64,000 nt of DNA from Candidatus Sumerlaeales bacterium. GTDB lineage: Bacteria; Sumerlaeota; Sumerlaeia; Sumerlaeales; Sumerlaeaceae. Shown piece by piece: positions 1 through 64,000 of this stretch (its first letter is position 1; every line of letters begins with the position of its first letter). The notes beneath the pieces were generated by a model. That model did no database searches and was not told where the DNA came from. It saw nothing but the letters and a program-made list of their open reading frames with translations. Where the stretch lies: assembly GCA_038243585.1 (NCBI GenBank), contig JBBSQY010000001.1, forward strand, positions 1 to 64,000, given 5' to 3'. The position numbers and the translations under genes are program-made.

Positions 1-79
1 AAGGCAAACCTCCAGTTAAACATAAAAAAAACAAGAGTGAAGGAAACACGCCCACTCAACTTGACTCAAACCTGATAAA

Positions 80-238
80 CTAAAACTCCAAAACTAACGG
101 GCTATACGCTTGTTTAAGGACTAACACCGCTCCAAGAAAGGACTTAAACAGGGTCAGGACAAAAATGATCAGTATACAAGTCCAACTGGCTTTAGCCGCT
201 TTGTAAGGAAATGGTAGTTTCTCGGATTCAGTTTCCAT
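80..238 (-). CDS. Possible small membrane protein or gene remnant (52 aa)
   Basis: Manual translation METESEKLPFPYKAAKASWTCILIIFVLTLFKSFLGAVLVLKQAYSPLVLEF*; hydrophobic core; below the ORF-track length cutoff. Confidence 0.3.
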   Translation of the reverse strand: METESEKLPFPYKAAKASWTCILIIFVLTLFKSFLGAVLVLKQAYSPLVLEF

Positions 239-340
239 ATGATGTTCTTTCATTATCAGGGAGTAGACTATTAGGATAACTTTAACAATTTAACTACATG
301 CATAGGTATCTTAAGTTAGGATCTGGAGCAAGACAGCGGA

Positions 341-865
341 TTATCCTTGAGAATTTCTCACTTGCTCTTCGTCTGAATAGTCATCTGCCGCTTCGTATCT
401 GCAAAACGTTTCCAGCAAACCGTAGGACAACCCAAAGACGCCGCCGTACAAAGCCCCAATCATAAATAACACAGTGGCAGCCCAGGCCATCGCATCAACA
501 GTTAAGCTGTCCCGGATATGCACTCCATTTCGACTAAGGTTGTATGCTTCAAGAGCCGCGAATGCCGACCGGCTGCAAAACGCCAGACCTCCTGCCAGGG
601 CCGATCCAATTGCCATAAACGCAATAGACAAGGGTCGTTTCCATAATAGCCGGATGGGATAGGCAACAAGCACCACCACCAGATTCACCCCGATCGCGGC
701 CACAAGTGCGACCGCGAGAAACAGTCCGCCAACATCAAGCAGACCTCCGCGGGAAAAGAACACGGCCACCAGTGAAAAAATCAGGGAGCCCACCACAACC
801 GCAACCTGGCCTGCCCCCAGCATCCAGATGAAGATTTGACCACTTCTGCTATTGAAAAAACTCAT
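341..865 (-). CDS. Hypothetical integral membrane protein (about 4 TM segments)
   Basis: 174 aa with four long hydrophobic stretches; no recognised motif. Confidence 0.7.
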   Translation of the reverse strand: MSFFNSRSGQIFIWMLGAGQVAVVVGSLIFSLVAVFFSRGGLLDVGGLFLAVALVAAIGVNLVVVLVAYPIRLLWKRPLSIAFMAIGSALAGGLAFCSRSAFAALEAYNLSRNGVHIRDSLTVDAMAWAATVLFMIGALYGGVFGLSYGLLETFCRYEAADDYSDEEQVRNSQG

Positions 866-1005
866 GTTCCCATTATATCATTTCGCCTGGGTTAAAGCTT
901 ATAACGCGGTCGGCAAGGGAATGTTTATGGGTTTTCATACCTTTGTGGTGTTAGCCAACCGCGCTCCAATGCCAAAAGTTCACCAGCTTAGGTAGCACAA
1001 AAATA

Positions 1006-1038
1006 GAAACGGCGCCCGGATAATCCGGGCGCCGTTTC
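1006..1038 (-). terminator. Intrinsic terminator of 1077..2600
   Basis: Perfect 15-bp inverted repeat GAAACGGCGCCCGGA-taa-TCCGGGCGCCGTTTC followed by TATTTTTG on the minus strand. Confidence 0.85.
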
Positions 1039-1076
1039 CATTTATTTATGTAGCCGTCATAAGGCAGCAGTTTGTA

Positions 1077-2600
1077 TTAGTAAACGCTCCAGTTGCCTAC
1101 ACTGGACCCTGTGCCTACGTAGTCGCCGTAGCCGCTCAGGTCTGATCCGCCAGTGCCCGCGTTGTCATACGTGGCCGCTGCCACGTCAACAAAGTCGGCC
1201 GCCGGATACGTATCGGCATTTACGAATTCCGGATCCGTATTAATAACGTTCGTCTGAACTGGCGTTGGGGTACCACCAGTTAGAGAGAAAGGGCTAGCGG
1301 CTAGCGAGTGCGGTCCGGCAGTTACAATCGCGGAATTAGTAAAACTAATTGCCGCGTTGGGCATATTAAACTGCAAAGCGTTTTTGCCTGTTCCATCGCC
1401 GATATCACCATTGCCCGCAATCACGGAATCCACGAAGGTGATAGGTCCGGTTGATGCCCCTGGGGTTGCTTCCAATAAATTGACAATCTCGAAAAAACTG
1501 GTACTGGGCGCGCGCACATTATTAACCATTGTTACGCTATTGAAAGACCACGGTGTTTTAATGTCACCAATTGCGACTACTGCTGAATCGGCATTATCAA
1601 CCCATGCTACTTTTGTTGCAGTTAATGGCACAACGCTGTCAGCAGGATCGATAAAGTTTGTGGCAATTGCCGTATTATTGTTTTTATAAAATACCACATT
1701 TTCCATCTTCACCTTGCTATCAGGCAGGCTGTTATTATCGAAGTAGATGCACAATGCGGCGTTTTTTACGGGCGTTCCCTGCAGATTACCAGTAAAAACA
1801 ACGGGCTCGGTTTCGGTGCCCACAATATTAACAATTGAGCCATCGCTCGCAACCTGAACTCCGGCGCGGTTCATAAAAGAAAAAACGCTGCCTGGTCCGA
1901 TATTAAGCGTGCGAAGCGCATCGGAAGGAAAAAATACAAGCCCGTCATTTGTCACGGCATCGCCATTAAAAATATTGCTAATGATGACACCTGTAGTATC
2001 CACATCCACGAAACCAGTGAAGAACATACCATCATCGGCAAAAGATGTCTTGCCCGCGTTAGCGGTCAGGCTCAGGCCATCAGTAGTCACGGCCGCGTTA
2101 GACCCGTTGTTGCTGCTCAGCAGGACGTTTACGAGTTCTATCTTCATATCATCGGTAGAAAGGCTGCCGGTGTTATTACTGGAACGAACGCCACGGGTAG
2201 GGGCGTTGCCCACCGCGGGAATGATGTCCATGTTTTCCAGGCGGACCTTGATGTCGCCACCACTGCCAGCATTAGTATAGATGCCAATGCCGTTGCCGTT
2301 AAGGGTTCCATCTGGAGCGCCGGCGATAGGCGGCGTTACGACAGTCGGGCGAATCAGGGCTCCGCGAACGGTAACGCTGAAGTTGATAAGCAAGTTTTCC
2401 TGGTAAGGGCCGCCGGCAACAATTTCAACGATCCGGGGCTCCTGCGTGGTTTTTACGTAATTCAACGCAGCGGTGATGGTTTGATAACTGACAGTGGGAA
2501 CTTCCGGGACCACGCTGTTTACAGAAACGGTAGCGGCCGACACGGAACAGGCCAAGCCAGCTATGGCCCCTATGGATAAAAATCTTAAAACGGAATGCAT
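1077..2600 (-). CDS. Secreted Asn/Gly/Thr-rich protein, probable beta-helix (pectin-lyase-like) fold, with C-terminal W-x-V-Y tail
   Basis: Sec signal (ACSVSA-A); SYQTITAALN resembles the N-terminal cap of beta-helix proteins; ends SSVGNWSVY. Confidence 0.7.
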   Translation of the reverse strand: MHSVLRFLSIGAIAGLACSVSAATVSVNSVVPEVPTVSYQTITAALNYVKTTQEPRIVEIVAGGPYQENLLINFSVTVRGALIRPTVVTPPIAGAPDGTLNGNGIGIYTNAGSGGDIKVRLENMDIIPAVGNAPTRGVRSSNNTGSLSTDDMKIELVNVLLSSNNGSNAAVTTDGLSLTANAGKTSFADDGMFFTGFVDVDTTGVIISNIFNGDAVTNDGLVFFPSDALRTLNIGPGSVFSFMNRAGVQVASDGSIVNIVGTETEPVVFTGNLQGTPVKNAALCIYFDNNSLPDSKVKMENVVFYKNNNTAIATNFIDPADSVVPLTATKVAWVDNADSAVVAIGDIKTPWSFNSVTMVNNVRAPSTSFFEIVNLLEATPGASTGPITFVDSVIAGNGDIGDGTGKNALQFNMPNAAISFTNSAIVTAGPHSLAASPFSLTGGTPTPVQTNVINTDPEFVNADTYPAADFVDVAAATYDNAGTGGSDLSGYGDYVGTGSSVGNWSVY

Positions 2601-2952
2601 ACAAAACCTCTAGTTTTATTTGGGTGAATCAAACAATAGTTGACACACACTGTTCCTTAAGACATTAACAGTTTGCCGAAGTTGCTATTTAGGCGAAATG
2701 AGACAAATATTGTGGGCAGAGTCTTCACGCTCTTGAGGCATTAGGGCACCCAAATTTGATGCTACAAGAACCGCTGTACCACAGATTGGCGCCCGCGATT
2801 ATACCCGCCTTTTAACCTTTATCACTAACGGTTATTGCTAATAAAGGAATCGGATGGCGGGGTGACGGTACTATACCGGTCAGGCGTCGGGCGGATAGTT
2901 TGCTATTGAAAAGAACTGCCAGGCGCTTAAATTATTACCCGAAACGGATCAG

Positions 2953-5900
2953 ATGTCGCTGTCGAGATGGTCGCAAAACAGTAAGAAGAATCCCTACATA
3001 GCCAAGTGGGAACCCGCACTTTTGGAGTTTCTAGAAAACGGTGTTCCTAAACTATTGGGCCGCGTTACTCCTTATTTGAGCGATCGCTTATTCGATATCG
3101 AGGCAGAGTCGGCGGAGATGCTTTCGTGTTGGGTTGACGGCAACAGCGACGAATATGAGACGTTGATACGTCCAGTATCCGGGTCTCTTTACGCAGAATG
3201 CACATGTCCGGTGGGTGATGACTGCAAACATGCTCTTGCCTTGGCGCTTGTGCTGGTGTGGCAGGCGCGGAAGGCGGGAAACGATCTGCCAGAGAAGCTT
3301 GAAAACGATTATGCAACCGCCTTTGATCTGCTTGATGAGACCGACCTTCAAATAGATAACCTCAAACGCATTCTCGGTTCCCCCGCAGAAGCGGAGTCGA
3401 CAATATCTGACCGCGCACAACCCCCGGAAAACTGGTGGGGAATTATCGCAGCTAATGTCGGATGGACTGAGCAAAAGCAGATCATTCAGAAGGTGCTTAA
3501 GGTTCGCCTGCCTGGGGTATCCTTCTGGCATCTTGAAAACATTGCAAATGCCCTGAAGACGGTTAAGAATCCCATTCACCGCCTGAAGATGATGAATGAA
3601 AAAGTGGAAGAGTTCCAACGGGGCTACTCATACAATCGCTCTGGAAGAGGGGTTCGAGAACCAGACTCCGGACTAATGGCGTTTCTCTCATCACCGGAGG
3701 CTGTTAAGCTTGAAGCAAAGTATGATCGGGAGATAGCGCAGGCTGAATTGGTCCAGTGGCTGCACCGGGCAGGAGAAATACGGGAAGAACAGCATCTTGT
3801 TGAGCGGATGGAAATTACCTGGATGCCTGTTCCGGCGCTGGATGGATTTTCGACACTATATTTTCAGATGAAAGTAGATGCCGGCCAGCGCGGTCTTTTA
3901 GCGCGCAAGCCGGGGGGTATCCTCCAGGTCGGCCGCGACATCGAAGGCGGGAAACGCAACTTCGGACGCTCGCGCAACAATCTGATTTCATGGATAGCAG
4001 AAAGCCACTGCTATTCCACTACCAGTTTCCGGGATAAAGAAGACCCTCGCGATGAGACGCTGATTCCCGTTTCCCACATCTATCAGTGGGTAACCACCTG
4101 GGGCAAGCTGATCCGCTGGCATGACGGTGGCACCATCACATTTTCGCCGCACTCGGCCGAACTGACCCTGTCTGAGGGCGATGGCGACAATCCTCATTGG
4201 GTGGTAAAATTTGCTCCGCGGGCCGATGGATCAGAACGAGAAATCGCCTTTACTGACGCTTCGATTATTGTTGATCGCCCGGAGGGTCATGACGGTTCGG
4301 ACGACGCCTTCAGCTATTTTATCCGAGACGGGGATATCCTGACGCGGATTGAAACTCACGGGATGTCTCCGACGGTCTTACGCGCCATCAGAAAGCTGGG
4401 CGCGATTCCCATGCATGCGCTGGCAGGCACTCCAGCCGGAAGCGCTCTATTCCACGTCCTGTCGCAAGGGCGCGAGCGGGGGCGCTTGAGCCGCTGGACG
4501 ACGGAAATACCGTGCCGGGGGGAAGTGGAACTAGCAATCGATGAGGAGACGGATTTTATTGTCTCCGCGCGAGCGCGCGCAATCGCGCCCGATGGGCCTT
4601 GTTTCAGCTGGAGGCCACATTCAGGGTGGGTGGTGCGCGGGGACGCACAGCAACGTCCTGATGTTGACGGCGTTGCACTAGAGGACGTCGAGAGTGGGAA
4701 TTCATTGCCGCTGGAGCCGCAGGAAGCTGAACTTTCTGCAGCCATCAATGACGCCGCCACCGTTCGCGAGCCTGAGGTTTTAGAAGGCGCTCCTGACGAC
4801 CTGATCAGCGCGGAACTGGATGCTGACGGGAAATCGCGGCCCCGCCTGCACAGCCTGCCGCGCCGGGAAGATGTGGAGCAGCTCGAGCACTGGCTGGATG
4901 CGGTTACGTTGTGCGTAAGCGGTATGGTAGCTCCGTCAGATGACCAGTCGCTAAAGGGGCAGCTGAGTTCTTCTGGCCTGGCCGCTTTTCTTCCGCTATG
5001 GTTCCAGCGTCCGGGAAACATCGATTATTTCGGCAACAATGAGTTTCGCAAGATGGTCACCGTGCGAGCCGCCCCGAAAATTTCCGTTGAAGCGGAGCCG
5101 TCGGGACTCGACTGGCTAAAGGTTTCCGTTACACTTGAAGAGGAAATCAGCCAGACCTCCTTCGCTGAGATGTCGAAACTGCTGGCGGCTGGAGCGGAAA
5201 ATTTCGTGCGGCTACCCAATGGAGGAATTTATAGACGGGCGGACCTGGAGGAGTATCGTGATCAACTGGATCAGTTGAACGCTTTGGGTCTGACGACAAA
5301 CCCGGCGGAGCAGAAACTGCATGCGCTTCACTTGGCGGGCGCACCGGCTGGGGTGCTGTCACAGCTGGAAGCCGGCGGGGGCGCTCTTACCGCGCTGGCG
5401 GAAAAGTCGCGCCAGATACTTTTGGATTTTTCCGGCATACCAGCGGCCCCTGTGGCTCAGGAGACGGGAGATTTTCTACGCCCCTACCAGCGTAACGGAC
5501 TCAATTTTCTTGTATGGGCGGCCAATAACTTTGGCGGCGCGCTGCTGGCGGATGACATGGGATTGGGTAAAACCCTCCAAATGATTGCCACCCTTTTATC
5601 TCTGCGTGAAAGCGCTGCGTCTTCTAACGGAGCCGAAAGCGCACCGCCCGGACCGACCCTGGTGGTATGTCCCGCTAGTGTCGCTCACAACTGGCAGCGG
5701 GAAGCACATCGATTTGCTCCGGAACTGAGCGTTATGGTCCTTGAGCGGGGCGCTGCCCGGCGTAAACAGCTGGAGCAACTTGAAAAGCATGACATTGTGA
5801 TTATGAACTTTTCTTTGCTACGGCGCGACATCGAAACTTTAAGTGAAATAAGCTGGTTTGCCATTGTGGCCGATGAGGCGCAGGCCATCAAAAATCCTCA

Positions 5901-6870
5901 TTCGGAATCAAGTCGCGCGCTGAAGCAGCTGAATGCGCGATACAGGTTTGCCATGACGGGAACGCCCATAGAAAATCGAATCTCTGATTTGTATTCCATC
6001 GTGGATTTCGCTCTGCCCGGCTACCTGGGCCCGATGGACAAATCCACCAATTCAACGGATCCGGAATCGGCAGCACGGGCCAGTCAGTTGCTGCGCTCTC
6101 GCTTGCGTCCGGTGCTCATCCGCCGGCTGAAGGCGGAGGTCGCGCCTGAACTTCCAGAGCGGGTGGAAACGCGGATCGACTGCGACATGGGCGCCGCCCA
6201 GAAAAAGCTGTATGCGGCCGAAGTGAAACGAGTTCGCCTGATGCTCGACGGCATGACAGAGTCCGGCGTCAAAGGCAAGCAGCGCATCGAAATGCTGGCC
6301 GCTCTCATGCGGCTGCGCCAGATTTGTTGTGACCCGCTCCTGCTCGGACATCCTGAGGTTTCCAGCGGTAAAACCGATGAGCTGCTTGAGCTGGTGCCGC
6401 CGTTGTTACAGGCTGGCCACAAGGTTCTTATCTTCTCACAGTTTGTGAAAATGCTGAACCACCTGGAAGAGCAACTGGTGGAGAAGGACATCCGCACGTA
6501 TAAACTCACCGGCGCCACCACGAACCGGCAGGATCTTGTCGATAAGTTTGAAAATGATGCGGATCCCGCAGTGTTTCTAATTTCTCTGAAAGCCGGAGGC
6601 ACGGGCCTGAACCTGGTTTCCGCCAGCCACGTAATCCTTTTCGATCCATGGTGGAACCCGTCTGTAGAGGCCCAGGCCATCGACCGGACCCATCGGATTG
6701 GTCAGGACAAGACGGTGGTGGCATATCGCCTGGTTACCCAGGGCACGATTGAAGAGCGCATCTTGGAACTACAAGAGCAGAAGCGGGCGCTGGTGCGGAA
6801 CATACTTGAAGAGGATTCGTTTAACCGCACCCTTACCAGCGAGGATTTCCAGTACCTGCTGGGCGGGTAG
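2953..6870 (+). CDS. SWIM zinc finger plus SNF2-family helicase/ATPase
   Basis: SWIM CTCPVGDDCKH; LADDMGLGKT, DEAQ, TGTPIEN, FDPWWNP, QAIDRTHRIGQ. Confidence 0.95.
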   Translation: MSLSRWSQNSKKNPYIAKWEPALLEFLENGVPKLLGRVTPYLSDRLFDIEAESAEMLSCWVDGNSDEYETLIRPVSGSLYAECTCPVGDDCKHALALALVLVWQARKAGNDLPEKLENDYATAFDLLDETDLQIDNLKRILGSPAEAESTISDRAQPPENWWGIIAANVGWTEQKQIIQKVLKVRLPGVSFWHLENIANALKTVKNPIHRLKMMNEKVEEFQRGYSYNRSGRGVREPDSGLMAFLSSPEAVKLEAKYDREIAQAELVQWLHRAGEIREEQHLVERMEITWMPVPALDGFSTLYFQMKVDAGQRGLLARKPGGILQVGRDIEGGKRNFGRSRNNLISWIAESHCYSTTSFRDKEDPRDETLIPVSHIYQWVTTWGKLIRWHDGGTITFSPHSAELTLSEGDGDNPHWVVKFAPRADGSEREIAFTDASIIVDRPEGHDGSDDAFSYFIRDGDILTRIETHGMSPTVLRAIRKLGAIPMHALAGTPAGSALFHVLSQGRERGRLSRWTTEIPCRGEVELAIDEETDFIVSARARAIAPDGPCFSWRPHSGWVVRGDAQQRPDVDGVALEDVESGNSLPLEPQEAELSAAINDAATVREPEVLEGAPDDLISAELDADGKSRPRLHSLPRREDVEQLEHWLDAVTLCVSGMVAPSDDQSLKGQLSSSGLAAFLPLWFQRPGNIDYFGNNEFRKMVTVRAAPKISVEAEPSGLDWLKVSVTLEEEISQTSFAEMSKLLAAGAENFVRLPNGGIYRRADLEEYRDQLDQLNALGLTTNPAEQKLHALHLAGAPAGVLSQLEAGGGALTALAEKSRQILLDFSGIPAAPVAQETGDFLRPYQRNGLNFLVWAANNFGGALLADDMGLGKTLQMIATLLSLRESAASSNGAESAPPGPTLVVCPASVAHNWQREAHRFAPELSVMVLERGAARRKQLEQLEKHDIVIMNFSLLRRDIETLSEISWFAIVADEAQAIKNPHSESSRALKQLNARYRFAMTGTPIENRISDLYSIVDFALPGYLGPMDKSTNSTDPESAARASQLLRSRLRPVLIRRLKAEVAPELPERVETRIDCDMGAAQKKLYAAEVKRVRLMLDGMTESGVKGKQRIEMLAALMRLRQICCDPLLLGHPEVSSGKTDELLELVPPLLQAGHKVLIFSQFVKMLNHLEEQLVEKDIRTYKLTGATTNRQDLVDKFENDADPAVFLISLKAGGTGLNLVSASHVILFDPWWNPSVEAQAIDRTHRIGQDKTVVAYRLVTQGTIEERILELQEQKRALVRNILEEDSFNRTLTSEDFQYLLGG

Positions 6871-6931
6871 TTGATCGGGGAGGGGTGCTACCTGGAGCTT
6901 GCGCCCCGGCCGACCAACTCTAACCCTGCCG

Positions 6932-8962
6932 CTATTCTCTAATGAACCACCCGCTGTCGGGGCTAGCCGCTTTTTCGTTCCACTCCGGTTTCCACCAGAG
7001 TTCGGCTTTCTTTGAGCCGGTTGTGTCGCAGTCGTTGACTTTCACGTTCAAGGCAAATTTGGTCCACGCCGTCCCCTGGGCTTCGTTGAACAGATCCACC
7101 GGCACCGCCATTTCCATCTGATAGCCGTCGGGAGTGCTGACGCAAACGGCGTTAAATTGATGGTCGCCGCGGAAATAAACCACACCTGATGTGGAATTGT
7201 CCGACGGTCTTGCCACCACGCGCAGCAACCTATTTGAAACGCTAGTTGACGGTTCACCCTCAGTCGTTGCTAGATTCTCAGGTGTCCCCAGGGAAAGAAA
7301 AAGCTCCGTAAAGTCACCTGTTTTAATCTTCTCAGCATCTATTGGGGCAACTATGCTGTCGTCTTTAATCCGCGCGGCGAGGTAGATAAATTCGTCATCC
7401 CACTGCGACGCAATCTCCACCGACGCATCATCCATTCCGCCCCACGCCCGCTTTGATCCAATCACCGCGTCAAAGGACTGAGGCCTGCTCCAGCGCGTTG
7501 TCCATTCCGCGAAGTTACCGTCTATCGCGGCGCCGTCCACAGCCCTTTTTGCCACTCGCGCAGAATCAAAAACGAGGGGTACGGTGCTGGTAATTTCCAG
7601 CTTGGGTTTGCCCGGGATAACCGCCGTGCCGACCCACTGCATATCCAAACCCTCTAAAGGCGTATCCTTTGAGGCGCGGCTACCATCCACTTGAAACTTG
7701 AAGTTCTGTCTGCTTTTAGGTGGTAATGTTACAGTCGCAGAAGTGGGTTTAAAACGGACAGCCCCTTTGGGGGGTAGCAGCGTGAGGGTGAGCGGAACGG
7801 TGGACTGATTGTCCAGTCGCATATTCATGGTGGCGGTAGAGAACGGCACAGGATCGGTGGCAGTTAACCTGGCCGTTACTGCGCTTCTTAACATTGTTCG
7901 GACCATCAAAGCCACATCATCCGTTCGAACATCCTCATCAAGAATACCGTCCAGCAGAAGGTTAGCCATAATAGGCCCGTTGTCGGTCATAGTGATCCAG
8001 ACAACCTCATCAAACTGGCCATAGTCTTCGGCACCCCGCAAAGCGCTTCCGCCGCCCGTCGTGGCCAGGACGAAATATTTGCTGTTGTTTCGCACAAATT
8101 TGGTATAAGAATGCACGTGGCCAGCGTAAACTGTGTGTTTTCTGCCCTCGAGCAATTGTTCCATGTCGTGCCAGCGCGATTCCTTCAACAGCTTAAGCTC
8201 GTTTTCTCTGGTTGGCGAAAGGCTCTTCATTCCATCAAACACCCATACAGGGCGATGCATAAAGACAAGTGTCCAGCGAACGTCCTGATTTTCCGCCAAC
8301 GCCTTTTTAAAATACTGGATCTGCTTGGCAGACAAAGCGCCTTTGCCAGCGTCCTCCGTATCCAAGCATAGAAAAAGCACGTTACCGTACGTAAAATGAT
8401 AATAATTAGGACCGAATCGCCGACTCCATTCTGCCTTTTGCGTGGCGTTTGAAACGTCATGATTGCCCGGCACATAAAAAAATGGCATTGTCAATTTCGC
8501 CACCTGAGCTTCCAAGTCATCCCACTGCTGGCGGACCAGCTTTTCGTCAGTGGAATATCCCATTATCAGATCGCCCACGCTCATAACGAATTCCGGCTGC
8601 AGCAGGTTGAGCTTGCTAATGGCAGACTGAAAAACACCGGGACGCATGGCCCCGGTATTGTCGCTTACGATGGCAAACTGAAAGTTTTTCGGATCATTGT
8701 TCAGATTAGTTCCGCTCCACGGTTTGGACTGGTCGCCAAGTACCGGAAGCCTCAGTTGCGGCATTTCCACCGGTTTGGCTGGCACCGCCTGGAGAGAGTT
8801 TAAATCCGGTGATTCAGACGCCGGAGCGGCTGACTGAGAAACCGTAGTGCCAGCATCCCCCGGAGCCACCGCAAAATCCTCGTGCCCGGGATGACCACAA
8901 ACGGTCGAAACCAGCAGTATGGTCAACGCGGGAACTAGCATTTTCATCTCGTTATAAAACAT
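6932..8962 (-). CDS. Secreted calcineurin-like metallophosphoesterase with C-terminal CBM9/DOMON-like domain
   Basis: Signal peptide; SD, GD, GNHD, MH and GHVH metal motifs; C-terminal IDGNFAEW...WDDEFIYLAARIKDD...GYQMEMAVP. Confidence 0.8.
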   Translation of the reverse strand: MFYNEMKMLVPALTILLVSTVCGHPGHEDFAVAPGDAGTTVSQSAAPASESPDLNSLQAVPAKPVEMPQLRLPVLGDQSKPWSGTNLNNDPKNFQFAIVSDNTGAMRPGVFQSAISKLNLLQPEFVMSVGDLIMGYSTDEKLVRQQWDDLEAQVAKLTMPFFYVPGNHDVSNATQKAEWSRRFGPNYYHFTYGNVLFLCLDTEDAGKGALSAKQIQYFKKALAENQDVRWTLVFMHRPVWVFDGMKSLSPTRENELKLLKESRWHDMEQLLEGRKHTVYAGHVHSYTKFVRNNSKYFVLATTGGGSALRGAEDYGQFDEVVWITMTDNGPIMANLLLDGILDEDVRTDDVALMVRTMLRSAVTARLTATDPVPFSTATMNMRLDNQSTVPLTLTLLPPKGAVRFKPTSATVTLPPKSRQNFKFQVDGSRASKDTPLEGLDMQWVGTAVIPGKPKLEITSTVPLVFDSARVAKRAVDGAAIDGNFAEWTTRWSRPQSFDAVIGSKRAWGGMDDASVEIASQWDDEFIYLAARIKDDSIVAPIDAEKIKTGDFTELFLSLGTPENLATTEGEPSTSVSNRLLRVVARPSDNSTSGVVYFRGDHQFNAVCVSTPDGYQMEMAVPVDLFNEAQGTAWTKFALNVKVNDCDTTGSKKAELWWKPEWNEKAASPDSGWFIRE

Positions 8963-8989
8963 TGTTAATAGCCACCTAAGAAGCCAGTT

Positions 8990-9862
8990 TTAATCCAACC
9001 GCGCAAGATCTACCCAGGCGCCGCCAAGGTTTCTACTATCTTCTGCAGCGTGTTCAACGGCCACGGTCGCAAACTGCTCTTCAAGAGAAACCGGAGATTC
9101 TTTGGTTTCAAAAAACCGAAGATACTCTTCCACCAGATTAATATAAAACTGGTCCCAGTTGAGAACGACAGCCTTATGTATATGGTTTCCAGAGCGAACC
9201 CCCAGTTCCCACGGGAACACGTCCGCCTGGTTTTCGCATTCGTGACATTCGATGAGGCAACGACGTGCGCCGTCGTCCAGTATAACAGCCCGGTCAAGCT
9301 CTGTACCAGTATCGCAGAGGCGCTTGATGTGAGGACCAAAAGCGCGCAGGGCCAGGGCAATCGTGTGGACGCCATAATGCATCCGCCAGCGGCCCATTCC
9401 GCGGGCAAAAACGTAATCATAAGGGCCATCAACCTTCGCCATAAGATCGCGAACCTCATCAGCAAAACGCAGTGACGAGGAGGTCATAAGCGGGGTGGCA
9501 TTTTCTCTGGCTATGGCTACCATTTCTCGGGCGTCGTCGATGGTATGGGCCAAATATTTGTCGACATAAACTGGCTTGCCAGACGCGAGAGCCACGCGGG
9601 AAAGCTCCAGATGTGCCTCCGGATTGTTGGGCGAGACCACCATAAGTACATCGCTGGCTTCCACGACCTCTTCCGGAGATGATGCTCGCGAAATGTTGTT
9701 CTCCTTGCACCAATCGCCTTTATCCGTATCCCGGTGAGATTCGTAGGCTGCGGCAAATTCAAAGCGGCCATTGCCTGTGTCGCCTAGAATATGGGGCAGG
9801 AAAACCTGGCTATGATGAGTGTAAAGGTGGTGATCGAGCCACCCGATCTTAAGTTTAGACAT
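8990..9862 (-). CDS. Gfo/Idh/MocA family oxidoreductase
   Basis: GKPVYVDKYLA (EKP-like) motif, SSSLRFA, YGVH. Confidence 0.85.
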   Translation of the reverse strand: MSKLKIGWLDHHLYTHHSQVFLPHILGDTGNGRFEFAAAYESHRDTDKGDWCKENNISRASSPEEVVEASDVLMVVSPNNPEAHLELSRVALASGKPVYVDKYLAHTIDDAREMVAIARENATPLMTSSSLRFADEVRDLMAKVDGPYDYVFARGMGRWRMHYGVHTIALALRAFGPHIKRLCDTGTELDRAVILDDGARRCLIECHECENQADVFPWELGVRSGNHIHKAVVLNWDQFYINLVEEYLRFFETKESPVSLEEQFATVAVEHAAEDSRNLGGAWVDLARLD

Positions 9863-9982
9863 GAAAGAAACCTTGGAGAGTTATGATGTTGCTGTAAAGC
9901 CTAATGTTTGCGAAACTTTCCTGGCCTGCAACGTACGCAAACGGTATAAGAGGCCCGGAACATCGAACATCTTGTGGTGCCA

Positions 9983-11137
9983 CTATTGCTGACGGTTAGG
10001 CATTGATTGGCGCAGGGTCTCTTGTCCGTTTCCATTGCGCGGTGGAGCTTTCATCAAACGCTCCAGGGGCAGCAGGCCCACGAGCAACTCACGACTAACT
10101 ACCGGTATGATGGGAAACCCGCTGGAAACCAGCTGGGCAAAGACATCTTCCAGCCGGTCTGTACTGTTGACTGCAGGCACGTTCGGGCGCATTACGTCAG
10201 ACACCTTCAGGTAAGGCTCGCTGCGCTGCACGCCTGCCGCAAGGTCCGCCTGAAATAGCATGCCCACCACGCGGCCTTCCTCTGCCACCGGGAAATCCTG
10301 TTGGAGCCCGGAAGCGGCCAATTCACTGACCCATTCAACTGTATCGCGCGGCGACAGGGTACGAAAGTTAGTGACCATGGCCCGGGACACAGGAATATCA
10401 TGCAGGCGGCTTTTCATGGTCGCATAGCGGGCCTCACTTGCCGCGCCCATCCAGATGAAGATAGCGATAAAGCCAAGAATGAAATTGCCGTCGCCATCAA
10501 GAAATGGGATGGTGTTGATTCCGAAAACTTCCAGTACAAACAGAACCGCCATGATCTTTCCAAGCAGGCTTGCGAACGCGGTGGCTTTCTCATAAGGAAG
10601 TACCATGGCCAGAAGGCTGCGTACAACGCGTCCGCCGTCCATAGGAAACGCAGGAAGCATATTGAAAAGAATCAGGAGAATGTTAATCTTCGCGAGGCTG
10701 AGCCAGAAGCCCGAGGCCGAGATGTCAGTAAGGGGCAAAAAACCTGATCGAATTTCGGAAAGCGACCCCGTAATCGACAACCCGCCGATAATCAGAATGG
10801 CGATAACAACGTTCACCATAGGCCCGGCTATGGCGACCACAAACTCCTGCCAGGGTTTATCCGGCATACGCTCAAGGCGAGCGACTCCACCGATTGGCAA
10901 AAGGGTAATGTCCTTGGTTTTTATGCCGAAGCGGCGGGCGGATAAAGCGTGACCGTATTCATGCATTATAAGGCAGACGAAAAGGGCTACAATAAAGCCA
11001 AGGCTGGAGAGTGCCTCGATCACGCTACCGCTGGTGTGATAGTCCGCCCAGGTGAGAAAGGCGAGCAGCAGCAGAAACGTAAAATGTAGATAAACACCAA
11101 TCCCGAAGAATGTGCCAATACGATAGGAACCTTTCAA
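9983..11137 (-). CDS. Site-2 protease (M50) with tandem CBS domains
   Basis: HEYGH and NMLPAFPMDGG; C-terminal CBS pair; start moved to TTG at 11137, which follows an AAAGGGGA Shine-Dalgarno. Confidence 0.92.
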   Translation of the reverse strand: MKGSYRIGTFFGIGVYLHFTFLLLLAFLTWADYHTSGSVIEALSSLGFIVALFVCLIMHEYGHALSARRFGIKTKDITLLPIGGVARLERMPDKPWQEFVVAIAGPMVNVVIAILIIGGLSITGSLSEIRSGFLPLTDISASGFWLSLAKINILLILFNMLPAFPMDGGRVVRSLLAMVLPYEKATAFASLLGKIMAVLFVLEVFGINTIPFLDGDGNFILGFIAIFIWMGAASEARYATMKSRLHDIPVSRAMVTNFRTLSPRDTVEWVSELAASGLQQDFPVAEEGRVVGMLFQADLAAGVQRSEPYLKVSDVMRPNVPAVNSTDRLEDVFAQLVSSGFPIIPVVSRELLVGLLPLERLMKAPPRNGNGQETLRQSMPNRQQ

Positions 11138-11255
11138 TGAAGCGGTGTCCCCTTTCAATAATCGCGTTGCCGGACAGCTTAAGGTACACTAAAACCGACG
11201 GAAATTGGCTATCAACGCGCATTATTCGGGGGCAAGAAGTATACCGAAGCTTGAA

Positions 11256-12473
11256 ATGCTTATACTCGGAATCGAAACCTCCTGCGATGAAACCTCTGTA
11301 GCCCTTGTGGAGGACGGACATCGCCTTGTGGCCAGCGACGTTGCCAGCCAGGTACTGATGCATGAGAAGTTTGGCGGTGTTGTCCCGGAAATCGCCAGCC
11401 GCGCGCACATTCAGAAACTGGTGCCGATGATTGATGAATGTCTCGGACGAAACGGCTTGGCCCTGACAGATGTTGACGCGCTGGCGGTTACCTTGGGGCC
11501 GGGTCTGGTGGGGGCCCTGCTTGTGGGGGTAGAGACCGCAAAGGCATTGGCATTCGCGGCAGGCAAACCGCTTATCCCGGTTCATCACATCGCGGGTCAT
11601 CTGTATAGTCCGATGGTTTCCGGACCAACTGAGGCCTATCGACATATCGTAGTTCCTTTTGTGGGTCCGTTTGAAGGTCAATCGGCCGGAACCATGAACC
11701 CAATTCGTAATGAAGCGCCAGATGCTTCGGAAACTATTGATCATTTACCTGCTGCCACTCAAGCGCCAGCTGTTGAATTGCAGCAGGATTCTCAGCTCCA
11801 CTTTCCTTATTTGGGCCTGGTGGTTTCCGGGGGCCATAGCAGTTTGATCATGGTGAAATCCGCCATGGAATTCGAAATCCTTGGCGAGACCGTAGACGAT
11901 GCCGCAGGCGAGGCCTTCGATAAACTGGCCAGGCTTCTGGATCTTGGCTACCCCGGCGGACCATTGGTAGAAAAAACGGCTCGGGGGGGGAACCCGGCGG
12001 CATACAATTTCCCTCGTCCGATGCGAGCCAAATCATTCGGATACCAATTCAGTTTCAGCGGCCTGAAAACAGCGGCGCTAAACCAGGTCACCGCAATGGG
12101 AGGCGCAGCGGCGGTTGCCGGGGATCCGACGGCGATGGCAGATATTTGCGCGTCTTACCAGGACGCTATAGTAGATGTGCTGCTGTCTAAAACGTTACGC
12201 GCTCTTAAAGAAAGCAAATGCGGCCAGGTTGCCATTGTCGGGGGTGTCGCGTGCAATGGCAGGCTTCGCGAGATGGCTGCCCAGCAGCTTGGACAGGCTG
12301 GGCGTGTGGTTTTCCCACCACCCGCTCTATGCACGGATAACGCGGCCATGATTGCGGGTTTGGCCTGGCACCACCGCGATCTACATCGCGGCTGCGACCT
12401 GACCCTGAACGCCCAGGCCAATCTGCCGTTGGGGCCCGTGATGCCGCGCGACAGATCGACCCCGTACGAATAA
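11256..12473 (+). CDS. tsaD: tRNA t6A37 threonylcarbamoyltransferase TsaD with an internal insertion
   Basis: LGIETSCDET, GGVVPEIASRAH, HHIAGH, VSGGH, DDAAGEAFDK, FSFSGLKT, CTDNAAMI; start ATG 11256. Confidence 0.97.
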   Translation: MLILGIETSCDETSVALVEDGHRLVASDVASQVLMHEKFGGVVPEIASRAHIQKLVPMIDECLGRNGLALTDVDALAVTLGPGLVGALLVGVETAKALAFAAGKPLIPVHHIAGHLYSPMVSGPTEAYRHIVVPFVGPFEGQSAGTMNPIRNEAPDASETIDHLPAATQAPAVELQQDSQLHFPYLGLVVSGGHSSLIMVKSAMEFEILGETVDDAAGEAFDKLARLLDLGYPGGPLVEKTARGGNPAAYNFPRPMRAKSFGYQFSFSGLKTAALNQVTAMGGAAAVAGDPTAMADICASYQDAIVDVLLSKTLRALKESKCGQVAIVGGVACNGRLREMAAQQLGQAGRVVFPPPALCTDNAAMIAGLAWHHRDLHRGCDLTLNAQANLPLGPVMPRDRSTPYE

Positions 12474-12524
12474 AGCACCCGAAATCGCCCCTAATCTCTT
12501 CAGTGTCCATGGAGGTCATTTAAT

Positions 12525-13082
12525 ATGCCGATAGATAAGCGTCCATGCATGAAATGCCAGCAAAACCTGGCCACGGTTAAGATTATCCGTCTTTCAAACG
12601 GATCAGCAGAAGAACGTTTGCTCTGCCAGAGATGCGCCGCCGCCGACAGCCCTTACCAGAAGAAAATCATGCCACAGCTTGATGAAATCCTGAGCGGAAT
12701 CCTTGGTGCGGCCGCAGGCGACGCAGCTTCCAGCATTCCTCAGGTGGAACTTACCTGTTCCACTTGCGGGCTCCCCTTTGGAACCTATCGGACGTCTCTC
12801 ATTCTTGGATGCAGCGACTGTTATGAAAGTTTTGAAAAACTGCTGGTGAACGATCTGCAGCGTTTTCACGGTGCCACGCGCCACACAGGCCGGGTGCCGC
12901 ATAGTCAGGCCGAAGAAGTAAAAAACTTCCGGAGCGCGGACGACTTTAAAAAGCGGCTGGCGGACGCGATAAGGGCGGAAGATTTTCCAATGGCAGCGAA
13001 ACTCCGTGATCAGATTAAAGAATTGGAAACGGCTGAACTAGCGGTAGTCGCCGGAACCGAAGACGTGTCCGAAACCGAGTAA
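12525..13082 (+). CDS. mcsA: McsA-like protein (arginine kinase activator; CxxC plus UvrB/C motif)
   Basis: Four CxxC pairs, LGCSDCYESF...HTGRVP, C-terminal EDFPMAAKLRDQIKEL. Confidence 0.85.
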   Translation: MPIDKRPCMKCQQNLATVKIIRLSNGSAEERLLCQRCAAADSPYQKKIMPQLDEILSGILGAAAGDAASSIPQVELTCSTCGLPFGTYRTSLILGCSDCYESFEKLLVNDLQRFHGATRHTGRVPHSQAEEVKNFRSADDFKKRLADAIRAEDFPMAAKLRDQIKELETAELAVVAGTEDVSETE

Positions 13083-13152
13083 AAAGCAATTTCCGAGGCC
13101 CGACTTTTAACCCTGCTGTCAGCAGCGAGCGAAGTGTTAAGTCCACCCGCAT

Positions 13153-14337
13153 TTACAGAAACTGAATTCCAGTCGGGCGGTTGATGCCTTCATATTGATC
13201 TGCGAATTCCGGCATTCCCGTATCCTGGTTAATTCTGTAGACGACCAGACTGCCGGTATCCTGATTGGCGACGATCAGAAACTCTCCCGAGGGGCTCAGG
13301 CTCATTCCGCGCGGGTGATCGCCGCGGGTGGGTTCATGGCCCGCGGTCGTCATTTCTCCGGTTTCCGGATCGACCTCAAAAACCGCTACGCTGTTGTGCC
13401 CGCGGTTTGACAAATACACGAAACGCCCGCTAGGATGCACAAGCACTTCGGCCGGATAGTTCGCCTGATCAAAGTTGGCCGGCAGCGTAGACGTTGACAC
13501 AATTTCCGTCAATGTCCCATTCTCCGAAGACCATTCATACGCGGTTATCGTGCTGTTAAGTTCATTAGAAACAAAAGCCAGTTTGCCATTCGGGTGAAAC
13601 GCGATGTGGCGAGGCCCGGCTCCCGCCGTAGTTTTGTTTACAATCGGCGCGGAAGTATCCATGGTCTGAGAATCGGTGGCGAGCCGATAAGCAATGATTT
13701 GATCAATGCCGAGGTCAACAGCCACGGCGAATCGTCCAGATGGATCAGGACGAATGCAGTGAGCGTGAGGCGCGCTTTGCCGCTTTGCAACAACACTGGA
13801 TCCTTCGTGCTGCGCAACAGACGTCGGTTCTTCCAGCCCACCGATACCTGAGATTGGCAACAACGCCACGCTTCCGCTCCCATAGTTTGCGACTAGCACG
13901 GCTTTGCCGTCCGGAGTTACAGATATATAGCAACCGCCTGTACCGCCGGACACCGCCTGGTCAATTTGTTTTAATTCTCCGCTACCGTGATCAACGGAAA
14001 AGCTGGTGGCCGCACCAGATCGTTTTTCGTGAAAGTTCTCAATTTCGTTAATGCAATAAAGATGCTTTTGATCAGGCGCCAGCGCCAGAAAAGATGGGTT
14101 GCTCACCTTGGCAGCCAGACCCTCCGGGTGCAGCTTCGCAGTCGCGTTATCCAGGCGGAATCGATAAATTCCTTCGCTGCCTTTACCGGTATACGTACCT
14201 ATGTAAAGTAGTGTGGAAGTAGTGGATGAAGGTGAAGTCATTGGCAGATCAACATTCTTTGCGGAAATATTTTGAGACGCCAGTGCAATAAGTACCGTGG
14301 CGCAAGCAGCAACAGTATTTTTCAGCGCGTTTTTCAT
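13153..14337 (-). CDS. Secreted lactonase family beta-propeller (6-phosphogluconolactonase-like)
   Basis: YIGTYT, NPSFL, VANYGSG, PHAH, DLGID, GAGPRH, SNRGHNS; N-terminal signal peptide. Confidence 0.92.
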   Translation of the reverse strand: MKNALKNTVAACATVLIALASQNISAKNVDLPMTSPSSTTSTLLYIGTYTGKGSEGIYRFRLDNATAKLHPEGLAAKVSNPSFLALAPDQKHLYCINEIENFHEKRSGAATSFSVDHGSGELKQIDQAVSGGTGGCYISVTPDGKAVLVANYGSGSVALLPISGIGGLEEPTSVAQHEGSSVVAKRQSAPHAHCIRPDPSGRFAVAVDLGIDQIIAYRLATDSQTMDTSAPIVNKTTAGAGPRHIAFHPNGKLAFVSNELNSTITAYEWSSENGTLTEIVSTSTLPANFDQANYPAEVLVHPSGRFVYLSNRGHNSVAVFEVDPETGEMTTAGHEPTRGDHPRGMSLSPSGEFLIVANQDTGSLVVYRINQDTGMPEFADQYEGINRPTGIQFL

Positions 14338-14422
14338 GCCTGTTTCTCTTCCGTCTCATTATGACTGGTAGCCCTGAGGGCATACAAGAGCCGTAATCTA
14401 GTCGCGAAATCTGTCATTTATG

Positions 14423-14437
14423 CGGCGCGCATTTCGC
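14423..14437 (+). promoter_or_regulatory. Possible sigma-54 -24/-12 promoter (weak match)
   Basis: CGGCGCGCATTTCGC = GG-N10-GC, about 50 bp before ATG 14487. Confidence 0.35.
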
Positions 14438-14486
14438 TATTTTGAATGCGCAAAACAGCCTTTATTAATCCAAAAGGGGATATGAT

Positions 14487-15671
14487 ATGCGCGCAGTTAC
14501 CTACCACGGGAAACATGATTTTCGTGTAGATACCGTACCCGATCCGGGGATTATCGATCCGACGGATGCCGTTATCAAAATTACTTCCACGGCGATTTGC
14601 GGATCGGATCTTCACATATTCGATGGTTTTGTTCTGGAAATGGAGCAAGGTGATATCCTGGGCCACGAGTTCATGGGAATCGTCGAAGACGTCGGATCTC
14701 AAGTGACTAAGATAAAGAAAGGCGATCGAGTCGTAGTGCCGTTTACCATCTCCTGCGGTCACTGTTTTTTCTGCGAAAAGCAGCTATATTCCTGCTGCGA
14801 CACGACAAACCCCGACGCAGAGAAGACAAGTAAACTCATGGGATCTGCTCCCGCCGGATTGTTCGGTTACTCGCATTTAATGGGCGGATACCCGGGCGGC
14901 CAGGCCCAATATGTCCGTGTTCCCCATGCGGATGTCGGTCCGGTAATTGTTCCGGATGAACTGACCGATGAACAGGTCCTATTCCTTAGCGACATATTCC
15001 CAACCGGTTACATGGCTGCGGAAAACGCGACCATCGAACCGGGTGATACCGTGGCGGTGTGGGGCTGCGGACCTGTGGGGCAATTTGCAATTAAAAGCGC
15101 TTACATGATGGGTGCCGGGCGGGTGATAGCCATTGACCGCGTACCAGAACGCCTGGCGCTGGCCAGCTCTGCTGGCAAAGCCGAAACTATCAACTACGAA
15201 ACTGAAGAGCACCTGATGGCCCAACTGTATGATATGACCAGCGGCCGTGGACCTGACAGCTGCATTGACGCAGTCGGGATGGAAGCCCACGGCACGGGCC
15301 TCCAGCATTTTTATGATCGAACCAAACAAGCATTGATGCTGGAAACAGATCGTCCGCAAGTATTGCGCGAGGCAATTTATGCCGTCCGAAAGGGGGGCAC
15401 AGTCTCGGTTCCTGGTGTGTATTTAGGAATGGTCGACAAGTTCCCCATCGGACTTGTTATGAACAAGGCCTTGACCATTAAAAGCGGACAGACCCATATG
15501 CAGAAATATATGAAACCGTTATTGAACATGGTTGCAGAGGGGAAAATTGATCCAAGCTATATTATCACCCACCGGCTGAACAGTCTGGAAGACGCTCCAA
15601 ATGCCTATAAAACCTTCCGAGATAAAAAAGACGGCTGCATTAAGGTAGTGATGAAGCCGCACGGGGTATAA
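14487..15671 (+). CDS. Zinc-dependent alcohol dehydrogenase (YbdR/formaldehyde dehydrogenase-like MDR)
   Basis: ICGSDLH, GHEFMG, structural Zn [21 protein letters not shown]. Confidence 0.95.
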
Positions 15672-15731
15672 TTGAAAATGAGGCTTGTGACACCGCTTGG
15701 CCGCCGGCCTCAAATTCTTGTATTAAACGTA

Positions 15732-15761
15732 TGGGCGGATCAAACGATCCGCCCAATTTTT
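15732..15761 (+). terminator. Intrinsic terminator between convergent genes
   Basis: TGGGCGGATC-aaac-GATCCGCCCA followed by ATTTTT. Confidence 0.75.
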
Positions 15762-15792
15762 CAAGCCCGTCATTGGTGTCGGCCAGGGTATG

Positions 15793-16935
15793 CTACTGCT
15801 TCGTGGATCCACCGATAAGGCCTTTGTCGGCCAGTTCCTGATGAGCCTCGTCAAGCCGGTCTACGGCTTCGACCTGCTTTGACCATTCCACTAGTTCCTT
15901 CATACCATCTTTCAATTCGATGCGGCTTTTCCAACCTAATGCCGCGAGCTTGCTTCCGTCGCCATAACAGTGTCTTATGTCGCCGACTCTGAACTGGCCG
16001 GTAATGTCCGGCTGAAGATCTTCGCACCCGTGCAACTCAGCGAGGGTAGAGGCAATCGTCGCAATTGAAGTTCCGGTTCCGGTACAAATGTTGTACGCCT
16101 CAAGATTGGCGGCCTCGTTCTCCATCAGGAACAGCTTCGCTTCCACAAGGTCACGTACGTTAATAAAATCCCGTATCTGCTTTCCATCCTCATAGAGCAA
16201 CGGCGACTTGCCGTTCTTAATGCGGGAGGAAAAAATGGCCGCGGCACCGGTGTACGGATTAGAAAGCGCCTGGCGCGGACCGTAGGCGTTGAAAAATCGG
16301 CACGCGACCGTTGATATGCCGTGGGTGCGCCCCACCACCAGGCTATATTCCTCCTGGTCCTTCTTACTTAACGCATATACGGACGTACAATAAAGTGGTT
16401 TTGATTCCGGAGTAGGAGCCGGTTCCAGCGGCTCACTGGTTTCAGGATCAAGCATTTCGAAAGTCCCCGCGCTCAGTTGCGCTTCCGGACGCAGCAACGG
16501 AGAAACCAATCCACCGTCAGAAGGTCGTCTGTAAAGTCCTTCGCCGTAGATGCTCATAGAACTCGCCACCAGAAGGCGCTTTACGGAATTTTTTTCGTTT
16601 ACCAGAATGTCCAGCAGCAGCGCCGTGCCCGTCGTGTTGACGTGTGTGTATCGAAAAACCTGATGCTGGCTTTGCCCGACCCCCACCATGGCCGCATCGT
16701 GAATGACGGCGTCCACGCCATCAAGCGCCTTGACCATGGCATCGCGATCGAGGATGTCGCCACGGATAAACTCAGCGTCGCGTGAGAGATAGTCCGGCGG
16801 CGAATCAATAACACCGTGAACCTGCGGCTCAAGGTTATCAAATACTCGAACTTCATAACCTTTCTCCAAAAGCAGATCTACCATGTGTGATCCAATGAAG
16901 CCGGCACCGCCGGTAATCAGTACGCGCTTTAACAT
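15793..16935 (-). CDS. NAD-dependent epimerase/dehydratase (extended SDR, nucleotide-sugar)
   Basis: TGGAGFIGSH, ASSMSIYG, YALSK, RFFNAYG, RDF. Confidence 0.93.
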   Translation of the reverse strand: MLKRVLITGGAGFIGSHMVDLLLEKGYEVRVFDNLEPQVHGVIDSPPDYLSRDAEFIRGDILDRDAMVKALDGVDAVIHDAAMVGVGQSQHQVFRYTHVNTTGTALLLDILVNEKNSVKRLLVASSMSIYGEGLYRRPSDGGLVSPLLRPEAQLSAGTFEMLDPETSEPLEPAPTPESKPLYCTSVYALSKKDQEEYSLVVGRTHGISTVACRFFNAYGPRQALSNPYTGAAAIFSSRIKNGKSPLLYEDGKQIRDFINVRDLVEAKLFLMENEAANLEAYNICTGTGTSIATIASTLAELHGCEDLQPDITGQFRVGDIRHCYGDGSKLAALGWKSRIELKDGMKELVEWSKQVEAVDRLDEAHQELADKGLIGGSTKQ

Positions 16936-17132
16936 ATCATTCCTTTAACTATATCCAACTTTAAATCTATTGATTATACGTGGTGGTGGAGCGGGGGCTG
17001 TCAAATGTCAATATACCCAGGGGCGCTTCTTGGTCCCGATCTAATGTCCGTTCTGTACTTGCTTTTAGTAAAGCCGCTGTTTGTCGTAAATCTCACTCAT
17101 CATTTTTCAAAAATAATGCATAGGGAAAACTC

Positions 17133-18520
17133 ATGAAATCGTTTTATAGCCTGATGCTGATTTGCTTCATATCGGTAGCAACTGCAGCTGCAGAAGATAC
17201 TAAATCGCAACCAAACATCCTGTGGATCACCTGCGAAGACATAAGTCCTGACCTTGGCTCATACGGCGACAAATTAGTTAAGTCACCCCATCTGGACAGG
17301 CTTGCCGGACAGGGCTGCACTTATACCCGCGCCTTCGCAACTTCTCCTGTTTGTTCCTCCAGCCGGTCGGCCATAATTACGGGCATCTACGCCACTACCC
17401 TGGGCACCCACCACCATCGGAGCATGGTTCCACTGCCGGAAGACGTGCGCTGCTTTACGGCTTACCTGCGCGACGCCGGTTACTACTGCACCAACAATGA
17501 TAAGAACGACTACAACTTCGAAATACCGGCCGACGCCTGGGATGCAAATGGCAACGAGCCCACTGGCGCAATCGCCCCAGCCCCAATCAGCCATTTTTTG
17601 CAGTTATAAATTTAAAGAACACTCACGAGTCCCGTTTTCAACTGACCGACAAGGAATTTCGAGAAGCAACGAGCGACATTACAAACGCCGACCGCACCGC
17701 CACAGCGGCGGTTACGCTTCCTCCATATATACCAGATACTTCTGTAACCCGCGCTGATCAGGCTCGTTACTATGACATGATATCCGATATGGACACGCAA
17801 GCCGGAAAGTTGCTTGACGAGCTTGATGACGCCGGTCTCTCCACCAATACCCTGGTGATCTTCTTTAGCGACCACGGACGCGGCCTGCCCCGAGGCAAAC
17901 GCTGGCTGTATGACTCTGGCATTCAGGTCCCGTTGATCATCCGCTGGCCCGGCCATATTGTCCCCGGTTCCCGAAACGAAGAGCTTGTTTCTCTGCTCGA
18001 CATGGCCCCGACAATGCTGAAACTCGCTGACATTTCCCCGCCAGTTGCGATGCAGGGCAGGGTGATGCTCGGAAAAGAAAAAGAGAAGGAGCCCCAATTT
18101 CTTTTCCAGACTCGCGACCGTATGGATGAGGTCCACGACATGAGTCGCTCCGTCCGCGACGCCCGGTTTAAGTATATCAAAAACTTTTACCCTGAAAAAC
18201 CGTACAGCCAGGTGATCGAATACGCAGAGCGCACACCCACGATGAAGGAACTCCGACGCCTTCATGAAGACAGCACCCTCACTGGCTCAGCCACCCTCTT
18301 CTTCCAGCCCCGCAAACCGGCTGAAGAGTTGTACGACACCAAGGCAGACCCTTTTGAGATCAATAACCTTGCTGGCGATCCAGAGCATATTAAACCGCTG
18401 GAAATTATGCGACAGGCCTTGGAAACGTGGCAGCAAAAAACCGGCGACAAAGGGTTCATGCCGGAATCGACTACGCAGAAACCCGCCGGGAAGAAGCGTG
18501 AAAAACGACTGAAGCCCTAG
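17133..18520 (+). pseudogene. Secreted sulfatase interrupted by a single-base frameshift at about 17557 (pseudogene or sequencing error)
   Basis: 5' ORF has a signal peptide, PNILWITCED and CSSSRSAIITG; from 17558 the frame of ORF 17777..18520 reads AHWRNRPSPNQPFFAVIN...THES...PPYIPDT...RYYDMI with no stop, then SDHG, RGKRWLYD, EELYD. Confidence 0.88.
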
Positions 18521-18589
18521 CCCGCCAAGCGGAACTTACCCGGTTCCACTTTGCATTTTCCGCCGGGCTCGCCATACTTCTCATTCGAT

Positions 18590-19432
18590 ATGGGACGTTT
18601 TTCAAAGCTTGAGACAGGAACGGGAGCTTCGCCGGAGAGGGACCCGGACGAGGGCCCCATGGGGCTGCGCTCGCGCGTGCGCTCAAAACCAGCTTCTGAC
18701 CAGTCTCCCGACACGGACTATGATCAGGGGCATTACCAGGCCGAAGGTGAACGTTATTTTTACCTGGGAGAATATCAGAAGGCATTACGCGCCTATTCCC
18801 GCGCCATGCAGGTGGATCATTCCGCAGTAGAGCCGTGGATCGGCCAGATATTGGCGCTGCTGAAACTAAAACAGCAGCGGGAAGCAACCATGTGGGCAAT
18901 GCGAGCCGTGGAGTTGTTCCCGGAAGATGCCCGTCTGGCCAGCCTGCAGGGGTTAACCATGGCGCTGTCTGGTGCCAGGCAGCGGGCAATCTCCTGTAGT
19001 GATTTCGCGATGGGTCGCCCTAACGGAAGCTCGGCGTTTACGTGGGCGATCCGGGGGCAGATATTGTCTCATTGCGAAAATCCCAACGCCCGGTTTTGTT
19101 TCGACAAGGTTCTCGAAACTCGGGAGTCAGACGACTGGCGGATATTGGCGCAAGTGGGTGATTTTCTCCTTACGGAGAAAAAATGGGCCAGGGCCCTTGA
19201 GTTCTTGCGCCCGGCTGCCGAGCTACACTCGGTGAACCCATGGTTGTGGAAACGGCTGGGGTTTGCGAACGAACGTCTGAGTTTTACCCAACCCGCGCTG
19301 GAGGCTTATCGTGCAGCCTTGGAAATTAACCCCAATGATCGCGAAGCTCAGGAACACCTGCGCCGGTTGGGGGCAATTCCTCTACCGGTGCGCCTTTGGC
19401 GCAAGGCCACGCGGCTTATCAATCGGGCTTGA
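18590..19432 (+). CDS. Tetratricopeptide repeat protein
   Basis: TPR-like units (GEYQKALRAYSRAM, ALEAYRAALEINP); start ATG 18590 preferred. Confidence 0.85.
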   Translation: MGRFSKLETGTGASPERDPDEGPMGLRSRVRSKPASDQSPDTDYDQGHYQAEGERYFYLGEYQKALRAYSRAMQVDHSAVEPWIGQILALLKLKQQREATMWAMRAVELFPEDARLASLQGLTMALSGARQRAISCSDFAMGRPNGSSAFTWAIRGQILSHCENPNARFCFDKVLETRESDDWRILAQVGDFLLTEKKWARALEFLRPAAELHSVNPWLWKRLGFANERLSFTQPALEAYRAALEINPNDREAQEHLRRLGAIPLPVRLWRKATRLINRA

Positions 19433-19438
19433 TCCTGC

Positions 19439-20137
19439 TTATTGCCCAGGACCGATGCGGTAAACGTCGCCGTCGCTGACGGTTCCATTCGTTGCATCGT
19501 ATGAAAGATCAACCAGATACTCTCTCATGCGTGATGCGTCGACGCCGGCACCTTGAGTGCCTTCTATAAAGTGGATAACTGCCCGTTCACTAATGTCGCC
19601 CAGGCGCGCGTCTTGTGCTGTGCTCAAAGGATTCGCCGAATTCGCATTTCCGATACCAGAGTTATTGGTGCCCAAATGATCCATATCTGGTCCAACGCTG
19701 GTCAATACGTAACCATTACGACGTTCCTTCGCAGGACGATAACAGTACGTCCAGTTGCCGCATCCCTTTACAAAAGGATCGTTGGGAATAGCGTTCATGT
19801 AAGCGATGGGAGTAGTCAGTCCAAAAAAATCAGTGCCGACGTGCTTGTCTCCAGAGATAAGACGAAACCCGTAATACTTATTTCCCAGGCCGTAAGGTGC
19901 TAGAAAAGCTTTGATCGCTGGATCATATCCATCTGGATTATCCGTGCCTTCCGGATAGGAATTCTGATCGATTCGGTAAGTTTCGATGCCTGTGGCGATG
20001 CTCCTCAGATCACTCTGAACCCTCGCAACCTTAGCCCGTGTCTGTGCCTCCAAAAAATTTGGAACCGCAATGGCGGCAAGAATGGCAATGATTGCAACAA
20101 CGATGAGAAGCTCAATAAGGGTAAAGGCGCGTTTCAC
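19439..20137 (-). CDS. Prepilin-type N-terminal cleavage/methylation protein (type IV pilin/pseudopilin-like)
   Basis: KRA|FTLIELLIVVAIIAILAAIAVP class III signal; LTTPIAY; C-terminal YDATNGTVSDGDVYR. Confidence 0.93.
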   Translation of the reverse strand: MKRAFTLIELLIVVAIIAILAAIAVPNFLEAQTRAKVARVQSDLRSIATGIETYRIDQNSYPEGTDNPDGYDPAIKAFLAPYGLGNKYYGFRLISGDKHVGTDFFGLTTPIAYMNAIPNDPFVKGCGNWTYCYRPAKERRNGYVLTSVGPDMDHLGTNNSGIGNANSANPLSTAQDARLGDISERAVIHFIEGTQGAGVDASRMREYLVDLSYDATNGTVSDGDVYRIGPGQ

Positions 20138-20185
20138 TTTTAAGTTATCCTGTGCGATATTTGATTATTACGGCGGGTGTTCATG

Positions 20186-20200
20186 GCAAGCACAATGCCA
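20186..20200 (-). promoter_or_regulatory. Sigma-54 -24/-12 promoter of the pilin-like gene
   Basis: Minus strand TGGCATTGTGCTTGC matches TGGCA-N6-TTGC, about 50 bp upstream of GTG 20137. Confidence 0.65.
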
Positions 20201-20280
20201 TACGCAAGATTCCACTTAACCGTAATAGAATCAAATTTCTTTAACAATTAAGCTAAACGTGAGTTAACCCGTTTCTTCTC

Positions 20281-20305
20281 ATATCCACCAGAAGGTGGTG
20301 GATAT
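20281..20305. promoter_or_regulatory. Perfect 10-bp inverted repeat, candidate activator/operator site
   Basis: ATATCCACCA-gaagg-TGGTGGATAT between divergent genes; no U-tract. Confidence 0.5.
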
Positions 20306-20338
20306 CAGCCATAAACACTAACATTAGGAACTTACCTA

Positions 20339-20353
20339 TGGCCCGAATTTTGC
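20339..20353 (+). promoter_or_regulatory. Sigma-54 -24/-12 promoter of 20391..20744
   Basis: TGGCCCGAATTTTGC, one mismatch from TGGCACG-N4-TTGC, ending 37 bp before the ATG. Confidence 0.65.
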
Positions 20354-20390
20354 CCCTACCGTGGATTGGAATTCATAAGAAAGGCTTCCC

Positions 20391-20744
20391 ATGACTAACT
20401 CAAACGAATCGAAAACGCCGCACCCTGATAACCCCGTAACGCCAGAGGACTACAACCCTACCCATGACAGGGAATATCCCCATGGGCAGAAAGACATCAC
20501 CGGCGAGAAGGAAGTGCATTTGGCAGAAGATCCCGGTTACGAAGATGATGTAACCGATAGTGAAGGACGCTCGGTTGGCATGAGGCGCACTGGAGAATTC
20601 ATTGTTCCTGACGACAATAACGTAACGGGAGAAGGTTGGACATTGCCGACTCGGGCAGGCGGCGGCTGGGACAAGGCGTTGGAGACTAGCATGGAAGAAC
20701 AGATTGACGAACCTGAGACCCCGGGTAAAACAAATAACCTTTAA
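20391..20744 (+). CDS. Small acidic, probably disordered hypothetical protein
   Basis: 117 aa rich in D/E/T/P/G; AGAAAGG Shine-Dalgarno. Confidence 0.75.
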   Translation: MTNSNESKTPHPDNPVTPEDYNPTHDREYPHGQKDITGEKEVHLAEDPGYEDDVTDSEGRSVGMRRTGEFIVPDDNNVTGEGWTLPTRAGGGWDKALETSMEEQIDEPETPGKTNNL

Positions 20745-20798
20745 TCTGTTATACATTGCGCAGGCTACAAACTCTTTTTGAAGGATCACGCGGGTCAT

Positions 20799-21506
20799 AT
20801 GCTTAACCAGAGGACTTTTCCCAGGTATTCACTATTAAGACTGACGCTAATTTTAGTTGGCGGGATGTTCGTGCTGGCAGGATGTGGGTCCGATGATGAA
20901 AAGAAGCCTGACAAAAAAAGTGAAACTAAGCCTCCTCATCAGCGAGTCGTTATCCTCAAACAGCGATTTAACCAACTGGAAAATTCACTGGATGAAATGG
21001 AACGAGATCTTGCTATCCAGCGCAAGAGGATTGATAGCACGCGTGAAACAGCCAAAGCCATACGGCGCAGTCTGACGACCGGAAACTTAAAAGGCTATTC
21101 TATTGACACTGTTAGCTCTGATCCCATTGTGATAACGGCAATGAAGGACCAGCAAAAGAAGGCTAAAAATAAGGAATCGAAGAAGTCTGATAAAGAAGAA
21201 ACTGATGACCGTATTTTTGATACCGCGCTGATCCTGCTGTTTTTGGCATTTATTGTCGTGCTTTTCGTCGTGTCATTGAAAGAGCGAAAAAAAGCTACTT
21301 CTGCCGCGAATCCTACAGTGCCCCATAATCCTGATTCGACCTCGTCTAATGCGGATTCGACTACAGATAGTACTCCAAACACCAACAATTATCAATATGG
21401 AGAACTGCGCCGGCAAGACGATCCGGATGCACCACCCGCCCTAAATGATGAGTTGTTGACGCCATTCCCTGACGAGCCCGATGACGAAGAGGATCCCAGG
21501 CAGTGA
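20799..21506 (+). CDS. Hypothetical lipoprotein with coiled coil and a second TM segment
   Basis: Lipobox VLAG|C; heptad region QRFNQLENSLDEMERDL; TM TALILLFLAFIVVLFVVSL; overlaps the pyrF start. Confidence 0.7.
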   Translation: MLNQRTFPRYSLLRLTLILVGGMFVLAGCGSDDEKKPDKKSETKPPHQRVVILKQRFNQLENSLDEMERDLAIQRKRIDSTRETAKAIRRSLTTGNLKGYSIDTVSSDPIVITAMKDQQKKAKNKESKKSDKEETDDRIFDTALILLFLAFIVVLFVVSLKERKKATSAANPTVPHNPDSTSSNADSTTDSTPNTNNYQYGELRRQDDPDAPPALNDELLTPFPDEPDDEEDPRQ

Positions 21507-22387
21507 CGTCAGCCGAAACTGTTCGGAAGCGAAAGCAGTCTTCCGAACCCTCGGCTCATCCTGAACTTTCCTTTAATATATGGCTTGAAGCGACCTGCCG
21601 GCGGCGGTTGTCCCATCTTTGCGTTGGGCTGGATCCGGATCTCGAACAGATCAAACCGGTAACAGATCCTCGTAGAACTCATAATGTCGAGACCTGCGTT
21701 CAAGCCATGATTCTTGCGGCAGCCGCAGCGGCGCCTTATGCTGCGGCCTTCAAGCCAAACGCCGCGTTTTTTGAAGCGCTGGAAGAAACACTTCCACTCA
21801 TGGCGCATATGGGAGTTGGTCTGCGGGAAAATTATCCAGAAGTCATTTCCATTTGTGACGCGAAGCGTGGCGATATCGGAAATACCAGCGCTCGATATGC
21901 CGAGGCCGTTTTCGAAAATCAGAATTTTCATTCTGTTACCGTCAATCCCCTGATGGGATATGACGCAGTTGAACCTTTTTTGCGTAATCCCGCGCGCGGA
22001 GCTTTTTTACTTTGCCTAACATCGAACCCCGGTGCAGACGACTTCCTTCTAAAGAACGAGCTGTACCTGCGCATAGCGGAAAAAGCTGTCAGTTGGAATT
22101 CCAACAACAATGTAGGGCTGGTGGTTGGCGCAACACGTCCGGAGTATTTGGAAAAAATACGCCAGATTGCCCCGGATCTGCCGCTGTTGATTCCCGGTAT
22201 TGGCGCCCAGGGCGGACAACTGGCAGAAACTCTGGACGCCATCGGGGCACGCAGCAATCGCGCCTTCTTGATCAACGCATCACGTTCATTAATTTATCCA
22301 GAAGGCGCAACTTCTGATAACTATTCGGAGCGCGTAGCCGCGGCGGCTCAAAAGCTTAAAGATGAAATCAACTCCTGTCTAATTTAA
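21503..22387 (+). CDS. pyrF: Orotidine-5'-phosphate decarboxylase
   Basis: LCVGLDP, FKPN, DAKRGDIGNT, LTSNPG, VVGAT, PGIGAQGG, NASR. Confidence 0.96.
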   Translation: MTSAETVRKRKQSSEPSAHPELSFNIWLEATCRRRLSHLCVGLDPDLEQIKPVTDPRRTHNVETCVQAMILAAAAAAPYAAAFKPNAAFFEALEETLPLMAHMGVGLRENYPEVISICDAKRGDIGNTSARYAEAVFENQNFHSVTVNPLMGYDAVEPFLRNPARGAFLLCLTSNPGADDFLLKNELYLRIAEKAVSWNSNNNVGLVVGATRPEYLEKIRQIAPDLPLLIPGIGAQGGQLAETLDAIGARSNRAFLINASRSLIYPEGATSDNYSERVAAAAQKLKDEINSCLI

Positions 22388-22415
22388 CTTTATATCCAAC
22401 GAAAATACTAAAGAT

Positions 22416-22455
22416 AAAAAAGAAAGCCCCCGATCTGTTGCCAGATCGGGGGCTT
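22416..22455 (-). terminator. Intrinsic terminator of atpD (may also serve pyrF)
   Basis: AAGCCCCCGATCTG-ttgc-CAGATCGGGGGCTT with an A-tract on the left, i.e. a U-tract on the minus strand. Confidence 0.85.
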
Positions 22456-22483
22456 GATATTTCAGATTGATTTATTCTGCGTC

Positions 22484-23935
<1,452 letters not shown>

Positions 23936-24193
23936 TTAGAATTGTGCAATTTTTCACAAGCAATTCGCGTTATCCCTTTAACCCATATAGCCGTAAAGGA
24001 TAAACCGCGCATCTGTTGGGGACAAATTTCTGCTGCCCGACTGCTACAATACGCACAACGTTCTGGCAAATTCGCCTGCAACGCAACGCGAAAACCAAGT
24101 TTTTCCGACAGTAATTCAGTCGCCGCAGTGATAAAGAGTTGATCACATTGATGGTGAGCAGGTAACGCAACAGGTAATCAACGCTGAGAAAGC

Positions 24194-24658
24194 ATGAGAC
24201 ACGGCGGTATGCGGAGACACAGAAGAGGGGCAAAACCGGTGGCCGAAATCAACCTGACTTCGTTGCTGGATGTGACTTTTGTGCTTCTGATCGCCTTCAT
24301 GATTACGGCGCCATCCCTAAAAAGCGGCGTCGAAATAGATTTGCCAACCATGACCCAGGGAGCCGCTGAGCTTACCAGCGATCAGCCCGACCTTGCAACC
24401 ATTTCCATATCCAAAGCCATGGCAGGCGCAGCCGGACAGACCGGTCCGCGTTCATTTGAACTGGATGGAGAACTGCTCGAGTTAAATGAACTGGAAACCC
24501 GCCTTGTCACACGCAACAAAGCAGCAGCTGGCAAGCTGGGGGTTGAAATCAATGCTGACGGCGATGTGCACTATGAGGCTTTTGTACAAGTGGTGGGCGC
24601 GCTGCGCCGTGCCGGCATCGAAGGAGTAGCCTTGCCCGTGGACACTACAGTCCCCTGA
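24194..24658 (+). CDS. ExbD/TolR family protein
   Basis: AEINLTSLLDVTFVLLIAFMITAP with conserved TM Asp; C-terminal INADGDVHY...LRRAGI. Confidence 0.92.
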   Translation: MRHGGMRRHRRGAKPVAEINLTSLLDVTFVLLIAFMITAPSLKSGVEIDLPTMTQGAAELTSDQPDLATISISKAMAGAAGQTGPRSFELDGELLELNELETRLVTRNKAAAGKLGVEINADGDVHYEAFVQVVGALRRAGIEGVALPVDTTVP

Positions 24659-24731
24659 GAGCGAAACTACAAATTACGATTTACAGATATAGAAGCGCTA
24701 ATTTCTCGATTCCGGCGACAGCAGGTGGATT

Positions 24732-25832
24732 TTGCTGAAGTATCTGAAATATTCTTTGGCAATCCATGGGATTCTATTGGGCCTGGCCATCTCGATGGCT
24801 TGGTGGCAGCCGAAGCCCGAGGTGAAGAAGCTGAAATTTCTGGTGCTGCCAAAAGGCACGACTCTTGACGCCGGCGGACCTGGCGCCACACCTCCGGAAA
24901 TGGAGTTGCCATCTCTGTCGGATCCTTCGCCAGAGCAGCCATCAGAACCGACGCCAATTCCCATTGTGGAAACGACGCCTGAACCAACACCTGCCGCGAC
25001 CCCCGAACCGACTCCCGTGGTCACGCCTGCGCCAACGCCCCGCCCCGATCAGACCGCCACACCCCGCCTGACACCGATGCCAGCAAAAGAAACACCAACT
25101 CCAACGCCGGCTCCCACGCCAGAAAACACGCCGGAGCCTACTCCAAAGCCAACGCCAAAACCGACTCCTAAGCCCAAACCAACACCGACGCCGACGCCAA
25201 AACCAACGCCGAAGACAACCCCAAAGCCAGACAAGAAAAAGTCTGAAAAGTCAGACGAACCCGAAACGTCAGAAAAGTCAGACAAGTCAGACAAGTCAGA
25301 AAAGTCAGAAAAAAAAGATACCAAAAAGAAGCCGGGCAAATCTGACAAGTCAGAAACACCTGAGAAAACAAAAAAAGATTCCGACGACGAAAAATCGGAT
25401 AAAAAAGAAATCGCCAGCGCCTACGATGCGGAGAAGAAAAAGACCGACCCCGCTGGTAAAGGGGAAGGAGAGGGCGGCGATAAAGCCGGCAAGACCGGCG
25501 TGCCCGACGGCGTCGAGGGCGCCCCGCTGCCTTTGGACCGCCCGGAGGGAACCCTAAGCACTCTTTATACGAACCGCGCCATCCAACTGCTGTCGCGCAA
25601 TTTCATCGCCCCTCCCGGCATTAACGATCCTGGCATTGTTTGCTTGGTGGAATGGGAAATCCTGCCCGAAGGCACTATTCAAAACATTAAAGTCGTAAAA
25701 TCCACAGGAAATCAGGAACTGGATCAGGCTGCATACAATGCTGTCAGCACCACCGGAAATCTCGGTCGGCTTCCCGCCGAATTCGCAGGTCAGTCCTTAT
25801 GGGTCTCATTGCCGTTTATTTTCGGAGAATAA
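24732..25832 (+). CDS. TonB/TolA family energy transducer
   Basis: TM with SxxxH (SLAIH); Pro-Thr/Pro-Lys and Lys-Ser-Asp linker; C-terminal KSTGNQELDQAAYNAV...LPFIF. Confidence 0.88.
   Translation: MLKYLKYSLAIHGILLGLAISMAWWQPKPEVKKLKFLVLPKGTTLDAGGPGATPPEMELPSLSDPSPEQPSEPTPIPIVETTPEPTPAATPEPTPVVTPAPTPRPDQTATPRLTPMPAKETPTPTPAPTPENTPEPTPKPTPKPTPKPKPTPTPTPKPTPKTTPKPDKKKSEKSDEPETSEKSDKSDKSEKSEKKDTKKKPGKSDKSETPEKTKKDSDDEKSDKKEIASAYDAEKKKTDPAGKGEGEGGDKAGKTGVPDGVEGAPLPLDRPEGTLSTLYTNRAIQLLSRNFIAPPGINDPGIVCLVEWEILPEGTIQNIKVVKSTGNQELDQAAYNAVSTTGNLGRLPAEFAGQSLWVSLPFIFGE
25268..25312 (+). repeat. Five tandem 9-bp units GTCAGA(A/C)AA encoding SEK/SDK
   Basis: Read directly; in-frame within the TonB/TolA linker. 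Confidence 0.9.
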
Positions 25833-25956
25833 TGAAATACAAGCGTGCTTTCTTACTTAATAAAAAGCGGGCAATCGCAATTAAAGCAGATAGAAATGCA
25901 TCCATGATTTGTGCAGCGAAGACAGCGGATCAAACCTTTATGACGGAGCGCGCACG

Positions 25957-26331
25957 ATGTTTAAATGGCTAAAGGGCGGAGCCGGTGGACTACGGCGCAA
26001 CGCCTTCATTTTGTATCTTGCGTATAAAGACCCAAGAATGCCCTGGTACGCAAAAGCATTCACTATTTGCGTCGTCGCTTACGCGTTCAGTCCGATTGAT
26101 CTCATACCCGATTTTATCCCAATCCTCGGGCTCTTGGATGACGTCATCCTTGTGCCCCTCGGCATTTCGCTGGCCCTTAAAATGATTCCGGAACAGGTGC
26201 GTCTGGACGTGACGGCAGAGGCGGAGATCCGGCGACAGGAGCGGAAACCGAAATTCTGGATAGTAGGCGTCATTATCATAATCATCTGGATTATCGTAGC
26301 CGTATCCCTGATCCAGTTTATATCACGGTAG
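25957..26331 (+). CDS. YkvA / DUF1232 family membrane protein
   Basis: KDPRMPWYAK...YAFSPIDLIPDFIPILGLLDD; start ATG 25957 preferred. Confidence 0.93.
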   Translation: MFKWLKGGAGGLRRNAFILYLAYKDPRMPWYAKAFTICVVAYAFSPIDLIPDFIPILGLLDDVILVPLGISLALKMIPEQVRLDVTAEAEIRRQERKPKFWIVGVIIIIIWIIVAVSLIQFISR

Positions 26332-26630
26332 ACGAACTCAGGATAACTGCACCACAGTTTCCCGTAGTTAACATAGCAGCAGAGATCGGAACGGCCACGG
26401 ATATGACTGCGGGCACTAAGCCAACGGTCCGGGAGTGTCCCAGTTTCAGGACCGACAACAATGGTGATATCCGGCCATTTGGAAGACGCGCCTGCTCCAG
26501 ATATGAACATGATATATGGAAATAGGCACATTTAACCAGGCTAGTCATTACCATCAGAACGAATCGATTTCGTCGGGGAGCGCAAAATTGCTCAACTCCA
26601 TTGTTAGTTTGTCAAATTGATAATTCCGAC

Positions 26631-27176
26631 TCACAAATCCCACGTATCCAGCACCCGTTGATCCTCCGCAAACTTTACCTGCACATTAAGATCCGACAGT
26701 GGACCGGCGTAGGAAAACGATGTCGTATGAGCATAATAGTTGTCGGGTATAAACGAGACAGGTTCTGAAAACATTACCGTTTTGGTTTTGTCAGATATAA
26801 CGTCTATGACGAAATCCCTGCCTTGGCCGGACGTGAATATGACTTCCATGTTATACCGGCTTGGATCGTCCTTAGACTTGTCGACCTTCGTTATGTTTGC
26901 GCCATAATTTCCCGACGGCGCGGGTGTTGGTTTGACTGAAGACGCCGGAGAAGACATCGGCGCTTCTCCGGGCATAGCGCCGGCGTCGTTGTCACGGACC
27001 CCGTCCGTTGGCGGCGCTCCCTCCGGCGCTCCCTCCGGCGGCGCGGCGGACTCGACGCTCTCTGCGGGTTTCCCGTCAGCGACGGATTCCCCTCCCGTTC
27101 CGCCTTTGTCGCACCCGCAAACAAGCGGTAGTGACAGCAGTACTAGAATGGTTCCTTTAATGGATAATCTCATCAA
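26631..27176 (-). CDS. Hypothetical lipoprotein with Pro/Ala-rich linker and small beta-rich C-terminal domain
   Basis: Lipobox-like LVCG|C; disordered linker; last gene of the ExbB-like operon (15-bp gap). Confidence 0.75.
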   Translation of the reverse strand: MMRLSIKGTILVLLSLPLVCGCDKGGTGGESVADGKPAESVESAAPPEGAPEGAPPTDGVRDNDAGAMPGEAPMSSPASSVKPTPAPSGNYGANITKVDKSKDDPSRYNMEVIFTSGQGRDFVIDVISDKTKTVMFSEPVSFIPDNYYAHTTSFSYAGPLSDLNVQVKFAEDQRVLDTWDL

Positions 27177-27191
27177 CGTGATATCGCTTTC

Positions 27192-27977
27192 TTACTGAAC
27201 TTTAGAGGATGTACCTGATGGACCATAGGACAATGTGTCAGTATCGGACTTAAACATAAATCCGACGTCCCATCCTGCGCTTTGCAGCATGGCTCTCAAT
27301 TTAATAAAATCTTCAAACGCGTCAGGCTCCACATAGCATTCCACATAATGGGCAGCCTGGTTTAGCGTTAGCAGAATATCTCTGAGAGTGCCGCCTGAAG
27401 AAATGAGAGCCTCTACCGATTGTCCCTCTCCTTTAGACGTAAGTTCTATGTCCTCCCCGAAGATGTTCACCTCGTAATCTTGAGAGAAAAAATCCTCGTC
27501 GGTTCTTCCAGCGATACGGACTTTATCATCGCCGATGAATGAGAGAAATACCATGGGCCTTTTGTTCGTAGACCGGGCAACCGGCGATCTCTTCGGCATC
27601 GTCTGGGCCAGGTTATTCATCTGTTCCAGCCCGGCTTTTGAAACTTCATACTGCTGCCGCAGCTGTTCATACTGAGAGCCAAGAGTCGACTTCGATTCCA
27701 GCGCCGCAACCTCCGCTCGAAGCTTTGCCAGAGCCGCCTGAGCCGTCTGCATATCTTTTTGCTTCTGCAAATTTTCCTGCAGTTGCCTGGCCATACGATC
27801 CAAGGTTTCCGCGGTCACCTGACTGGCTTCCAGCTGCTCCATCAGTTCGGGATCACCCTGGTTGACGGTTTGAGAAATTGACAGAATGGTAATGAACAGG
27901 ATTACGCCCACACCGCAGGCTATTACATCAAGAAACGAAAAGCTGAAAATCTCCACCGGCTTACGTTGAGATTTCAT
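27192..27977 (-). CDS. Atypical ExbD/TolR/MotB-like bitopic protein with coiled coil (copy 2)
   Basis: N-terminal FSFSFLDVIACGVGVILFITIL with TM Asp; coiled coil; C-terminal YVEPDAF...GWDVGF. Confidence 0.75.
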   Translation of the reverse strand: MKSQRKPVEIFSFSFLDVIACGVGVILFITILSISQTVNQGDPELMEQLEASQVTAETLDRMARQLQENLQKQKDMQTAQAALAKLRAEVAALESKSTLGSQYEQLRQQYEVSKAGLEQMNNLAQTMPKRSPVARSTNKRPMVFLSFIGDDKVRIAGRTDEDFFSQDYEVNIFGEDIELTSKGEGQSVEALISSGGTLRDILLTLNQAAHYVECYVEPDAFEDFIKLRAMLQSAGWDVGFMFKSDTDTLSYGPSGTSSKVQ

Positions 27978-28693
27978 TTTGCGCCGCCTTCAAGAATCGG
28001 AGCCCACACCTTGGTGTAGGGTTCGAATCCGTGAGGAATGCCAGCAGTTTCCACAAGATCCTCCACGCTTTCCCATAGGTCGACCCCCTCCGGTCTAATG
28101 ATGAAAAGCGGGTATTCCTGATCGCGAATTCGTATCAGGCCGGCGACAAAGTCATCCACCGCGCTAGCTTGAATGACGTTTTTTTGTCCACCACCGCGAT
28201 CAATCAGGTGGTCCTTCTGCACTTCCACAAATCGCGCCTTTTGAGAAATTGAGCCTGTTCCGAACCAGATACCATTAACTGAATCGCGCTGACGAACCGT
28301 TTGAGATTGGAGCTGGGCAACCGCCTGTTGAGCCTGGGTAACGGTATCGGTCGTCAGGGTTGCATACGTGTTAGCTTTCGCCGTCAGCTCCTTTACTTGC
28401 ACCGCAAGCTGCTCAAGGTTTGCCTCAACCCCCGCTTTCATGGAGTCCCATTGCCGCGCATCGGTTTCCGCTTTAATGTTATCCTGAACCTGCTCCACCA
28501 CAGCCGCTTTTTTTCCTTCAATTTCGTCGATTTCCTGCTGAATTGTCTGCGGGTCAAAAGTGATGGAAACCTGGTTGAAAATCATCAGGAGAATGAGAAC
28601 TAGAGCCCCAAGGGCACAGGCAAACACATCCAGGAATGACAGATTGAATATGCTGACAGCCTCACGGGTTTCGTAATCGTCTCTCCGTGCCAT
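27974..28693 (-). CDS. Atypical ExbD/TolR/MotB-like bitopic protein with coiled coil (copy 1)
   Basis: FNLSFLDVFACALGALVLILLM; coiled coil; C-terminal YPLFIIRPEG...GFEP; ATGA overlap with the next gene. Confidence 0.75.
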   Translation of the reverse strand: MARRDDYETREAVSIFNLSFLDVFACALGALVLILLMIFNQVSITFDPQTIQQEIDEIEGKKAAVVEQVQDNIKAETDARQWDSMKAGVEANLEQLAVQVKELTAKANTYATLTTDTVTQAQQAVAQLQSQTVRQRDSVNGIWFGTGSISQKARFVEVQKDHLIDRGGGQKNVIQASAVDDFVAGLIRIRDQEYPLFIIRPEGVDLWESVEDLVETAGIPHGFEPYTKVWAPILEGGAK

Positions 28694-28699
28694 AGCGGA

Positions 28700-30052
28700 C
28701 TAGCCGCGTCCCGGCGTGGATACGACGCTGCTGATGGCGACGTTTGCCGTCACGCCATCCGTGTGCAGTTTTTCGGCAACTGCAGCTAGCTTATCCAGTA
28801 CCGCAGAAAGGTGCGCCTGTCTATCCATATCCTGCTTTATCAGATCTGCCAGTACGTTCGCCTGGGATGCGAATGTATTGGAAAGATGCTGTATGTCCTC
28901 TTTATTTATGGCGCTGGTTTGCATCCAGTTTAGCTGCTGCTGAATGTGAACGAGGTTAGTTTCAATGTAGTGCTTTAGCTGAATGGCTACGCCGCTTTCG
29001 GTGAGGCTGGATGCGATGCTTTTTCCATCCGCAGAAAGCGAGGCCAGACTTTCAGCCACTACCTGTTTCGCAACATCGGCAAGGCTTTGTCCCTGGGCTC
29101 CGTCGGGGCTTTGCAACACTACAACCGCGCCGCTGACTGGCGTGCCTGCATATGCCATGGCAGGGCCCGCTTCTGCAGCCGGGGCTCCCTCCGGGCGGGC
29201 GGCGAATACCAGCCGCGGACGAATTCTCAGGGCATAAAATTCGTCGATCGCATTCAACAATCCGAGTTCATACCGGTCAACATAAGCCATCAGCAGAGCA
29301 ATAAGCGAGCTATAGATCAACGCCACAAATGTGGTATCAAACGCAACCCCCAGTTCATTACAGATCTCGACAAGGTTGCTGTTAACGTCTGCCTTGCCCT
29401 GGCTTTGGGTTATGACTTCACTAAAGCCCGAAACGGCCAGCGATATTCCAAGCACGGTGCCGAGAAATCCGAGCGTGGGAATAAGCCAGATGAGGTAGCG
29501 GACAGGGACATGACTGGCGTCGAGTTTACGACGTTCCACCGATGCAATTTGATCAACGACTCCATCCATTTCTGATCGATTTTCGGCAGTCGTGCTCCGC
29601 ACGAAAATCTGGTGGATAGTCTGATCCACAAGGGTTTTCGTATTTGCCGGTCCTCCCGGCACTGCTTCCAGTGCGTTTCCAGTAGCAGGACCAGACGTCA
29701 TGCCTAATTGATCAGACCACGCTGTCAAACGGCGAAACTCCAGACGCAGCAGAGGAAGACGAATCAGTAATAAAGACAGTCCAATAGTTAATCCGAGGGT
29801 CATAATATGGGGTATACTACCACGCATAAACAACCGTTCGTAAGTGAAGCCGAAGACCCAATTATCCACTCCGGCTCGCTTAAGCAGGGTGAAAACCAAG
29901 ATGATCAGGCCATAAAGCACCAATCCCAGACCAATGGATGACAACATCCAACTGCTGGCAAGAGCGTGGGGTTTCCGATAGCCGTTCCAGGTTGTTTCAC
30001 CCGTATTAGGCTGGGTGTACGGCGGTGGTGGCGGCGGCATGCTTGTCGACAT
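28700..30052 (-). CDS. MotA/TolQ/ExbB proton channel family protein with long C-terminal tail
   Basis: LIPTLGFLGTVLGI and LGVAFDTTFVAL channel helices; two N-terminal TMs; about 190-aa C-terminal extension. Confidence 0.9.
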   Translation of the reverse strand: MSTSMPPPPPPYTQPNTGETTWNGYRKPHALASSWMLSSIGLGLVLYGLIILVFTLLKRAGVDNWVFGFTYERLFMRGSIPHIMTLGLTIGLSLLLIRLPLLRLEFRRLTAWSDQLGMTSGPATGNALEAVPGGPANTKTLVDQTIHQIFVRSTTAENRSEMDGVVDQIASVERRKLDASHVPVRYLIWLIPTLGFLGTVLGISLAVSGFSEVITQSQGKADVNSNLVEICNELGVAFDTTFVALIYSSLIALLMAYVDRYELGLLNAIDEFYALRIRPRLVFAARPEGAPAAEAGPAMAYAGTPVSGAVVVLQSPDGAQGQSLADVAKQVVAESLASLSADGKSIASSLTESGVAIQLKHYIETNLVHIQQQLNWMQTSAINKEDIQHLSNTFASQANVLADLIKQDMDRQAHLSAVLDKLAAVAEKLHTDGVTANVAISSVVSTPGRG

Positions 30053-30104
30053 GAGTTGTTATCTTTCCTGGAACTCTTTTTTTTAATAGGTTTTGAAGCA
30101 AAAG

Positions 30105-31919
30105 TTAAAGGCGGCCGGCTGGCAGGAACGGATTATATTGGGCAGCCGGTGTTGATGGTGGCGCAAGGGGGGCAGGCTGAGCAGATGTGACAGGGGCAGC
30201 GCCTGCATCGAATTTTGTTGTCAACGCATCCGCCTTTTCCGCCCTGGAAGTAACTTCATCCTTTCCAGACGAAACTGGTGTTAAATCAGTCAAGTCGGCC
30301 GACAGCGCAAGCCCAGGGAGACGCTGCGGAGCAATAGCCGGAACTGCACCAGACGCTGTTTCCAGTGGATCGGCCTGCAACACTGGCAAGCCGGGCAACT
30401 GCTCTGGAAACTCTGCAGCGGGAGTGACGACCGGCACGGCTGACGCCATGTTTATCCCGCCGATTCCAGGTGAGTCTAATGACGCTCCAAGCGATCTTAG
30501 CATGGTCGAAAGCGTAAGCTCAAATTGCTCGCATTGTTGAGCATACTGCTTCATGGTGGGGCACCGTGAACGAACAGGAAGAGCGGTCAGTGTGCTGCCC
30601 AGCTGTTCCGCCTTGGTAGCATCTTTTGTGACCCAGATAATTTCGTAATTGTCATAGCTGTCTTTTTCGTAATCGCCGGTATACACGTTCGCTGATTCAG
30701 AAACATAAGTCCCGGTATAAACCCGGTGCGGAATCTTTTCAAGATATCCACGCAACAATCCTCCAGCTACCACTAGAAGACGATTCACCCTCGTCTCTAC
30801 CGCAAGAGTTCGCATTTCCAGGTCAATACCTGGTTGCAGATGCGCCTGGTATCGGTTCAATGGGGAGTCGACTGTTATCTTAAGATGGCGCTGTAGAAAA
30901 TCAAGCGCCTTTGAGTAACGTTCTTTCTTTATCATGTAGTCCAGTAGTGGCTGAGTAAGCTGAGCGTCGCCCTGATTTTTGTTAAACTGAAGGATAAGGT
31001 GACGCTCCTCCATATAGCCGGGACTAATATGTTGCATGGCGGCGAGAATGGCGGCTTCAGACAGGCCAGCCTCGGCCATTAGCTTATAGTTCCCGCTTAG
31101 AGATTGCAAAGTGCTCGAGTACACAGCTTTCACATCTGGAGGAGAATCGCTTTTCAAAGGCACCATGGATATCAGAATCTTGTATGCCTCCGCGACTTTT
31201 TTCTGCTCCATGAGGAACATTGCATACCGGACCGCCAGGTCCGCATCCGGATGGTTGGCGAGCCGCAGCTTATAAGCTTCATCGACGGTAGGACTATAGC
31301 GACCAAGACATTTTACCATAAGGGCAATAGCCTGATCCGACGGCACATATCCAAACGCACGGCGGGCGTGTTCTCCCGCTATCTTCGCATCGGATTTGTC
31401 CAGGCGTTGCTCCGCCGCCGCCAGATGAGCGCGCGCTGCCAAAGCCTTTCCAAAAGCGCTATTAGTTGTATCCCCGCTGCCAAGCTTAATCAATAGCTGG
31501 TCCAGTTCAGATGCCACACTTTCGGCTTTCACCAGTAGTTGTTTTTCCAACTGTAAAAGGTAAGTTGTCGTACTCGCCGAAAGCTTCTGTTTTATTTTTT
31601 TCTCCCATCCGGAAAAGACGACAGTGTGGGTCGGATAATGAATTTCACATTGATCACAGAACTGCTGCGCCTTTGTGACATCCGCGGAAAGCAGGGTCTC
31701 AAACTTTCGGGTCAGGTTTTCAGTCTGATTTGTTTTTTCAATTTTTCTAATCCGGGCACGTGGAAACGGCATGGTGCCGTGATCAGTTTCGACAACGACA
31801 TTTGTAGCCGATTCTGAAGTAATGCGGCCAAGCACCTCCTGCCCGTCAATAAGGATAAGACGATCAGCCCTCGCCGGCACAATCGTCAATAATACAAGCA
31901 GAAAAAACAGACATCGCAT
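30105..31919 (-). CDS. Large exported hypothetical protein (N-terminal beta domain, helical repeats, Pro-rich tail)
   Basis: Signal peptide from ATG 31919 (MRCLFFLLVLLTIVPARA|D); DRLILIDGQEVLGRI N-domain; TPR-like helices. Confidence 0.7.
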   Translation of the reverse strand: MRCLFFLLVLLTIVPARADRLILIDGQEVLGRITSESATNVVVETDHGTMPFPRARIRKIEKTNQTENLTRKFETLLSADVTKAQQFCDQCEIHYPTHTVVFSGWEKKIKQKLSASTTTYLLQLEKQLLVKAESVASELDQLLIKLGSGDTTNSAFGKALAARAHLAAAEQRLDKSDAKIAGEHARRAFGYVPSDQAIALMVKCLGRYSPTVDEAYKLRLANHPDADLAVRYAMFLMEQKKVAEAYKILISMVPLKSDSPPDVKAVYSSTLQSLSGNYKLMAEAGLSEAAILAAMQHISPGYMEERHLILQFNKNQGDAQLTQPLLDYMIKKERYSKALDFLQRHLKITVDSPLNRYQAHLQPGIDLEMRTLAVETRVNRLLVVAGGLLRGYLEKIPHRVYTGTYVSESANVYTGDYEKDSYDNYEIIWVTKDATKAEQLGSTLTALPVRSRCPTMKQYAQQCEQFELTLSTMLRSLGASLDSPGIGGINMASAVPVVTPAAEFPEQLPGLPVLQADPLETASGAVPAIAPQRLPGLALSADLTDLTPVSSGKDEVTSRAEKADALTTKFDAGAAPVTSAQPAPLAPPSTPAAQYNPFLPAGRL

Positions 31920-32233
31920 TTTAATAGCCTTGGTGGAGAACTTTTCGACATGTTGTTGGGCAACAGACACCTCGCGGTTAAGCTGGCCTTTCCGGTGTAG
32001 GATAGACGCGAGATAAGGGTCAAGCCTTATTATAATTATTATCAATGCTTAGCGCAACTCACAAATATTGGGTGGCAGCCGGACCTAAATTGTTTGAGTA
32101 TGGGACGGAGTTAATGGCATGCCGTACGGCAAAACCAAACCATAGCTTACAATCATTTGCAAACTTGGAAACACCACTACATGACAAATTTTTACTTGTA
32201 TTGTGAGGCAGCAATTCCAGGCATTTTACTACG

Positions 32234-33055
32234 TCAGAGCGACTCGGTAGCCTGATCCGTCGCTTCCTCATCTGTCGCTTCCTCACACGGCGCTTCCTCA
32301 TCCTTTGGCGCCGCCGGAAGGATCCTCTGCCATGCGGAACAGACTATTACAATATAGCCGATTAGCACAGGAATAGCAAAAAAAAGCGCGAAGAAAATGA
32401 TGCCCGTAAGGAATATGTAGCCATCGTCGTTGGGGCTGACAGTATCCTGGGTTAGTCCGCCCATCATGTTAAAAACGACCTTCTCCAGATTCAGGAAAAC
32501 CAACGCGGCAATCAGCAGAATTATCGGAAAAAACGCGCCAATTTCTGCCTTCCACGCCCGCATCTCCCCCAACCTTTTCATATACCAGATCAGCAGAGAC
32601 AACCGCCAGAGAGATACCACCGCCAGAAAAGCGAGGTTGATTTCATTGGCGGTGTCGAGACCCGGCTCCGGAAAGATCATTTGCACGGGTATGGCGTAGA
32701 GCAGGGCTGGCAGGCTGGTCATGGTTATAAAAACCAGTAACCGGAAGTAGGTCAGATTTTTAGGTCGCAAAGGCCACATGAAACAAAACAGGAAAAGAGC
32801 CAGGACAAAAACGTAGACCACGCTCCCGACGCCCATTTGCTGAAGCAGTTCCACCCGCGAGTTATCCCAGTAGCGACCAATGCCCACGATCCATGTGACG
32901 AGCAGACCCACGATAAGATCGCGGTAGTTCACGTTTCGCAATTCGTCTTTGGTGGCGCGATAGGTAAGCACCCGCAGCATCAGCCGGACCGAATCCATCA
33001 TGGAGAGGGATCCGGCACTTGTTTCCAATTCAACGACACTTTCATGTTTTCTCAT
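32234..33055 (-). CDS. Hypothetical polytopic membrane protein
   Basis: About 6 hydrophobic segments; GIGRYWDN; 4-nt overlap with the upstream radical SAM gene. Confidence 0.8.
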   Translation of the reverse strand: MRKHESVVELETSAGSLSMMDSVRLMLRVLTYRATKDELRNVNYRDLIVGLLVTWIVGIGRYWDNSRVELLQQMGVGSVVYVFVLALFLFCFMWPLRPKNLTYFRLLVFITMTSLPALLYAIPVQMIFPEPGLDTANEINLAFLAVVSLWRLSLLIWYMKRLGEMRAWKAEIGAFFPIILLIAALVFLNLEKVVFNMMGGLTQDTVSPNDDGYIFLTGIIFFALFFAIPVLIGYIVIVCSAWQRILPAAPKDEEAPCEEATDEEATDQATESL

Positions 33056-34413
33056 AAGGTCTCTCTGTTGATCGCCGTCGCCGATTCCGATTGCCCGCGC
33101 CGCCTTGCAATGGCGGTAAATAATTGCTTACGGTGGCGGGTGGCCTCGTCGCTGTAAAGCTCTTTCATCAGCCAGGCGAATCCCTGTTCCAGCTCCCGCG
33201 CCGACATTTTAGCGGGCTTGTACATCACATCAAACAGGGTACAGTAGTCCCACGCCGCCGGGCGCAGCAGGCGGCCATCCCGTTGGAGCCGGCGGTATAG
33301 TTCAGTTCCGGGAAACGGGGTCAACAAGGTGATTTGCACCTCGGAAAGACCGCTGGCCTTAACGTATTTCAGGGTGTCCTCAAATATGTCCGTGGTGTCA
33401 CCGTCGAGGCCAAGAGTGAAGCAGCCGTTAACGGAAATGCCGCGGCTCTGGATTCGTTCAATACTGTTCATATAGGCGTCGCGGCGGCGCAGCTTCCAGT
33501 CGCGGCTGTCCACGCCGCGCAGGGATTCGGGCGACGCGCTTTCCAACCCGATAAGCAATTGAGCGCATCCGGATTCGGCGAGCAAATCCAGTAGTTCTTC
33601 GTCGTCGGCGACGGAAATATCCGTCTCGGTAAACCACCGAATCGGATACTGCGCCAGCAGCCGCGCCAACTCCCGCGACCAGGATTTATTGACAAACGTG
33701 TTGTCGTCGGCCAGTTCAATAAAAGGGCGGGGCCATCGGGAAAGAATACTTTCCAGATCGCGTTGGACAAGTTCCATCGGCTTGACTTTATACCGGCTGA
33801 TGAGGCGACTGGCCCCGCAGAATTCGCAGTCGAGCGGGCAGCCGCGACTTGTTTGAATGGTGATGCGGTTATAGCGGGAAGGATCCAGCAGGTCATACCG
33901 GGGCAGAGGCGCATGAGCAAACTCGAACTGCCTGTCCGCCCTGTAACGGGGTTTCAGGCAACCCGCGGCGAAATCCGACAGCAACGTGACCCAGACAGGT
34001 TCGCCCTCCCCCACGACAATGGCGTCGGCGTGGGCCGCGGCTTCCGCCGGCATGGCCGTCACGTGGAGTCCCCCCAACACAACGCTTTTTCCCCCGGCGC
34101 GCAACATATCCGATAGAGCGTAGGCATCAAGAATCCGCGCGGTGAGGGCGGAGACAGCGATCAAGGCGAAACGGGAGCAAACGATAGCGTCAATGTCCGT
34201 ATCAGTCCAGGCGTCCAGCTCCTGGTATTCCACATCCCAGTCGTCCGGCGTAAGCCCCGCAAGGGTCAGCAGTCCCAGCGTCGGCAACTGCGCAATGGTA
34301 TTTCCGCGTTCGATAAAACCGGGCAGCGTCATTCCAAGCGCCAACAATTCTGGCTCACGAACGCGAACGCCGCTGAGGGCTAGGAAGAGGACGCTTTTAG
34401 GGTTTGAATACAC
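33052..34413 (-). CDS. B12-binding radical SAM protein
   Basis: LGLLTLAG and VLGGLH B12-domain motifs; TSRGCPLDCEFC; ADDN; IGLES; LTPFPGT. Confidence 0.95.
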   Translation of the reverse strand: MYSNPKSVLFLALSGVRVREPELLALGMTLPGFIERGNTIAQLPTLGLLTLAGLTPDDWDVEYQELDAWTDTDIDAIVCSRFALIAVSALTARILDAYALSDMLRAGGKSVVLGGLHVTAMPAEAAAHADAIVVGEGEPVWVTLLSDFAAGCLKPRYRADRQFEFAHAPLPRYDLLDPSRYNRITIQTSRGCPLDCEFCGASRLISRYKVKPMELVQRDLESILSRWPRPFIELADDNTFVNKSWSRELARLLAQYPIRWFTETDISVADDEELLDLLAESGCAQLLIGLESASPESLRGVDSRDWKLRRRDAYMNSIERIQSRGISVNGCFTLGLDGDTTDIFEDTLKYVKASGLSEVQITLLTPFPGTELYRRLQRDGRLLRPAAWDYCTLFDVMYKPAKMSARELEQGFAWLMKELYSDEATRHRKQLFTAIARRRGQSESATAINRETL

Positions 34414-34473
34414 CAGTTTATTATATGCGGCGCCGTTTGGTGTGCCTCAAGAGAAAACGGCGGTCATCTCACC

Positions 34474-34893
34474 TTAATAACGTTTCGTCCGACGCTCTCT
34501 TGGCTTACGCGTCCGGCTTGATCCGTCGTCCGCAACCTGCATTGCAGCTCTGCGCGGCGACACCGCCCTGGGCGGCGGACCGGGAATTACTGGCGCAAGT
34601 GACCCGCCAACAACGCCGCTGGCCATGCTGCCCGCAGCCGGTTTGCCGGATGACAGGCTTCCCGCCTGCGGCTTGCCAATCGTCAGACTCCCCGCTTGTG
34701 GCTTACCTGCTGATGCGCTGCCAGCCGCCGGTTTGCCCGAGCCCAGGCTACCCGCGGTAACCGGCGCAGCCAGGCTGCCCTTTTCCACGCGCGTCTTTGC
34801 AATATCAGCTTCCTGCGAAAATGCACTGCCGCCCAAAAGGACAAACGCCGCAGCTGCTGATGCCAAAATAGTTCTATTTTTTGTGAACCCCAT
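34474..34893 (-). CDS. Small secreted protein with 10-aa GKPxAGSxxx repeats and basic C-terminus
   Basis: AAAGGAGA Shine-Dalgarno before ATG 34893; signal peptide (GSAFS|Q); four full repeats. Confidence 0.7.
   Translation of the reverse strand: MGFTKNRTILASAAAAFVLLGGSAFSQEADIAKTRVEKGSLAAPVTAGSLGSGKPAAGSASAGKPQAGSLTIGKPQAGSLSSGKPAAGSMASGVVGGSLAPVIPGPPPRAVSPRRAAMQVADDGSSRTRKPRERRTKRY
34618..34737 (-). repeat. Four degenerate 30-bp coding repeats
   Basis: GKPAAGSASA / GKPQAGSLTI / GKPQAGSLSS / GKPAAGSMAS. Confidence 0.85.
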
Positions 34894-34993
34894 AGCGTCT
34901 CCTTTGAACAAAAAAACTTATTACATCTCGCCACTTAATTGGTTAAATAGGTTCAGATTAAAAGTCCATTCAACGAACTACACCTGAGCCAGA

Positions 34994-36097
34994 TCATCCT
35001 CCGCGCGGCGCTTTGCGGGCGCCCGATTGTATCCGCCGCTGCATTTGAACTTTTTTATCTTCGGCCGCCTGGACTTCTTTTCGCAGCTCCAGATAATGCT
35101 CCAGCCGCTCCTCGTCCAACCGATCTTCCGAAATCGCGAGTTTCACGGCACAATCCGGCTCATTCTCATGTCGACAGTCATTAAACCGGCACTGTGCCGC
35201 GAGCCCCACCACATCGTCAAACGCCTCTTGAAGCCCTTCCCGGTGATCCATAAGAGTGACCTCGCGCATCCCCGGCGTGTCAATGACCAGCGCTCCCCCG
35301 GCCAGGCGAATCAGTTCCCGATGGGTGGTCGTATGGCGACCCCGTTCGTCGTTTCGAATTTCGTTCACGCGCAGACGCTCTTCGCCCAGCCAATAATTGA
35401 TCAACGTGGATTTTCCCACGCCGCTTGATCCAAGCAGCGCCACCACCACCCCCGGCTTAAGATAGGAGTCCAGCTCAGCAAGTCCGTTTCCGGTAATCAC
35501 ACTGACGGAATGCACGGGCGTCGTTGCGTCCAGCGCCGTTGCTTCTTCCAGATAGCCGGCTTCCTCTTCTCCGGCCAGATCGGATTTCGTTAATACGATG
35601 ACCGGCTGCGCCCCGCTCTCACCGGCCAGCGCCAGGTATCGCTCGAGCCGCCGCGCGCTGAAGTCGCGATTAAGACTGGTGACGACAAAAATAATATCCA
35701 TGTTGGCGGCCACCACCTGCGCACGATTCGCGGTTCCTGCCATTTTGCGCCAGAAGGCAGACCGGCGAGGCAGAATCTCCTGCACCAGCCACGCGCAGCT
35801 CCCGGAATTTCCGGGGTTGCGCAAAGCAACCCAATCGCCCACTGCGGGCAAACCAGAACGCACCTGCTTTTGCTCCAGTCTCAGGCGCCCCGCCGCAGAA
35901 AAAGGCACAGAACCTGCCGCCGTCCAGGCGGTTCCGAGGTTCCCGTAAGACACGGCAATCAGTCCAGGTTCCAGCCCCTGCGCACGCAGATCGGCAAACT
36001 CTAATTCCCGCGCCGCAGACCAGCCACATTCGGCCATGTCGTGCTGTATGGGAGCGCTTTGTTTATTTTCAGGCGACGTCATCGGCAAATTCGACAT
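34994..36097 (-). CDS. rsgA: Ribosome small subunit-dependent GTPase A
   Basis: VGDWV, TKSD, GSSGVGKST, GRHTTT, DTPG, CRFNDCRHENEPDC. Confidence 0.96.
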   Translation of the reverse strand: MSNLPMTSPENKQSAPIQHDMAECGWSAARELEFADLRAQGLEPGLIAVSYGNLGTAWTAAGSVPFSAAGRLRLEQKQVRSGLPAVGDWVALRNPGNSGSCAWLVQEILPRRSAFWRKMAGTANRAQVVAANMDIIFVVTSLNRDFSARRLERYLALAGESGAQPVIVLTKSDLAGEEEAGYLEEATALDATTPVHSVSVITGNGLAELDSYLKPGVVVALLGSSGVGKSTLINYWLGEERLRVNEIRNDERGRHTTTHRELIRLAGGALVIDTPGMREVTLMDHREGLQEAFDDVVGLAAQCRFNDCRHENEPDCAVKLAISEDRLDEERLEHYLELRKEVQAAEDKKVQMQRRIQSGARKAPRGG

Positions 36098-36175
36098 CCG
36101 GTTATTTGTAAAACCTTCGACTGAAAAAAGCGCCGCGTAAGATAGAAAAACTCAGGGCCGACATTCCCACATCCA

Positions 36176-36201
36176 GGAGTGCGGTGACCTGTCACCGCCT
36201 T
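36176..36201. repeat. REP-like palindromic element
   Basis: GGAGT-GCGGTGAC-ct-GTCACCGC-CTT in the moxR-rsgA spacer; only one copy noticed in the window. Confidence 0.45.
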
Positions 36202-36257
36202 GGTTGTGCGCGAAGTGCACCCGTCATTGCCGGAATACCAGGATATGACCTGACCCA

Positions 36258-37208
36258 TCATAACGGCACCTCCACCTGGGCCATCACGTGGCGCAGCGCC
36301 CGGGTTTCCTGTTCATGACTGAATCCCGCGGATTCGAAGCCCTCTTTTACCATGATGCGATGCGCCAGCACCGGTATCACCATTTCTTTAATGTCGTCAG
36401 GAATGCAGTAGTCGCGCCCCTCCAGCCACGCCTTCCCCTGCGCCGCACCGCGCAGCGCCAGAGCCGCTCGCGTGCTTGCCCCCAGCACGATCTCCGCAGA
36501 TGTTCGCGTCGCCTGCACCACCCGCGCAAGATACGTCAGCAGGTCGTCGCTGACCAGCACGCCGTCGACCGCCTCCTGCCATTCTATCATCTGTTCGCCC
36601 GAAACCACCGGATCAAGGCGTTCGGCTGAAAACCCGGTTCTCTGCTCCCGCAACACAGTTATTTCATTTTCGAGGTCTGGATAACCAATATGTAGCCTCA
36701 TCATAAATCGATCCATCTGACTCTTCGGCAAAGGAAATGTCCCATGAAATTCGATCGGGTTTTGCGTGGCCAGCACCATAAACGGGCGCGGCAAATCGTA
36801 CGTCTGTTTTTCGATGCTCACCTGCGCGTTGTTCATGGCTTCCAGCAATGCGCTCTGGGTCTTCGGCGTGGTTCGATTAATCTCGTCCGCCACCACGATG
36901 TTTGCGAACAAAGGGCCGGGCTTGAAATCGAACTCCCGGCGCGCCTGGTCATACAGAGTTACTCCAAGAATATCGCTCGGCAGCATATCGCTCGTAAACT
37001 GGATGCGGCTAAAAGACAGGTTGAGAGATCTGGCCAGACACTGCGCCAGCGTTGTCTTACCCACGCCAGGCACATCCTCAAGCAATAGATGCCCCCGCGC
37101 CAGCACGCAGATCATTGCGTGGCGAACAATGTCTGTCTTGCCCTTGATAACCTTCTCAATATTCTGCTGCAGTTTCATGACTTCGGGGCGCGTCGGCGTA
37201 GTCGGCAT
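36258..37208 (-). CDS. MoxR family AAA+ ATPase
   Basis: LLEDVPGVGKT, RIQFT, DEINR, QSALLEAM, ATQNPIE, DRF. Confidence 0.96.
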   Translation of the reverse strand: MPTTPTRPEVMKLQQNIEKVIKGKTDIVRHAMICVLARGHLLLEDVPGVGKTTLAQCLARSLNLSFSRIQFTSDMLPSDILGVTLYDQARREFDFKPGPLFANIVVADEINRTTPKTQSALLEAMNNAQVSIEKQTYDLPRPFMVLATQNPIEFHGTFPLPKSQMDRFMMRLHIGYPDLENEITVLREQRTGFSAERLDPVVSGEQMIEWQEAVDGVLVSDDLLTYLARVVQATRTSAEIVLGASTRAALALRGAAQGKAWLEGRDYCIPDDIKEMVIPVLAHRIMVKEGFESAGFSHEQETRALRHVMAQVEVPL

Positions 37209-37325
37209 AAATTTCCTATAACCGGAATTTCAATTTAAGGCAGCGGGCTAAATGAATCATTTCAACACAATAGCTGTCGAATCGCAGAAGCAATATTCGT
37301 AGCTAATATGAGACTTGGGGTTTCG

Positions 37326-38069
37326 ATGAAAAAGTCAGTTCTGGTTTTGGCCGCAGTTGTAGGCCTCGCCTGCAGTAATGTACAGGGCCAAGGATTTTTG
37401 TCCTCCATAAAAGGCAAGCTCACCGGAGAAGAACAGCAGCAGCCGCCGCAGGCGCCGCCGCAACAGCAGGCTCAGGGCACTCCGGCGCCCGCAGAGGGCG
37501 GTAGAACGGTACAGGGCGAATCGGGAAACAATGTAAGAATTGTGCAGGGAACACCGCCCACACAGGCGCAGAAAACGCCAACTAAAAAAGAAATTCAGGA
37601 AGGCGCCGCCCGCCTGAAAACCCAGATGGCGCCGGAACGAATCCCTGGTAATCTTTTCGATCGCTATGAGGGGGTCTGGAATGGCGATTTTTGGGTTTAT
37701 AGCCCAACAGGTCAGCTGGAAGAGAGCAAGTCGGTAAAAATCGAGTACAAAAAAACCGGCAAAAACACCCTCTCCATGGAAACCTTTTACGCGGATCGCC
37801 TCGGCAAACAGTGGATAGTGGCTGAAACGGCGACTTATACGAACAACGGCGATTCCGTTGACGTTTCGATTCTCCGGCCCAGCAATGACACCGCCACACA
37901 GACCGGACGTTATAACGACGGCCAGTTGTTTCTGGTGGCCAACATCAAGGACGGCGTCGAGCATTATCGTGAACGCATCGACGGCCAGCGACTGCTGGTA
38001 GACGGCTTCGCCGTATACGGCGGCAGCGACAGTCATGTTTTCATCGGCCGATTTGTGCGCCAGCGGTAA
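37326..38069 (+). CDS. Secreted hypothetical protein (Gln/Pro linker plus beta-rich domain)
   Basis: Signal peptide from MKKSVLVL; YEGVWNG followed by alternating beta strands. Confidence 0.75.
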   Translation: MKKSVLVLAAVVGLACSNVQGQGFLSSIKGKLTGEEQQQPPQAPPQQQAQGTPAPAEGGRTVQGESGNNVRIVQGTPPTQAQKTPTKKEIQEGAARLKTQMAPERIPGNLFDRYEGVWNGDFWVYSPTGQLEESKSVKIEYKKTGKNTLSMETFYADRLGKQWIVAETATYTNNGDSVDVSILRPSNDTATQTGRYNDGQLFLVANIKDGVEHYRERIDGQRLLVDGFAVYGGSDSHVFIGRFVRQR

Positions 38070-38092
38070 GTTGTTTTAAGTACTATTTAGCA

Positions 38093-38551
38093 ATGCGCAA
38101 CTTCTGGAAATTGATAAGCGGCCGGATTGGAATAATCAGTTCCAGTCCGGCCCTTCCTTTTGCCAACCGCCTGGCTCGCGATCTTCACAGCAAAAGCCTT
38201 GGCCGCCTTGGCGAGGAAGCGTCCGTCCGTAAGCTTGTAGATGAAGGTTACCGAATCCTGGATAGGAACTACGCCTGCCGAAGCGGCGAGATCGATATCA
38301 TAGCAGAGCACGGCGGGCACATCTGCTTTGTCGAAGTAAAGACCCGATCCCCCCGGTCGTGGAACTCTCCGGAATCTGCCGTAACCCCTGAGAAACAGCT
38401 TAGGATCATCCGCGCCGCTAATTTCTACATGGCAGGATTTCGCAATTGCGCTCCTGCCCGCTTCGATATTGTCAGCGTTTTGACGGATGATAACGAGCAA
38501 ATAATGAGCGTTGAATTGAAGAAAAATGCGTTTGCGCCGGTTGCGGGATAG
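38093..38551 (+). CDS. YraN / UPF0102 family PD-(D/E)xK protein
   Basis: GRLGEE, GYRILDRNY, GEIDII, FVEVKTR, RFD, NAF. Confidence 0.93.
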   Translation: MRNFWKLISGRIGIISSSPALPFANRLARDLHSKSLGRLGEEASVRKLVDEGYRILDRNYACRSGEIDIIAEHGGHICFVEVKTRSPRSWNSPESAVTPEKQLRIIRAANFYMAGFRNCAPARFDIVSVLTDDNEQIMSVELKKNAFAPVAG

Positions 38552-38627
38552 GATTTAGGGCTTACTGGTTGATAAATCAGGCCCGCGCGACTCGGTGCCA
38601 CGGCATGAGCGTTACTAAACCAGCAAT

Positions 38628-40178
38628 TTGCAGCGAAGGGGACTCACTTTGTTTAAGTTTCTATTTTTTTGGCCACGAGTGCTCCACACGATCCGGCAGA
38701 TATTCCTGTTTTTTTACCTGCTTATCGCAATTCCAATAAGAACCATTTACTGGCAGATCCGCCTGTTGGGCAAACCTGCCGGCGCGCGCAATCCCGATGA
38801 TCCCTACTTCGATGTCATTTGTCTTAGCCATGTGCCCTGGTCTCACATCTGGCAGCGCAATCACCACACAATGATGAGGCTTGCTGAAAACCGCAAGGTC
38901 ATTTATATCCAGCAGACCGCCATTTCATACATCCATTGGTTCGTGCGTCACTGGCATTATGGGATTTCGGAATACAATAACACTTATCCTGGACTTGAGT
39001 TGGAAACGCCCCTGTTTTTCCCCGGCCAGTCTCGCCTCCCGTTTGTCGGCGCTCTGAATCGCTGGGTCATCAGCACCCATGTCAGATGGCTGGAGCACAG
39101 TCACAATCTACGCAACACCGTCCTCTGGTTCTACTATCCCGGTTGCGCAAACGTTCTGGACAGCTTCAAACCGGCTGCCGTAGTCTACGATATTCAGGAC
39201 GAATACACCGCCTTTGACTGGTCGCCCAGAGACATTGCGGAACGCGAGCGCTATCTGCTTGATCGGGCAGATATCGTTTTCGCCGGCACCCATGCTCTTT
39301 ATCAGACAAAAACCGCCGGCTTCGCTGGCAAGGCATTCTTCTATCCGTGCGCGGTAGAATTTTCGCATTTCTACGCGGCAGCCCCCAAGTTTAACGACGC
39401 TTTCTTTGAATCTCACCCGGAGATATCAGGCGAGGCTGTTGAAATAATTAAAAAAGTGGACCACGCATTTCGCGAATCCGGCGAGGATTATGGAACAATT
39501 TCTGTCCCATCCGTTGAAGCGACTAATGCCGCCAAAGGCAAACCCGCCGGCAAGCAGGCCAAAGTCGATACCAAATATATCAAACAATCTGGAGAAACGG
39601 TGGAATTCCGTCAACCTGTGGAACTGAACGATCTTCGCCGGCCCCGCCTGGTATATGTGGGTCTCATTGACAAACGTATTGATCCGACATTGCTGGCACA
39701 CTTGGGCCAGTCTCACCCTGAGTGGGAAATTGTCATGATCGGGCCTGTAGATCACAAGCTGTTCGATCAGCAATCTGTGGAGCAGGCAGCCCCGAATGTA
39801 CGGTTTATCGGATCCGTCCAATACCGCTGGCTTCCAAACTTCCTGGCCCACTGCGATGTGTATCTAATGCCGTGGATAGTCAACGATCTGACCCGTCACA
39901 TCAACCCCACAAAAACGCTGGAGTATATGGCTGCAGGACGTCCCGTGGTCAGCATAAGTCTCCCTGATCTTGAAAATCTGTTTTCTGACAGCGTTAGCTT
40001 GTCCACCACCTACGAAGAGTTCGTGGAACATTGCGAAGCTGCTCTTGCAAACCAGCGCTGGGACAAAGTCGCCCGCGGCCTTGACAGGGCGTGGTCTTTC
40101 GCCTGGAATACTGCCGTTCACGAGATGGAACAGCACGTCAGCGATGCAATAGCGGCACGTAAAACGCCGCGGCATTAA
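38628..40178 (+). CDS. Glycosyltransferase, GT-B (family 4 / TuaH-like)
   Basis: WQRNHH, VYDIQDE, YVGLIDKRID, INPTKTLEYMAAGRPVVS. Confidence 0.9.
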   Translation: MQRRGLTLFKFLFFWPRVLHTIRQIFLFFYLLIAIPIRTIYWQIRLLGKPAGARNPDDPYFDVICLSHVPWSHIWQRNHHTMMRLAENRKVIYIQQTAISYIHWFVRHWHYGISEYNNTYPGLELETPLFFPGQSRLPFVGALNRWVISTHVRWLEHSHNLRNTVLWFYYPGCANVLDSFKPAAVVYDIQDEYTAFDWSPRDIAERERYLLDRADIVFAGTHALYQTKTAGFAGKAFFYPCAVEFSHFYAAAPKFNDAFFESHPEISGEAVEIIKKVDHAFRESGEDYGTISVPSVEATNAAKGKPAGKQAKVDTKYIKQSGETVEFRQPVELNDLRRPRLVYVGLIDKRIDPTLLAHLGQSHPEWEIVMIGPVDHKLFDQQSVEQAAPNVRFIGSVQYRWLPNFLAHCDVYLMPWIVNDLTRHINPTKTLEYMAAGRPVVSISLPDLENLFSDSVSLSTTYEEFVEHCEAALANQRWDKVARGLDRAWSFAWNTAVHEMEQHVSDAIAARKTPRH

Positions 40179-40344
40179 GATCAACTTTCTTCGATGCCTA
40201 TTGACGTACAACACACATTCTTGTCTGTCTCAAACCGTGGCTTCATTTGAGCAAGTGAAGTCTTTTTTGCCCAGATAAATACAACAAATTAAAAAGTCAG
40301 TCCTGCCTTTTTGACAGACATCAGTTTCAGCAAGAAGAGCTTGA

Positions 40345-41535
40345 ATGGAAACCTATGAAAGCGAAAATGGATCGCACTGGAAAGAAACAAAAAACCATCG
40401 TCCATTCGAGTACCTCAGCCGGGGAGACTTTACCTGGTTTGTAATTGGCCACTTCCTGCTTCTCCCACTGACACTGATCTCGTTGCTTCTAACAATCCTG
40501 TGCCTCCCCCTTTACCGGCTTTGGGCAATCTACCGCAGACGCCAGCCGGTGGAACCTGACGTCCATGGTGAAGTAAAACGGATCTCAGAAAACCCTGAGA
40601 TCCAGGCAAACATGACTCTCGGTGCTCAACTCGGTTCTGATGTTATACCAGTAATTTCCGTAGTGATGCCCTTTTACAACCGCGTGGCATGGGTCGACCG
40701 TGCTCTTGGCAGCGTGCTAAGCCAGCAGTTGCACGAAGATTTGACTGCGGAAATTATCGTGGTAGACAACGGATCAACCGACGGCACCTATGAGGCACTC
40801 CAACGCTATCCGGTACGCGTTATTAAATGCGCCGAACGTGGCCCTGGTGCAGCTCGAAACGCGGGCATAGCCGCCGCAAGGGCACCCGTCGTGGCGTTTA
40901 TCGATAGTGACTGCGTTGCCGATGATTACTGGCTCGCAAATATCGTCGAGGCGTTCAACGATCCAGAAATGCTACTGACGGGAGGACAAATCGTCAGTCT
41001 GGATTATGATGGGTTTGTGGCTACCTTTACCATAGAAGAACGAATCCTCAGCAACGACCGCTTCTTTAACAGTTCGGCATACTTCCCCCGATTCTTCGCC
41101 ACCGCAAACGCCGCCTATCGCCGATCCGCCCTGGAAAAAGTGGGTGGGTTCGATAATTCCCTCTGGATGAGCGAGGATGCCGATCTGGCCTTCCGTGTGA
41201 TGGAACTGGGCGGACGCATGATGTATCGCCACGATGCCGTAGTCTATCATCAGCATCGCCACACCCTCGGAGAGCTCTTTAACCAGGCCATCGATTACGG
41301 CGCCGCCTCAGTGGCGATCTTTGAAAAACACCGGTCCAAGCTGGAAGTGACCTCGGCCATTGGCTGGAAAAACATCCGAGATCTTGCCTGGTCGCCCTTT
41401 GAACTAATCTGCGACCAATTTACGGCAGAAAACGATTACGAACGGAAGCGGGAACTGCTCTACGCCCTATGGCGTTTGGGGTTCACCTACGGAACGATTC
41501 GCGAAAGCATTAAACGCCGCGTCCTTTTCATATAG
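40345..41535 (+). CDS. Glycosyltransferase family 2 with N-terminal TM
   Basis: SVVMPFYN, VVDNGSTDGT, GPGAARNAG, FIDSD, GGFD, EDADL. Confidence 0.93.
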   Translation: METYESENGSHWKETKNHRPFEYLSRGDFTWFVIGHFLLLPLTLISLLLTILCLPLYRLWAIYRRRQPVEPDVHGEVKRISENPEIQANMTLGAQLGSDVIPVISVVMPFYNRVAWVDRALGSVLSQQLHEDLTAEIIVVDNGSTDGTYEALQRYPVRVIKCAERGPGAARNAGIAAARAPVVAFIDSDCVADDYWLANIVEAFNDPEMLLTGGQIVSLDYDGFVATFTIEERILSNDRFFNSSAYFPRFFATANAAYRRSALEKVGGFDNSLWMSEDADLAFRVMELGGRMMYRHDAVVYHQHRHTLGELFNQAIDYGAASVAIFEKHRSKLEVTSAIGWKNIRDLAWSPFELICDQFTAENDYERKRELLYALWRLGFTYGTIRESIKRRVLFI

Positions 41536-41569
41536 CTCCAATATCTAGTGTTTTCTTTTCTTTGCCCCA

Positions 41570-41584
41570 TGGCACCTTGATAGC
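41570..41584 (+). promoter_or_regulatory. Possible sigma-54 promoter of the Gfo-Gfo-DUF1080 operon
   Basis: TGGCACCTTGATAGC(A): perfect -24 element and GG-N10-GC spacing. Confidence 0.5.
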
Positions 41585-41639
41585 ATTTTTTAGGTATTAA
41601 TGATTGCCTTGCCGTTTCTTGGACCTCAGAACCAGATTT

Positions 41640-42956
41640 GTGACCAAGATAAAAGAGACCCCGACCCAGGTCTGCGACCGTACTCTTAGCCGTCGCGACC
41701 TCCTCAAGCTCACCGCCACGGCGGCCTTGGGATTTACCATAGTCCCGCGCCACGTGCTTGGCGGCCCGGGCTACACTCCGCCCAGCGAAAAACTAACCCG
41801 CGGCATCATCGGATGCGGTGGCATGGGACAAAGCCATATTGGCTATAACTATGGCCCGATATTGGGATTGTGCGACGTGGATAGTAGCCACTTGAACAGT
41901 TCCTTGCAAAAAGCTCATGCTCAGGGTGATACATCCGCCAAAGGCTACCGAGACTTCCGCGAAATGCTGGAGCGCGACGACATCGATATTATCCACGTCG
42001 TCACACCGCCCCACTGGCACGCCGCCATGTCGATTCTCGCCGCAGAAAGCGGCAAGGATGTCTGGTGTGAAAAACCCATGACCCGCACCATTGGCGAGGG
42101 CATTAAAGTAAAAGAGGCCATCCGCCGCACAGGACGGATGTTGAGAGTTAATACCTGGTTCCGTTTTCAAAGCGACTGGTACGGAGCAGGCACCACCGTA
42201 GCCCCGCTTAAAAAGCTGGTAGATAGCGGAATGCTGGGCTGGCCCCTGAAATTCACCCTTGGCAGCAGCACCGGATTTGATTGGAAACAGGACGATTGGG
42301 ACGGACAGGCTGGGCTGAAAGCAGAGCCGATTCCGCCGGAACTGGACTACAACCTGTGGCTTGGCCCAGCGCCGGAGAAGCCCTACAATAGCCTTCGGGT
42401 TCACAAAAACTTTCGCGGATACTGGGATTACGACGGCGGCGGCCTTGGCGATATGGGCCAGCACTACCTGGATCCCGTTCAGTATCTGCTCGGCAAAGAC
42501 GACACCAGCCCCGTTGAAGTTGAAGCCGATTCCGTTCAGCAGCACCCGGAAGTGGTTCACCCTTTCCGCTCCATTCGCATGAAATACGCGGACGGATGCG
42601 AAATTATCCTGGATGGCGGCCCCGCCAAAAAAGGTGTGCCCCTAATCGAAGGGCCAAAGGGCAAGCTTTTCCCGGATTTCGAATCAGATATTCCCGACCT
42701 GCGAGTGAAGCTCGATCGAATCCCCGATCCTGAGTTTCATATTGCAGAATTCTCCGATGCCGTCAGGTCCCGTCAGCCCTTCGCCCTGAACGAGCAGAAC
42801 GGCCATCGCTCCTGCACGCTTATCAACCTGGCAAAGATCGCCACCCGCCTCAGACGGCCTCTCCAGTATGACCCGGTGGCGGAGAAATTTGTAAACGATG
42901 AACAGGCCAACACGCTCGTTGACGAACCAATGCGTGCACCCTGGACGCTCTTATAA
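41640..42956 (+). CDS. Tat-exported Gfo/Idh/MocA oxidoreductase (copy 1)
   Basis: SRRDLLK Tat motif; GCGGMG; PPHWH; CEKP; WLGPAP; DMGQH; start uncertain (GTG 41640). Confidence 0.92.
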   Translation: MTKIKETPTQVCDRTLSRRDLLKLTATAALGFTIVPRHVLGGPGYTPPSEKLTRGIIGCGGMGQSHIGYNYGPILGLCDVDSSHLNSSLQKAHAQGDTSAKGYRDFREMLERDDIDIIHVVTPPHWHAAMSILAAESGKDVWCEKPMTRTIGEGIKVKEAIRRTGRMLRVNTWFRFQSDWYGAGTTVAPLKKLVDSGMLGWPLKFTLGSSTGFDWKQDDWDGQAGLKAEPIPPELDYNLWLGPAPEKPYNSLRVHKNFRGYWDYDGGGLGDMGQHYLDPVQYLLGKDDTSPVEVEADSVQQHPEVVHPFRSIRMKYADGCEIILDGGPAKKGVPLIEGPKGKLFPDFESDIPDLRVKLDRIPDPEFHIAEFSDAVRSRQPFALNEQNGHRSCTLINLAKIATRLRRPLQYDPVAEKFVNDEQANTLVDEPMRAPWTLL

Positions 42957-42992
42957 TTTCAATAAATACTGATAAGCTCTATTGGAGGATTT

Positions 42993-44279
42993 GTGACCGA
43001 TAACACAATTAGTCGCCGTGACCTGTTGAAGGCGGGCGCCGCCGCTGCTCTAGGCTTTACTATTGTCCCACGCCACGTCCTCGGCGGTCCTGGCTATACG
43101 CCCCCCAGCGAACAAATTACCCGCGCTATTATTGGCACGGGTGGCATGGGGCGCGGACATATCAACTATGACCTTGGTCCCCTGCTTGCGGTTTGTGACG
43201 TAGACAGCAACCATCTAAAAATGGCCCTGGACCAGGCAGGCCAAAAAGGTTATAAAAACGTCGCCTCTTACAAGGATTGGCGCGAAGTAATTGAACGCAA
43301 AGACATCGATCTGGTGCATCTCCCCTGCCCGCCCCACTGGCACGCAGTCATGGGCATAGCCGCCGCCAACGCTGGCAAAGACATCTGGGGCGAAAAACCC
43401 ATGTCCCGCACCATAGGCGAAGGTCTCGCCCTGCGCGACGCCATCAAGCGCAATGGCAGAATCTTCCGCGTAAACACCTACTGGCGCTATGAGCGTGAGT
43501 TCTTCGGCCTCGGCGCACCCGTCAAAACCATCAAAAAGATGATCATGCACGGTATGCTCGGGTGGCCCGTAAAAGCCTATCTCGGCGAAGTTCACGGGTT
43601 CGAATGGAAAACCTTCGCGTGGTCTGGACAGCCCGGCCTGAAAGAGGAACCGGTACCGGCGGAACTGGACTATAATATGTGGCTTGGCCCCGCGCCTTAT
43701 AAGCCATACAACAAGGACCGCGTCCACATGAAGTTCCGTGGCTACTGGGATTATGACGGCGGCGGCCTGGGAGACCAGGCCCAGCACTTCGTAGACCCGG
43801 TTCAGTACATCCTGGGCAAAGACGACACGAGTCCCATCGAAGTGGAAGCCGACGCCTACGAACAGCATCCGTATGCCGTACAGCCTTTCCGCAACGTCGT
43901 TCTTCGCTACGCAGACGGCTGCGAAATCAAGATTGACGCCGAAATGGGCGATCCTGACACCCCAATGTTTGAAGGTCCGGAAGGGAAAGTACTCAGCGGC
44001 TTCCGTTGCTCTATCCCTGATTGGGAAAAGAAACTGGCTCAACTTCCTGACCCCGATCCACAAAATGATGACTTCAAGGCGTGCCTGTTGAATCGCCAGC
44101 CCTTCTGCCTCAACGAACAGGTCAGTCATCGCGCCTGCACCCTGATCAACCTCGCGAAAACCGCCGTACGCACCGGGCGGAAACTACGCTTCGATCCAGA
44201 CAAATTCGAGTACATCGACGATGCACAGGCGAATCTCCTGATTAACGAACCAATGCGCGCGCCGTGGTCGCTGAGCTAA
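42993..44279 (+). CDS. Tat-exported Gfo/Idh/MocA oxidoreductase (copy 2)
   Basis: GGAGG Shine-Dalgarno; SRRDLLK; GTGGMG; GEKP; WLGPAP; close paralog of the preceding gene. Confidence 0.93.
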   Translation: MTDNTISRRDLLKAGAAAALGFTIVPRHVLGGPGYTPPSEQITRAIIGTGGMGRGHINYDLGPLLAVCDVDSNHLKMALDQAGQKGYKNVASYKDWREVIERKDIDLVHLPCPPHWHAVMGIAAANAGKDIWGEKPMSRTIGEGLALRDAIKRNGRIFRVNTYWRYEREFFGLGAPVKTIKKMIMHGMLGWPVKAYLGEVHGFEWKTFAWSGQPGLKEEPVPAELDYNMWLGPAPYKPYNKDRVHMKFRGYWDYDGGGLGDQAQHFVDPVQYILGKDDTSPIEVEADAYEQHPYAVQPFRNVVLRYADGCEIKIDAEMGDPDTPMFEGPEGKVLSGFRCSIPDWEKKLAQLPDPDPQNDDFKACLLNRQPFCLNEQVSHRACTLINLAKTAVRTGRKLRFDPDKFEYIDDAQANLLINEPMRAPWSLS

Positions 44280-44388
44280 TGACTGGCAAAGCCTCTGTCG
44301 TAAACGGCGGGCGGCCACCATGCGACACCGACTCCACCGCCACCTTAAATTTAAAAGCTTTAGCATCCCAAAAGGACTATCAAACAAT

Positions 44389-47300
44389 ATGAAAAAAGCC
44401 CACCTGTTTGCCCTCACTCTCGGTCTTGCGCCCGCGGCGCTTTCCGCACAGGATTTTAACGTAACTCCACAACAGCAGACGCTGATTGCAGAAATTCCTA
44501 CCAGCAGCGCCGCCACCGCGCGTCAGCTCTTTGGCGAATTAAGCAAAGATGCCGCCGTGCTCGTGCCGATGTTTGCCGCAAAGCTCTCGACGGAAAAAAG
44601 CGACGCCGACACCACCGCCCGTTATGCCCTCGGCGGACTCGTTTGGACAACCGGCCACAGCGGCACGCCGGAACAGAAGCAGCAGCTTGCAAAGCTTATC
44701 GCCGACTCCATAGCAAAAACCACCGACGTCGAACCCAAATCATTCCTCATTGAGCAGCTTCAGTTTATGGGACAGCCCTCCATAGCAGACGTCCTTTACC
44801 CCTTGATGACAGATAAAGACCTCGGCCCCCGTGCAATCCGCACCCTGGCGGCACTAAAGCCAGAAGCGCTCGCGGAGCAGGCACTCACAAAACTAAGCGA
44901 CTCCAACACTACGGAAGTGCAGGCAGGACTGCTTCTCACCCTCGCCCAGCTGGCCCCCGCAAACGCCGTGGCGAAGATCGCGCCCTTGGTCAATGCAACG
45001 GATGGCGACGTCCGCGCAGCCGCCCTGGATGCCCTTGCTGCCATTGCCGACCCATCCTCGCGGGATGCCCTGAAACAGGCCGCCCTTGCCACGGAAACGT
45101 TCGAAGACCTTCTCGCACCGGCACGCTATCTTGATTACGCGAAAAACCTGGCGGCTAAAGATCAGAAAGACTTGGCAGCGGAGATATGTCGCGAAGTTAT
45201 CGCCATGGACCTGACCCCGGCAAATCAACATCTTGCCGGACTTGCCCTGACCACTCTCGCCGACATCGTGGGAGAGCCCGCCGCTGACGATCTGCTGGCC
45301 CATGTGCGCGACGACCAGGAAGATGTCCGTGCCACGGCACTGGATAATCTTAATCGTTTCCCTTCTGAGCCTATGACGGTCCACATCATCAGAGAACTCG
45401 AAACGTCACCAGATCCTGAAGTCACCGTTGCCATTCTGCTTGCTCTTGGCGACCGGAAAGACGCTTCGGCTCTTCCTGCTGTATCGGCAAAATTCGCCGA
45501 CGAAAACGAACTGGTTGCTACGACAGCCGTGGCTTCCGCCGGAGAAATAGACCGGTCTAAAGCGCTGCCTGCATACTTGGACTCGTTGACGACCACTACT
45601 AATGACAACATTGTAAAAGCCGTCATCGATCAGATGCGCAGGGTTAAAACAGAAGAACTCCTGCCCGCCGTAGCTAAGGCGCTGCCGACGTCGAATGCCG
45701 CCGGACAGGTTGCCCTCATAGGCCTGCTCGGAGAACGCCGCGCCGTACAGCAGAAAGACGTTATCTTTGCCGCCACTGAATCAAAGAATTCAAAAGTTCG
45801 CTCCGCCGCCTACGACGCCCTTGGACGCGTTGCAGAGGCCGGCGACCTTGCACGTTTGCGTGATATGATCCTTGCAGCAGACTCTAGCGCCACCCGCAAA
45901 TCTGCGCGGCAGGCTTTTGTCGTAGCAGCAAAAGATTCCGGCGACGCCGCAACCCGCTCGCGCCTTCTACTGGACTCTTTCACCTCCGCCAACCCGGATG
46001 GAAAAGAAGTACTGTTGGAAACCATGGCAGCCCTGGGTGATAAAGAATCACTTCAGATTGTCATCGATACCGCGTCAACAACCGCCGTACCCGAGTTGCA
46101 AAACGCCGCTGTCCGAGCGCTATCTGAATGGCAAAGCACTGATGTGGCGACAGAACTAGCCCGCATAGCACAAAAGTCACCAGTGGAAACCCATCAGGTG
46201 CTTGCAGTGCGCGGCCTTTCCCGCCTCGCCGGCGAAATAAAAGATGCTCCTGCGAAAAAAACCGAAATACTGATGCAGGCCCTTCGCCTGGCCAAACGCC
46301 CTGAAGAACAAAAAACTATCGTATCACAGCTCGGTGACGTAAAAACAACCGATGCGCTCCGGGCTGTCTCACCGTATGTGGATAAAGAGGGCGTAGCCGC
46401 TGAAGCCGCAGCCGCAGCCGTCAAGATTGCGCTGCCAGGCAAGTCCGACACTGGCATTCGAGGTCCGGAAACCGCCGAAACCCTGGGACGCGCACTGCAA
46501 GCTATTCCTGACGAGAAAAAGCGTAAGGAAGTAGAGAAGTTTATCTACGGTATTATCCAGGAAATCAACTCAGCTCCGGTGCAACTCGACAACGAAGGTT
46601 TCGCAATCCTTTTTAACGGCAAAGATCTTTCCGGCTGGTGCGGTGACCTGGATGGATATTCCGTAGAAAATGGCGTGCTCGTCTGCCAAAAAGATGGCGG
46701 CGGCAAACTCTTTACAGAAAAGCAGTATGGCGACTACGTCTTCCGGTTCGAATTTAAACTCGAGGCTGGCGGCAATAACGGCGTCGGAATACGTGCTCCA
46801 CTCCACGGCGACGCCGCTTATGACGGCATGGAAGTACAGATTCTAGACGATAAAGACCCCCAATATAAAGACATCAAGCCATGGCAGGTTCACGGCTCAG
46901 TATACGGCATATCCCCCGCCCAGCCCTCCGATGTGAAGATTGGCGAGTGGAACACGGAAGAAATTTCAGTTGTCGGACGAAACATCAAAGTTACAGTTAA
47001 CGGCAAGGTAGTATCAGATGTAAACCTCGACGAAGCCGCTAAGACGCCATTCCCCAGCGGCAAGGCTCATCCCGGCACCAAACGGAACCGCGGCCACATT
47101 GGTTTTCTGGGTCATCATCACAAGGTTGAATTCCGCAACGTTCGCCTGAAAAACGTCGCGAACACTCCTCCTGCCGGTTATACAGCGTTATTCAACGGCG
47201 AAAATCTGGACGGCTGGAAGGGCCTGGTTGCCAACCCCATTAAAAGAAAAGCCATGCCTGCCGACGAGCTCCAAAAGGCCCAGGCAATAGCCGACGCCAA

Positions 47301-47766
47301 GATGCAGAAACATTGGGACGTAAACAACGCCATTCTGTTTTTCGATGGTGAAGGATCCCACATGTGCACCACAAAAGACTACCGCAATTTTGAGATGCTG
47401 GTAGACTGGTGTATTCCTCCGGGCGGCGACAACGGCATATATCTTCGCGGCACTCCACAGGTGCAGATCTGGGATCCACGTATCTGGCCCCAGGGCAGTG
47501 GTGGCCTGTATAACAATGAAAAGAACACCAGCAATCCCCTGGTGCTGGCGGATAATCCCATCGGTCAATGGAACCAGTTTCGAATTAAGATGGTGGACGA
47601 CAAGGTCACGGTTCACTTGAACGAAAAGCTGGTTGTAGACAACGTGGTATTGGAGAATTTCTGGGATCGCAAACTTCCTGTAGCCCCAAAAGAGCAGATC
47701 GAGCTACAAAGCCACGGCTCTCCCGCCTGGTTCCGGAACGTATATGTTAAAGAACTTCCAGATTAA
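44389..47766 (+). CDS. Secreted HEAT-repeat protein with two C-terminal DUF1080 (3-keto-glycoside hydrolase-like) domains
   Basis: Signal peptide from MKKAHLF; about 720 aa of HEAT-like helices; two LFNGxxLxGW...NxG...E/QVQI...FRNV domains. Confidence 0.92.
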   Translation: MKKAHLFALTLGLAPAALSAQDFNVTPQQQTLIAEIPTSSAATARQLFGELSKDAAVLVPMFAAKLSTEKSDADTTARYALGGLVWTTGHSGTPEQKQQLAKLIADSIAKTTDVEPKSFLIEQLQFMGQPSIADVLYPLMTDKDLGPRAIRTLAALKPEALAEQALTKLSDSNTTEVQAGLLLTLAQLAPANAVAKIAPLVNATDGDVRAAALDALAAIADPSSRDALKQAALATETFEDLLAPARYLDYAKNLAAKDQKDLAAEICREVIAMDLTPANQHLAGLALTTLADIVGEPAADDLLAHVRDDQEDVRATALDNLNRFPSEPMTVHIIRELETSPDPEVTVAILLALGDRKDASALPAVSAKFADENELVATTAVASAGEIDRSKALPAYLDSLTTTTNDNIVKAVIDQMRRVKTEELLPAVAKALPTSNAAGQVALIGLLGERRAVQQKDVIFAATESKNSKVRSAAYDALGRVAEAGDLARLRDMILAADSSATRKSARQAFVVAAKDSGDAATRSRLLLDSFTSANPDGKEVLLETMAALGDKESLQIVIDTASTTAVPELQNAAVRALSEWQSTDVATELARIAQKSPVETHQVLAVRGLSRLAGEIKDAPAKKTEILMQALRLAKRPEEQKTIVSQLGDVKTTDALRAVSPYVDKEGVAAEAAAAAVKIALPGKSDTGIRGPETAETLGRALQAIPDEKKRKEVEKFIYGIIQEINSAPVQLDNEGFAILFNGKDLSGWCGDLDGYSVENGVLVCQKDGGGKLFTEKQYGDYVFRFEFKLEAGGNNGVGIRAPLHGDAAYDGMEVQILDDKDPQYKDIKPWQVHGSVYGISPAQPSDVKIGEWNTEEISVVGRNIKVTVNGKVVSDVNLDEAAKTPFPSGKAHPGTKRNRGHIGFLGHHHKVEFRNVRLKNVANTPPAGYTALFNGENLDGWKGLVANPIKRKAMPADELQKAQAIADAKMQKHWDVNNAILFFDGEGSHMCTTKDYRNFEMLVDWCIPPGGDNGIYLRGTPQVQIWDPRIWPQGSGGLYNNEKNTSNPLVLADNPIGQWNQFRIKMVDDKVTVHLNEKLVVDNVVLENFWDRKLPVAPKEQIELQSHGSPAWFRNVYVKELPD

Positions 47767-47788
47767 ATAACAAAGCGATAATGACCCA

Positions 47789-47827
47789 AAAAAAGCCGCC
47801 GTCAGATAATTTGACGGCGGCTTTTTT
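47789..47827. terminator. Bidirectional intrinsic terminator
   Basis: AAAAAAGCCGCCGTCA-gataatt-TGACGGCGGCTTTTTT between convergent genes. Confidence 0.92.
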
Positions 47828-47866
47828 ATTAGTCGGTTTCGTAGAGCCAATAGTGGCTAGCGTAAC

Positions 47867-48238
47867 TTAGACATCTTCCTCAGTAAGGATTGTTTCTTTT
47901 TCAGGCTGAGGGATATGTGCCCGCGGGTCGTTTAGTCGATCAAAGGTTTTATCAAGCGTCCGGACCATCTTGTCAATAGCTCCATCCAGTGCCTGCATAG
48001 CATTAGCGGCCTGTTCCGTCACCGTCACTGGATCGCGGCCGGCTGGCCGTGCTTCTAATGCGCAACGCTTGTCATTCTCGCCAGACTTAGTGCTACTGTT
48101 CACATCGTTAAAGTGAACGAGGACCGTAGTAAGACGCTCACTAAAACGCGCCAGCGCGTCTTCTATAACTGCTTCGGCCTGTACAATAAGTTCTTTATTG
48201 CCGGGGATGTGGTGATCAGCATGGACCTGTATGTTCAT
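47867..48238 (-). CDS. HPF/RaiA family ribosome-associated protein
   Basis: MNIQV...ALARFSERLTTVLVHFND...DKRCALEARPAG...ALDGAIDKM; start ATG 48238. Confidence 0.85.
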   Translation of the reverse strand: MNIQVHADHHIPGNKELIVQAEAVIEDALARFSERLTTVLVHFNDVNSSTKSGENDKRCALEARPAGRDPVTVTEQAANAMQALDGAIDKMVRTLDKTFDRLNDPRAHIPQPEKETILTEEDV

Positions 48239-48374
48239 AGATGAATCCTTCAATTTTTATCTTATAAGTTACAGTCGTGCACCTGCGGTATTGCTTAGTA
48301 TTAGCAGGCATACCGTGTTAACAAATGCCTCATGTTGCAACCGTACGCCATGCTATCAGCTTTTCGATTTTGTG

Positions 48375-49544
48375 CTATGCCTCATACCGGTAAATGGCTG
48401 CAACACCGGTCGTCGTCGGCATATGATCTGTCGGAATAAGAAACACCTGGCCGCCATTTCTTTCCACCAGTTCGCCAAGATCATCCAGCATATCATCAAC
48501 GGCCGGATTTGTATCATCCCCAGCCTCAATTTTGCCAGTGCCAGAATCGATCCGCCCACGCAGAATCCTGTTCTCCTCAAGGAAAACCGTATTAACTCGA
48601 CCGGCTACCGCGGCCTTTGCAACGTCAGCAAGCTCATCGCTTCCCAGCTTGCGTGATTGTGCCACTTTAAAGTCATCCTTCATCGCATCAAGCCGCGCGT
48701 GATACTGCGGCTCCATCGCCTGCCAGGCAAGGTCCCGAAGTTGATCTTCCTTCACTGCCTTCGGGTTTATCTTTACACCCTCAGTCTGCAGATAGGGATT
48801 ATTGCTGACCTTATGAAAATGATGATGGTGTTCTGCCAAGGCTACCAGAACCAGCGGAAGCTTCGAGTTTTTGGACACATGCTCATGCACAGCCGTATCA
48901 ATAGCGCGAAAAAAGCGCTCTTCATCGATCTCCCGCTCATCTCTGCCGCCGCCATTTCCCGAGTTCATGATAAGCCGGCCACGCCTGCGAACGGCGAACG
49001 GCGAAGGATTCGGATACTCTTCTTCCACATCCCCGCCAAGGGCTTCCTTAATAGTTTTCGGCATTTCCGGCGCCGTGACTACGGATTCAATGCTGTTGCG
49101 AGTGCCCTGGTAAATTTCGATCTCGTCCAGCGACAACGCCAGCAACTGGTACTGGTCAGTGCTTTGCAGAAACTTCCTCAGGGGCTTAACGTGAAAACTA
49201 TCCGCCACAACGACAAGCTCGCCTACAGTTCGCGGAAATACAAACACCTCAAAGGTTTTCTCAGACATCAGCACGCCGATTCCATCCAGCGTGTGGTTCC
49301 AGAAATCACGGTTCTCTGCCAGGTCGTGAAACGGCTTAAGCAGTTTCGTTCGCGAAGCCTCGTCGTGTCCAGCCTCAAGAGTTTTTTCCAACTGGTTAAC
49401 AAGGTTCTTAAATCGAATCGGGTCTTGATGGTTTTCAGGAGCTCGACGGTGCGTTGGCTGATAGAGCGAGATGCATACAGGCGACTTGTCCGCCATTAAT
49501 TTGTCTAAAGCCTCACGTGTTGGATACTGCGGTTCATTAGGCAT
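48375..49544 (-). CDS. Bacterial aeRF1-like release factor homolog (baeRF3/baeRF7-type)
   Basis: CISLYQPTHR, DPIRFKNL, VVADSFHVKPL, FFRAID, LPLVL, AAVAGRVNTVF, DDLGELV...GG...GVAAIYRY. Confidence 0.85.
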   Translation of the reverse strand: MPNEPQYPTREALDKLMADKSPVCISLYQPTHRRAPENHQDPIRFKNLVNQLEKTLEAGHDEASRTKLLKPFHDLAENRDFWNHTLDGIGVLMSEKTFEVFVFPRTVGELVVVADSFHVKPLRKFLQSTDQYQLLALSLDEIEIYQGTRNSIESVVTAPEMPKTIKEALGGDVEEEYPNPSPFAVRRRGRLIMNSGNGGGRDEREIDEERFFRAIDTAVHEHVSKNSKLPLVLVALAEHHHHFHKVSNNPYLQTEGVKINPKAVKEDQLRDLAWQAMEPQYHARLDAMKDDFKVAQSRKLGSDELADVAKAAVAGRVNTVFLEENRILRGRIDSGTGKIEAGDDTNPAVDDMLDDLGELVERNGGQVFLIPTDHMPTTTGVAAIYRYEA

Positions 49545-49628
49545 ATAGAAATTCTCCGAAGGCCCTTGTTGTTATAAGGCGTATTTGAAACCATTGCATT
49601 TGCAATAGTTACATACTATCCGTATAAG

Positions 49629-49643
49629 GCAAGTTTTCTGCCA
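49629..49643 (-). promoter_or_regulatory. Sigma-54 -24/-12 promoter of the baeRF-HPF pair
   Basis: Minus strand TGGCAGAAAACTTGC matches TGGCA-N6-TTGC, about 85 bp upstream of the ATG. Confidence 0.65.
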
Positions 49644-49827
49644 AGCATCTTCCCAGGCCACTCCGTCACAGTCCCCACGCGTATTGTTCCCAGTCCCGCT
49701 AGCCCCGCTCAGGCGCGCCACCACGGTATCGAATTGCTATCTTACAGGAAATCACCCGAGAGTTCATCCCGTCCCGTAGGGCCTCATAACTAGCGCACCG
49801 CGCTCTGCCTTAAATGGCAATCCTTTG

Positions 49828-50700
49828 TCAATCCAGTCTCACAATGCGCAGCTGCGCCCCTGCTGCGAGATCGATAATACTAGGCCCCGTTGTAGTCTCT
49901 AAGTAAATACTGACTTGATCTCCCGCCCCCAGGTCCAGCCAGGTCTCACTGTTCAAAGGATTGGGAACCGACAGCGTGCCAAACGTATGAACTTTCACTC
50001 CATTTCGGTACAAGTTAACCGATGCTGTAGAGTCTGGAAAAGCAAACTGTGACATAGAGAGACTGACAGAGACCATGTAATAGCCGGACTGGGTAGGTGA
50101 AAAATTAATCAAGAATCCGCTAAAGCCGGCGTTTTTAACCAGGGTGTCAAAGTTCACAGGCTCATTGCTTAAAACACGTTGTGAAAACGAGCTTTTAGCC
50201 ACCATAATAGGTGTAAAGTCAGCGCTCAATTTGGCGCGGTTTATAGCGCCATCTTCAACTTTTGCGCCGGTTATAGCGCCATCCTTGATCGACGCGGTAT
50301 CAACGCCCGAAGCCGCCACGGACAGCGCAACCGGCGCAGGCGTAATCGGCTGGCGCGGTGTCAGGACCGTGTGAGCGACGCCACTGCCAGACGGCCTCAC
50401 CCGGATTTCCAGATAGCGGGCTTCATTGCCAAACGCGCCAACGCCAAAACTTAGAGGCACAGTAAACAGTCCGTTAGTAACCACAACACCATTCAGCGCG
50501 TTTACGCCACCAATTTCAGAGCCATTCGCCGCCGCATCAAACAACCGGAATTCAAGGTCCTGAGGAACCGTAACAGCTGTACCCCCGTGATCTAAACGGC
50601 CCTGGTAAGTGAAAGTATCGCCTATCGGCGCAGCAAAAGCCTGCGCTGTGAAGCCAAAACAAACCATAGCGACCAGCGCGACTGCCAATTTAAATCTCAT
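49828..50700 (-). CDS. Secreted protein: FTYQGRL N-terminal domain, short DGAITxAK stalk, C1q-like head
   Basis: Signal peptide; FTYQGRL...FRLFD...NGLFTVPL...YLEIRV...LTPRQ; C-terminal FSPTQSGYY...LYRNG...LGAGDQV. Confidence 0.75.
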   Translation of the reverse strand: MRFKLAVALVAMVCFGFTAQAFAAPIGDTFTYQGRLDHGGTAVTVPQDLEFRLFDAAANGSEIGGVNALNGVVVTNGLFTVPLSFGVGAFGNEARYLEIRVRPSGSGVAHTVLTPRQPITPAPVALSVAASGVDTASIKDGAITGAKVEDGAINRAKLSADFTPIMVAKSSFSQRVLSNEPVNFDTLVKNAGFSGFLINFSPTQSGYYMVSVSLSMSQFAFPDSTASVNLYRNGVKVHTFGTLSVPNPLNSETWLDLGAGDQVSIYLETTTGPSIIDLAAGAQLRIVRLD

Positions 50701-50853
50701 GTTATAAACACCTCTGTTGTATCGGCTTATATGCTCTGCAAAAAAGCAAGCAGATTGTAAAAAGAACCGCTTTATAAATCGACCTTCGATTTTGGAATCG
50801 GTATTTGGCGTACCAGATTGCGCCGCAGTGTGCGCAGAAAAAATACCCTGTAA

Positions 50854-51732
50854 TCAGTCCACGCTCACAATGCGCAACTGAGATCCAGCGGCCACATCAA
50901 CATATGTTTTTCCATTCACGGCTGTGGCCAGCGTAGTAACAGAAATTTGATCACCCGCCACAATGCCGAGCAAAATCTCCCTGTTCAGAGGATGGTCAAC
51001 TGACAACGGTCCAAGAGTGTGAACTTGCACTCCATTACAGCACAGGTAAACCAATGCTGTAGAACCTGGAAACGCCGACTCTGACATCGTGATGCTGACA
51101 GAAGTCCTAAAATTGCCGGACTTAATAGGAGAGAAATTAGTCCCGAATCCAGTAATGCCGTCACTTTTATCCACGGAATGAAAGTACACAGGTTCTTTCG
51201 CAAAAAGAGTTTGCGAATATATGCTGTGAGCCGCAAGGGTTGACGTAAGATCGTCGCTTATCTTGGCTCGGTTATCAGCGCCATCCTTAACCGTAGCCTT
51301 TTTAGCCCTCGAAACCGTAGCCTTTTTAGCGCTTGAAACCGTAGCCTTTTTAGCCCTTGAAACTGGCACAGACGTTATAGCCTGGCGCGGAGTCAGGGTC
51401 GTGTAGGCGACGCCGCTGCATGATGGCCTCACTCGGATTTCCAGATAGCGGGCCCCATTCCCAAACGCGCCGACACCAAAGTTCAGCGGCACACTATACA
51501 GCCCATGAGTAACCGCAACGCAACTGAGTGCGTTCACGCTGCCAATTTCGCAACCATCATGCACCGCGTCAAACAACCGAAATTCCAGGTCCTGTGGAGC
51601 AGTAACAGCGGCACCCTCGTAATTCAGCCGCCCCTGATAAGTAAAAGCATTCCCCACCGACGCAGAAAAAGCCGGCGCAGTGCAGAAAAAATAAACCACA
51701 GCAGCCAGCACGACTTCCAAACGAAATCTCAT
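50854..51732 (-). CDS. Tandem paralog of 49828..50700
   Basis: Colinear similarity along the full length; start ATG 51732 after AGAGG, as in the paralog. Confidence 0.75.
   Translation of the reverse strand: MRFRLEVVLAAVVYFFCTAPAFSASVGNAFTYQGRLNYEGAAVTAPQDLEFRLFDAVHDGCEIGSVNALSCVAVTHGLYSVPLNFGVGAFGNGARYLEIRVRPSCSGVAYTTLTPRQAITSVPVSRAKKATVSSAKKATVSRAKKATVKDGADNRAKISDDLTSTLAAHSIYSQTLFAKEPVYFHSVDKSDGITGFGTNFSPIKSGNFRTSVSITMSESAFPGSTALVYLCCNGVQVHTLGPLSVDHPLNREILLGIVAGDQISVTTLATAVNGKTYVDVAAGSQLRIVSVD
51289..51360 (-). repeat. Three tandem 24-bp repeats encoding S(R/S)AKKATV
   Basis: Plus strand AACCGTAGCCTTTTTAGC(C/G)CT(C/T)GA x3. Confidence 0.95.
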
Positions 51733-52032
51733 GTTGAGGAAACCTCTGATATATTGGCTTAATTGCTCTGAAAAAAAACACGTTACCATAACTATTAGGA
51801 GCGGTTATGCAATTATTTAGGTTTTTGCGCCAGATCCGCAGCTTACAATTGATGACAGGAAATGGCTGTCAAACCGGAGCTTTTGCACCCCACGAACTTG
51901 TGGGCATGGAGGGCATTTTCGCACGTTTCAGTTTATCTTTTAATGAGAGGTTGTTGCCAGGAGAAACAGTTTGTGTCGTCCGACGCCGGGCATGGCAGCA
52001 AGATTATCACTGCCATGCCCCCTTTCGCCATA

Positions 52033-53427
52033 CTAGTTATAAAGTTGCCAGTCGCCCACACCGCTACTGGTATCAAAATGAACCCAGTCAAACTCCGCTG
52101 TCATCTGGGGCCCACCGTTATCATTGACTTTCTTGCCCAACAGCTGCACCTGGGTATTCTGAAGCTCCGTGCTGTACGTGTGGCCGCCATTCGGCAGGCT
52201 GATCCAGGTGACATTATCGAAGCTATACTGGGCCGTGTAAGTGGATCCTGCTTTATCGATTCGCAGATAAGCCGGAAGCGGATCGCCACCTAGGTTAATT
52301 TCGTCCACGTTCCATTCATTGGAATCGGCGCGCTGGTAGACGGCCTGAACCATATGAGCACCCGCATCGGTCCGCAAATTTGCGATTGATGCATAATCAT
52401 TCTGATCCTGCCACAGCCACAGACCATAACCGGTCCAATTTTGAAAGTTAAACAGTTCCGTGGGGCCCACTTTTGCAGTAACCTTTAAGTTAGGGACTAC
52501 GGGTGCCTTTTGGAAGACCCTGACTGCCTTATCAATTCCGCCCCACTGATCATTAAAATTGGCGGGAGTAATCCGCAATGCACCGCCTGATACGGCAATC
52601 GTTGATGCTTCAATACCCTCATGTTTCCCCCAGACCAAAGGATCAAGAGAGGTCCCTGCAAACTCATCATTCGTCCCTGCAGACGCCGTTGGTACGGCGA
52701 CAGGACCTGTGCGGATAAAGTCAAACAGACCGACGTCATTTTGCCCGTTGGTGCCGGGCCCCGACTGAATCAGTCTGATTTTTTCGTTAGTAAAATATCC
52801 TGTTGCTGCGTTTTGTGAGTTGCGGATCAAGCGGTTCACCTGTATCCAGGTGGTTCCGTCATAGCTGACCAGACCAAAGTATCCATTCTCCGTTTTCTGG
52901 ATCTTCAGCCATACCGGATTCTGGGTTACATCCCAATAAGCCTGGTCCCCGCCCCATTCATGCCAGTTTTCCGTGCGATTGGCTACGAAATCGGAATTGT
53001 AAGCGCCCTCAACACCCCGTCGCCATGTCGGGTTGCCGTCATTACCCAGCGCCCAGACGCCAAACCAGTGGTCGTTGTCCTGCCACAGCATAAGGCCACA
53101 CTTGTTCCAGTTATTCTGTTTGCCCGCCGCAGTAGGGTCAAAGTCATCAAGTTTGGTAACGATTTCCCAGTTCGTGCCACCCGGCGCGTCCTGTTGAACA
53201 TACGTGTATTTGTCGATAAAAAAGAACAGGTCTGCCCCTTCCATCGCTTCAATGGAAAGGTGGGTTCCCGTGTGACCGATTACGCTGCCCACAGGGTCGC
53301 TATCTTGAAAAGTCCACTGGGTCCCAAGAGATCCCCCGTTAAACTCATCAGCAACGAACTGTCCGAAAGATAATGAGGCACAGGAAAGCGCACTGCCCAT
53401 CAGAAATAATGTTTTCAATCGATTCAA
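52033..53427 (-). CDS. Secreted protein with two ConA/LamG-like (DUF1349 / xylosidase C-terminal-like) domains and W-x-L-Y tail
   Basis: Signal peptide; duplicated DEFxGxSL...GLxLWQD...WLKI/YLRI...SxDxxTW...FD; ends SSGVGDWQLYN. Confidence 0.8.
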   Translation of the reverse strand: MNRLKTLFLMGSALSCASLSFGQFVADEFNGGSLGTQWTFQDSDPVGSVIGHTGTHLSIEAMEGADLFFFIDKYTYVQQDAPGGTNWEIVTKLDDFDPTAAGKQNNWNKCGLMLWQDNDHWFGVWALGNDGNPTWRRGVEGAYNSDFVANRTENWHEWGGDQAYWDVTQNPVWLKIQKTENGYFGLVSYDGTTWIQVNRLIRNSQNAATGYFTNEKIRLIQSGPGTNGQNDVGLFDFIRTGPVAVPTASAGTNDEFAGTSLDPLVWGKHEGIEASTIAVSGGALRITPANFNDQWGGIDKAVRVFQKAPVVPNLKVTAKVGPTELFNFQNWTGYGLWLWQDQNDYASIANLRTDAGAHMVQAVYQRADSNEWNVDEINLGGDPLPAYLRIDKAGSTYTAQYSFDNVTWISLPNGGHTYSTELQNTQVQLLGKKVNDNGGPQMTAEFDWVHFDTSSGVGDWQLYN

Positions 53428-53472
53428 ACTGTTACCCTCCCATTAAGATATAGTTGATAGATAAAACTTGCC

Positions 53473-53502
53473 TTCTGAATATGCAACTGGATTTATTCAG
53501 AA
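53473..53502. promoter_or_regulatory. 9-bp inverted repeat with 12-nt spacer in a divergent promoter region
   Basis: TTCTGAATA-tgcaactggatt-TATTCAGAA. Confidence 0.4.
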
Positions 53503-53532
53503 CAGTGAAAACAAAGCAAGAAAGAGGGTCAA

Positions 53533-54207
53533 ATGAAACCTTCCGGATTCACATTAATTGAATTGCTGATCGTAGTGGCAATTATCGCCATTCTTGCTGC
53601 GATAGCCGTACCAAACTTCCTCGAAGCACAGACCCGCGCAAAGGTATCCAGGAGTCTGGCTGACATGCGGACTATCGACACCGGAATCCACACTTACGTG
53701 CTTGATAACGATAAGGTTCCGCCCAGTGCCGCCCCAAACTTCGTGTGGCCTTACGCAGTGGATGGCAATGGTTGGATTCGCAGTTGGCGTCAGCGCCTCA
53801 TCCCCGTCACCACCCCCATTGCCTACCTTTCCACCGTTCCCAGCGATGCATTTGGTATGAACTCGATCCACGCGAAAAAACCACCACCTGGATTCAAGTC
53901 TGGCGATTTCACCGTGCCCCAGTATTGCGAAGACTATTTTGTAAGCCTGCCAACACGCGGGTATCTAAGCCCCCCGGGCAGGCCCGGAGCAGGTTATGTC
54001 AGCTATGATGCAGCACAACAGGATGTTGGTTGGAGACTAATTTCCTGCGGGCCAGACAACGTTTTTAACTACGATGACTCCGCCATTCCAGCAGCGCCAT
54101 TCTGGGAAAAAGATGGAATGCCCTATGACGCCTCCAACGGAACCGTTTCCCATGGGGACGTGTTTCGCTACGGTGGTGCCGACCGCGGCAATCGTAATAA
54201 GATATAG
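53533..54207 (+). CDS. Prepilin-type N-terminal cleavage/methylation protein (paralog of 19439..20137)
   Basis: SG|FTLIELLIVVAIIAILAAIAVPNFLEAQTRAK; VTTPIAY; SCGPD; YDASNGTVSHGDVFR. Confidence 0.93.
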   Translation: MKPSGFTLIELLIVVAIIAILAAIAVPNFLEAQTRAKVSRSLADMRTIDTGIHTYVLDNDKVPPSAAPNFVWPYAVDGNGWIRSWRQRLIPVTTPIAYLSTVPSDAFGMNSIHAKKPPPGFKSGDFTVPQYCEDYFVSLPTRGYLSPPGRPGAGYVSYDAAQQDVGWRLISCGPDNVFNYDDSAIPAAPFWEKDGMPYDASNGTVSHGDVFRYGGADRGNRNKI

Positions 54208-54661
54208 AACGCGGTTGTGACATAAAATAAGACGCTGCAATATCGGATGCTACGCTACCCCATAGTATCACCGAGCAGCATCCATTTTGGCGAATCGTGT
54301 TTGTTTTTCCGTCAAATTTCTCCGTCCACAATCTTGCCTAAATGCCCATGCGGGAATACCACACTCATATCCCCCATGGCAGAACCACACCCATGAAAAC
54401 GACAAACACACCCCAGCCAGCCTCGGCCCCAAACCTAAAACTTGCACCAACGCTTTAATTAAGTACCTAATAGAAAAAACTAAAACACTCCAACACAAGC
54501 ACTTGCATATTAATTAATTAAAAAAAACCGAGGGCTGTGGACAAAATTTTCAAACAAAAATCATCGCGGCTATGCTTTAAAGTTTCGCCTTATGCTCTGG
54601 ACATTAACGGTTATGCGGCCCACACAACGTTTATATTTCACACATCCGGCGGTCAAGCTTA

Positions 54662-56017
54662 ATGGATAAAATCAGGCAAATTCTTCTCCAGCGCGGACGG
54701 CAATATCTAACAACCGTGCGTTCATCTCTGTGGCTCATACCAGGGCTCATGATCGGCTTTTCCGTCCTCCTGGCTCTTTTTCTCATCGAAGTAGATGCGC
54801 GCCTGGACCATAAGTGGTACCAGGATTATCCCCACGTTTTTGGCCTGGGTGCGGATGGTTCCCGGGGCATGCTCACAGCCATAGCCGGTTCCATGCTTAC
54901 TGTTGCCGGGCTATGTTTTTCCCTCACCCTCAGCACCATATCACAAGCGTCAGCCCAGTACACGCCGCGCATCTTGCGCAACTTCATGCGCGATCGCACC
55001 AACCAGTTTATACTTGGTTATTTTGTAAGCATATTTGCCTACTGCCTGATGGTGCTGCGCACTATCCGCGGTGCTGATGAAATCAAATTTGTACCGTCCC
55101 TTGCCGTGCTCACCGGGCTAATATTAGCCATCGGGGGCGTCCTCGTCCTTATCTATTTTATCCACCACATCGCCACGTCGCTGCAGGTGAGCCATATTAT
55201 TACGGTCATTGAAGATGAGACAGTGCACGTGATTGACAACATCTTCGAAGATGAGCTGGACTCGAACGCCGAGACTGACGCCCCAATGCCACCCGACACG
55301 GTATCTGACATCATGGCTGACGCTGTGACCAACTGGTATCCGGTACACTCTCTCGACAGCGGCTACGTGCAATATGTTGATATGGATGGCCTCACGGAGT
55401 TCGCTGAAGAGCACAGCTCCGTCCTCCGCATGGAATACGGGGTGGGCCAGTTTGTGGGGGTTGGCACGGCGCTTTTAATGTCATCTGTAGAGCTGGAAGA
55501 TGGTGACGAAGCTGAGCTGAACAGCCTGTTTAACGTCTACCGCTACCGCACTGTCGAGCAGGACGTTGGCTTTGGCATCCGCCAGATAGTGGACATTGCC
55601 CTGAAGGCCCTGTCGCCCGGTATTAACGACACCACCACCGCAATCAATTGCATTGATTACCTGGGCGTCATCGCGGGCCGGCTGGCCAATCGCAAGCTTA
55701 CGCCACCTTACCGCATCGTCGAAGGCGAACTGCGAGTGCTGGTCATGGCACCATCATTTCATGATTACGTAGGCACCGCCTTTGACCAGATCCGCATCAG
55801 TGGCAGCGGCAACATGGCCATCTTCATGCGGCTGGTGAAGGCATTCGCACTAGTAGCAGAACGCACCGTGACGGAAGACCGTTTGCACACCCTGCACAAG
55901 CACATGGAGCTGACCCGCGTGTTTGCCAGTGAGACTCTCGTCACAGATTATGAGAAAGAGAAATTCCAGGAGTACTACGAGCGCCAGATGGAACGCATGA
56001 CATTGTGTAAAGCTTAG
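54662..56017 (+). CDS. DUF2254 family membrane protein
   Basis: SSLWLIP, ASAQYTPRILRNF, FIHHIA, SGYVQ, EQDVGFGIRQIVDIALKALSPGINDTTTA. Confidence 0.92.
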   Translation: MDKIRQILLQRGRQYLTTVRSSLWLIPGLMIGFSVLLALFLIEVDARLDHKWYQDYPHVFGLGADGSRGMLTAIAGSMLTVAGLCFSLTLSTISQASAQYTPRILRNFMRDRTNQFILGYFVSIFAYCLMVLRTIRGADEIKFVPSLAVLTGLILAIGGVLVLIYFIHHIATSLQVSHIITVIEDETVHVIDNIFEDELDSNAETDAPMPPDTVSDIMADAVTNWYPVHSLDSGYVQYVDMDGLTEFAEEHSSVLRMEYGVGQFVGVGTALLMSSVELEDGDEAELNSLFNVYRYRTVEQDVGFGIRQIVDIALKALSPGINDTTTAINCIDYLGVIAGRLANRKLTPPYRIVEGELRVLVMAPSFHDYVGTAFDQIRISGSGNMAIFMRLVKAFALVAERTVTEDRLHTLHKHMELTRVFASETLVTDYEKEKFQEYYERQMERMTLCKA

Positions 56018-56088
56018 GGTTTGTAACGCCGAGACGCGGAGGTCGTAAGCTTATATAGCAACCTAAGAACTAAGCGCCCTATCAGAAC

Positions 56089-56119
56089 AAAAAAAAGCCC
56101 CGCCAAAACTGGCGGGGCT
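56089..56119 (-). terminator. Intrinsic terminator of 56193..57719
   Basis: A-tract then AGCCCCGCCA-aaac-TGGCGGGGCT, i.e. a U-tract on the minus strand. Confidence 0.85.
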
Positions 56120-56192
56120 CTAGTGCATCATGCAAATTCTCCACAGCAGTAAGGAAAGGCCAGTTAGAACCAGCCCTATACCGTACGCGTGT

Positions 56193-57719
56193 TTAGTTGA
56201 ACAAAGACCACTCAGCGATCCCCGAAAGAGCGTCGTTAGACGTGTTCGGCGTCGGACGATCCGTCGGTACTAGATCCGTTGGAGAGAATGTGCGAATGGT
56301 GGACGAACCGTCAGGCCTGCGGCCGAGAGACCCGCCGGCTGGGATTGCAGAAACGCCGGAATTGATAAATCCGTCCACGTCAGGAGAATCTTCCCCCCCA
56401 AGAAACGCAACGCCGTCGAGCAGTTGGGTCCCATCGGAAATTCCCACCAAAGACCCCGCATTACGGATTCGCGCAACTGTATAAGTAAACGTCGTGCCCG
56501 GGATGAAGCCCGTTGGGTTGCCCGATGAAAACACAGTGACAAAACCACCTGCAGGAAGAGTAGCCCCTTCCGGGAAAACGTAGCTGTGAAACACCTCGCT
56601 GTCCGAATCTTTACAACGTTGTTCCCATCCTTCAATAAGAATTGGGGCTGCGGTCATGTTGAAAATTTCAACGAATTCATCATTTTGACCAGCAGTGCTT
56701 CCGTCATTGTTATGATCTACTGTACCAGGGTTATAACAGATTTCATTAATCTTTACAGATCCTGCGAGAGCCGGAGTACCACGCACGAGTTCCGTGGCAA
56801 ATTCGATCGACCCGGAAGGAGAAGTCAAACCGTCGGTCGCGTAGGTAACCGACCCGCTATAACTCTTGTTAGTGCTCACGTCAGATTCAACAAACTGAAC
56901 TGTAAGTGTTGTGGATTGGTTAAATTGCAGAGTAACGGGTAGCGCGGGAGTGACTCCATCAAAATAAGTAAAAGCAGTGGATGAAGACGGCTCGAGCTGG
57001 AAACTGCTCACTGTCAAAGGAGCAGTTCGGGTGTTTTTCAAAGTAATAGTTTTGCTTGTTGGCACAACTGCCGTTGCCTGATTCATCCTGGGAAAATCGA
57101 GTTGATTAATAGAAAAACCCGACTGCCGCGAGTTGACGGCTCTGGGCGTAGGCTCAGCGGGCACCCACAATCCACCGTTTCCGTCTGGTATGCGGGATAA
57201 GCCTACAGACGTTGCGTTACCATAAACACCTTCATTGTAGACGGGAGGGGATCCCAACCCGCTCCAGTCAATATCTCCCTGGACACCAACCTTATACACA
57301 AGCACGTCAACAATTCCGGAAGTGGTAGGGAGTGTTCCAGTCGGAAAAGAGGCTGCCGAACCAGTATAAAGAACGACGGCATCGTTGCCGTTTTGGAGTT
57401 TATTGTTTGCCAGCACCACGTCCGCACCTGAAATCGCGCTGTTCGCAATCAGAATATAGCCGTTTGCATCAGCGGTTAACCCGCTGAGGTCGAAAGCGAG
57501 GTAACTTTTAGGACCCACACCCCCCGAAGCAGCACCGTCATAAAGAACCACCACCAAGCCATCGGCCGACTCATTTGGGTCACCCTTAAGCTCGATAAAT
57601 TCTGCGGCATCCGTCCCAGGTGTGTCCGCGTCTATTTCGTTTATTAAAAATGCTGCGGACGCACTGGCACAAAGGCATGAGACCAATGCGATGCCGACCA
57701 AACTCTGTACAAATTTCAT
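56193..57719 (-). CDS. Secreted protein: lamin-tail domain, Ig-like domain, second lamin-tail domain, W-x-L-F tail
   Basis: Signal peptide; two INEI...EF(I/V)E...PTP modules flanking TITLKNT...PLTVS; ends LSGIAEWSLFN. Confidence 0.82.
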   Translation of the reverse strand: MKFVQSLVGIALVSCLCASASAAFLINEIDADTPGTDAAEFIELKGDPNESADGLVVVLYDGAASGGVGPKSYLAFDLSGLTADANGYILIANSAISGADVVLANNKLQNGNDAVVLYTGSAASFPTGTLPTTSGIVDVLVYKVGVQGDIDWSGLGSPPVYNEGVYGNATSVGLSRIPDGNGGLWVPAEPTPRAVNSRQSGFSINQLDFPRMNQATAVVPTSKTITLKNTRTAPLTVSSFQLEPSSSTAFTYFDGVTPALPVTLQFNQSTTLTVQFVESDVSTNKSYSGSVTYATDGLTSPSGSIEFATELVRGTPALAGSVKINEICYNPGTVDHNNDGSTAGQNDEFVEIFNMTAAPILIEGWEQRCKDSDSEVFHSYVFPEGATLPAGGFVTVFSSGNPTGFIPGTTFTYTVARIRNAGSLVGISDGTQLLDGVAFLGGEDSPDVDGFINSGVSAIPAGGSLGRRPDGSSTIRTFSPTDLVPTDRPTPNTSNDALSGIAEWSLFN

Positions 57720-58021
57720 AAAATGTTTATATCTTTCCCGTATTTAAGTTCATAATTAACTCGTACTCGTATACGTGCAACTCAGCAATATATCGTATAA
57801 AACGCGTTTTTTCAGAATCTTAGTTCGTGCGGGAACGTCTGATTTTCGGTCACCGTTAATTAAGCGTCCTTCAGCGGTATGGGCCGCTGCACATATTCAA
57901 GATACGACCGAGTCCGGCCACAGAGTTTACCGTCGGCAGAGGACGTACAGAGCATGATGGGGAATACCCTACTGAGCCTTATTAGAATGCCTGTAACAGC
58001 GTGATTAACCCACTGCTTTTG

Positions 58022-59302
58022 CTATTCGAACATATCCCAGCCGGCGGCCCTGTTTGTTTGCTGATTAGGATCCAAGAAGAACCCCGCCGGTGCATACGTA
58101 TGACCCGGGAAAAGCGTTGCCAATGTGCTGTCAGAAACCCCGCGTCGCGCCTTTAGGATTTCGCCTATTACGGAACGAAAATCGGTTGTGGCTGCTACGT
58201 CCACAGATTCAAATAGCTGACCCTGCGCCAGTCCCGGCCACGCTCCGTATATCTTTTTCTCAAGCACATTTGAGCTGAGCACCATCATCAATCCGCCGTG
58301 CCCGTGATCTGTGCCCAGGTTATCATTCTCACGCACTCGCCGCCCGAATTCGCTCATAACCACCACGGTCAGTCTGCCGTGATACTCCAGCAGGTCCGAC
58401 CAGAACGCATGAAGACCATCGGCCATTTGCTTTGCATTGTTCGCGAAATAACCTTGGTGCGGGCTCCCGTTGTTGGCCTGGTATTCATGGGTATCCCAAC
58501 CTCCCAAATCAACCGTTGCAGCTTCCAACCCGAGATTCATTCTTATAATCTGCGCCACGGATTTCAAGGTTTCCGCAAAATCTGTATCCGGGTAAACGGT
58601 ACCGTTCCCCGGCACGTAATCCCCAGTGGGGTTCGCATCGATCAGGTCTACGGCATCCAGCGTGCGATTCGCCACACCACTCAGCCGCGGATCAGCGGCA
58701 TACATTTGTCGCAGTGCGACTCGAAAATCATCAAGATGATTATAGTGAGTATGCAGTGTAAAATCCTCCGCCGACTCCATTGTCAGTGCTCCGGGAAATC
58801 CTTCCAGCGATATGGAGGCGGCACCGTTCAGCGATACCGCGCGAAAGACGCTATCCATGGGACTTGACGGTACCAGGTGGCGCGCCAGCCAGCCATCCCC
58901 GGTTTTGGCAGCGCTGCCTGTCAGGCCGCGATCCATGATATCCTGAGCATCAAAGTGGCTTCGGTTTGCCTCCGGAAAACCACACGCCGGAATAAACGCC
59001 AAGTGTCCTGCATTGTACAACGTGGCCAGCTTATCGGCGCCTTTATTTATACCAAAGTAGCCGTTTAAATCAATTACGTTGGCAGCATCCAATCCCAGCC
59101 TGCTCCGCGCCTGGTGGTATTCTGTATCAGACCATGGTGCCAGCAGGCTGAGTGCATCCATTCCGCCACGCAGAAACACTGATACAATTATATCGCGATT
59201 GCCCGGGCCTTGCCCGAACGTCAGATTGCCAAGCCTGGCACCGGCCAAGGCCATGATGCTGGAGCAGCAACCCTGCAAGAACGTGCGCCGTTTCATCTTC
59301 AT
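58022..59302 (-). CDS. DUF1501 family protein (Tat-exported) with W-x-M-F tail
   Basis: KRRTFL; FLRGGMD; RSHFDAQD; GGWDTH; SEFGRR; GTDHG; TDFRSV; ends TNRAAGWDMFE. Confidence 0.92.
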   Translation of the reverse strand: MKMKRRTFLQGCCSSIMALAGARLGNLTFGQGPGNRDIIVSVFLRGGMDALSLLAPWSDTEYHQARSRLGLDAANVIDLNGYFGINKGADKLATLYNAGHLAFIPACGFPEANRSHFDAQDIMDRGLTGSAAKTGDGWLARHLVPSSPMDSVFRAVSLNGAASISLEGFPGALTMESAEDFTLHTHYNHLDDFRVALRQMYAADPRLSGVANRTLDAVDLIDANPTGDYVPGNGTVYPDTDFAETLKSVAQIIRMNLGLEAATVDLGGWDTHEYQANNGSPHQGYFANNAKQMADGLHAFWSDLLEYHGRLTVVVMSEFGRRVRENDNLGTDHGHGGLMMVLSSNVLEKKIYGAWPGLAQGQLFESVDVAATTDFRSVIGEILKARRGVSDSTLATLFPGHTYAPAGFFLDPNQQTNRAAGWDMFE

Positions 59303-59344
59303 TAAAATAAGTACCTTTCACAAAAAGGAGGGTAATGAGTTAAT

Positions 59345-60922
59345 TCAGCGCCACATATATTCTGGCGCTACGGTGCACAGAGCCGCAATGCGTGGGGCCT
59401 TGTCTTCAATCTGCTCTACGGGCAGTGCGATATCAAAGTTTCGCCCCTCAGCAACAAACACCATGATCCCTTCAAAAGTCGCAGTAGAGACAGGACGTTG
59501 GATCACCCGGTTTATCCACCATTGAGCGATCTCACGTGGCGTGCGAAGAGTGCCGGGCATCAACGCATACGCCGGGAAGGTAAGCCCTTTATTAACCCAC
59601 CATCCGGCATCAATGCGAAAGATGAAATTGTAACGAGACAGCATACTTGTCGCCGTTGCCCAGTTATAAAAATCCTTCGGCGGCCCATCGGGCGAATGCC
59701 ACCCGAACATGTAATAGCCCACATCGGCCATCATGTAGGTCATCTGAAAAGCGTCTTCACCCTCGCGATAAATATATGGGATAGCCAGCGCCCGCATTGT
59801 CGAAATGATCCAGTCGTACGGACGCTTCAGCAAACACATCCGCGTCGCTTCACTGCGAAACTCAGATGAGGCAAAGATGTGCGCCAGCGTGAGACGAATC
59901 TGCTGCGCATTGTTGCGGTTCTGATAGAAAACATTCGCCGAACTGGCCACGATAGACTCGGCAGGCGTCTCCGATACAAACCGCTGACACAGCTTTAACG
60001 CAATATGCCGCGCCGTGCCCTGATGATTACAAATAAGGTCAATCACCTTAAGGCCATCAGCCAGGTCGGCCTGATCATTTGGGATGGAAGTACCCAGCAC
60101 GATTTTCTGAAAGCGATCATGATTATCGCGCACGTATTTAAACTTGCCACGGTTGGGTGATGCACTCGAATTATCATACGACCACCCTGTGAAGCACCGG
60201 CTCGATTCGTATACATCGTTGTCTACATAGCCGCCTGGCGCATTGTAACTAATCGCACCAAGCGAATGCAACTCGAACAGCTCGCGCGCGTAATTTTCAT
60301 TAGGCCCCGCGTTCGTGCTCAGGTAATTATCCAGATAATCTAACATCACCGGATGTTTGGCCGTCGCCGTCACAAAATCGCGAAAATTACCCAGCGCATG
60401 CTGACGAATGAGGCGGTCCCATTCAGGAAACAAACACGCGATAGGCGTATCATACGCATATACGTTAAAATGATCGTGCCAGAAGGCCGTCATCACCTCA
60501 AACAGTTGCCATTTGGAATGCAGCATTCGCGCGAGAGTGGCATGGCGAACCTCGTCCGCCGGGCGCATGGCTTCAGCCCAGTTCATGCTGCGCCGATCAT
60601 ATAGTACGGTGGTCGATTCCGCAAACGTCCCGTGGGGCAACGCCGCCAGCATGGCGGCCAGTTCCGGCGTATCAGTCGCCCCCGGATTAAGCTGCTCTGC
60701 TATCCAGGCATCCACCCCCTGGGCTTCCACTGCAGCAATATCACCAGGGCGCGTACCAAACGTAAGCCGGTTCGCCACGTGAGCCGCCAGAGATGGGGCA
60801 GGTGCAGGATTATCAAGAGATAGTGCTGCTGTGTCCTGACCAGGATCACTTTTAAGGGCACTATCCTGACGCATAAAGTATTGCCGACGCGAACTGAGTG
60901 CGGTTGGGGAAGACATGGGCAC
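59345..60922 (-). CDS. DUF1800 family protein
   Basis: NRLTFG, FWHDHF, HALGNF, MLDYLDN, NENYARELFELHSLG; usual partner of DUF1501. Confidence 0.93.
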   Translation of the reverse strand: MPMSSPTALSSRRQYFMRQDSALKSDPGQDTAALSLDNPAPAPSLAAHVANRLTFGTRPGDIAAVEAQGVDAWIAEQLNPGATDTPELAAMLAALPHGTFAESTTVLYDRRSMNWAEAMRPADEVRHATLARMLHSKWQLFEVMTAFWHDHFNVYAYDTPIACLFPEWDRLIRQHALGNFRDFVTATAKHPVMLDYLDNYLSTNAGPNENYARELFELHSLGAISYNAPGGYVDNDVYESSRCFTGWSYDNSSASPNRGKFKYVRDNHDRFQKIVLGTSIPNDQADLADGLKVIDLICNHQGTARHIALKLCQRFVSETPAESIVASSANVFYQNRNNAQQIRLTLAHIFASSEFRSEATRMCLLKRPYDWIISTMRALAIPYIYREGEDAFQMTYMMADVGYYMFGWHSPDGPPKDFYNWATATSMLSRYNFIFRIDAGWWVNKGLTFPAYALMPGTLRTPREIAQWWINRVIQRPVSTATFEGIMVFVAEGRNFDIALPVEQIEDKAPRIAALCTVAPEYMWR

Positions 60923-61425
60923 ACCTTTTATTAGTAAGCCCTTCTGTGCATCCCCCAGTCAGAGAAAGGCGATGCACACAATGGCTATTGCGAGTTTGTA
61001 GAAATGGGTACCCCATCTCGTCCCGTCGTTTCAACCAAAATGATTAGGAAAGACAGTAGAATCAAAAATCCTATAATGCTGATTGTGTACAACCTGGCAA
61101 TTACCGCCTGTAAATAATGGGCGACCTGCTGATAGGAGTTTACGCAGCACGTTCTCTCGTGTTATGTTGTTATGAAGTATTTGCGATACATCGCTTCTGT
61201 TTCTGGAGCGTTATTTTAGTACCTTCGTGCACAAATCAGCCGGCTACCAGCACATCCGGCTAGCCTTATTATGGAATGCAGAGCGCATTGACTTAGCAAG
61301 ACTTTACGCTGTTACAAAAAGTTACCTTTAACACCGTTAGAAGAAGAGGCGGCTGTTTAATTTACCTTGGTGTCGTATCATAGGGGATATAATTACGCAT
61401 CAAACTTTAAGTCGGGGTCTACTAT

Positions 61426-62847
61426 ATGTGGCTGGCCATTCATCTTGCGATAATTTTGGGATTATCAGTTCGCGTACTACTTCGCCCCCATCGCGATCCG
61501 GAATCGCGGATCGCGTGGATTTTATTTATCAGTGCCCTCCCCATCGTTGGCGCACTAGCTTACCTGATGCTGGGTGAAGTAAGACTGGGCGCAAACGCAG
61601 CTCGCAATTTAATGCGTGCTCACCCACCGCGTGCAGATTCCGACTTGGAGCCTGCGACCTCAACAAACGCACTTATTCCAGAGTGTGCGTGGGCTGGGTT
61701 TTCTACCGGCGAATCCATTAGTGGATTTAGGCCGAAGACCGGGAATGTGGGCCATCTGATGGAAAATTCCAATACCACTATTGATGCAATTGCCGCAGAT
61801 ATCGATTCGGCCACAGATCATGTGCACCTGCTATTTTATATCTGGCTACCGGATAATAATGGCCGTAAAATTGTAGACGCCGTAGTGCGAGCCGCCAACC
61901 GTGGTGTGACCTGCCGGGTGATCGTAGATGCTCTTGGATCGCGGGGTTTTATACAGAGCGAGCAATGGCGCGCAATGGGTCATGCCGAGGTACGATTAGG
62001 GAAAGCCGAGTCGATCGATCACATACTTCTTCGCATTCTTAAGGGTCGGGTCGATGTGCGAAATCATCGAAAGATTATTGTAATCGACAACCGGATAACT
62101 TACTGCGGAAGCCAAAATTGCGCTGATCCAGAGTTTGCCGTAAAGGCGAAGTTTGCGCCGTGGGTGGATGCGGTTATAAGGTTCGAGGATCCCATCGTGC
62201 TGCAGAACCAGCAGCTGTTTGTTTCAGACTGGCTGGCATGCACCGGAGAAGATGCCGTTGAATCTTTGTCTTTTGAGTCTGAGTGGCCACAATCCGGCAA
62301 CGTGATTGCGCAGGTCATCGGGACCGGACCGGGAAATTCCCATTCGGCAATGCCAGAGCTATTTGCAACATTGATGTTCAGTGCGCGACATGAGCTAATA
62401 ATCACAACGCCGTACTATGTACCTGATGAAGCGATGCAGGCTGCGCTATGTGCATCCGCTCGACGTGGCGTTGCGACGAAAATTGTGTTCCCCGCAAGCA
62501 ATGATAGCCGGTTCGTTGCCTATGCGAGCCGTAGCTATTACTCGGATCTTCTCGCCGCGGGCGTTAAAATCTATGAGTATAAAGGCGGATTACTACATAC
62601 AAAGTCGCTAACAGTAGATGAAGAAATGACACTAATCGGTTCCGCTAATATGGATCGGCGTAGCTTCGATTTGAACTTCGAAAACAACATTCTGTTTGCC
62701 GATAAGAAACTGACGCTACAGATGCGTGAAAGACAGGAACAGTATATCGCCAACTCACAACTGGTGACAATGGAAGATGTAAACGCATGGAGTCTGGGCA
62801 CTCAGCTTCTCAATAACCTTACCGCTATACTTGGTCCAGTGTTGTAA
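61426..62847 (+). CDS. cls: Cardiolipin synthase
   Basis: Two N-terminal TMs; HKD motifs NHRKIIVID and LHTKSLTVD; GSANMDRRSFDLNFE. Confidence 0.95.
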   Translation: MWLAIHLAIILGLSVRVLLRPHRDPESRIAWILFISALPIVGALAYLMLGEVRLGANAARNLMRAHPPRADSDLEPATSTNALIPECAWAGFSTGESISGFRPKTGNVGHLMENSNTTIDAIAADIDSATDHVHLLFYIWLPDNNGRKIVDAVVRAANRGVTCRVIVDALGSRGFIQSEQWRAMGHAEVRLGKAESIDHILLRILKGRVDVRNHRKIIVIDNRITYCGSQNCADPEFAVKAKFAPWVDAVIRFEDPIVLQNQQLFVSDWLACTGEDAVESLSFESEWPQSGNVIAQVIGTGPGNSHSAMPELFATLMFSARHELIITTPYYVPDEAMQAALCASARRGVATKIVFPASNDSRFVAYASRSYYSDLLAAGVKIYEYKGGLLHTKSLTVDEEMTLIGSANMDRRSFDLNFENNILFADKKLTLQMRERQEQYIANSQLVTMEDVNAWSLGTQLLNNLTAILGPVL

Positions 62848-62912
62848 AAGACGAGATTCTATGTCCCTTGGTAAACTCACAGGAAACATCACCTTATAAG
62901 TACGTACCGACT

Positions 62913-64000
62913 TCAGCTAAGCAGCCGCACATCCGAAGAATCAACTATCGCCAGTATTGATTCCCACCGCTCCGCCTGTCTGTCCCCGGCGGATTCGTTA
63001 TCAATTTTGATGTTTAGCCGCCTCACAGACCTCGCCAGGTAGTTTAGCTTCAGAAGCACATCATAAAATGGCGAGAGTTTTCTCAATGTTCCGCGGTCAG
63101 TGTCCGGTAATTTGCGGTAATATGAATTATTAAACCTGGCGATTATCTCCGGGTTACCTTCACACATGGTGTCGTGTACCAATGAGATGTCCCGGGCCGG
63201 CACTCCCCACTCCACCGTTGAATTATCCAGCAGACAGTAGCGGCCGTCTGCCATAAACAGTCCGTTTTCCCGATGGAGATTATTGTGGACGAGCGTGTAA
63301 TGGCGCAGCGCGGCAAATGTATCTTTCCAGCCTAGCAGCCAATCGTTTACCTGCTTCTGTCCCTCACTCACGTTCTTCACCCCTTCCAGCTTGCTGATCT
63401 GTGCAACCCGAGCCAGTTGGCGTTTGGCGCGACGAACAATCGTCGCATAATGATCCTCCAGCCTGATCATGTCCGCAGGTCCCCATTTGTTATTATGCAC
63501 AGAATGCATACGCGCCATTTCATCGGTCACGGCCTCCAACTCGCGCTCGGTCATCGATCCGCCCCGCACGAACTTTCCTTCTACAAACTCCTCCAGCATA
63601 AAAAGAGCGCCGGTTCTGCCATTCTTTTTCAGACTCAACACCTTGGGCACCCTAATGTTGTGACTACTCAGCATTCCAGCGGCGGCGTTGTAACGGTGAG
63701 CTTCAAAGTGTCTGTGCGCGGGATACACGCGCAAAATAACACTCTTATCGTTCACAGTAACCTTCCGCACCAGGCTACGCATTCCGTATAGCGGCATCTC
63801 GATTGCAACTTTAAGCGACTCATCTTGCGGATTGTGACCCAGCTCAACAGGGATATTGCGGCGCACATAACGTTTCACTGCAATCTCCAGATGCAGGGCC
63901 TGATTTAAGTCCAGTGGCCATGACCGCAATTGAACAAGCGGCTCTGCCTTTCGCCTTAGCACCCGACCCCGGTCAATGCCCACAACCACCAGATTCTCAA
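62913..64000 (-). CDS. APH/choline-kinase-like phosphotransferase fold protein, probably 5'-truncated by the window edge
   Basis: RVPKVL, LEEFVEG, MARMH, LVHNNLHREN, LLD; the frame stays open to position 64000. Confidence 0.75.
   Translation of the reverse strand, partial: ENLVVVGIDRGRVLRRKAEPLVQLRSWPLDLNQALHLEIAVKRYVRRNIPVELGHNPQDESLKVAIEMPLYGMRSLVRKVTVNDKSVILRVYPAHRHFEAHRYNAAAGMLSSHNIRVPKVLSLKKNGRTGALFMLEEFVEGKFVRGGSMTERELEAVTDEMARMHSVHNNKWGPADMIRLEDHYATIVRRAKRQLARVAQISKLEGVKNVSEGQKQVNDWLLGWKDTFAALRHYTLVHNNLHRENGLFMADGRYCLLDNSTVEWGVPARDISLVHDTMCEGNPEIIARFNNSYYRKLPDTDRGTLRKLSPFYDVLLKLNYLARSVRRLNIKIDNESAGDRQAERWESILAIVDSSDVRLLS

Follow-up and report, generated by a model that had tools for sequence, protein, structure and literature searches.

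Four exported proteins at the locus end in a common tail

The window analysed here is a stretch of 64,000 nucleotides from the genome of a Candidatus Sumerlaeales bacterium. Four of its 50 called genes, all on the minus strand, encode exported proteins that end in variants of the same short peptide. P0001 (1077..2600, 507 aa) ends in SSVGNWSVY, encoded at 1080-1106 and followed by the stop codon at 1077-1079. P0002 (52033..53427, 464 aa) ends in SGVGDWQLYN (52036-52065) and P0003 (56193..57719, 508 aa) in SGIAEWSLFN (56196-56225). The tail of P0004 (58022..59302, 426 aa), NRAAGWDMFE (58025-58054), is a slightly degenerate form of the A-type. These endings had been listed in an initial annotation of the DNA, and the translations of the minus-strand ORFs end exactly as given there.

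The same annotation described the bodies of the four proteins as unrelated. Pfam matches agree for three of them: P0002 contains a ConA-like GH43_C2/DUF1349 domain, P0003 an LTD domain at residues 319-409, with a further beta-rich N-terminal part in its AF2 model, and P0004 is a DUF1501 protein. The beta-helix proposed for P0001 found no such counterpart, as this protein matches no Pfam family; three tagged paralogues of P0001 are encoded elsewhere in the genome. On visual inspection, the N-termini of P0001-P0003 are of the Sec type and that of P0004 contains the twin-arginine motif RRTFLQG, in agreement with the Sec or Tat signals assigned earlier to all four.

A gene for a GspG-like pseudopilin (53533..54207, plus strand), recognised by its N_methyl motif and the NCBIfam GspG/PilA N-terminus, lies divergently adjacent to P0002. 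It is one of about 30 paralogues, and the family is enriched beside tagged genes. The window contains a second GspG-like pseudopilin gene (19439..20137, minus strand; N_methyl and T2SSG), which has no tagged gene next to it. Directly downstream of P0002, on the minus strand, two paralogous genes (49828..51789) encode exported proteins of 290 and 311 aa. Their family has three members in the genome, all of which adjoin tagged genes, and one member has a weak, sub-threshold BclA_C-like match. The pair is at most a candidate for a link to the tag.

The tail is enriched at C-termini of exported proteins

The 3.43-Mb genome was searched with our own crude gene caller; the 2,578 ORF-based calls that it made span 87% of the sequence. 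The calls were scanned with the pattern suggested by the initial annotation, [VIA]..W.[LVMI][YF].{0,2}$. It matches the C-terminus of 73 of the 2,578 calls, compared with 0.32 expected from the internal rate (40 occurrences of the same motif core in 984,016 positions). The terminal enrichment is approximately 230-fold, and a number of matches so far above expectation excludes chance. By these crude calls, about 3% of the proteins carry the tag. Using a slightly broader pattern, the number of carriers rises to 78.

Signal peptides were also called by crude heuristics. The lax version is positive in 59 of the 73 tagged proteins and in 967 of the 2,505 others (Fisher p=5e-13). The stricter version is positive in 46 of the 78 carriers; 455 untagged, non-pilin proteins among the 2,578 pass it without a later TM segment. 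The C-terminal enrichment and the association with export, both proposed from the window, thus hold across the genome. The statement that no cytoplasmic protein carries the tail is correct within the window, but there are a few exceptions genome-wide. One protein (contig C97, 418-2157) has a cytoplasmic-looking N-terminus, with a tail that is only weak, and another (C65, 12821-13591) has a canonical tail and no visible signal peptide. Several carriers have N-termini that appear truncated or mis-started in the crude calls; one of them (C1, 183268-184362) begins 6 bases from the end of its contig.

Form, position and conservation of the tag

The consensus, [S/T]-[A/S]-V-x-D-W-x-[L/I/V/M]-[Y/F], runs up to the stop codon, and a variant of it, the A-type [T/S]-A-A-x-x-W-x-L-[Y/F]-[E/D/Q/N], is longer by one polar residue. 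The terminal aromatic is the last residue in 45 of the 73 tails and is followed by a single E, D, Q or N in the other 28; no tail extends further. Hydrophobic residues are conserved at positions 1, 2, 4 and 7 counted from the C-terminus. Alignment of 34 tails shows that similarity is confined to the last nine residues, which a short Pro/Thr-rich linker joins to the body of the protein. The AF2 model of P0003 has a pLDDT of 86; its last strand stops at residue 478, and the final stretch, 498-508, is modelled as coil with pLDDT values under 50. The tail is therefore predicted to be a disordered appendage beyond the last domain rather than an integral strand of the fold.

After removal of the last 15 residues, the 78 carriers fall into 45 single-linkage clusters, indicating that the tag is portable over at least 45 unrelated families. 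Among 40 representatives there are glycosidases, a deacetylase, amidases, nucleases/phosphatases and peptidases of the S8, M23 and trypsin-like types, as well as BNR, Kelch and FG-GAP propellers and LTD, BACON and Golvesin_C domains; 14 of the 40 belong to no family. One weakly tagged carrier is a PnrA-like substrate-binding protein, a type that is normally periplasmic or membrane-anchored.

The tag is kept in 19 of 20 full-length relatives of P0003 (63-35% identity). Distant LTD relatives of this protein instead have the T9SS domain PF18962 at the C-terminus, and one has a TM-plus-basic tail. Canonical tags are also present on seven of the nine closest orthologues of P0004, whereas more distant DUF1501 proteins are untagged. 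The Tat signals on P0004 and its orthologues were counted in favour of folded cargo.

The tag is restricted to two phyla

One phylum besides Sumerlaeota has the tag, with 34 of 35 genomes positive; a set of 207 genomes belonging to other phyla shows it at background level. The restriction to a lineage anticipated in the initial annotation is thus observed, and it spans two phyla.

Within Sumerlaeota, the strict pattern gives an uneven picture, the canonical tag being rare in some families, such as f8. Inspection at the protein level revealed degenerate tags in families that the strict pattern scores as negative: 5 of 187 ORFs in f14 and f2, 2 of 276 in f7, and 1 of 270 in f8, where there are also near-misses. 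A genome of family f16 (G069), with the tag on none of 247 sampled ORFs, is the sole empty case among the inspected families. Because degenerate tags occur in strict-negative families, the strict-pattern classes are flawed, and phylogenetic profiles built on them are uninformative rather than negative evidence.

Coupling between tagged genes and genes for pseudopilins

In this genome, 10 of the 27 GspG-like paralogues lie at most two genes from a tagged gene, where 9.9% would be expected (p=1.5e-4). A short pseudopilin is directly adjacent to 9 of the 78 tagged proteins, compared with 11 of the 455 untagged proteins that have a signal peptide (Fisher p=8.5e-4). An independent sample comprised 60 tag sites in 12 other genomes from both phyla. 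Within 1 kb of these sites there are 11 pseudopilin ORFs, where 1.9 would be expected (Poisson p=5e-6). Each of the 11 shares the strand of its tagged gene, with gaps of 0-320 bp. The 18 cargo proteins paired with a pseudopilin fall into 15 clusters, and two further cargo-pseudopilin operons are present in family f14. One operonic pair of this kind in the present genome lies on contig C11, at 7500-9191 and 9209-9871. In the strict-negative genomes, the sample of pseudopilin neighbourhoods is small and rough.

These data demonstrate that genes for tagged proteins and for pseudopilins are coupled. A surface scaffold, an S-layer or a pilus had been suggested as the destination of the tagged proteins; because the coupling is to pseudopilins of the GspG type, the pilus-like option is favoured among the three. 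A pseudopilin is adjacent to only about 12-18% of the tagged genes, and for this reason the coupling could mirror co-regulation of polymer-degrading enzymes with pili instead of reading of the tag.

Secretion machinery and candidate readers

The genome encodes a complete T2SS-like operon and a pilMNOPQ set, together with a 1,692-aa secretin that contains TPR repeats and XcpQ-like N0-N2 domains. Profiling of 75 Sumerlaeota genomes found the N-terminal part of this long secretin in 70, a GspG-like globular domain in all 75 and a protein at the GspC position of the T2SS in 63. None of the three tracked the strict-pattern tag classes. All three components also occur in G069 and in the families in which the canonical tag is rare. 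Being present throughout Sumerlaeota, they are not specific to tag-rich genomes; the long secretin query has no match in the tag-positive genome G001. With these classes, phylogenetic profiling, recommended earlier as the route to a co-occurring partner, yielded none that follows the tag.

The TPR-containing secretin was considered as a possible receptor, by analogy with the receptor-tag pair PEX5/PTS1. Its TPR part is conserved within family f1 only. The region of residues 700-1150 consists of TPR and XcpQ-like N0-N2 domains, with no special peptide-binding fold. Among second-phylum genomes 34 of 35 have this region, against none of 61 genomes of one tag-less phylum; another tag-less phylum has one weak partial match in 61. 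The correspondence with the tag is weak, as two phyla are compared with two, and the tagged phyla are perhaps simply relatives.

A model for recognition of the tag, and its alternatives

The tail, a real, terminal, portable, conserved and lineage-specific peptide that is disordered in the model and absent from the catalogues, is very probably a genuine sorting or targeting tag. As to its function, we infer that the carriers are destined for the far side of the outer membrane and that the tag is read by a T2SS-like machine. The carriers would first use Sec or Tat to pass the inner membrane, leaving the tag exposed and disordered on the folded periplasmic protein. It would then be read by the periplasmic part of the T2SS-like (type IV filament) machine, which would move the cargo through the secretin to the surface or into the medium. 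The likeliest readers would be the expanded GspG-like pseudopilins, often apparently co-transcribed with the cargo, or else the tip or the N-domains of the secretin. The reading we prefer, at slightly under even chances, is that a portable tag links folded cargo in the periplasm to a machine of the type II secretion kind; a link to the T2SS or pseudopilus as such stands at this level or marginally lower. More doubtful is the specific proposal that this is the first linear and portable signal of a T2SS or type IV filament, a nonapeptide that loads cargo on the pseudopilus with the approximately 30 GspG-like paralogues as readers or adaptors.

Cleavage offers a different explanation. PorU processes T9SS cargo, and exosortase PEP-CTERM proteins, in such a manner that the protein is attached to the surface; here a dedicated periplasmic or outer-membrane peptidase or transpeptidase could cleave the tail and join the carrier to a glycan or lipid at the surface. 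A cleavage site could be formed by the small residues conserved at -5 to -3, [S/T]-[A/S]-[V/A], and relatives of P0003 have T9SS or TM-plus-basic signals at the position of the tag. Furthermore, PEP-CTERM (TIGR02595), with no matches in this genome, is almost confined to family f8 (6 of 7 genomes), in which the canonical tag is rare. We nevertheless consider a sortase-like signal unlikely: there is no TM helix to keep the substrate at a membrane enzyme, and the gene neighbourhoods yielded no candidate enzyme. The SprA profile TIGR04189 gave no candidates in this genome (89.7% complete), and likewise none in the control genomes. Somewhat less likely again is a docking peptide, resembling a minimal dockerin, that plugs non-covalently into a receptor domain carried by a scaffold, a fibre or an S-layer at the surface, so that the cell becomes coated with enzymes. 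In its favour are the shortness, exposure and invariant shape of the tag, the dominance of polymer-degrading enzymes and binding modules in the cargo, and the small fibre-like genes of the BclA_C type that adjoin three tagged genes. However, this neighbour family amounts to three genes with a sub-threshold Pfam match, a scaffold with repeated receptor domains was not found, and docking leaves the pseudopilin coupling unexplained unless fibre and pilus are one and the same.

Hydrophobic C-terminal peptides are also recognised by PDZ proteases, and the genome encodes one S41 protease and two HtrA-like PDZ proteases, one of them immediately upstream of a tagged gene (contig C19). The PDZ domain of an S41 Ctp or HtrA/DegP protease could thus mature, degrade or monitor the exported proteins. 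This appears improbable, as the extra polar residue on 28 of the 73 tags shifts the carboxylate, the protease families are universal whereas the tag occurs in two phyla only, and the adjacency is a single case with no enrichment of the family near tagged genes. A beta-signal read by BAM is suggested by the terminal aromatic alone among the features of the tail. Beta-signals of outer-membrane proteins end in an aromatic residue, have hydrophobics at positions 1, 3, 5, 7 and 9 and form the last strand of the barrel. The hydrophobics of the tag are at 1, 2, 4 and 7, the carriers are soluble multi-domain proteins with enzyme and binding domains and no barrels, and the tail is coil in the model. 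Chance or inherited sequence lacking a sorting function is excluded by the terminal enrichment and the 45 unrelated clusters. This last group of explanations is highly improbable.

How the T2SS and related machines choose their folded substrates is a long-standing question. If the more specific proposal of a linear signal that loads cargo on the pseudopilus is right, two whole phyla solve it by a simple tag. A proteome-wide nonapeptide with pseudopilin gene coupling would render substrate choice directly testable. The tag offers a one-line rule by which to predict the secretomes of two uncultured phyla, including many proteins without a family, and it could serve biotechnology as a small secretion handle. 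Even without the T2SS link, the tag is an uncatalogued sorting signal with a new architecture, one that lacks both a TM helix and a folded domain.

Comparison with known systems

No Pfam or NCBIfam model covers the tag, and no sorting-signal model was matched by more than one of the 34 tails, consistent with the earlier view that the tag lies outside the known signals. Two NCBIfam models of 10-11 positions describe similarly short putative sorting motifs, and neither matches any of the 34 tails at E<=10. NF053834 (ultrashort_CTERM) has no match in this genome; NF050076 (sort_motif_YLP) has a single match, which is below threshold and falls in a 25-aa frame that is not near a tail. A literature search, mainly of open-access papers, returned nothing on this tag.

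LPXTG, PEP-CTERM, GlyGly-CTERM and MYXO-CTERM resemble the tag in being C-terminal, lineage-restricted and shared by many unrelated exported proteins. They are tripartite signals, composed of a motif, a TM helix and a basic cluster, and the tag has neither helix nor basic cluster. With zero or one residue after the aromatic in all 73 tails, a tripartite signal is ruled out. The type A CTD of the T9SS (PF18962/TIGR04183) also marks a large set of secreted enzymes, and on homologous LTD proteins in Flavobacteriia it takes the C-terminal position of the tag. It is a folded beta-sandwich of approximately 70-100 aa, whereas the tag is nine residues long and predicted to be disordered; no Pfam match of the PF18962/TIGR04183 type was obtained for the four window proteins, the 40 representatives or the tails. 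Type I secretion signals are C-terminal and uncleaved, on proteins without an N-terminal signal peptide. Most tag carriers differ from these in having a Sec-type N-terminus or, in the case of P0004, a Tat motif.

A close parallel comes from type IV filament systems. TcpB and CofB, both minor pilins, recognise the export signals of TcpF (V. cholerae) and CofJ (ETEC), and the proteins are exported by a type IV filament machine through its secretin (PMC9565799, PMC10120004). There, as with the tag, a short disordered terminal peptide is found on a folded, Sec-exported cargo whose gene lies among pilin genes. For the tag, a disordered terminal peptide on folded periplasmic cargo is indicated by the P0003 model and the Tat signal of P0004, here at the C-terminus, and linkage to pilin genes extends to the fraction of tagged genes given above (about 12-18%). 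The TcpF/CofJ signal sits at the N-terminus; each system has a single cargo, and the binding partner is a large minor pilin. The tag differs in being C-terminal and in occurring on about 3% of all proteins, drawn from at least 45 families, next to pseudopilins that are GspG-like, i.e. of the major type.

Substrates of the T2SS are, like the tag carriers, folded hydrolases exported by Sec or Tat. The setting is shared as well, since this genome has a full T2SS-like operon and GspD/XcpQ-like secretins. We know of no linear signal in classical T2SS cargo. In the words of PMC10120004, substrate recognition by the T2SS ‘is not well defined’, and a conserved nine-residue tag would be new for this system.

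A short C-terminal tag on exported proteins

The initial annotation proposed that four unrelated exported proteins in the window share a short tail. Translations of the minus-strand ORFs P0001 (1077–2600), P0002 (52033–53427), P0003 (56193–57719) and P0004 (58022–59302) end as described there, in SSVGNWSVY, SGVGDWQLYN, SGIAEWSLFN and NRAAGWDMFE, respectively. Pfam searches agree with the bodies assigned to P0002 (ConA-like, GH43_C2/DUF1349), P0003 (lamin-tail domain, LTD) and P0004 (DUF1501); P0001 matched no Pfam family. Judged by eye, P0001–P0003 carry Sec-type signal peptides and P0004 a twin-arginine signal, in line with the Sec or Tat signals annotated for the four. A small exported family of approximately 290 residues, ending in ..LRIV.(L/V)D, is encoded at 49828–50700 and 50854–51789 (both minus strand) and on another contig of this genome (C46, 7256–8107). 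One member has a sub-threshold BclA_C-like match, and all three adjoin tagged genes, including one for a 95-residue tagged mini-protein on C46.

Genes were called across the assembly (3.43 Mb, 99 contigs, 52.5% GC, 89.7% complete) by a simple codon-score and greedy ORF procedure, giving 2,578 calls that cover 87% of the DNA. The expression suggested for the tail, [VIA]..W.[LVMI][YF].{0,2}$, matches 73 C-termini, compared with 0.32 expected from the 40 occurrences of its seven-residue core at 984,016 internal positions. This is a terminal enrichment of about 230-fold, and the tag is found on approximately 3% of proteins. The predicted association with export is borne out: 59 of the 73 carriers score positive by a lax signal-peptide heuristic, versus 967 of the 2,505 other proteins (p=5e-13). 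A slightly broader expression yields 78 carriers, 46 of which pass a stricter heuristic; both heuristics are crude, and several carriers that fail look truncated or mis-started in these gene calls.

Anatomy and portability of the tag

We aligned the 73 tails on the invariant Trp. Small residues occupy −4, and −5 is S, T or A in 69 tails; V predominates at −3 (45, versus 22 with A and 6 with I), and D at −1 (45). Downstream, +2 is L, I, V or M, and +3 carries Y in 60 tails and F in 13. The aromatic residue is followed directly by the stop in 45 tails and by exactly one further residue, mostly E, D, Q or N, in 28. The extra residue accompanies Ala at −3 (18/22 versus 10/51 otherwise, p=8e-7), defining two flavors that we treat as one signal because both occur among orthologues of a single protein. 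Pro, Tyr, Asn and Thr are enriched at positions −12 to −6. The possibility that the tail is an integral strand of the fold was examined in an AlphaFold2 model of P0003 (19 orthologues, mean pLDDT 86). The final predicted strand stops at residue 478, and pLDDT is below 50 in residues 498–508, which are modeled as coil; the tag thus lies outside the strands of the fold.

With the last 15 residues removed, the 78 carriers fall into 45 single-linkage BLAST clusters. Among 40 representatives we find enzymes (NAGPA, GHL10, GH43, polysaccharide deacetylase, amidase, glucose/sorbosone dehydrogenase), M23, S8 and trypsin-like peptidases, endonuclease/phosphatase and metallophosphatase domains, BNR, Kelch and FG-GAP propellers, and BACON, LTD, fn3 and Golvesin_C modules; 14 have no family. 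Across three genera and two phyla, 34 tails are alignable over the last nine residues only.

Twenty full-length relatives of P0003 (63–35% identity) comprise 19 that end in the tag and one with a decayed copy. Remoter LTD proteins of Flavobacteriia have a T9SS type A domain at the C-terminus, another remote relative has a TM-plus-basic tail, and signal-less LTD proteins terminate at the domain's closing 'PTPGAAN' motif. This end-swapping is the 'choice-of-anchor' arrangement that a sorting signal would be expected to show. Of the nine nearest orthologues of P0004, seven have a canonical and two a decayed tag; remoter DUF1501 proteins have no tag, and the Tat signal is kept in all. The tag is thus also present on proteins that are already folded when they cross the inner membrane. 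Many distant DUF1501 relatives (P0109–P0140) have a Trp-less short tail of similar shape (e.g. ..PSGMALY, ..PTGFRVR, ..HGMVLR); in other lineages, this could represent a terminal motif that is related or ancestral.

Phylogenetic distribution

The strict DNA pattern V-x-D-W-x-Φ-Y-stop is matched 28 times in this genome, and the reversed control gives no match. It is present in 42 of 75 Sumerlaeota species genomes (up to 26 copies) and in 34 of 35 genomes, 4–8 Mb in size, of the phylum that includes two MAGs labeled 'Candidatus Omnitrophota bacterium' (up to 23 copies). The pattern is at background in the phyla of MAGs labeled Verrucomicrobiales (1/101) and Mariniblastus (4/101), and absent from five genomes with other labels. 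The tag was suggested to be lineage-specific; among the genomes covered, the pattern rises above background in Sumerlaeota and this second phylum.

The strict pattern under-calls, and its absence is unreliable as proof that the tag is absent. At the protein level, the pattern-'negative' Sumerlaeota families f14 and f2 have degenerate, mostly A-type tags (e.g. AAGNWSLYE and SARSWQIYR) in 5 of 187 ORFs; f7 has two in 276, f8 one in 270 plus near-misses, and a 400-kb sample of an f16 genome (G069) none in 247. PEP-CTERM proteins occur in six of seven f8 genomes (e.g. G015–G019) and almost nowhere else in Sumerlaeota. Canonical tags are rare in f8, and the two signals may partly substitute for each other.

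Pseudopilin genes are over-represented beside tagged genes

A neighborhood scan gave one positive lead, an excess of GspG-like pseudopilins beside tagged genes. This family of about 30 short proteins has a near-identical prepilin N-terminus, conserved LTTPxAY, DPF, GPD and YDATNGTxSxGDI motifs, and Pfam N_methyl and weak T2SSG matches. In the window, one member (53533–54207, plus strand) divergently adjoins P0002. Genome-wide, 10 of 27 members have a tagged gene no more than two genes away, compared with 9.9% expected (p=1.5e-4). A short pseudopilin is directly adjacent to 11.5% of tagged genes, versus 2.4% of untagged signal-peptide proteins (455 non-pilin proteins passing the stricter heuristic, without a later TM segment) and 1.8% of other genes.

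As an independent sample, we took 60 tag sites from twelve other genomes (40 sites in the second phylum, 20 in Sumerlaeota beyond this genus) and analyzed a 20-kb region around each. Up to 1 kb from the tagged ORF, pseudopilin ORFs have a density of 0.092 per kb, versus 0.016 per kb at 1–10 kb; 11 were observed in the inner interval where 1.9 would be expected (p=5e-6). Each of these 11 shares its strand with the tagged gene, from which it is separated by 0–320 bp. Clustering splits the 18 paired cargo proteins into 15 groups, indicating that one operon was not counted repeatedly. Two further tagged-gene/pseudopilin operons are found in f14.

A possible link to type II secretion

Type II secretion systems (T2SS) are known to export Tat substrates. 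This genome encodes a complete T2SS-like operon (C45), a pilMNOPQ set (C37) and a third secretin of 1,692 residues (C32, 28553–33631, minus strand, outside the window), with N-terminal TPR repeats followed by XcpQ-like N0–N2, Secretin_N and Secretin domains. Long relatives of this secretin (1,000–2,000 residues) are present in 70 of 75 Sumerlaeota and 34 of 35 second-phylum genomes, and in 0/61 and 1/61 (a weak, partial match) of two other phyla. The exposed tail could couple folded cargo in the periplasm to the pseudopilus or secretin of a type II secretion-like machine. We consider such a link plausible, though short of probable: a pseudopilin neighbors only 12–18% of tagged genes, and all candidate machinery parts are phylum-wide, both of which count against it. 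That the tail undergoes sortase-like processing seems unlikely, that it docks to a surface scaffold, as the initial annotation envisaged, somewhat more so, and that it is a signal for a PDZ protease improbable.

Other genes in the window

Tandem paralogous Gfo/Idh/MocA-type 'glycoside 3-dehydrogenase-like' proteins (41604–42956 and 42993–44279, plus strand) both terminate in ..EPMRAPW[TS]L[LS], an ending unrelated to the tag. Adjacent plus-strand ORFs at 17133–17609 and 17777–18520 match the N-terminal (4–100) and C-terminal (274–414) parts of arylsulfatase models with the middle missing; together they probably represent a sulfatase gene that is fragmented or frameshifted. A 422-residue ORF (11205–12473, plus strand) matches TsaB (residues 20–129) and then TsaD (177–389), which points to a TsaB-TsaD fusion protein for t6A synthesis. 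A 1,305-residue SNF2-family helicase is encoded at 2953–6870 (plus strand); its C-terminal half resembles pilus-regulating and defense-system Snf2 helicases (ZorD, DrmD), all far under curated cut-offs.

Comparison with known sorting signals

Chance origin of the tag is effectively excluded, as is the BAM beta-signal, whose hydrophobic pattern the tag does not fit. In contrast to LPXTG and PEP-CTERM-type signals, the tag has no TM-plus-basic part, because nothing follows the motif; searching this genome with the PEP-CTERM model TIGR02595 gave no match. The type A C-terminal domain of T9SS cargo is likewise absent from the window proteins, the 40 representatives and the tails. In the comparison with Pfam and NCBIfam, each model matches at most one of 34 tails at the permissive cut-off of E≤10, and the two NCBIfam ultrashort models (NF053834, NF050076) do not match. 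A literature search, in which coverage of subscription journals was thin, returned nothing on the motif, and we do not claim that it is unpublished. The proposed role would be analogous to that of the disordered export signal of TcpF, which is reported to bind the minor pilin TcpB, to be sufficient for export and to be removed upon secretion (PMC9565799, PMC10120004). C-terminal sorting tags as such are already known. We nevertheless consider this tag new in kind, since no described signal matches it in architecture and scale and the known sorting signals compared above do not fit it.
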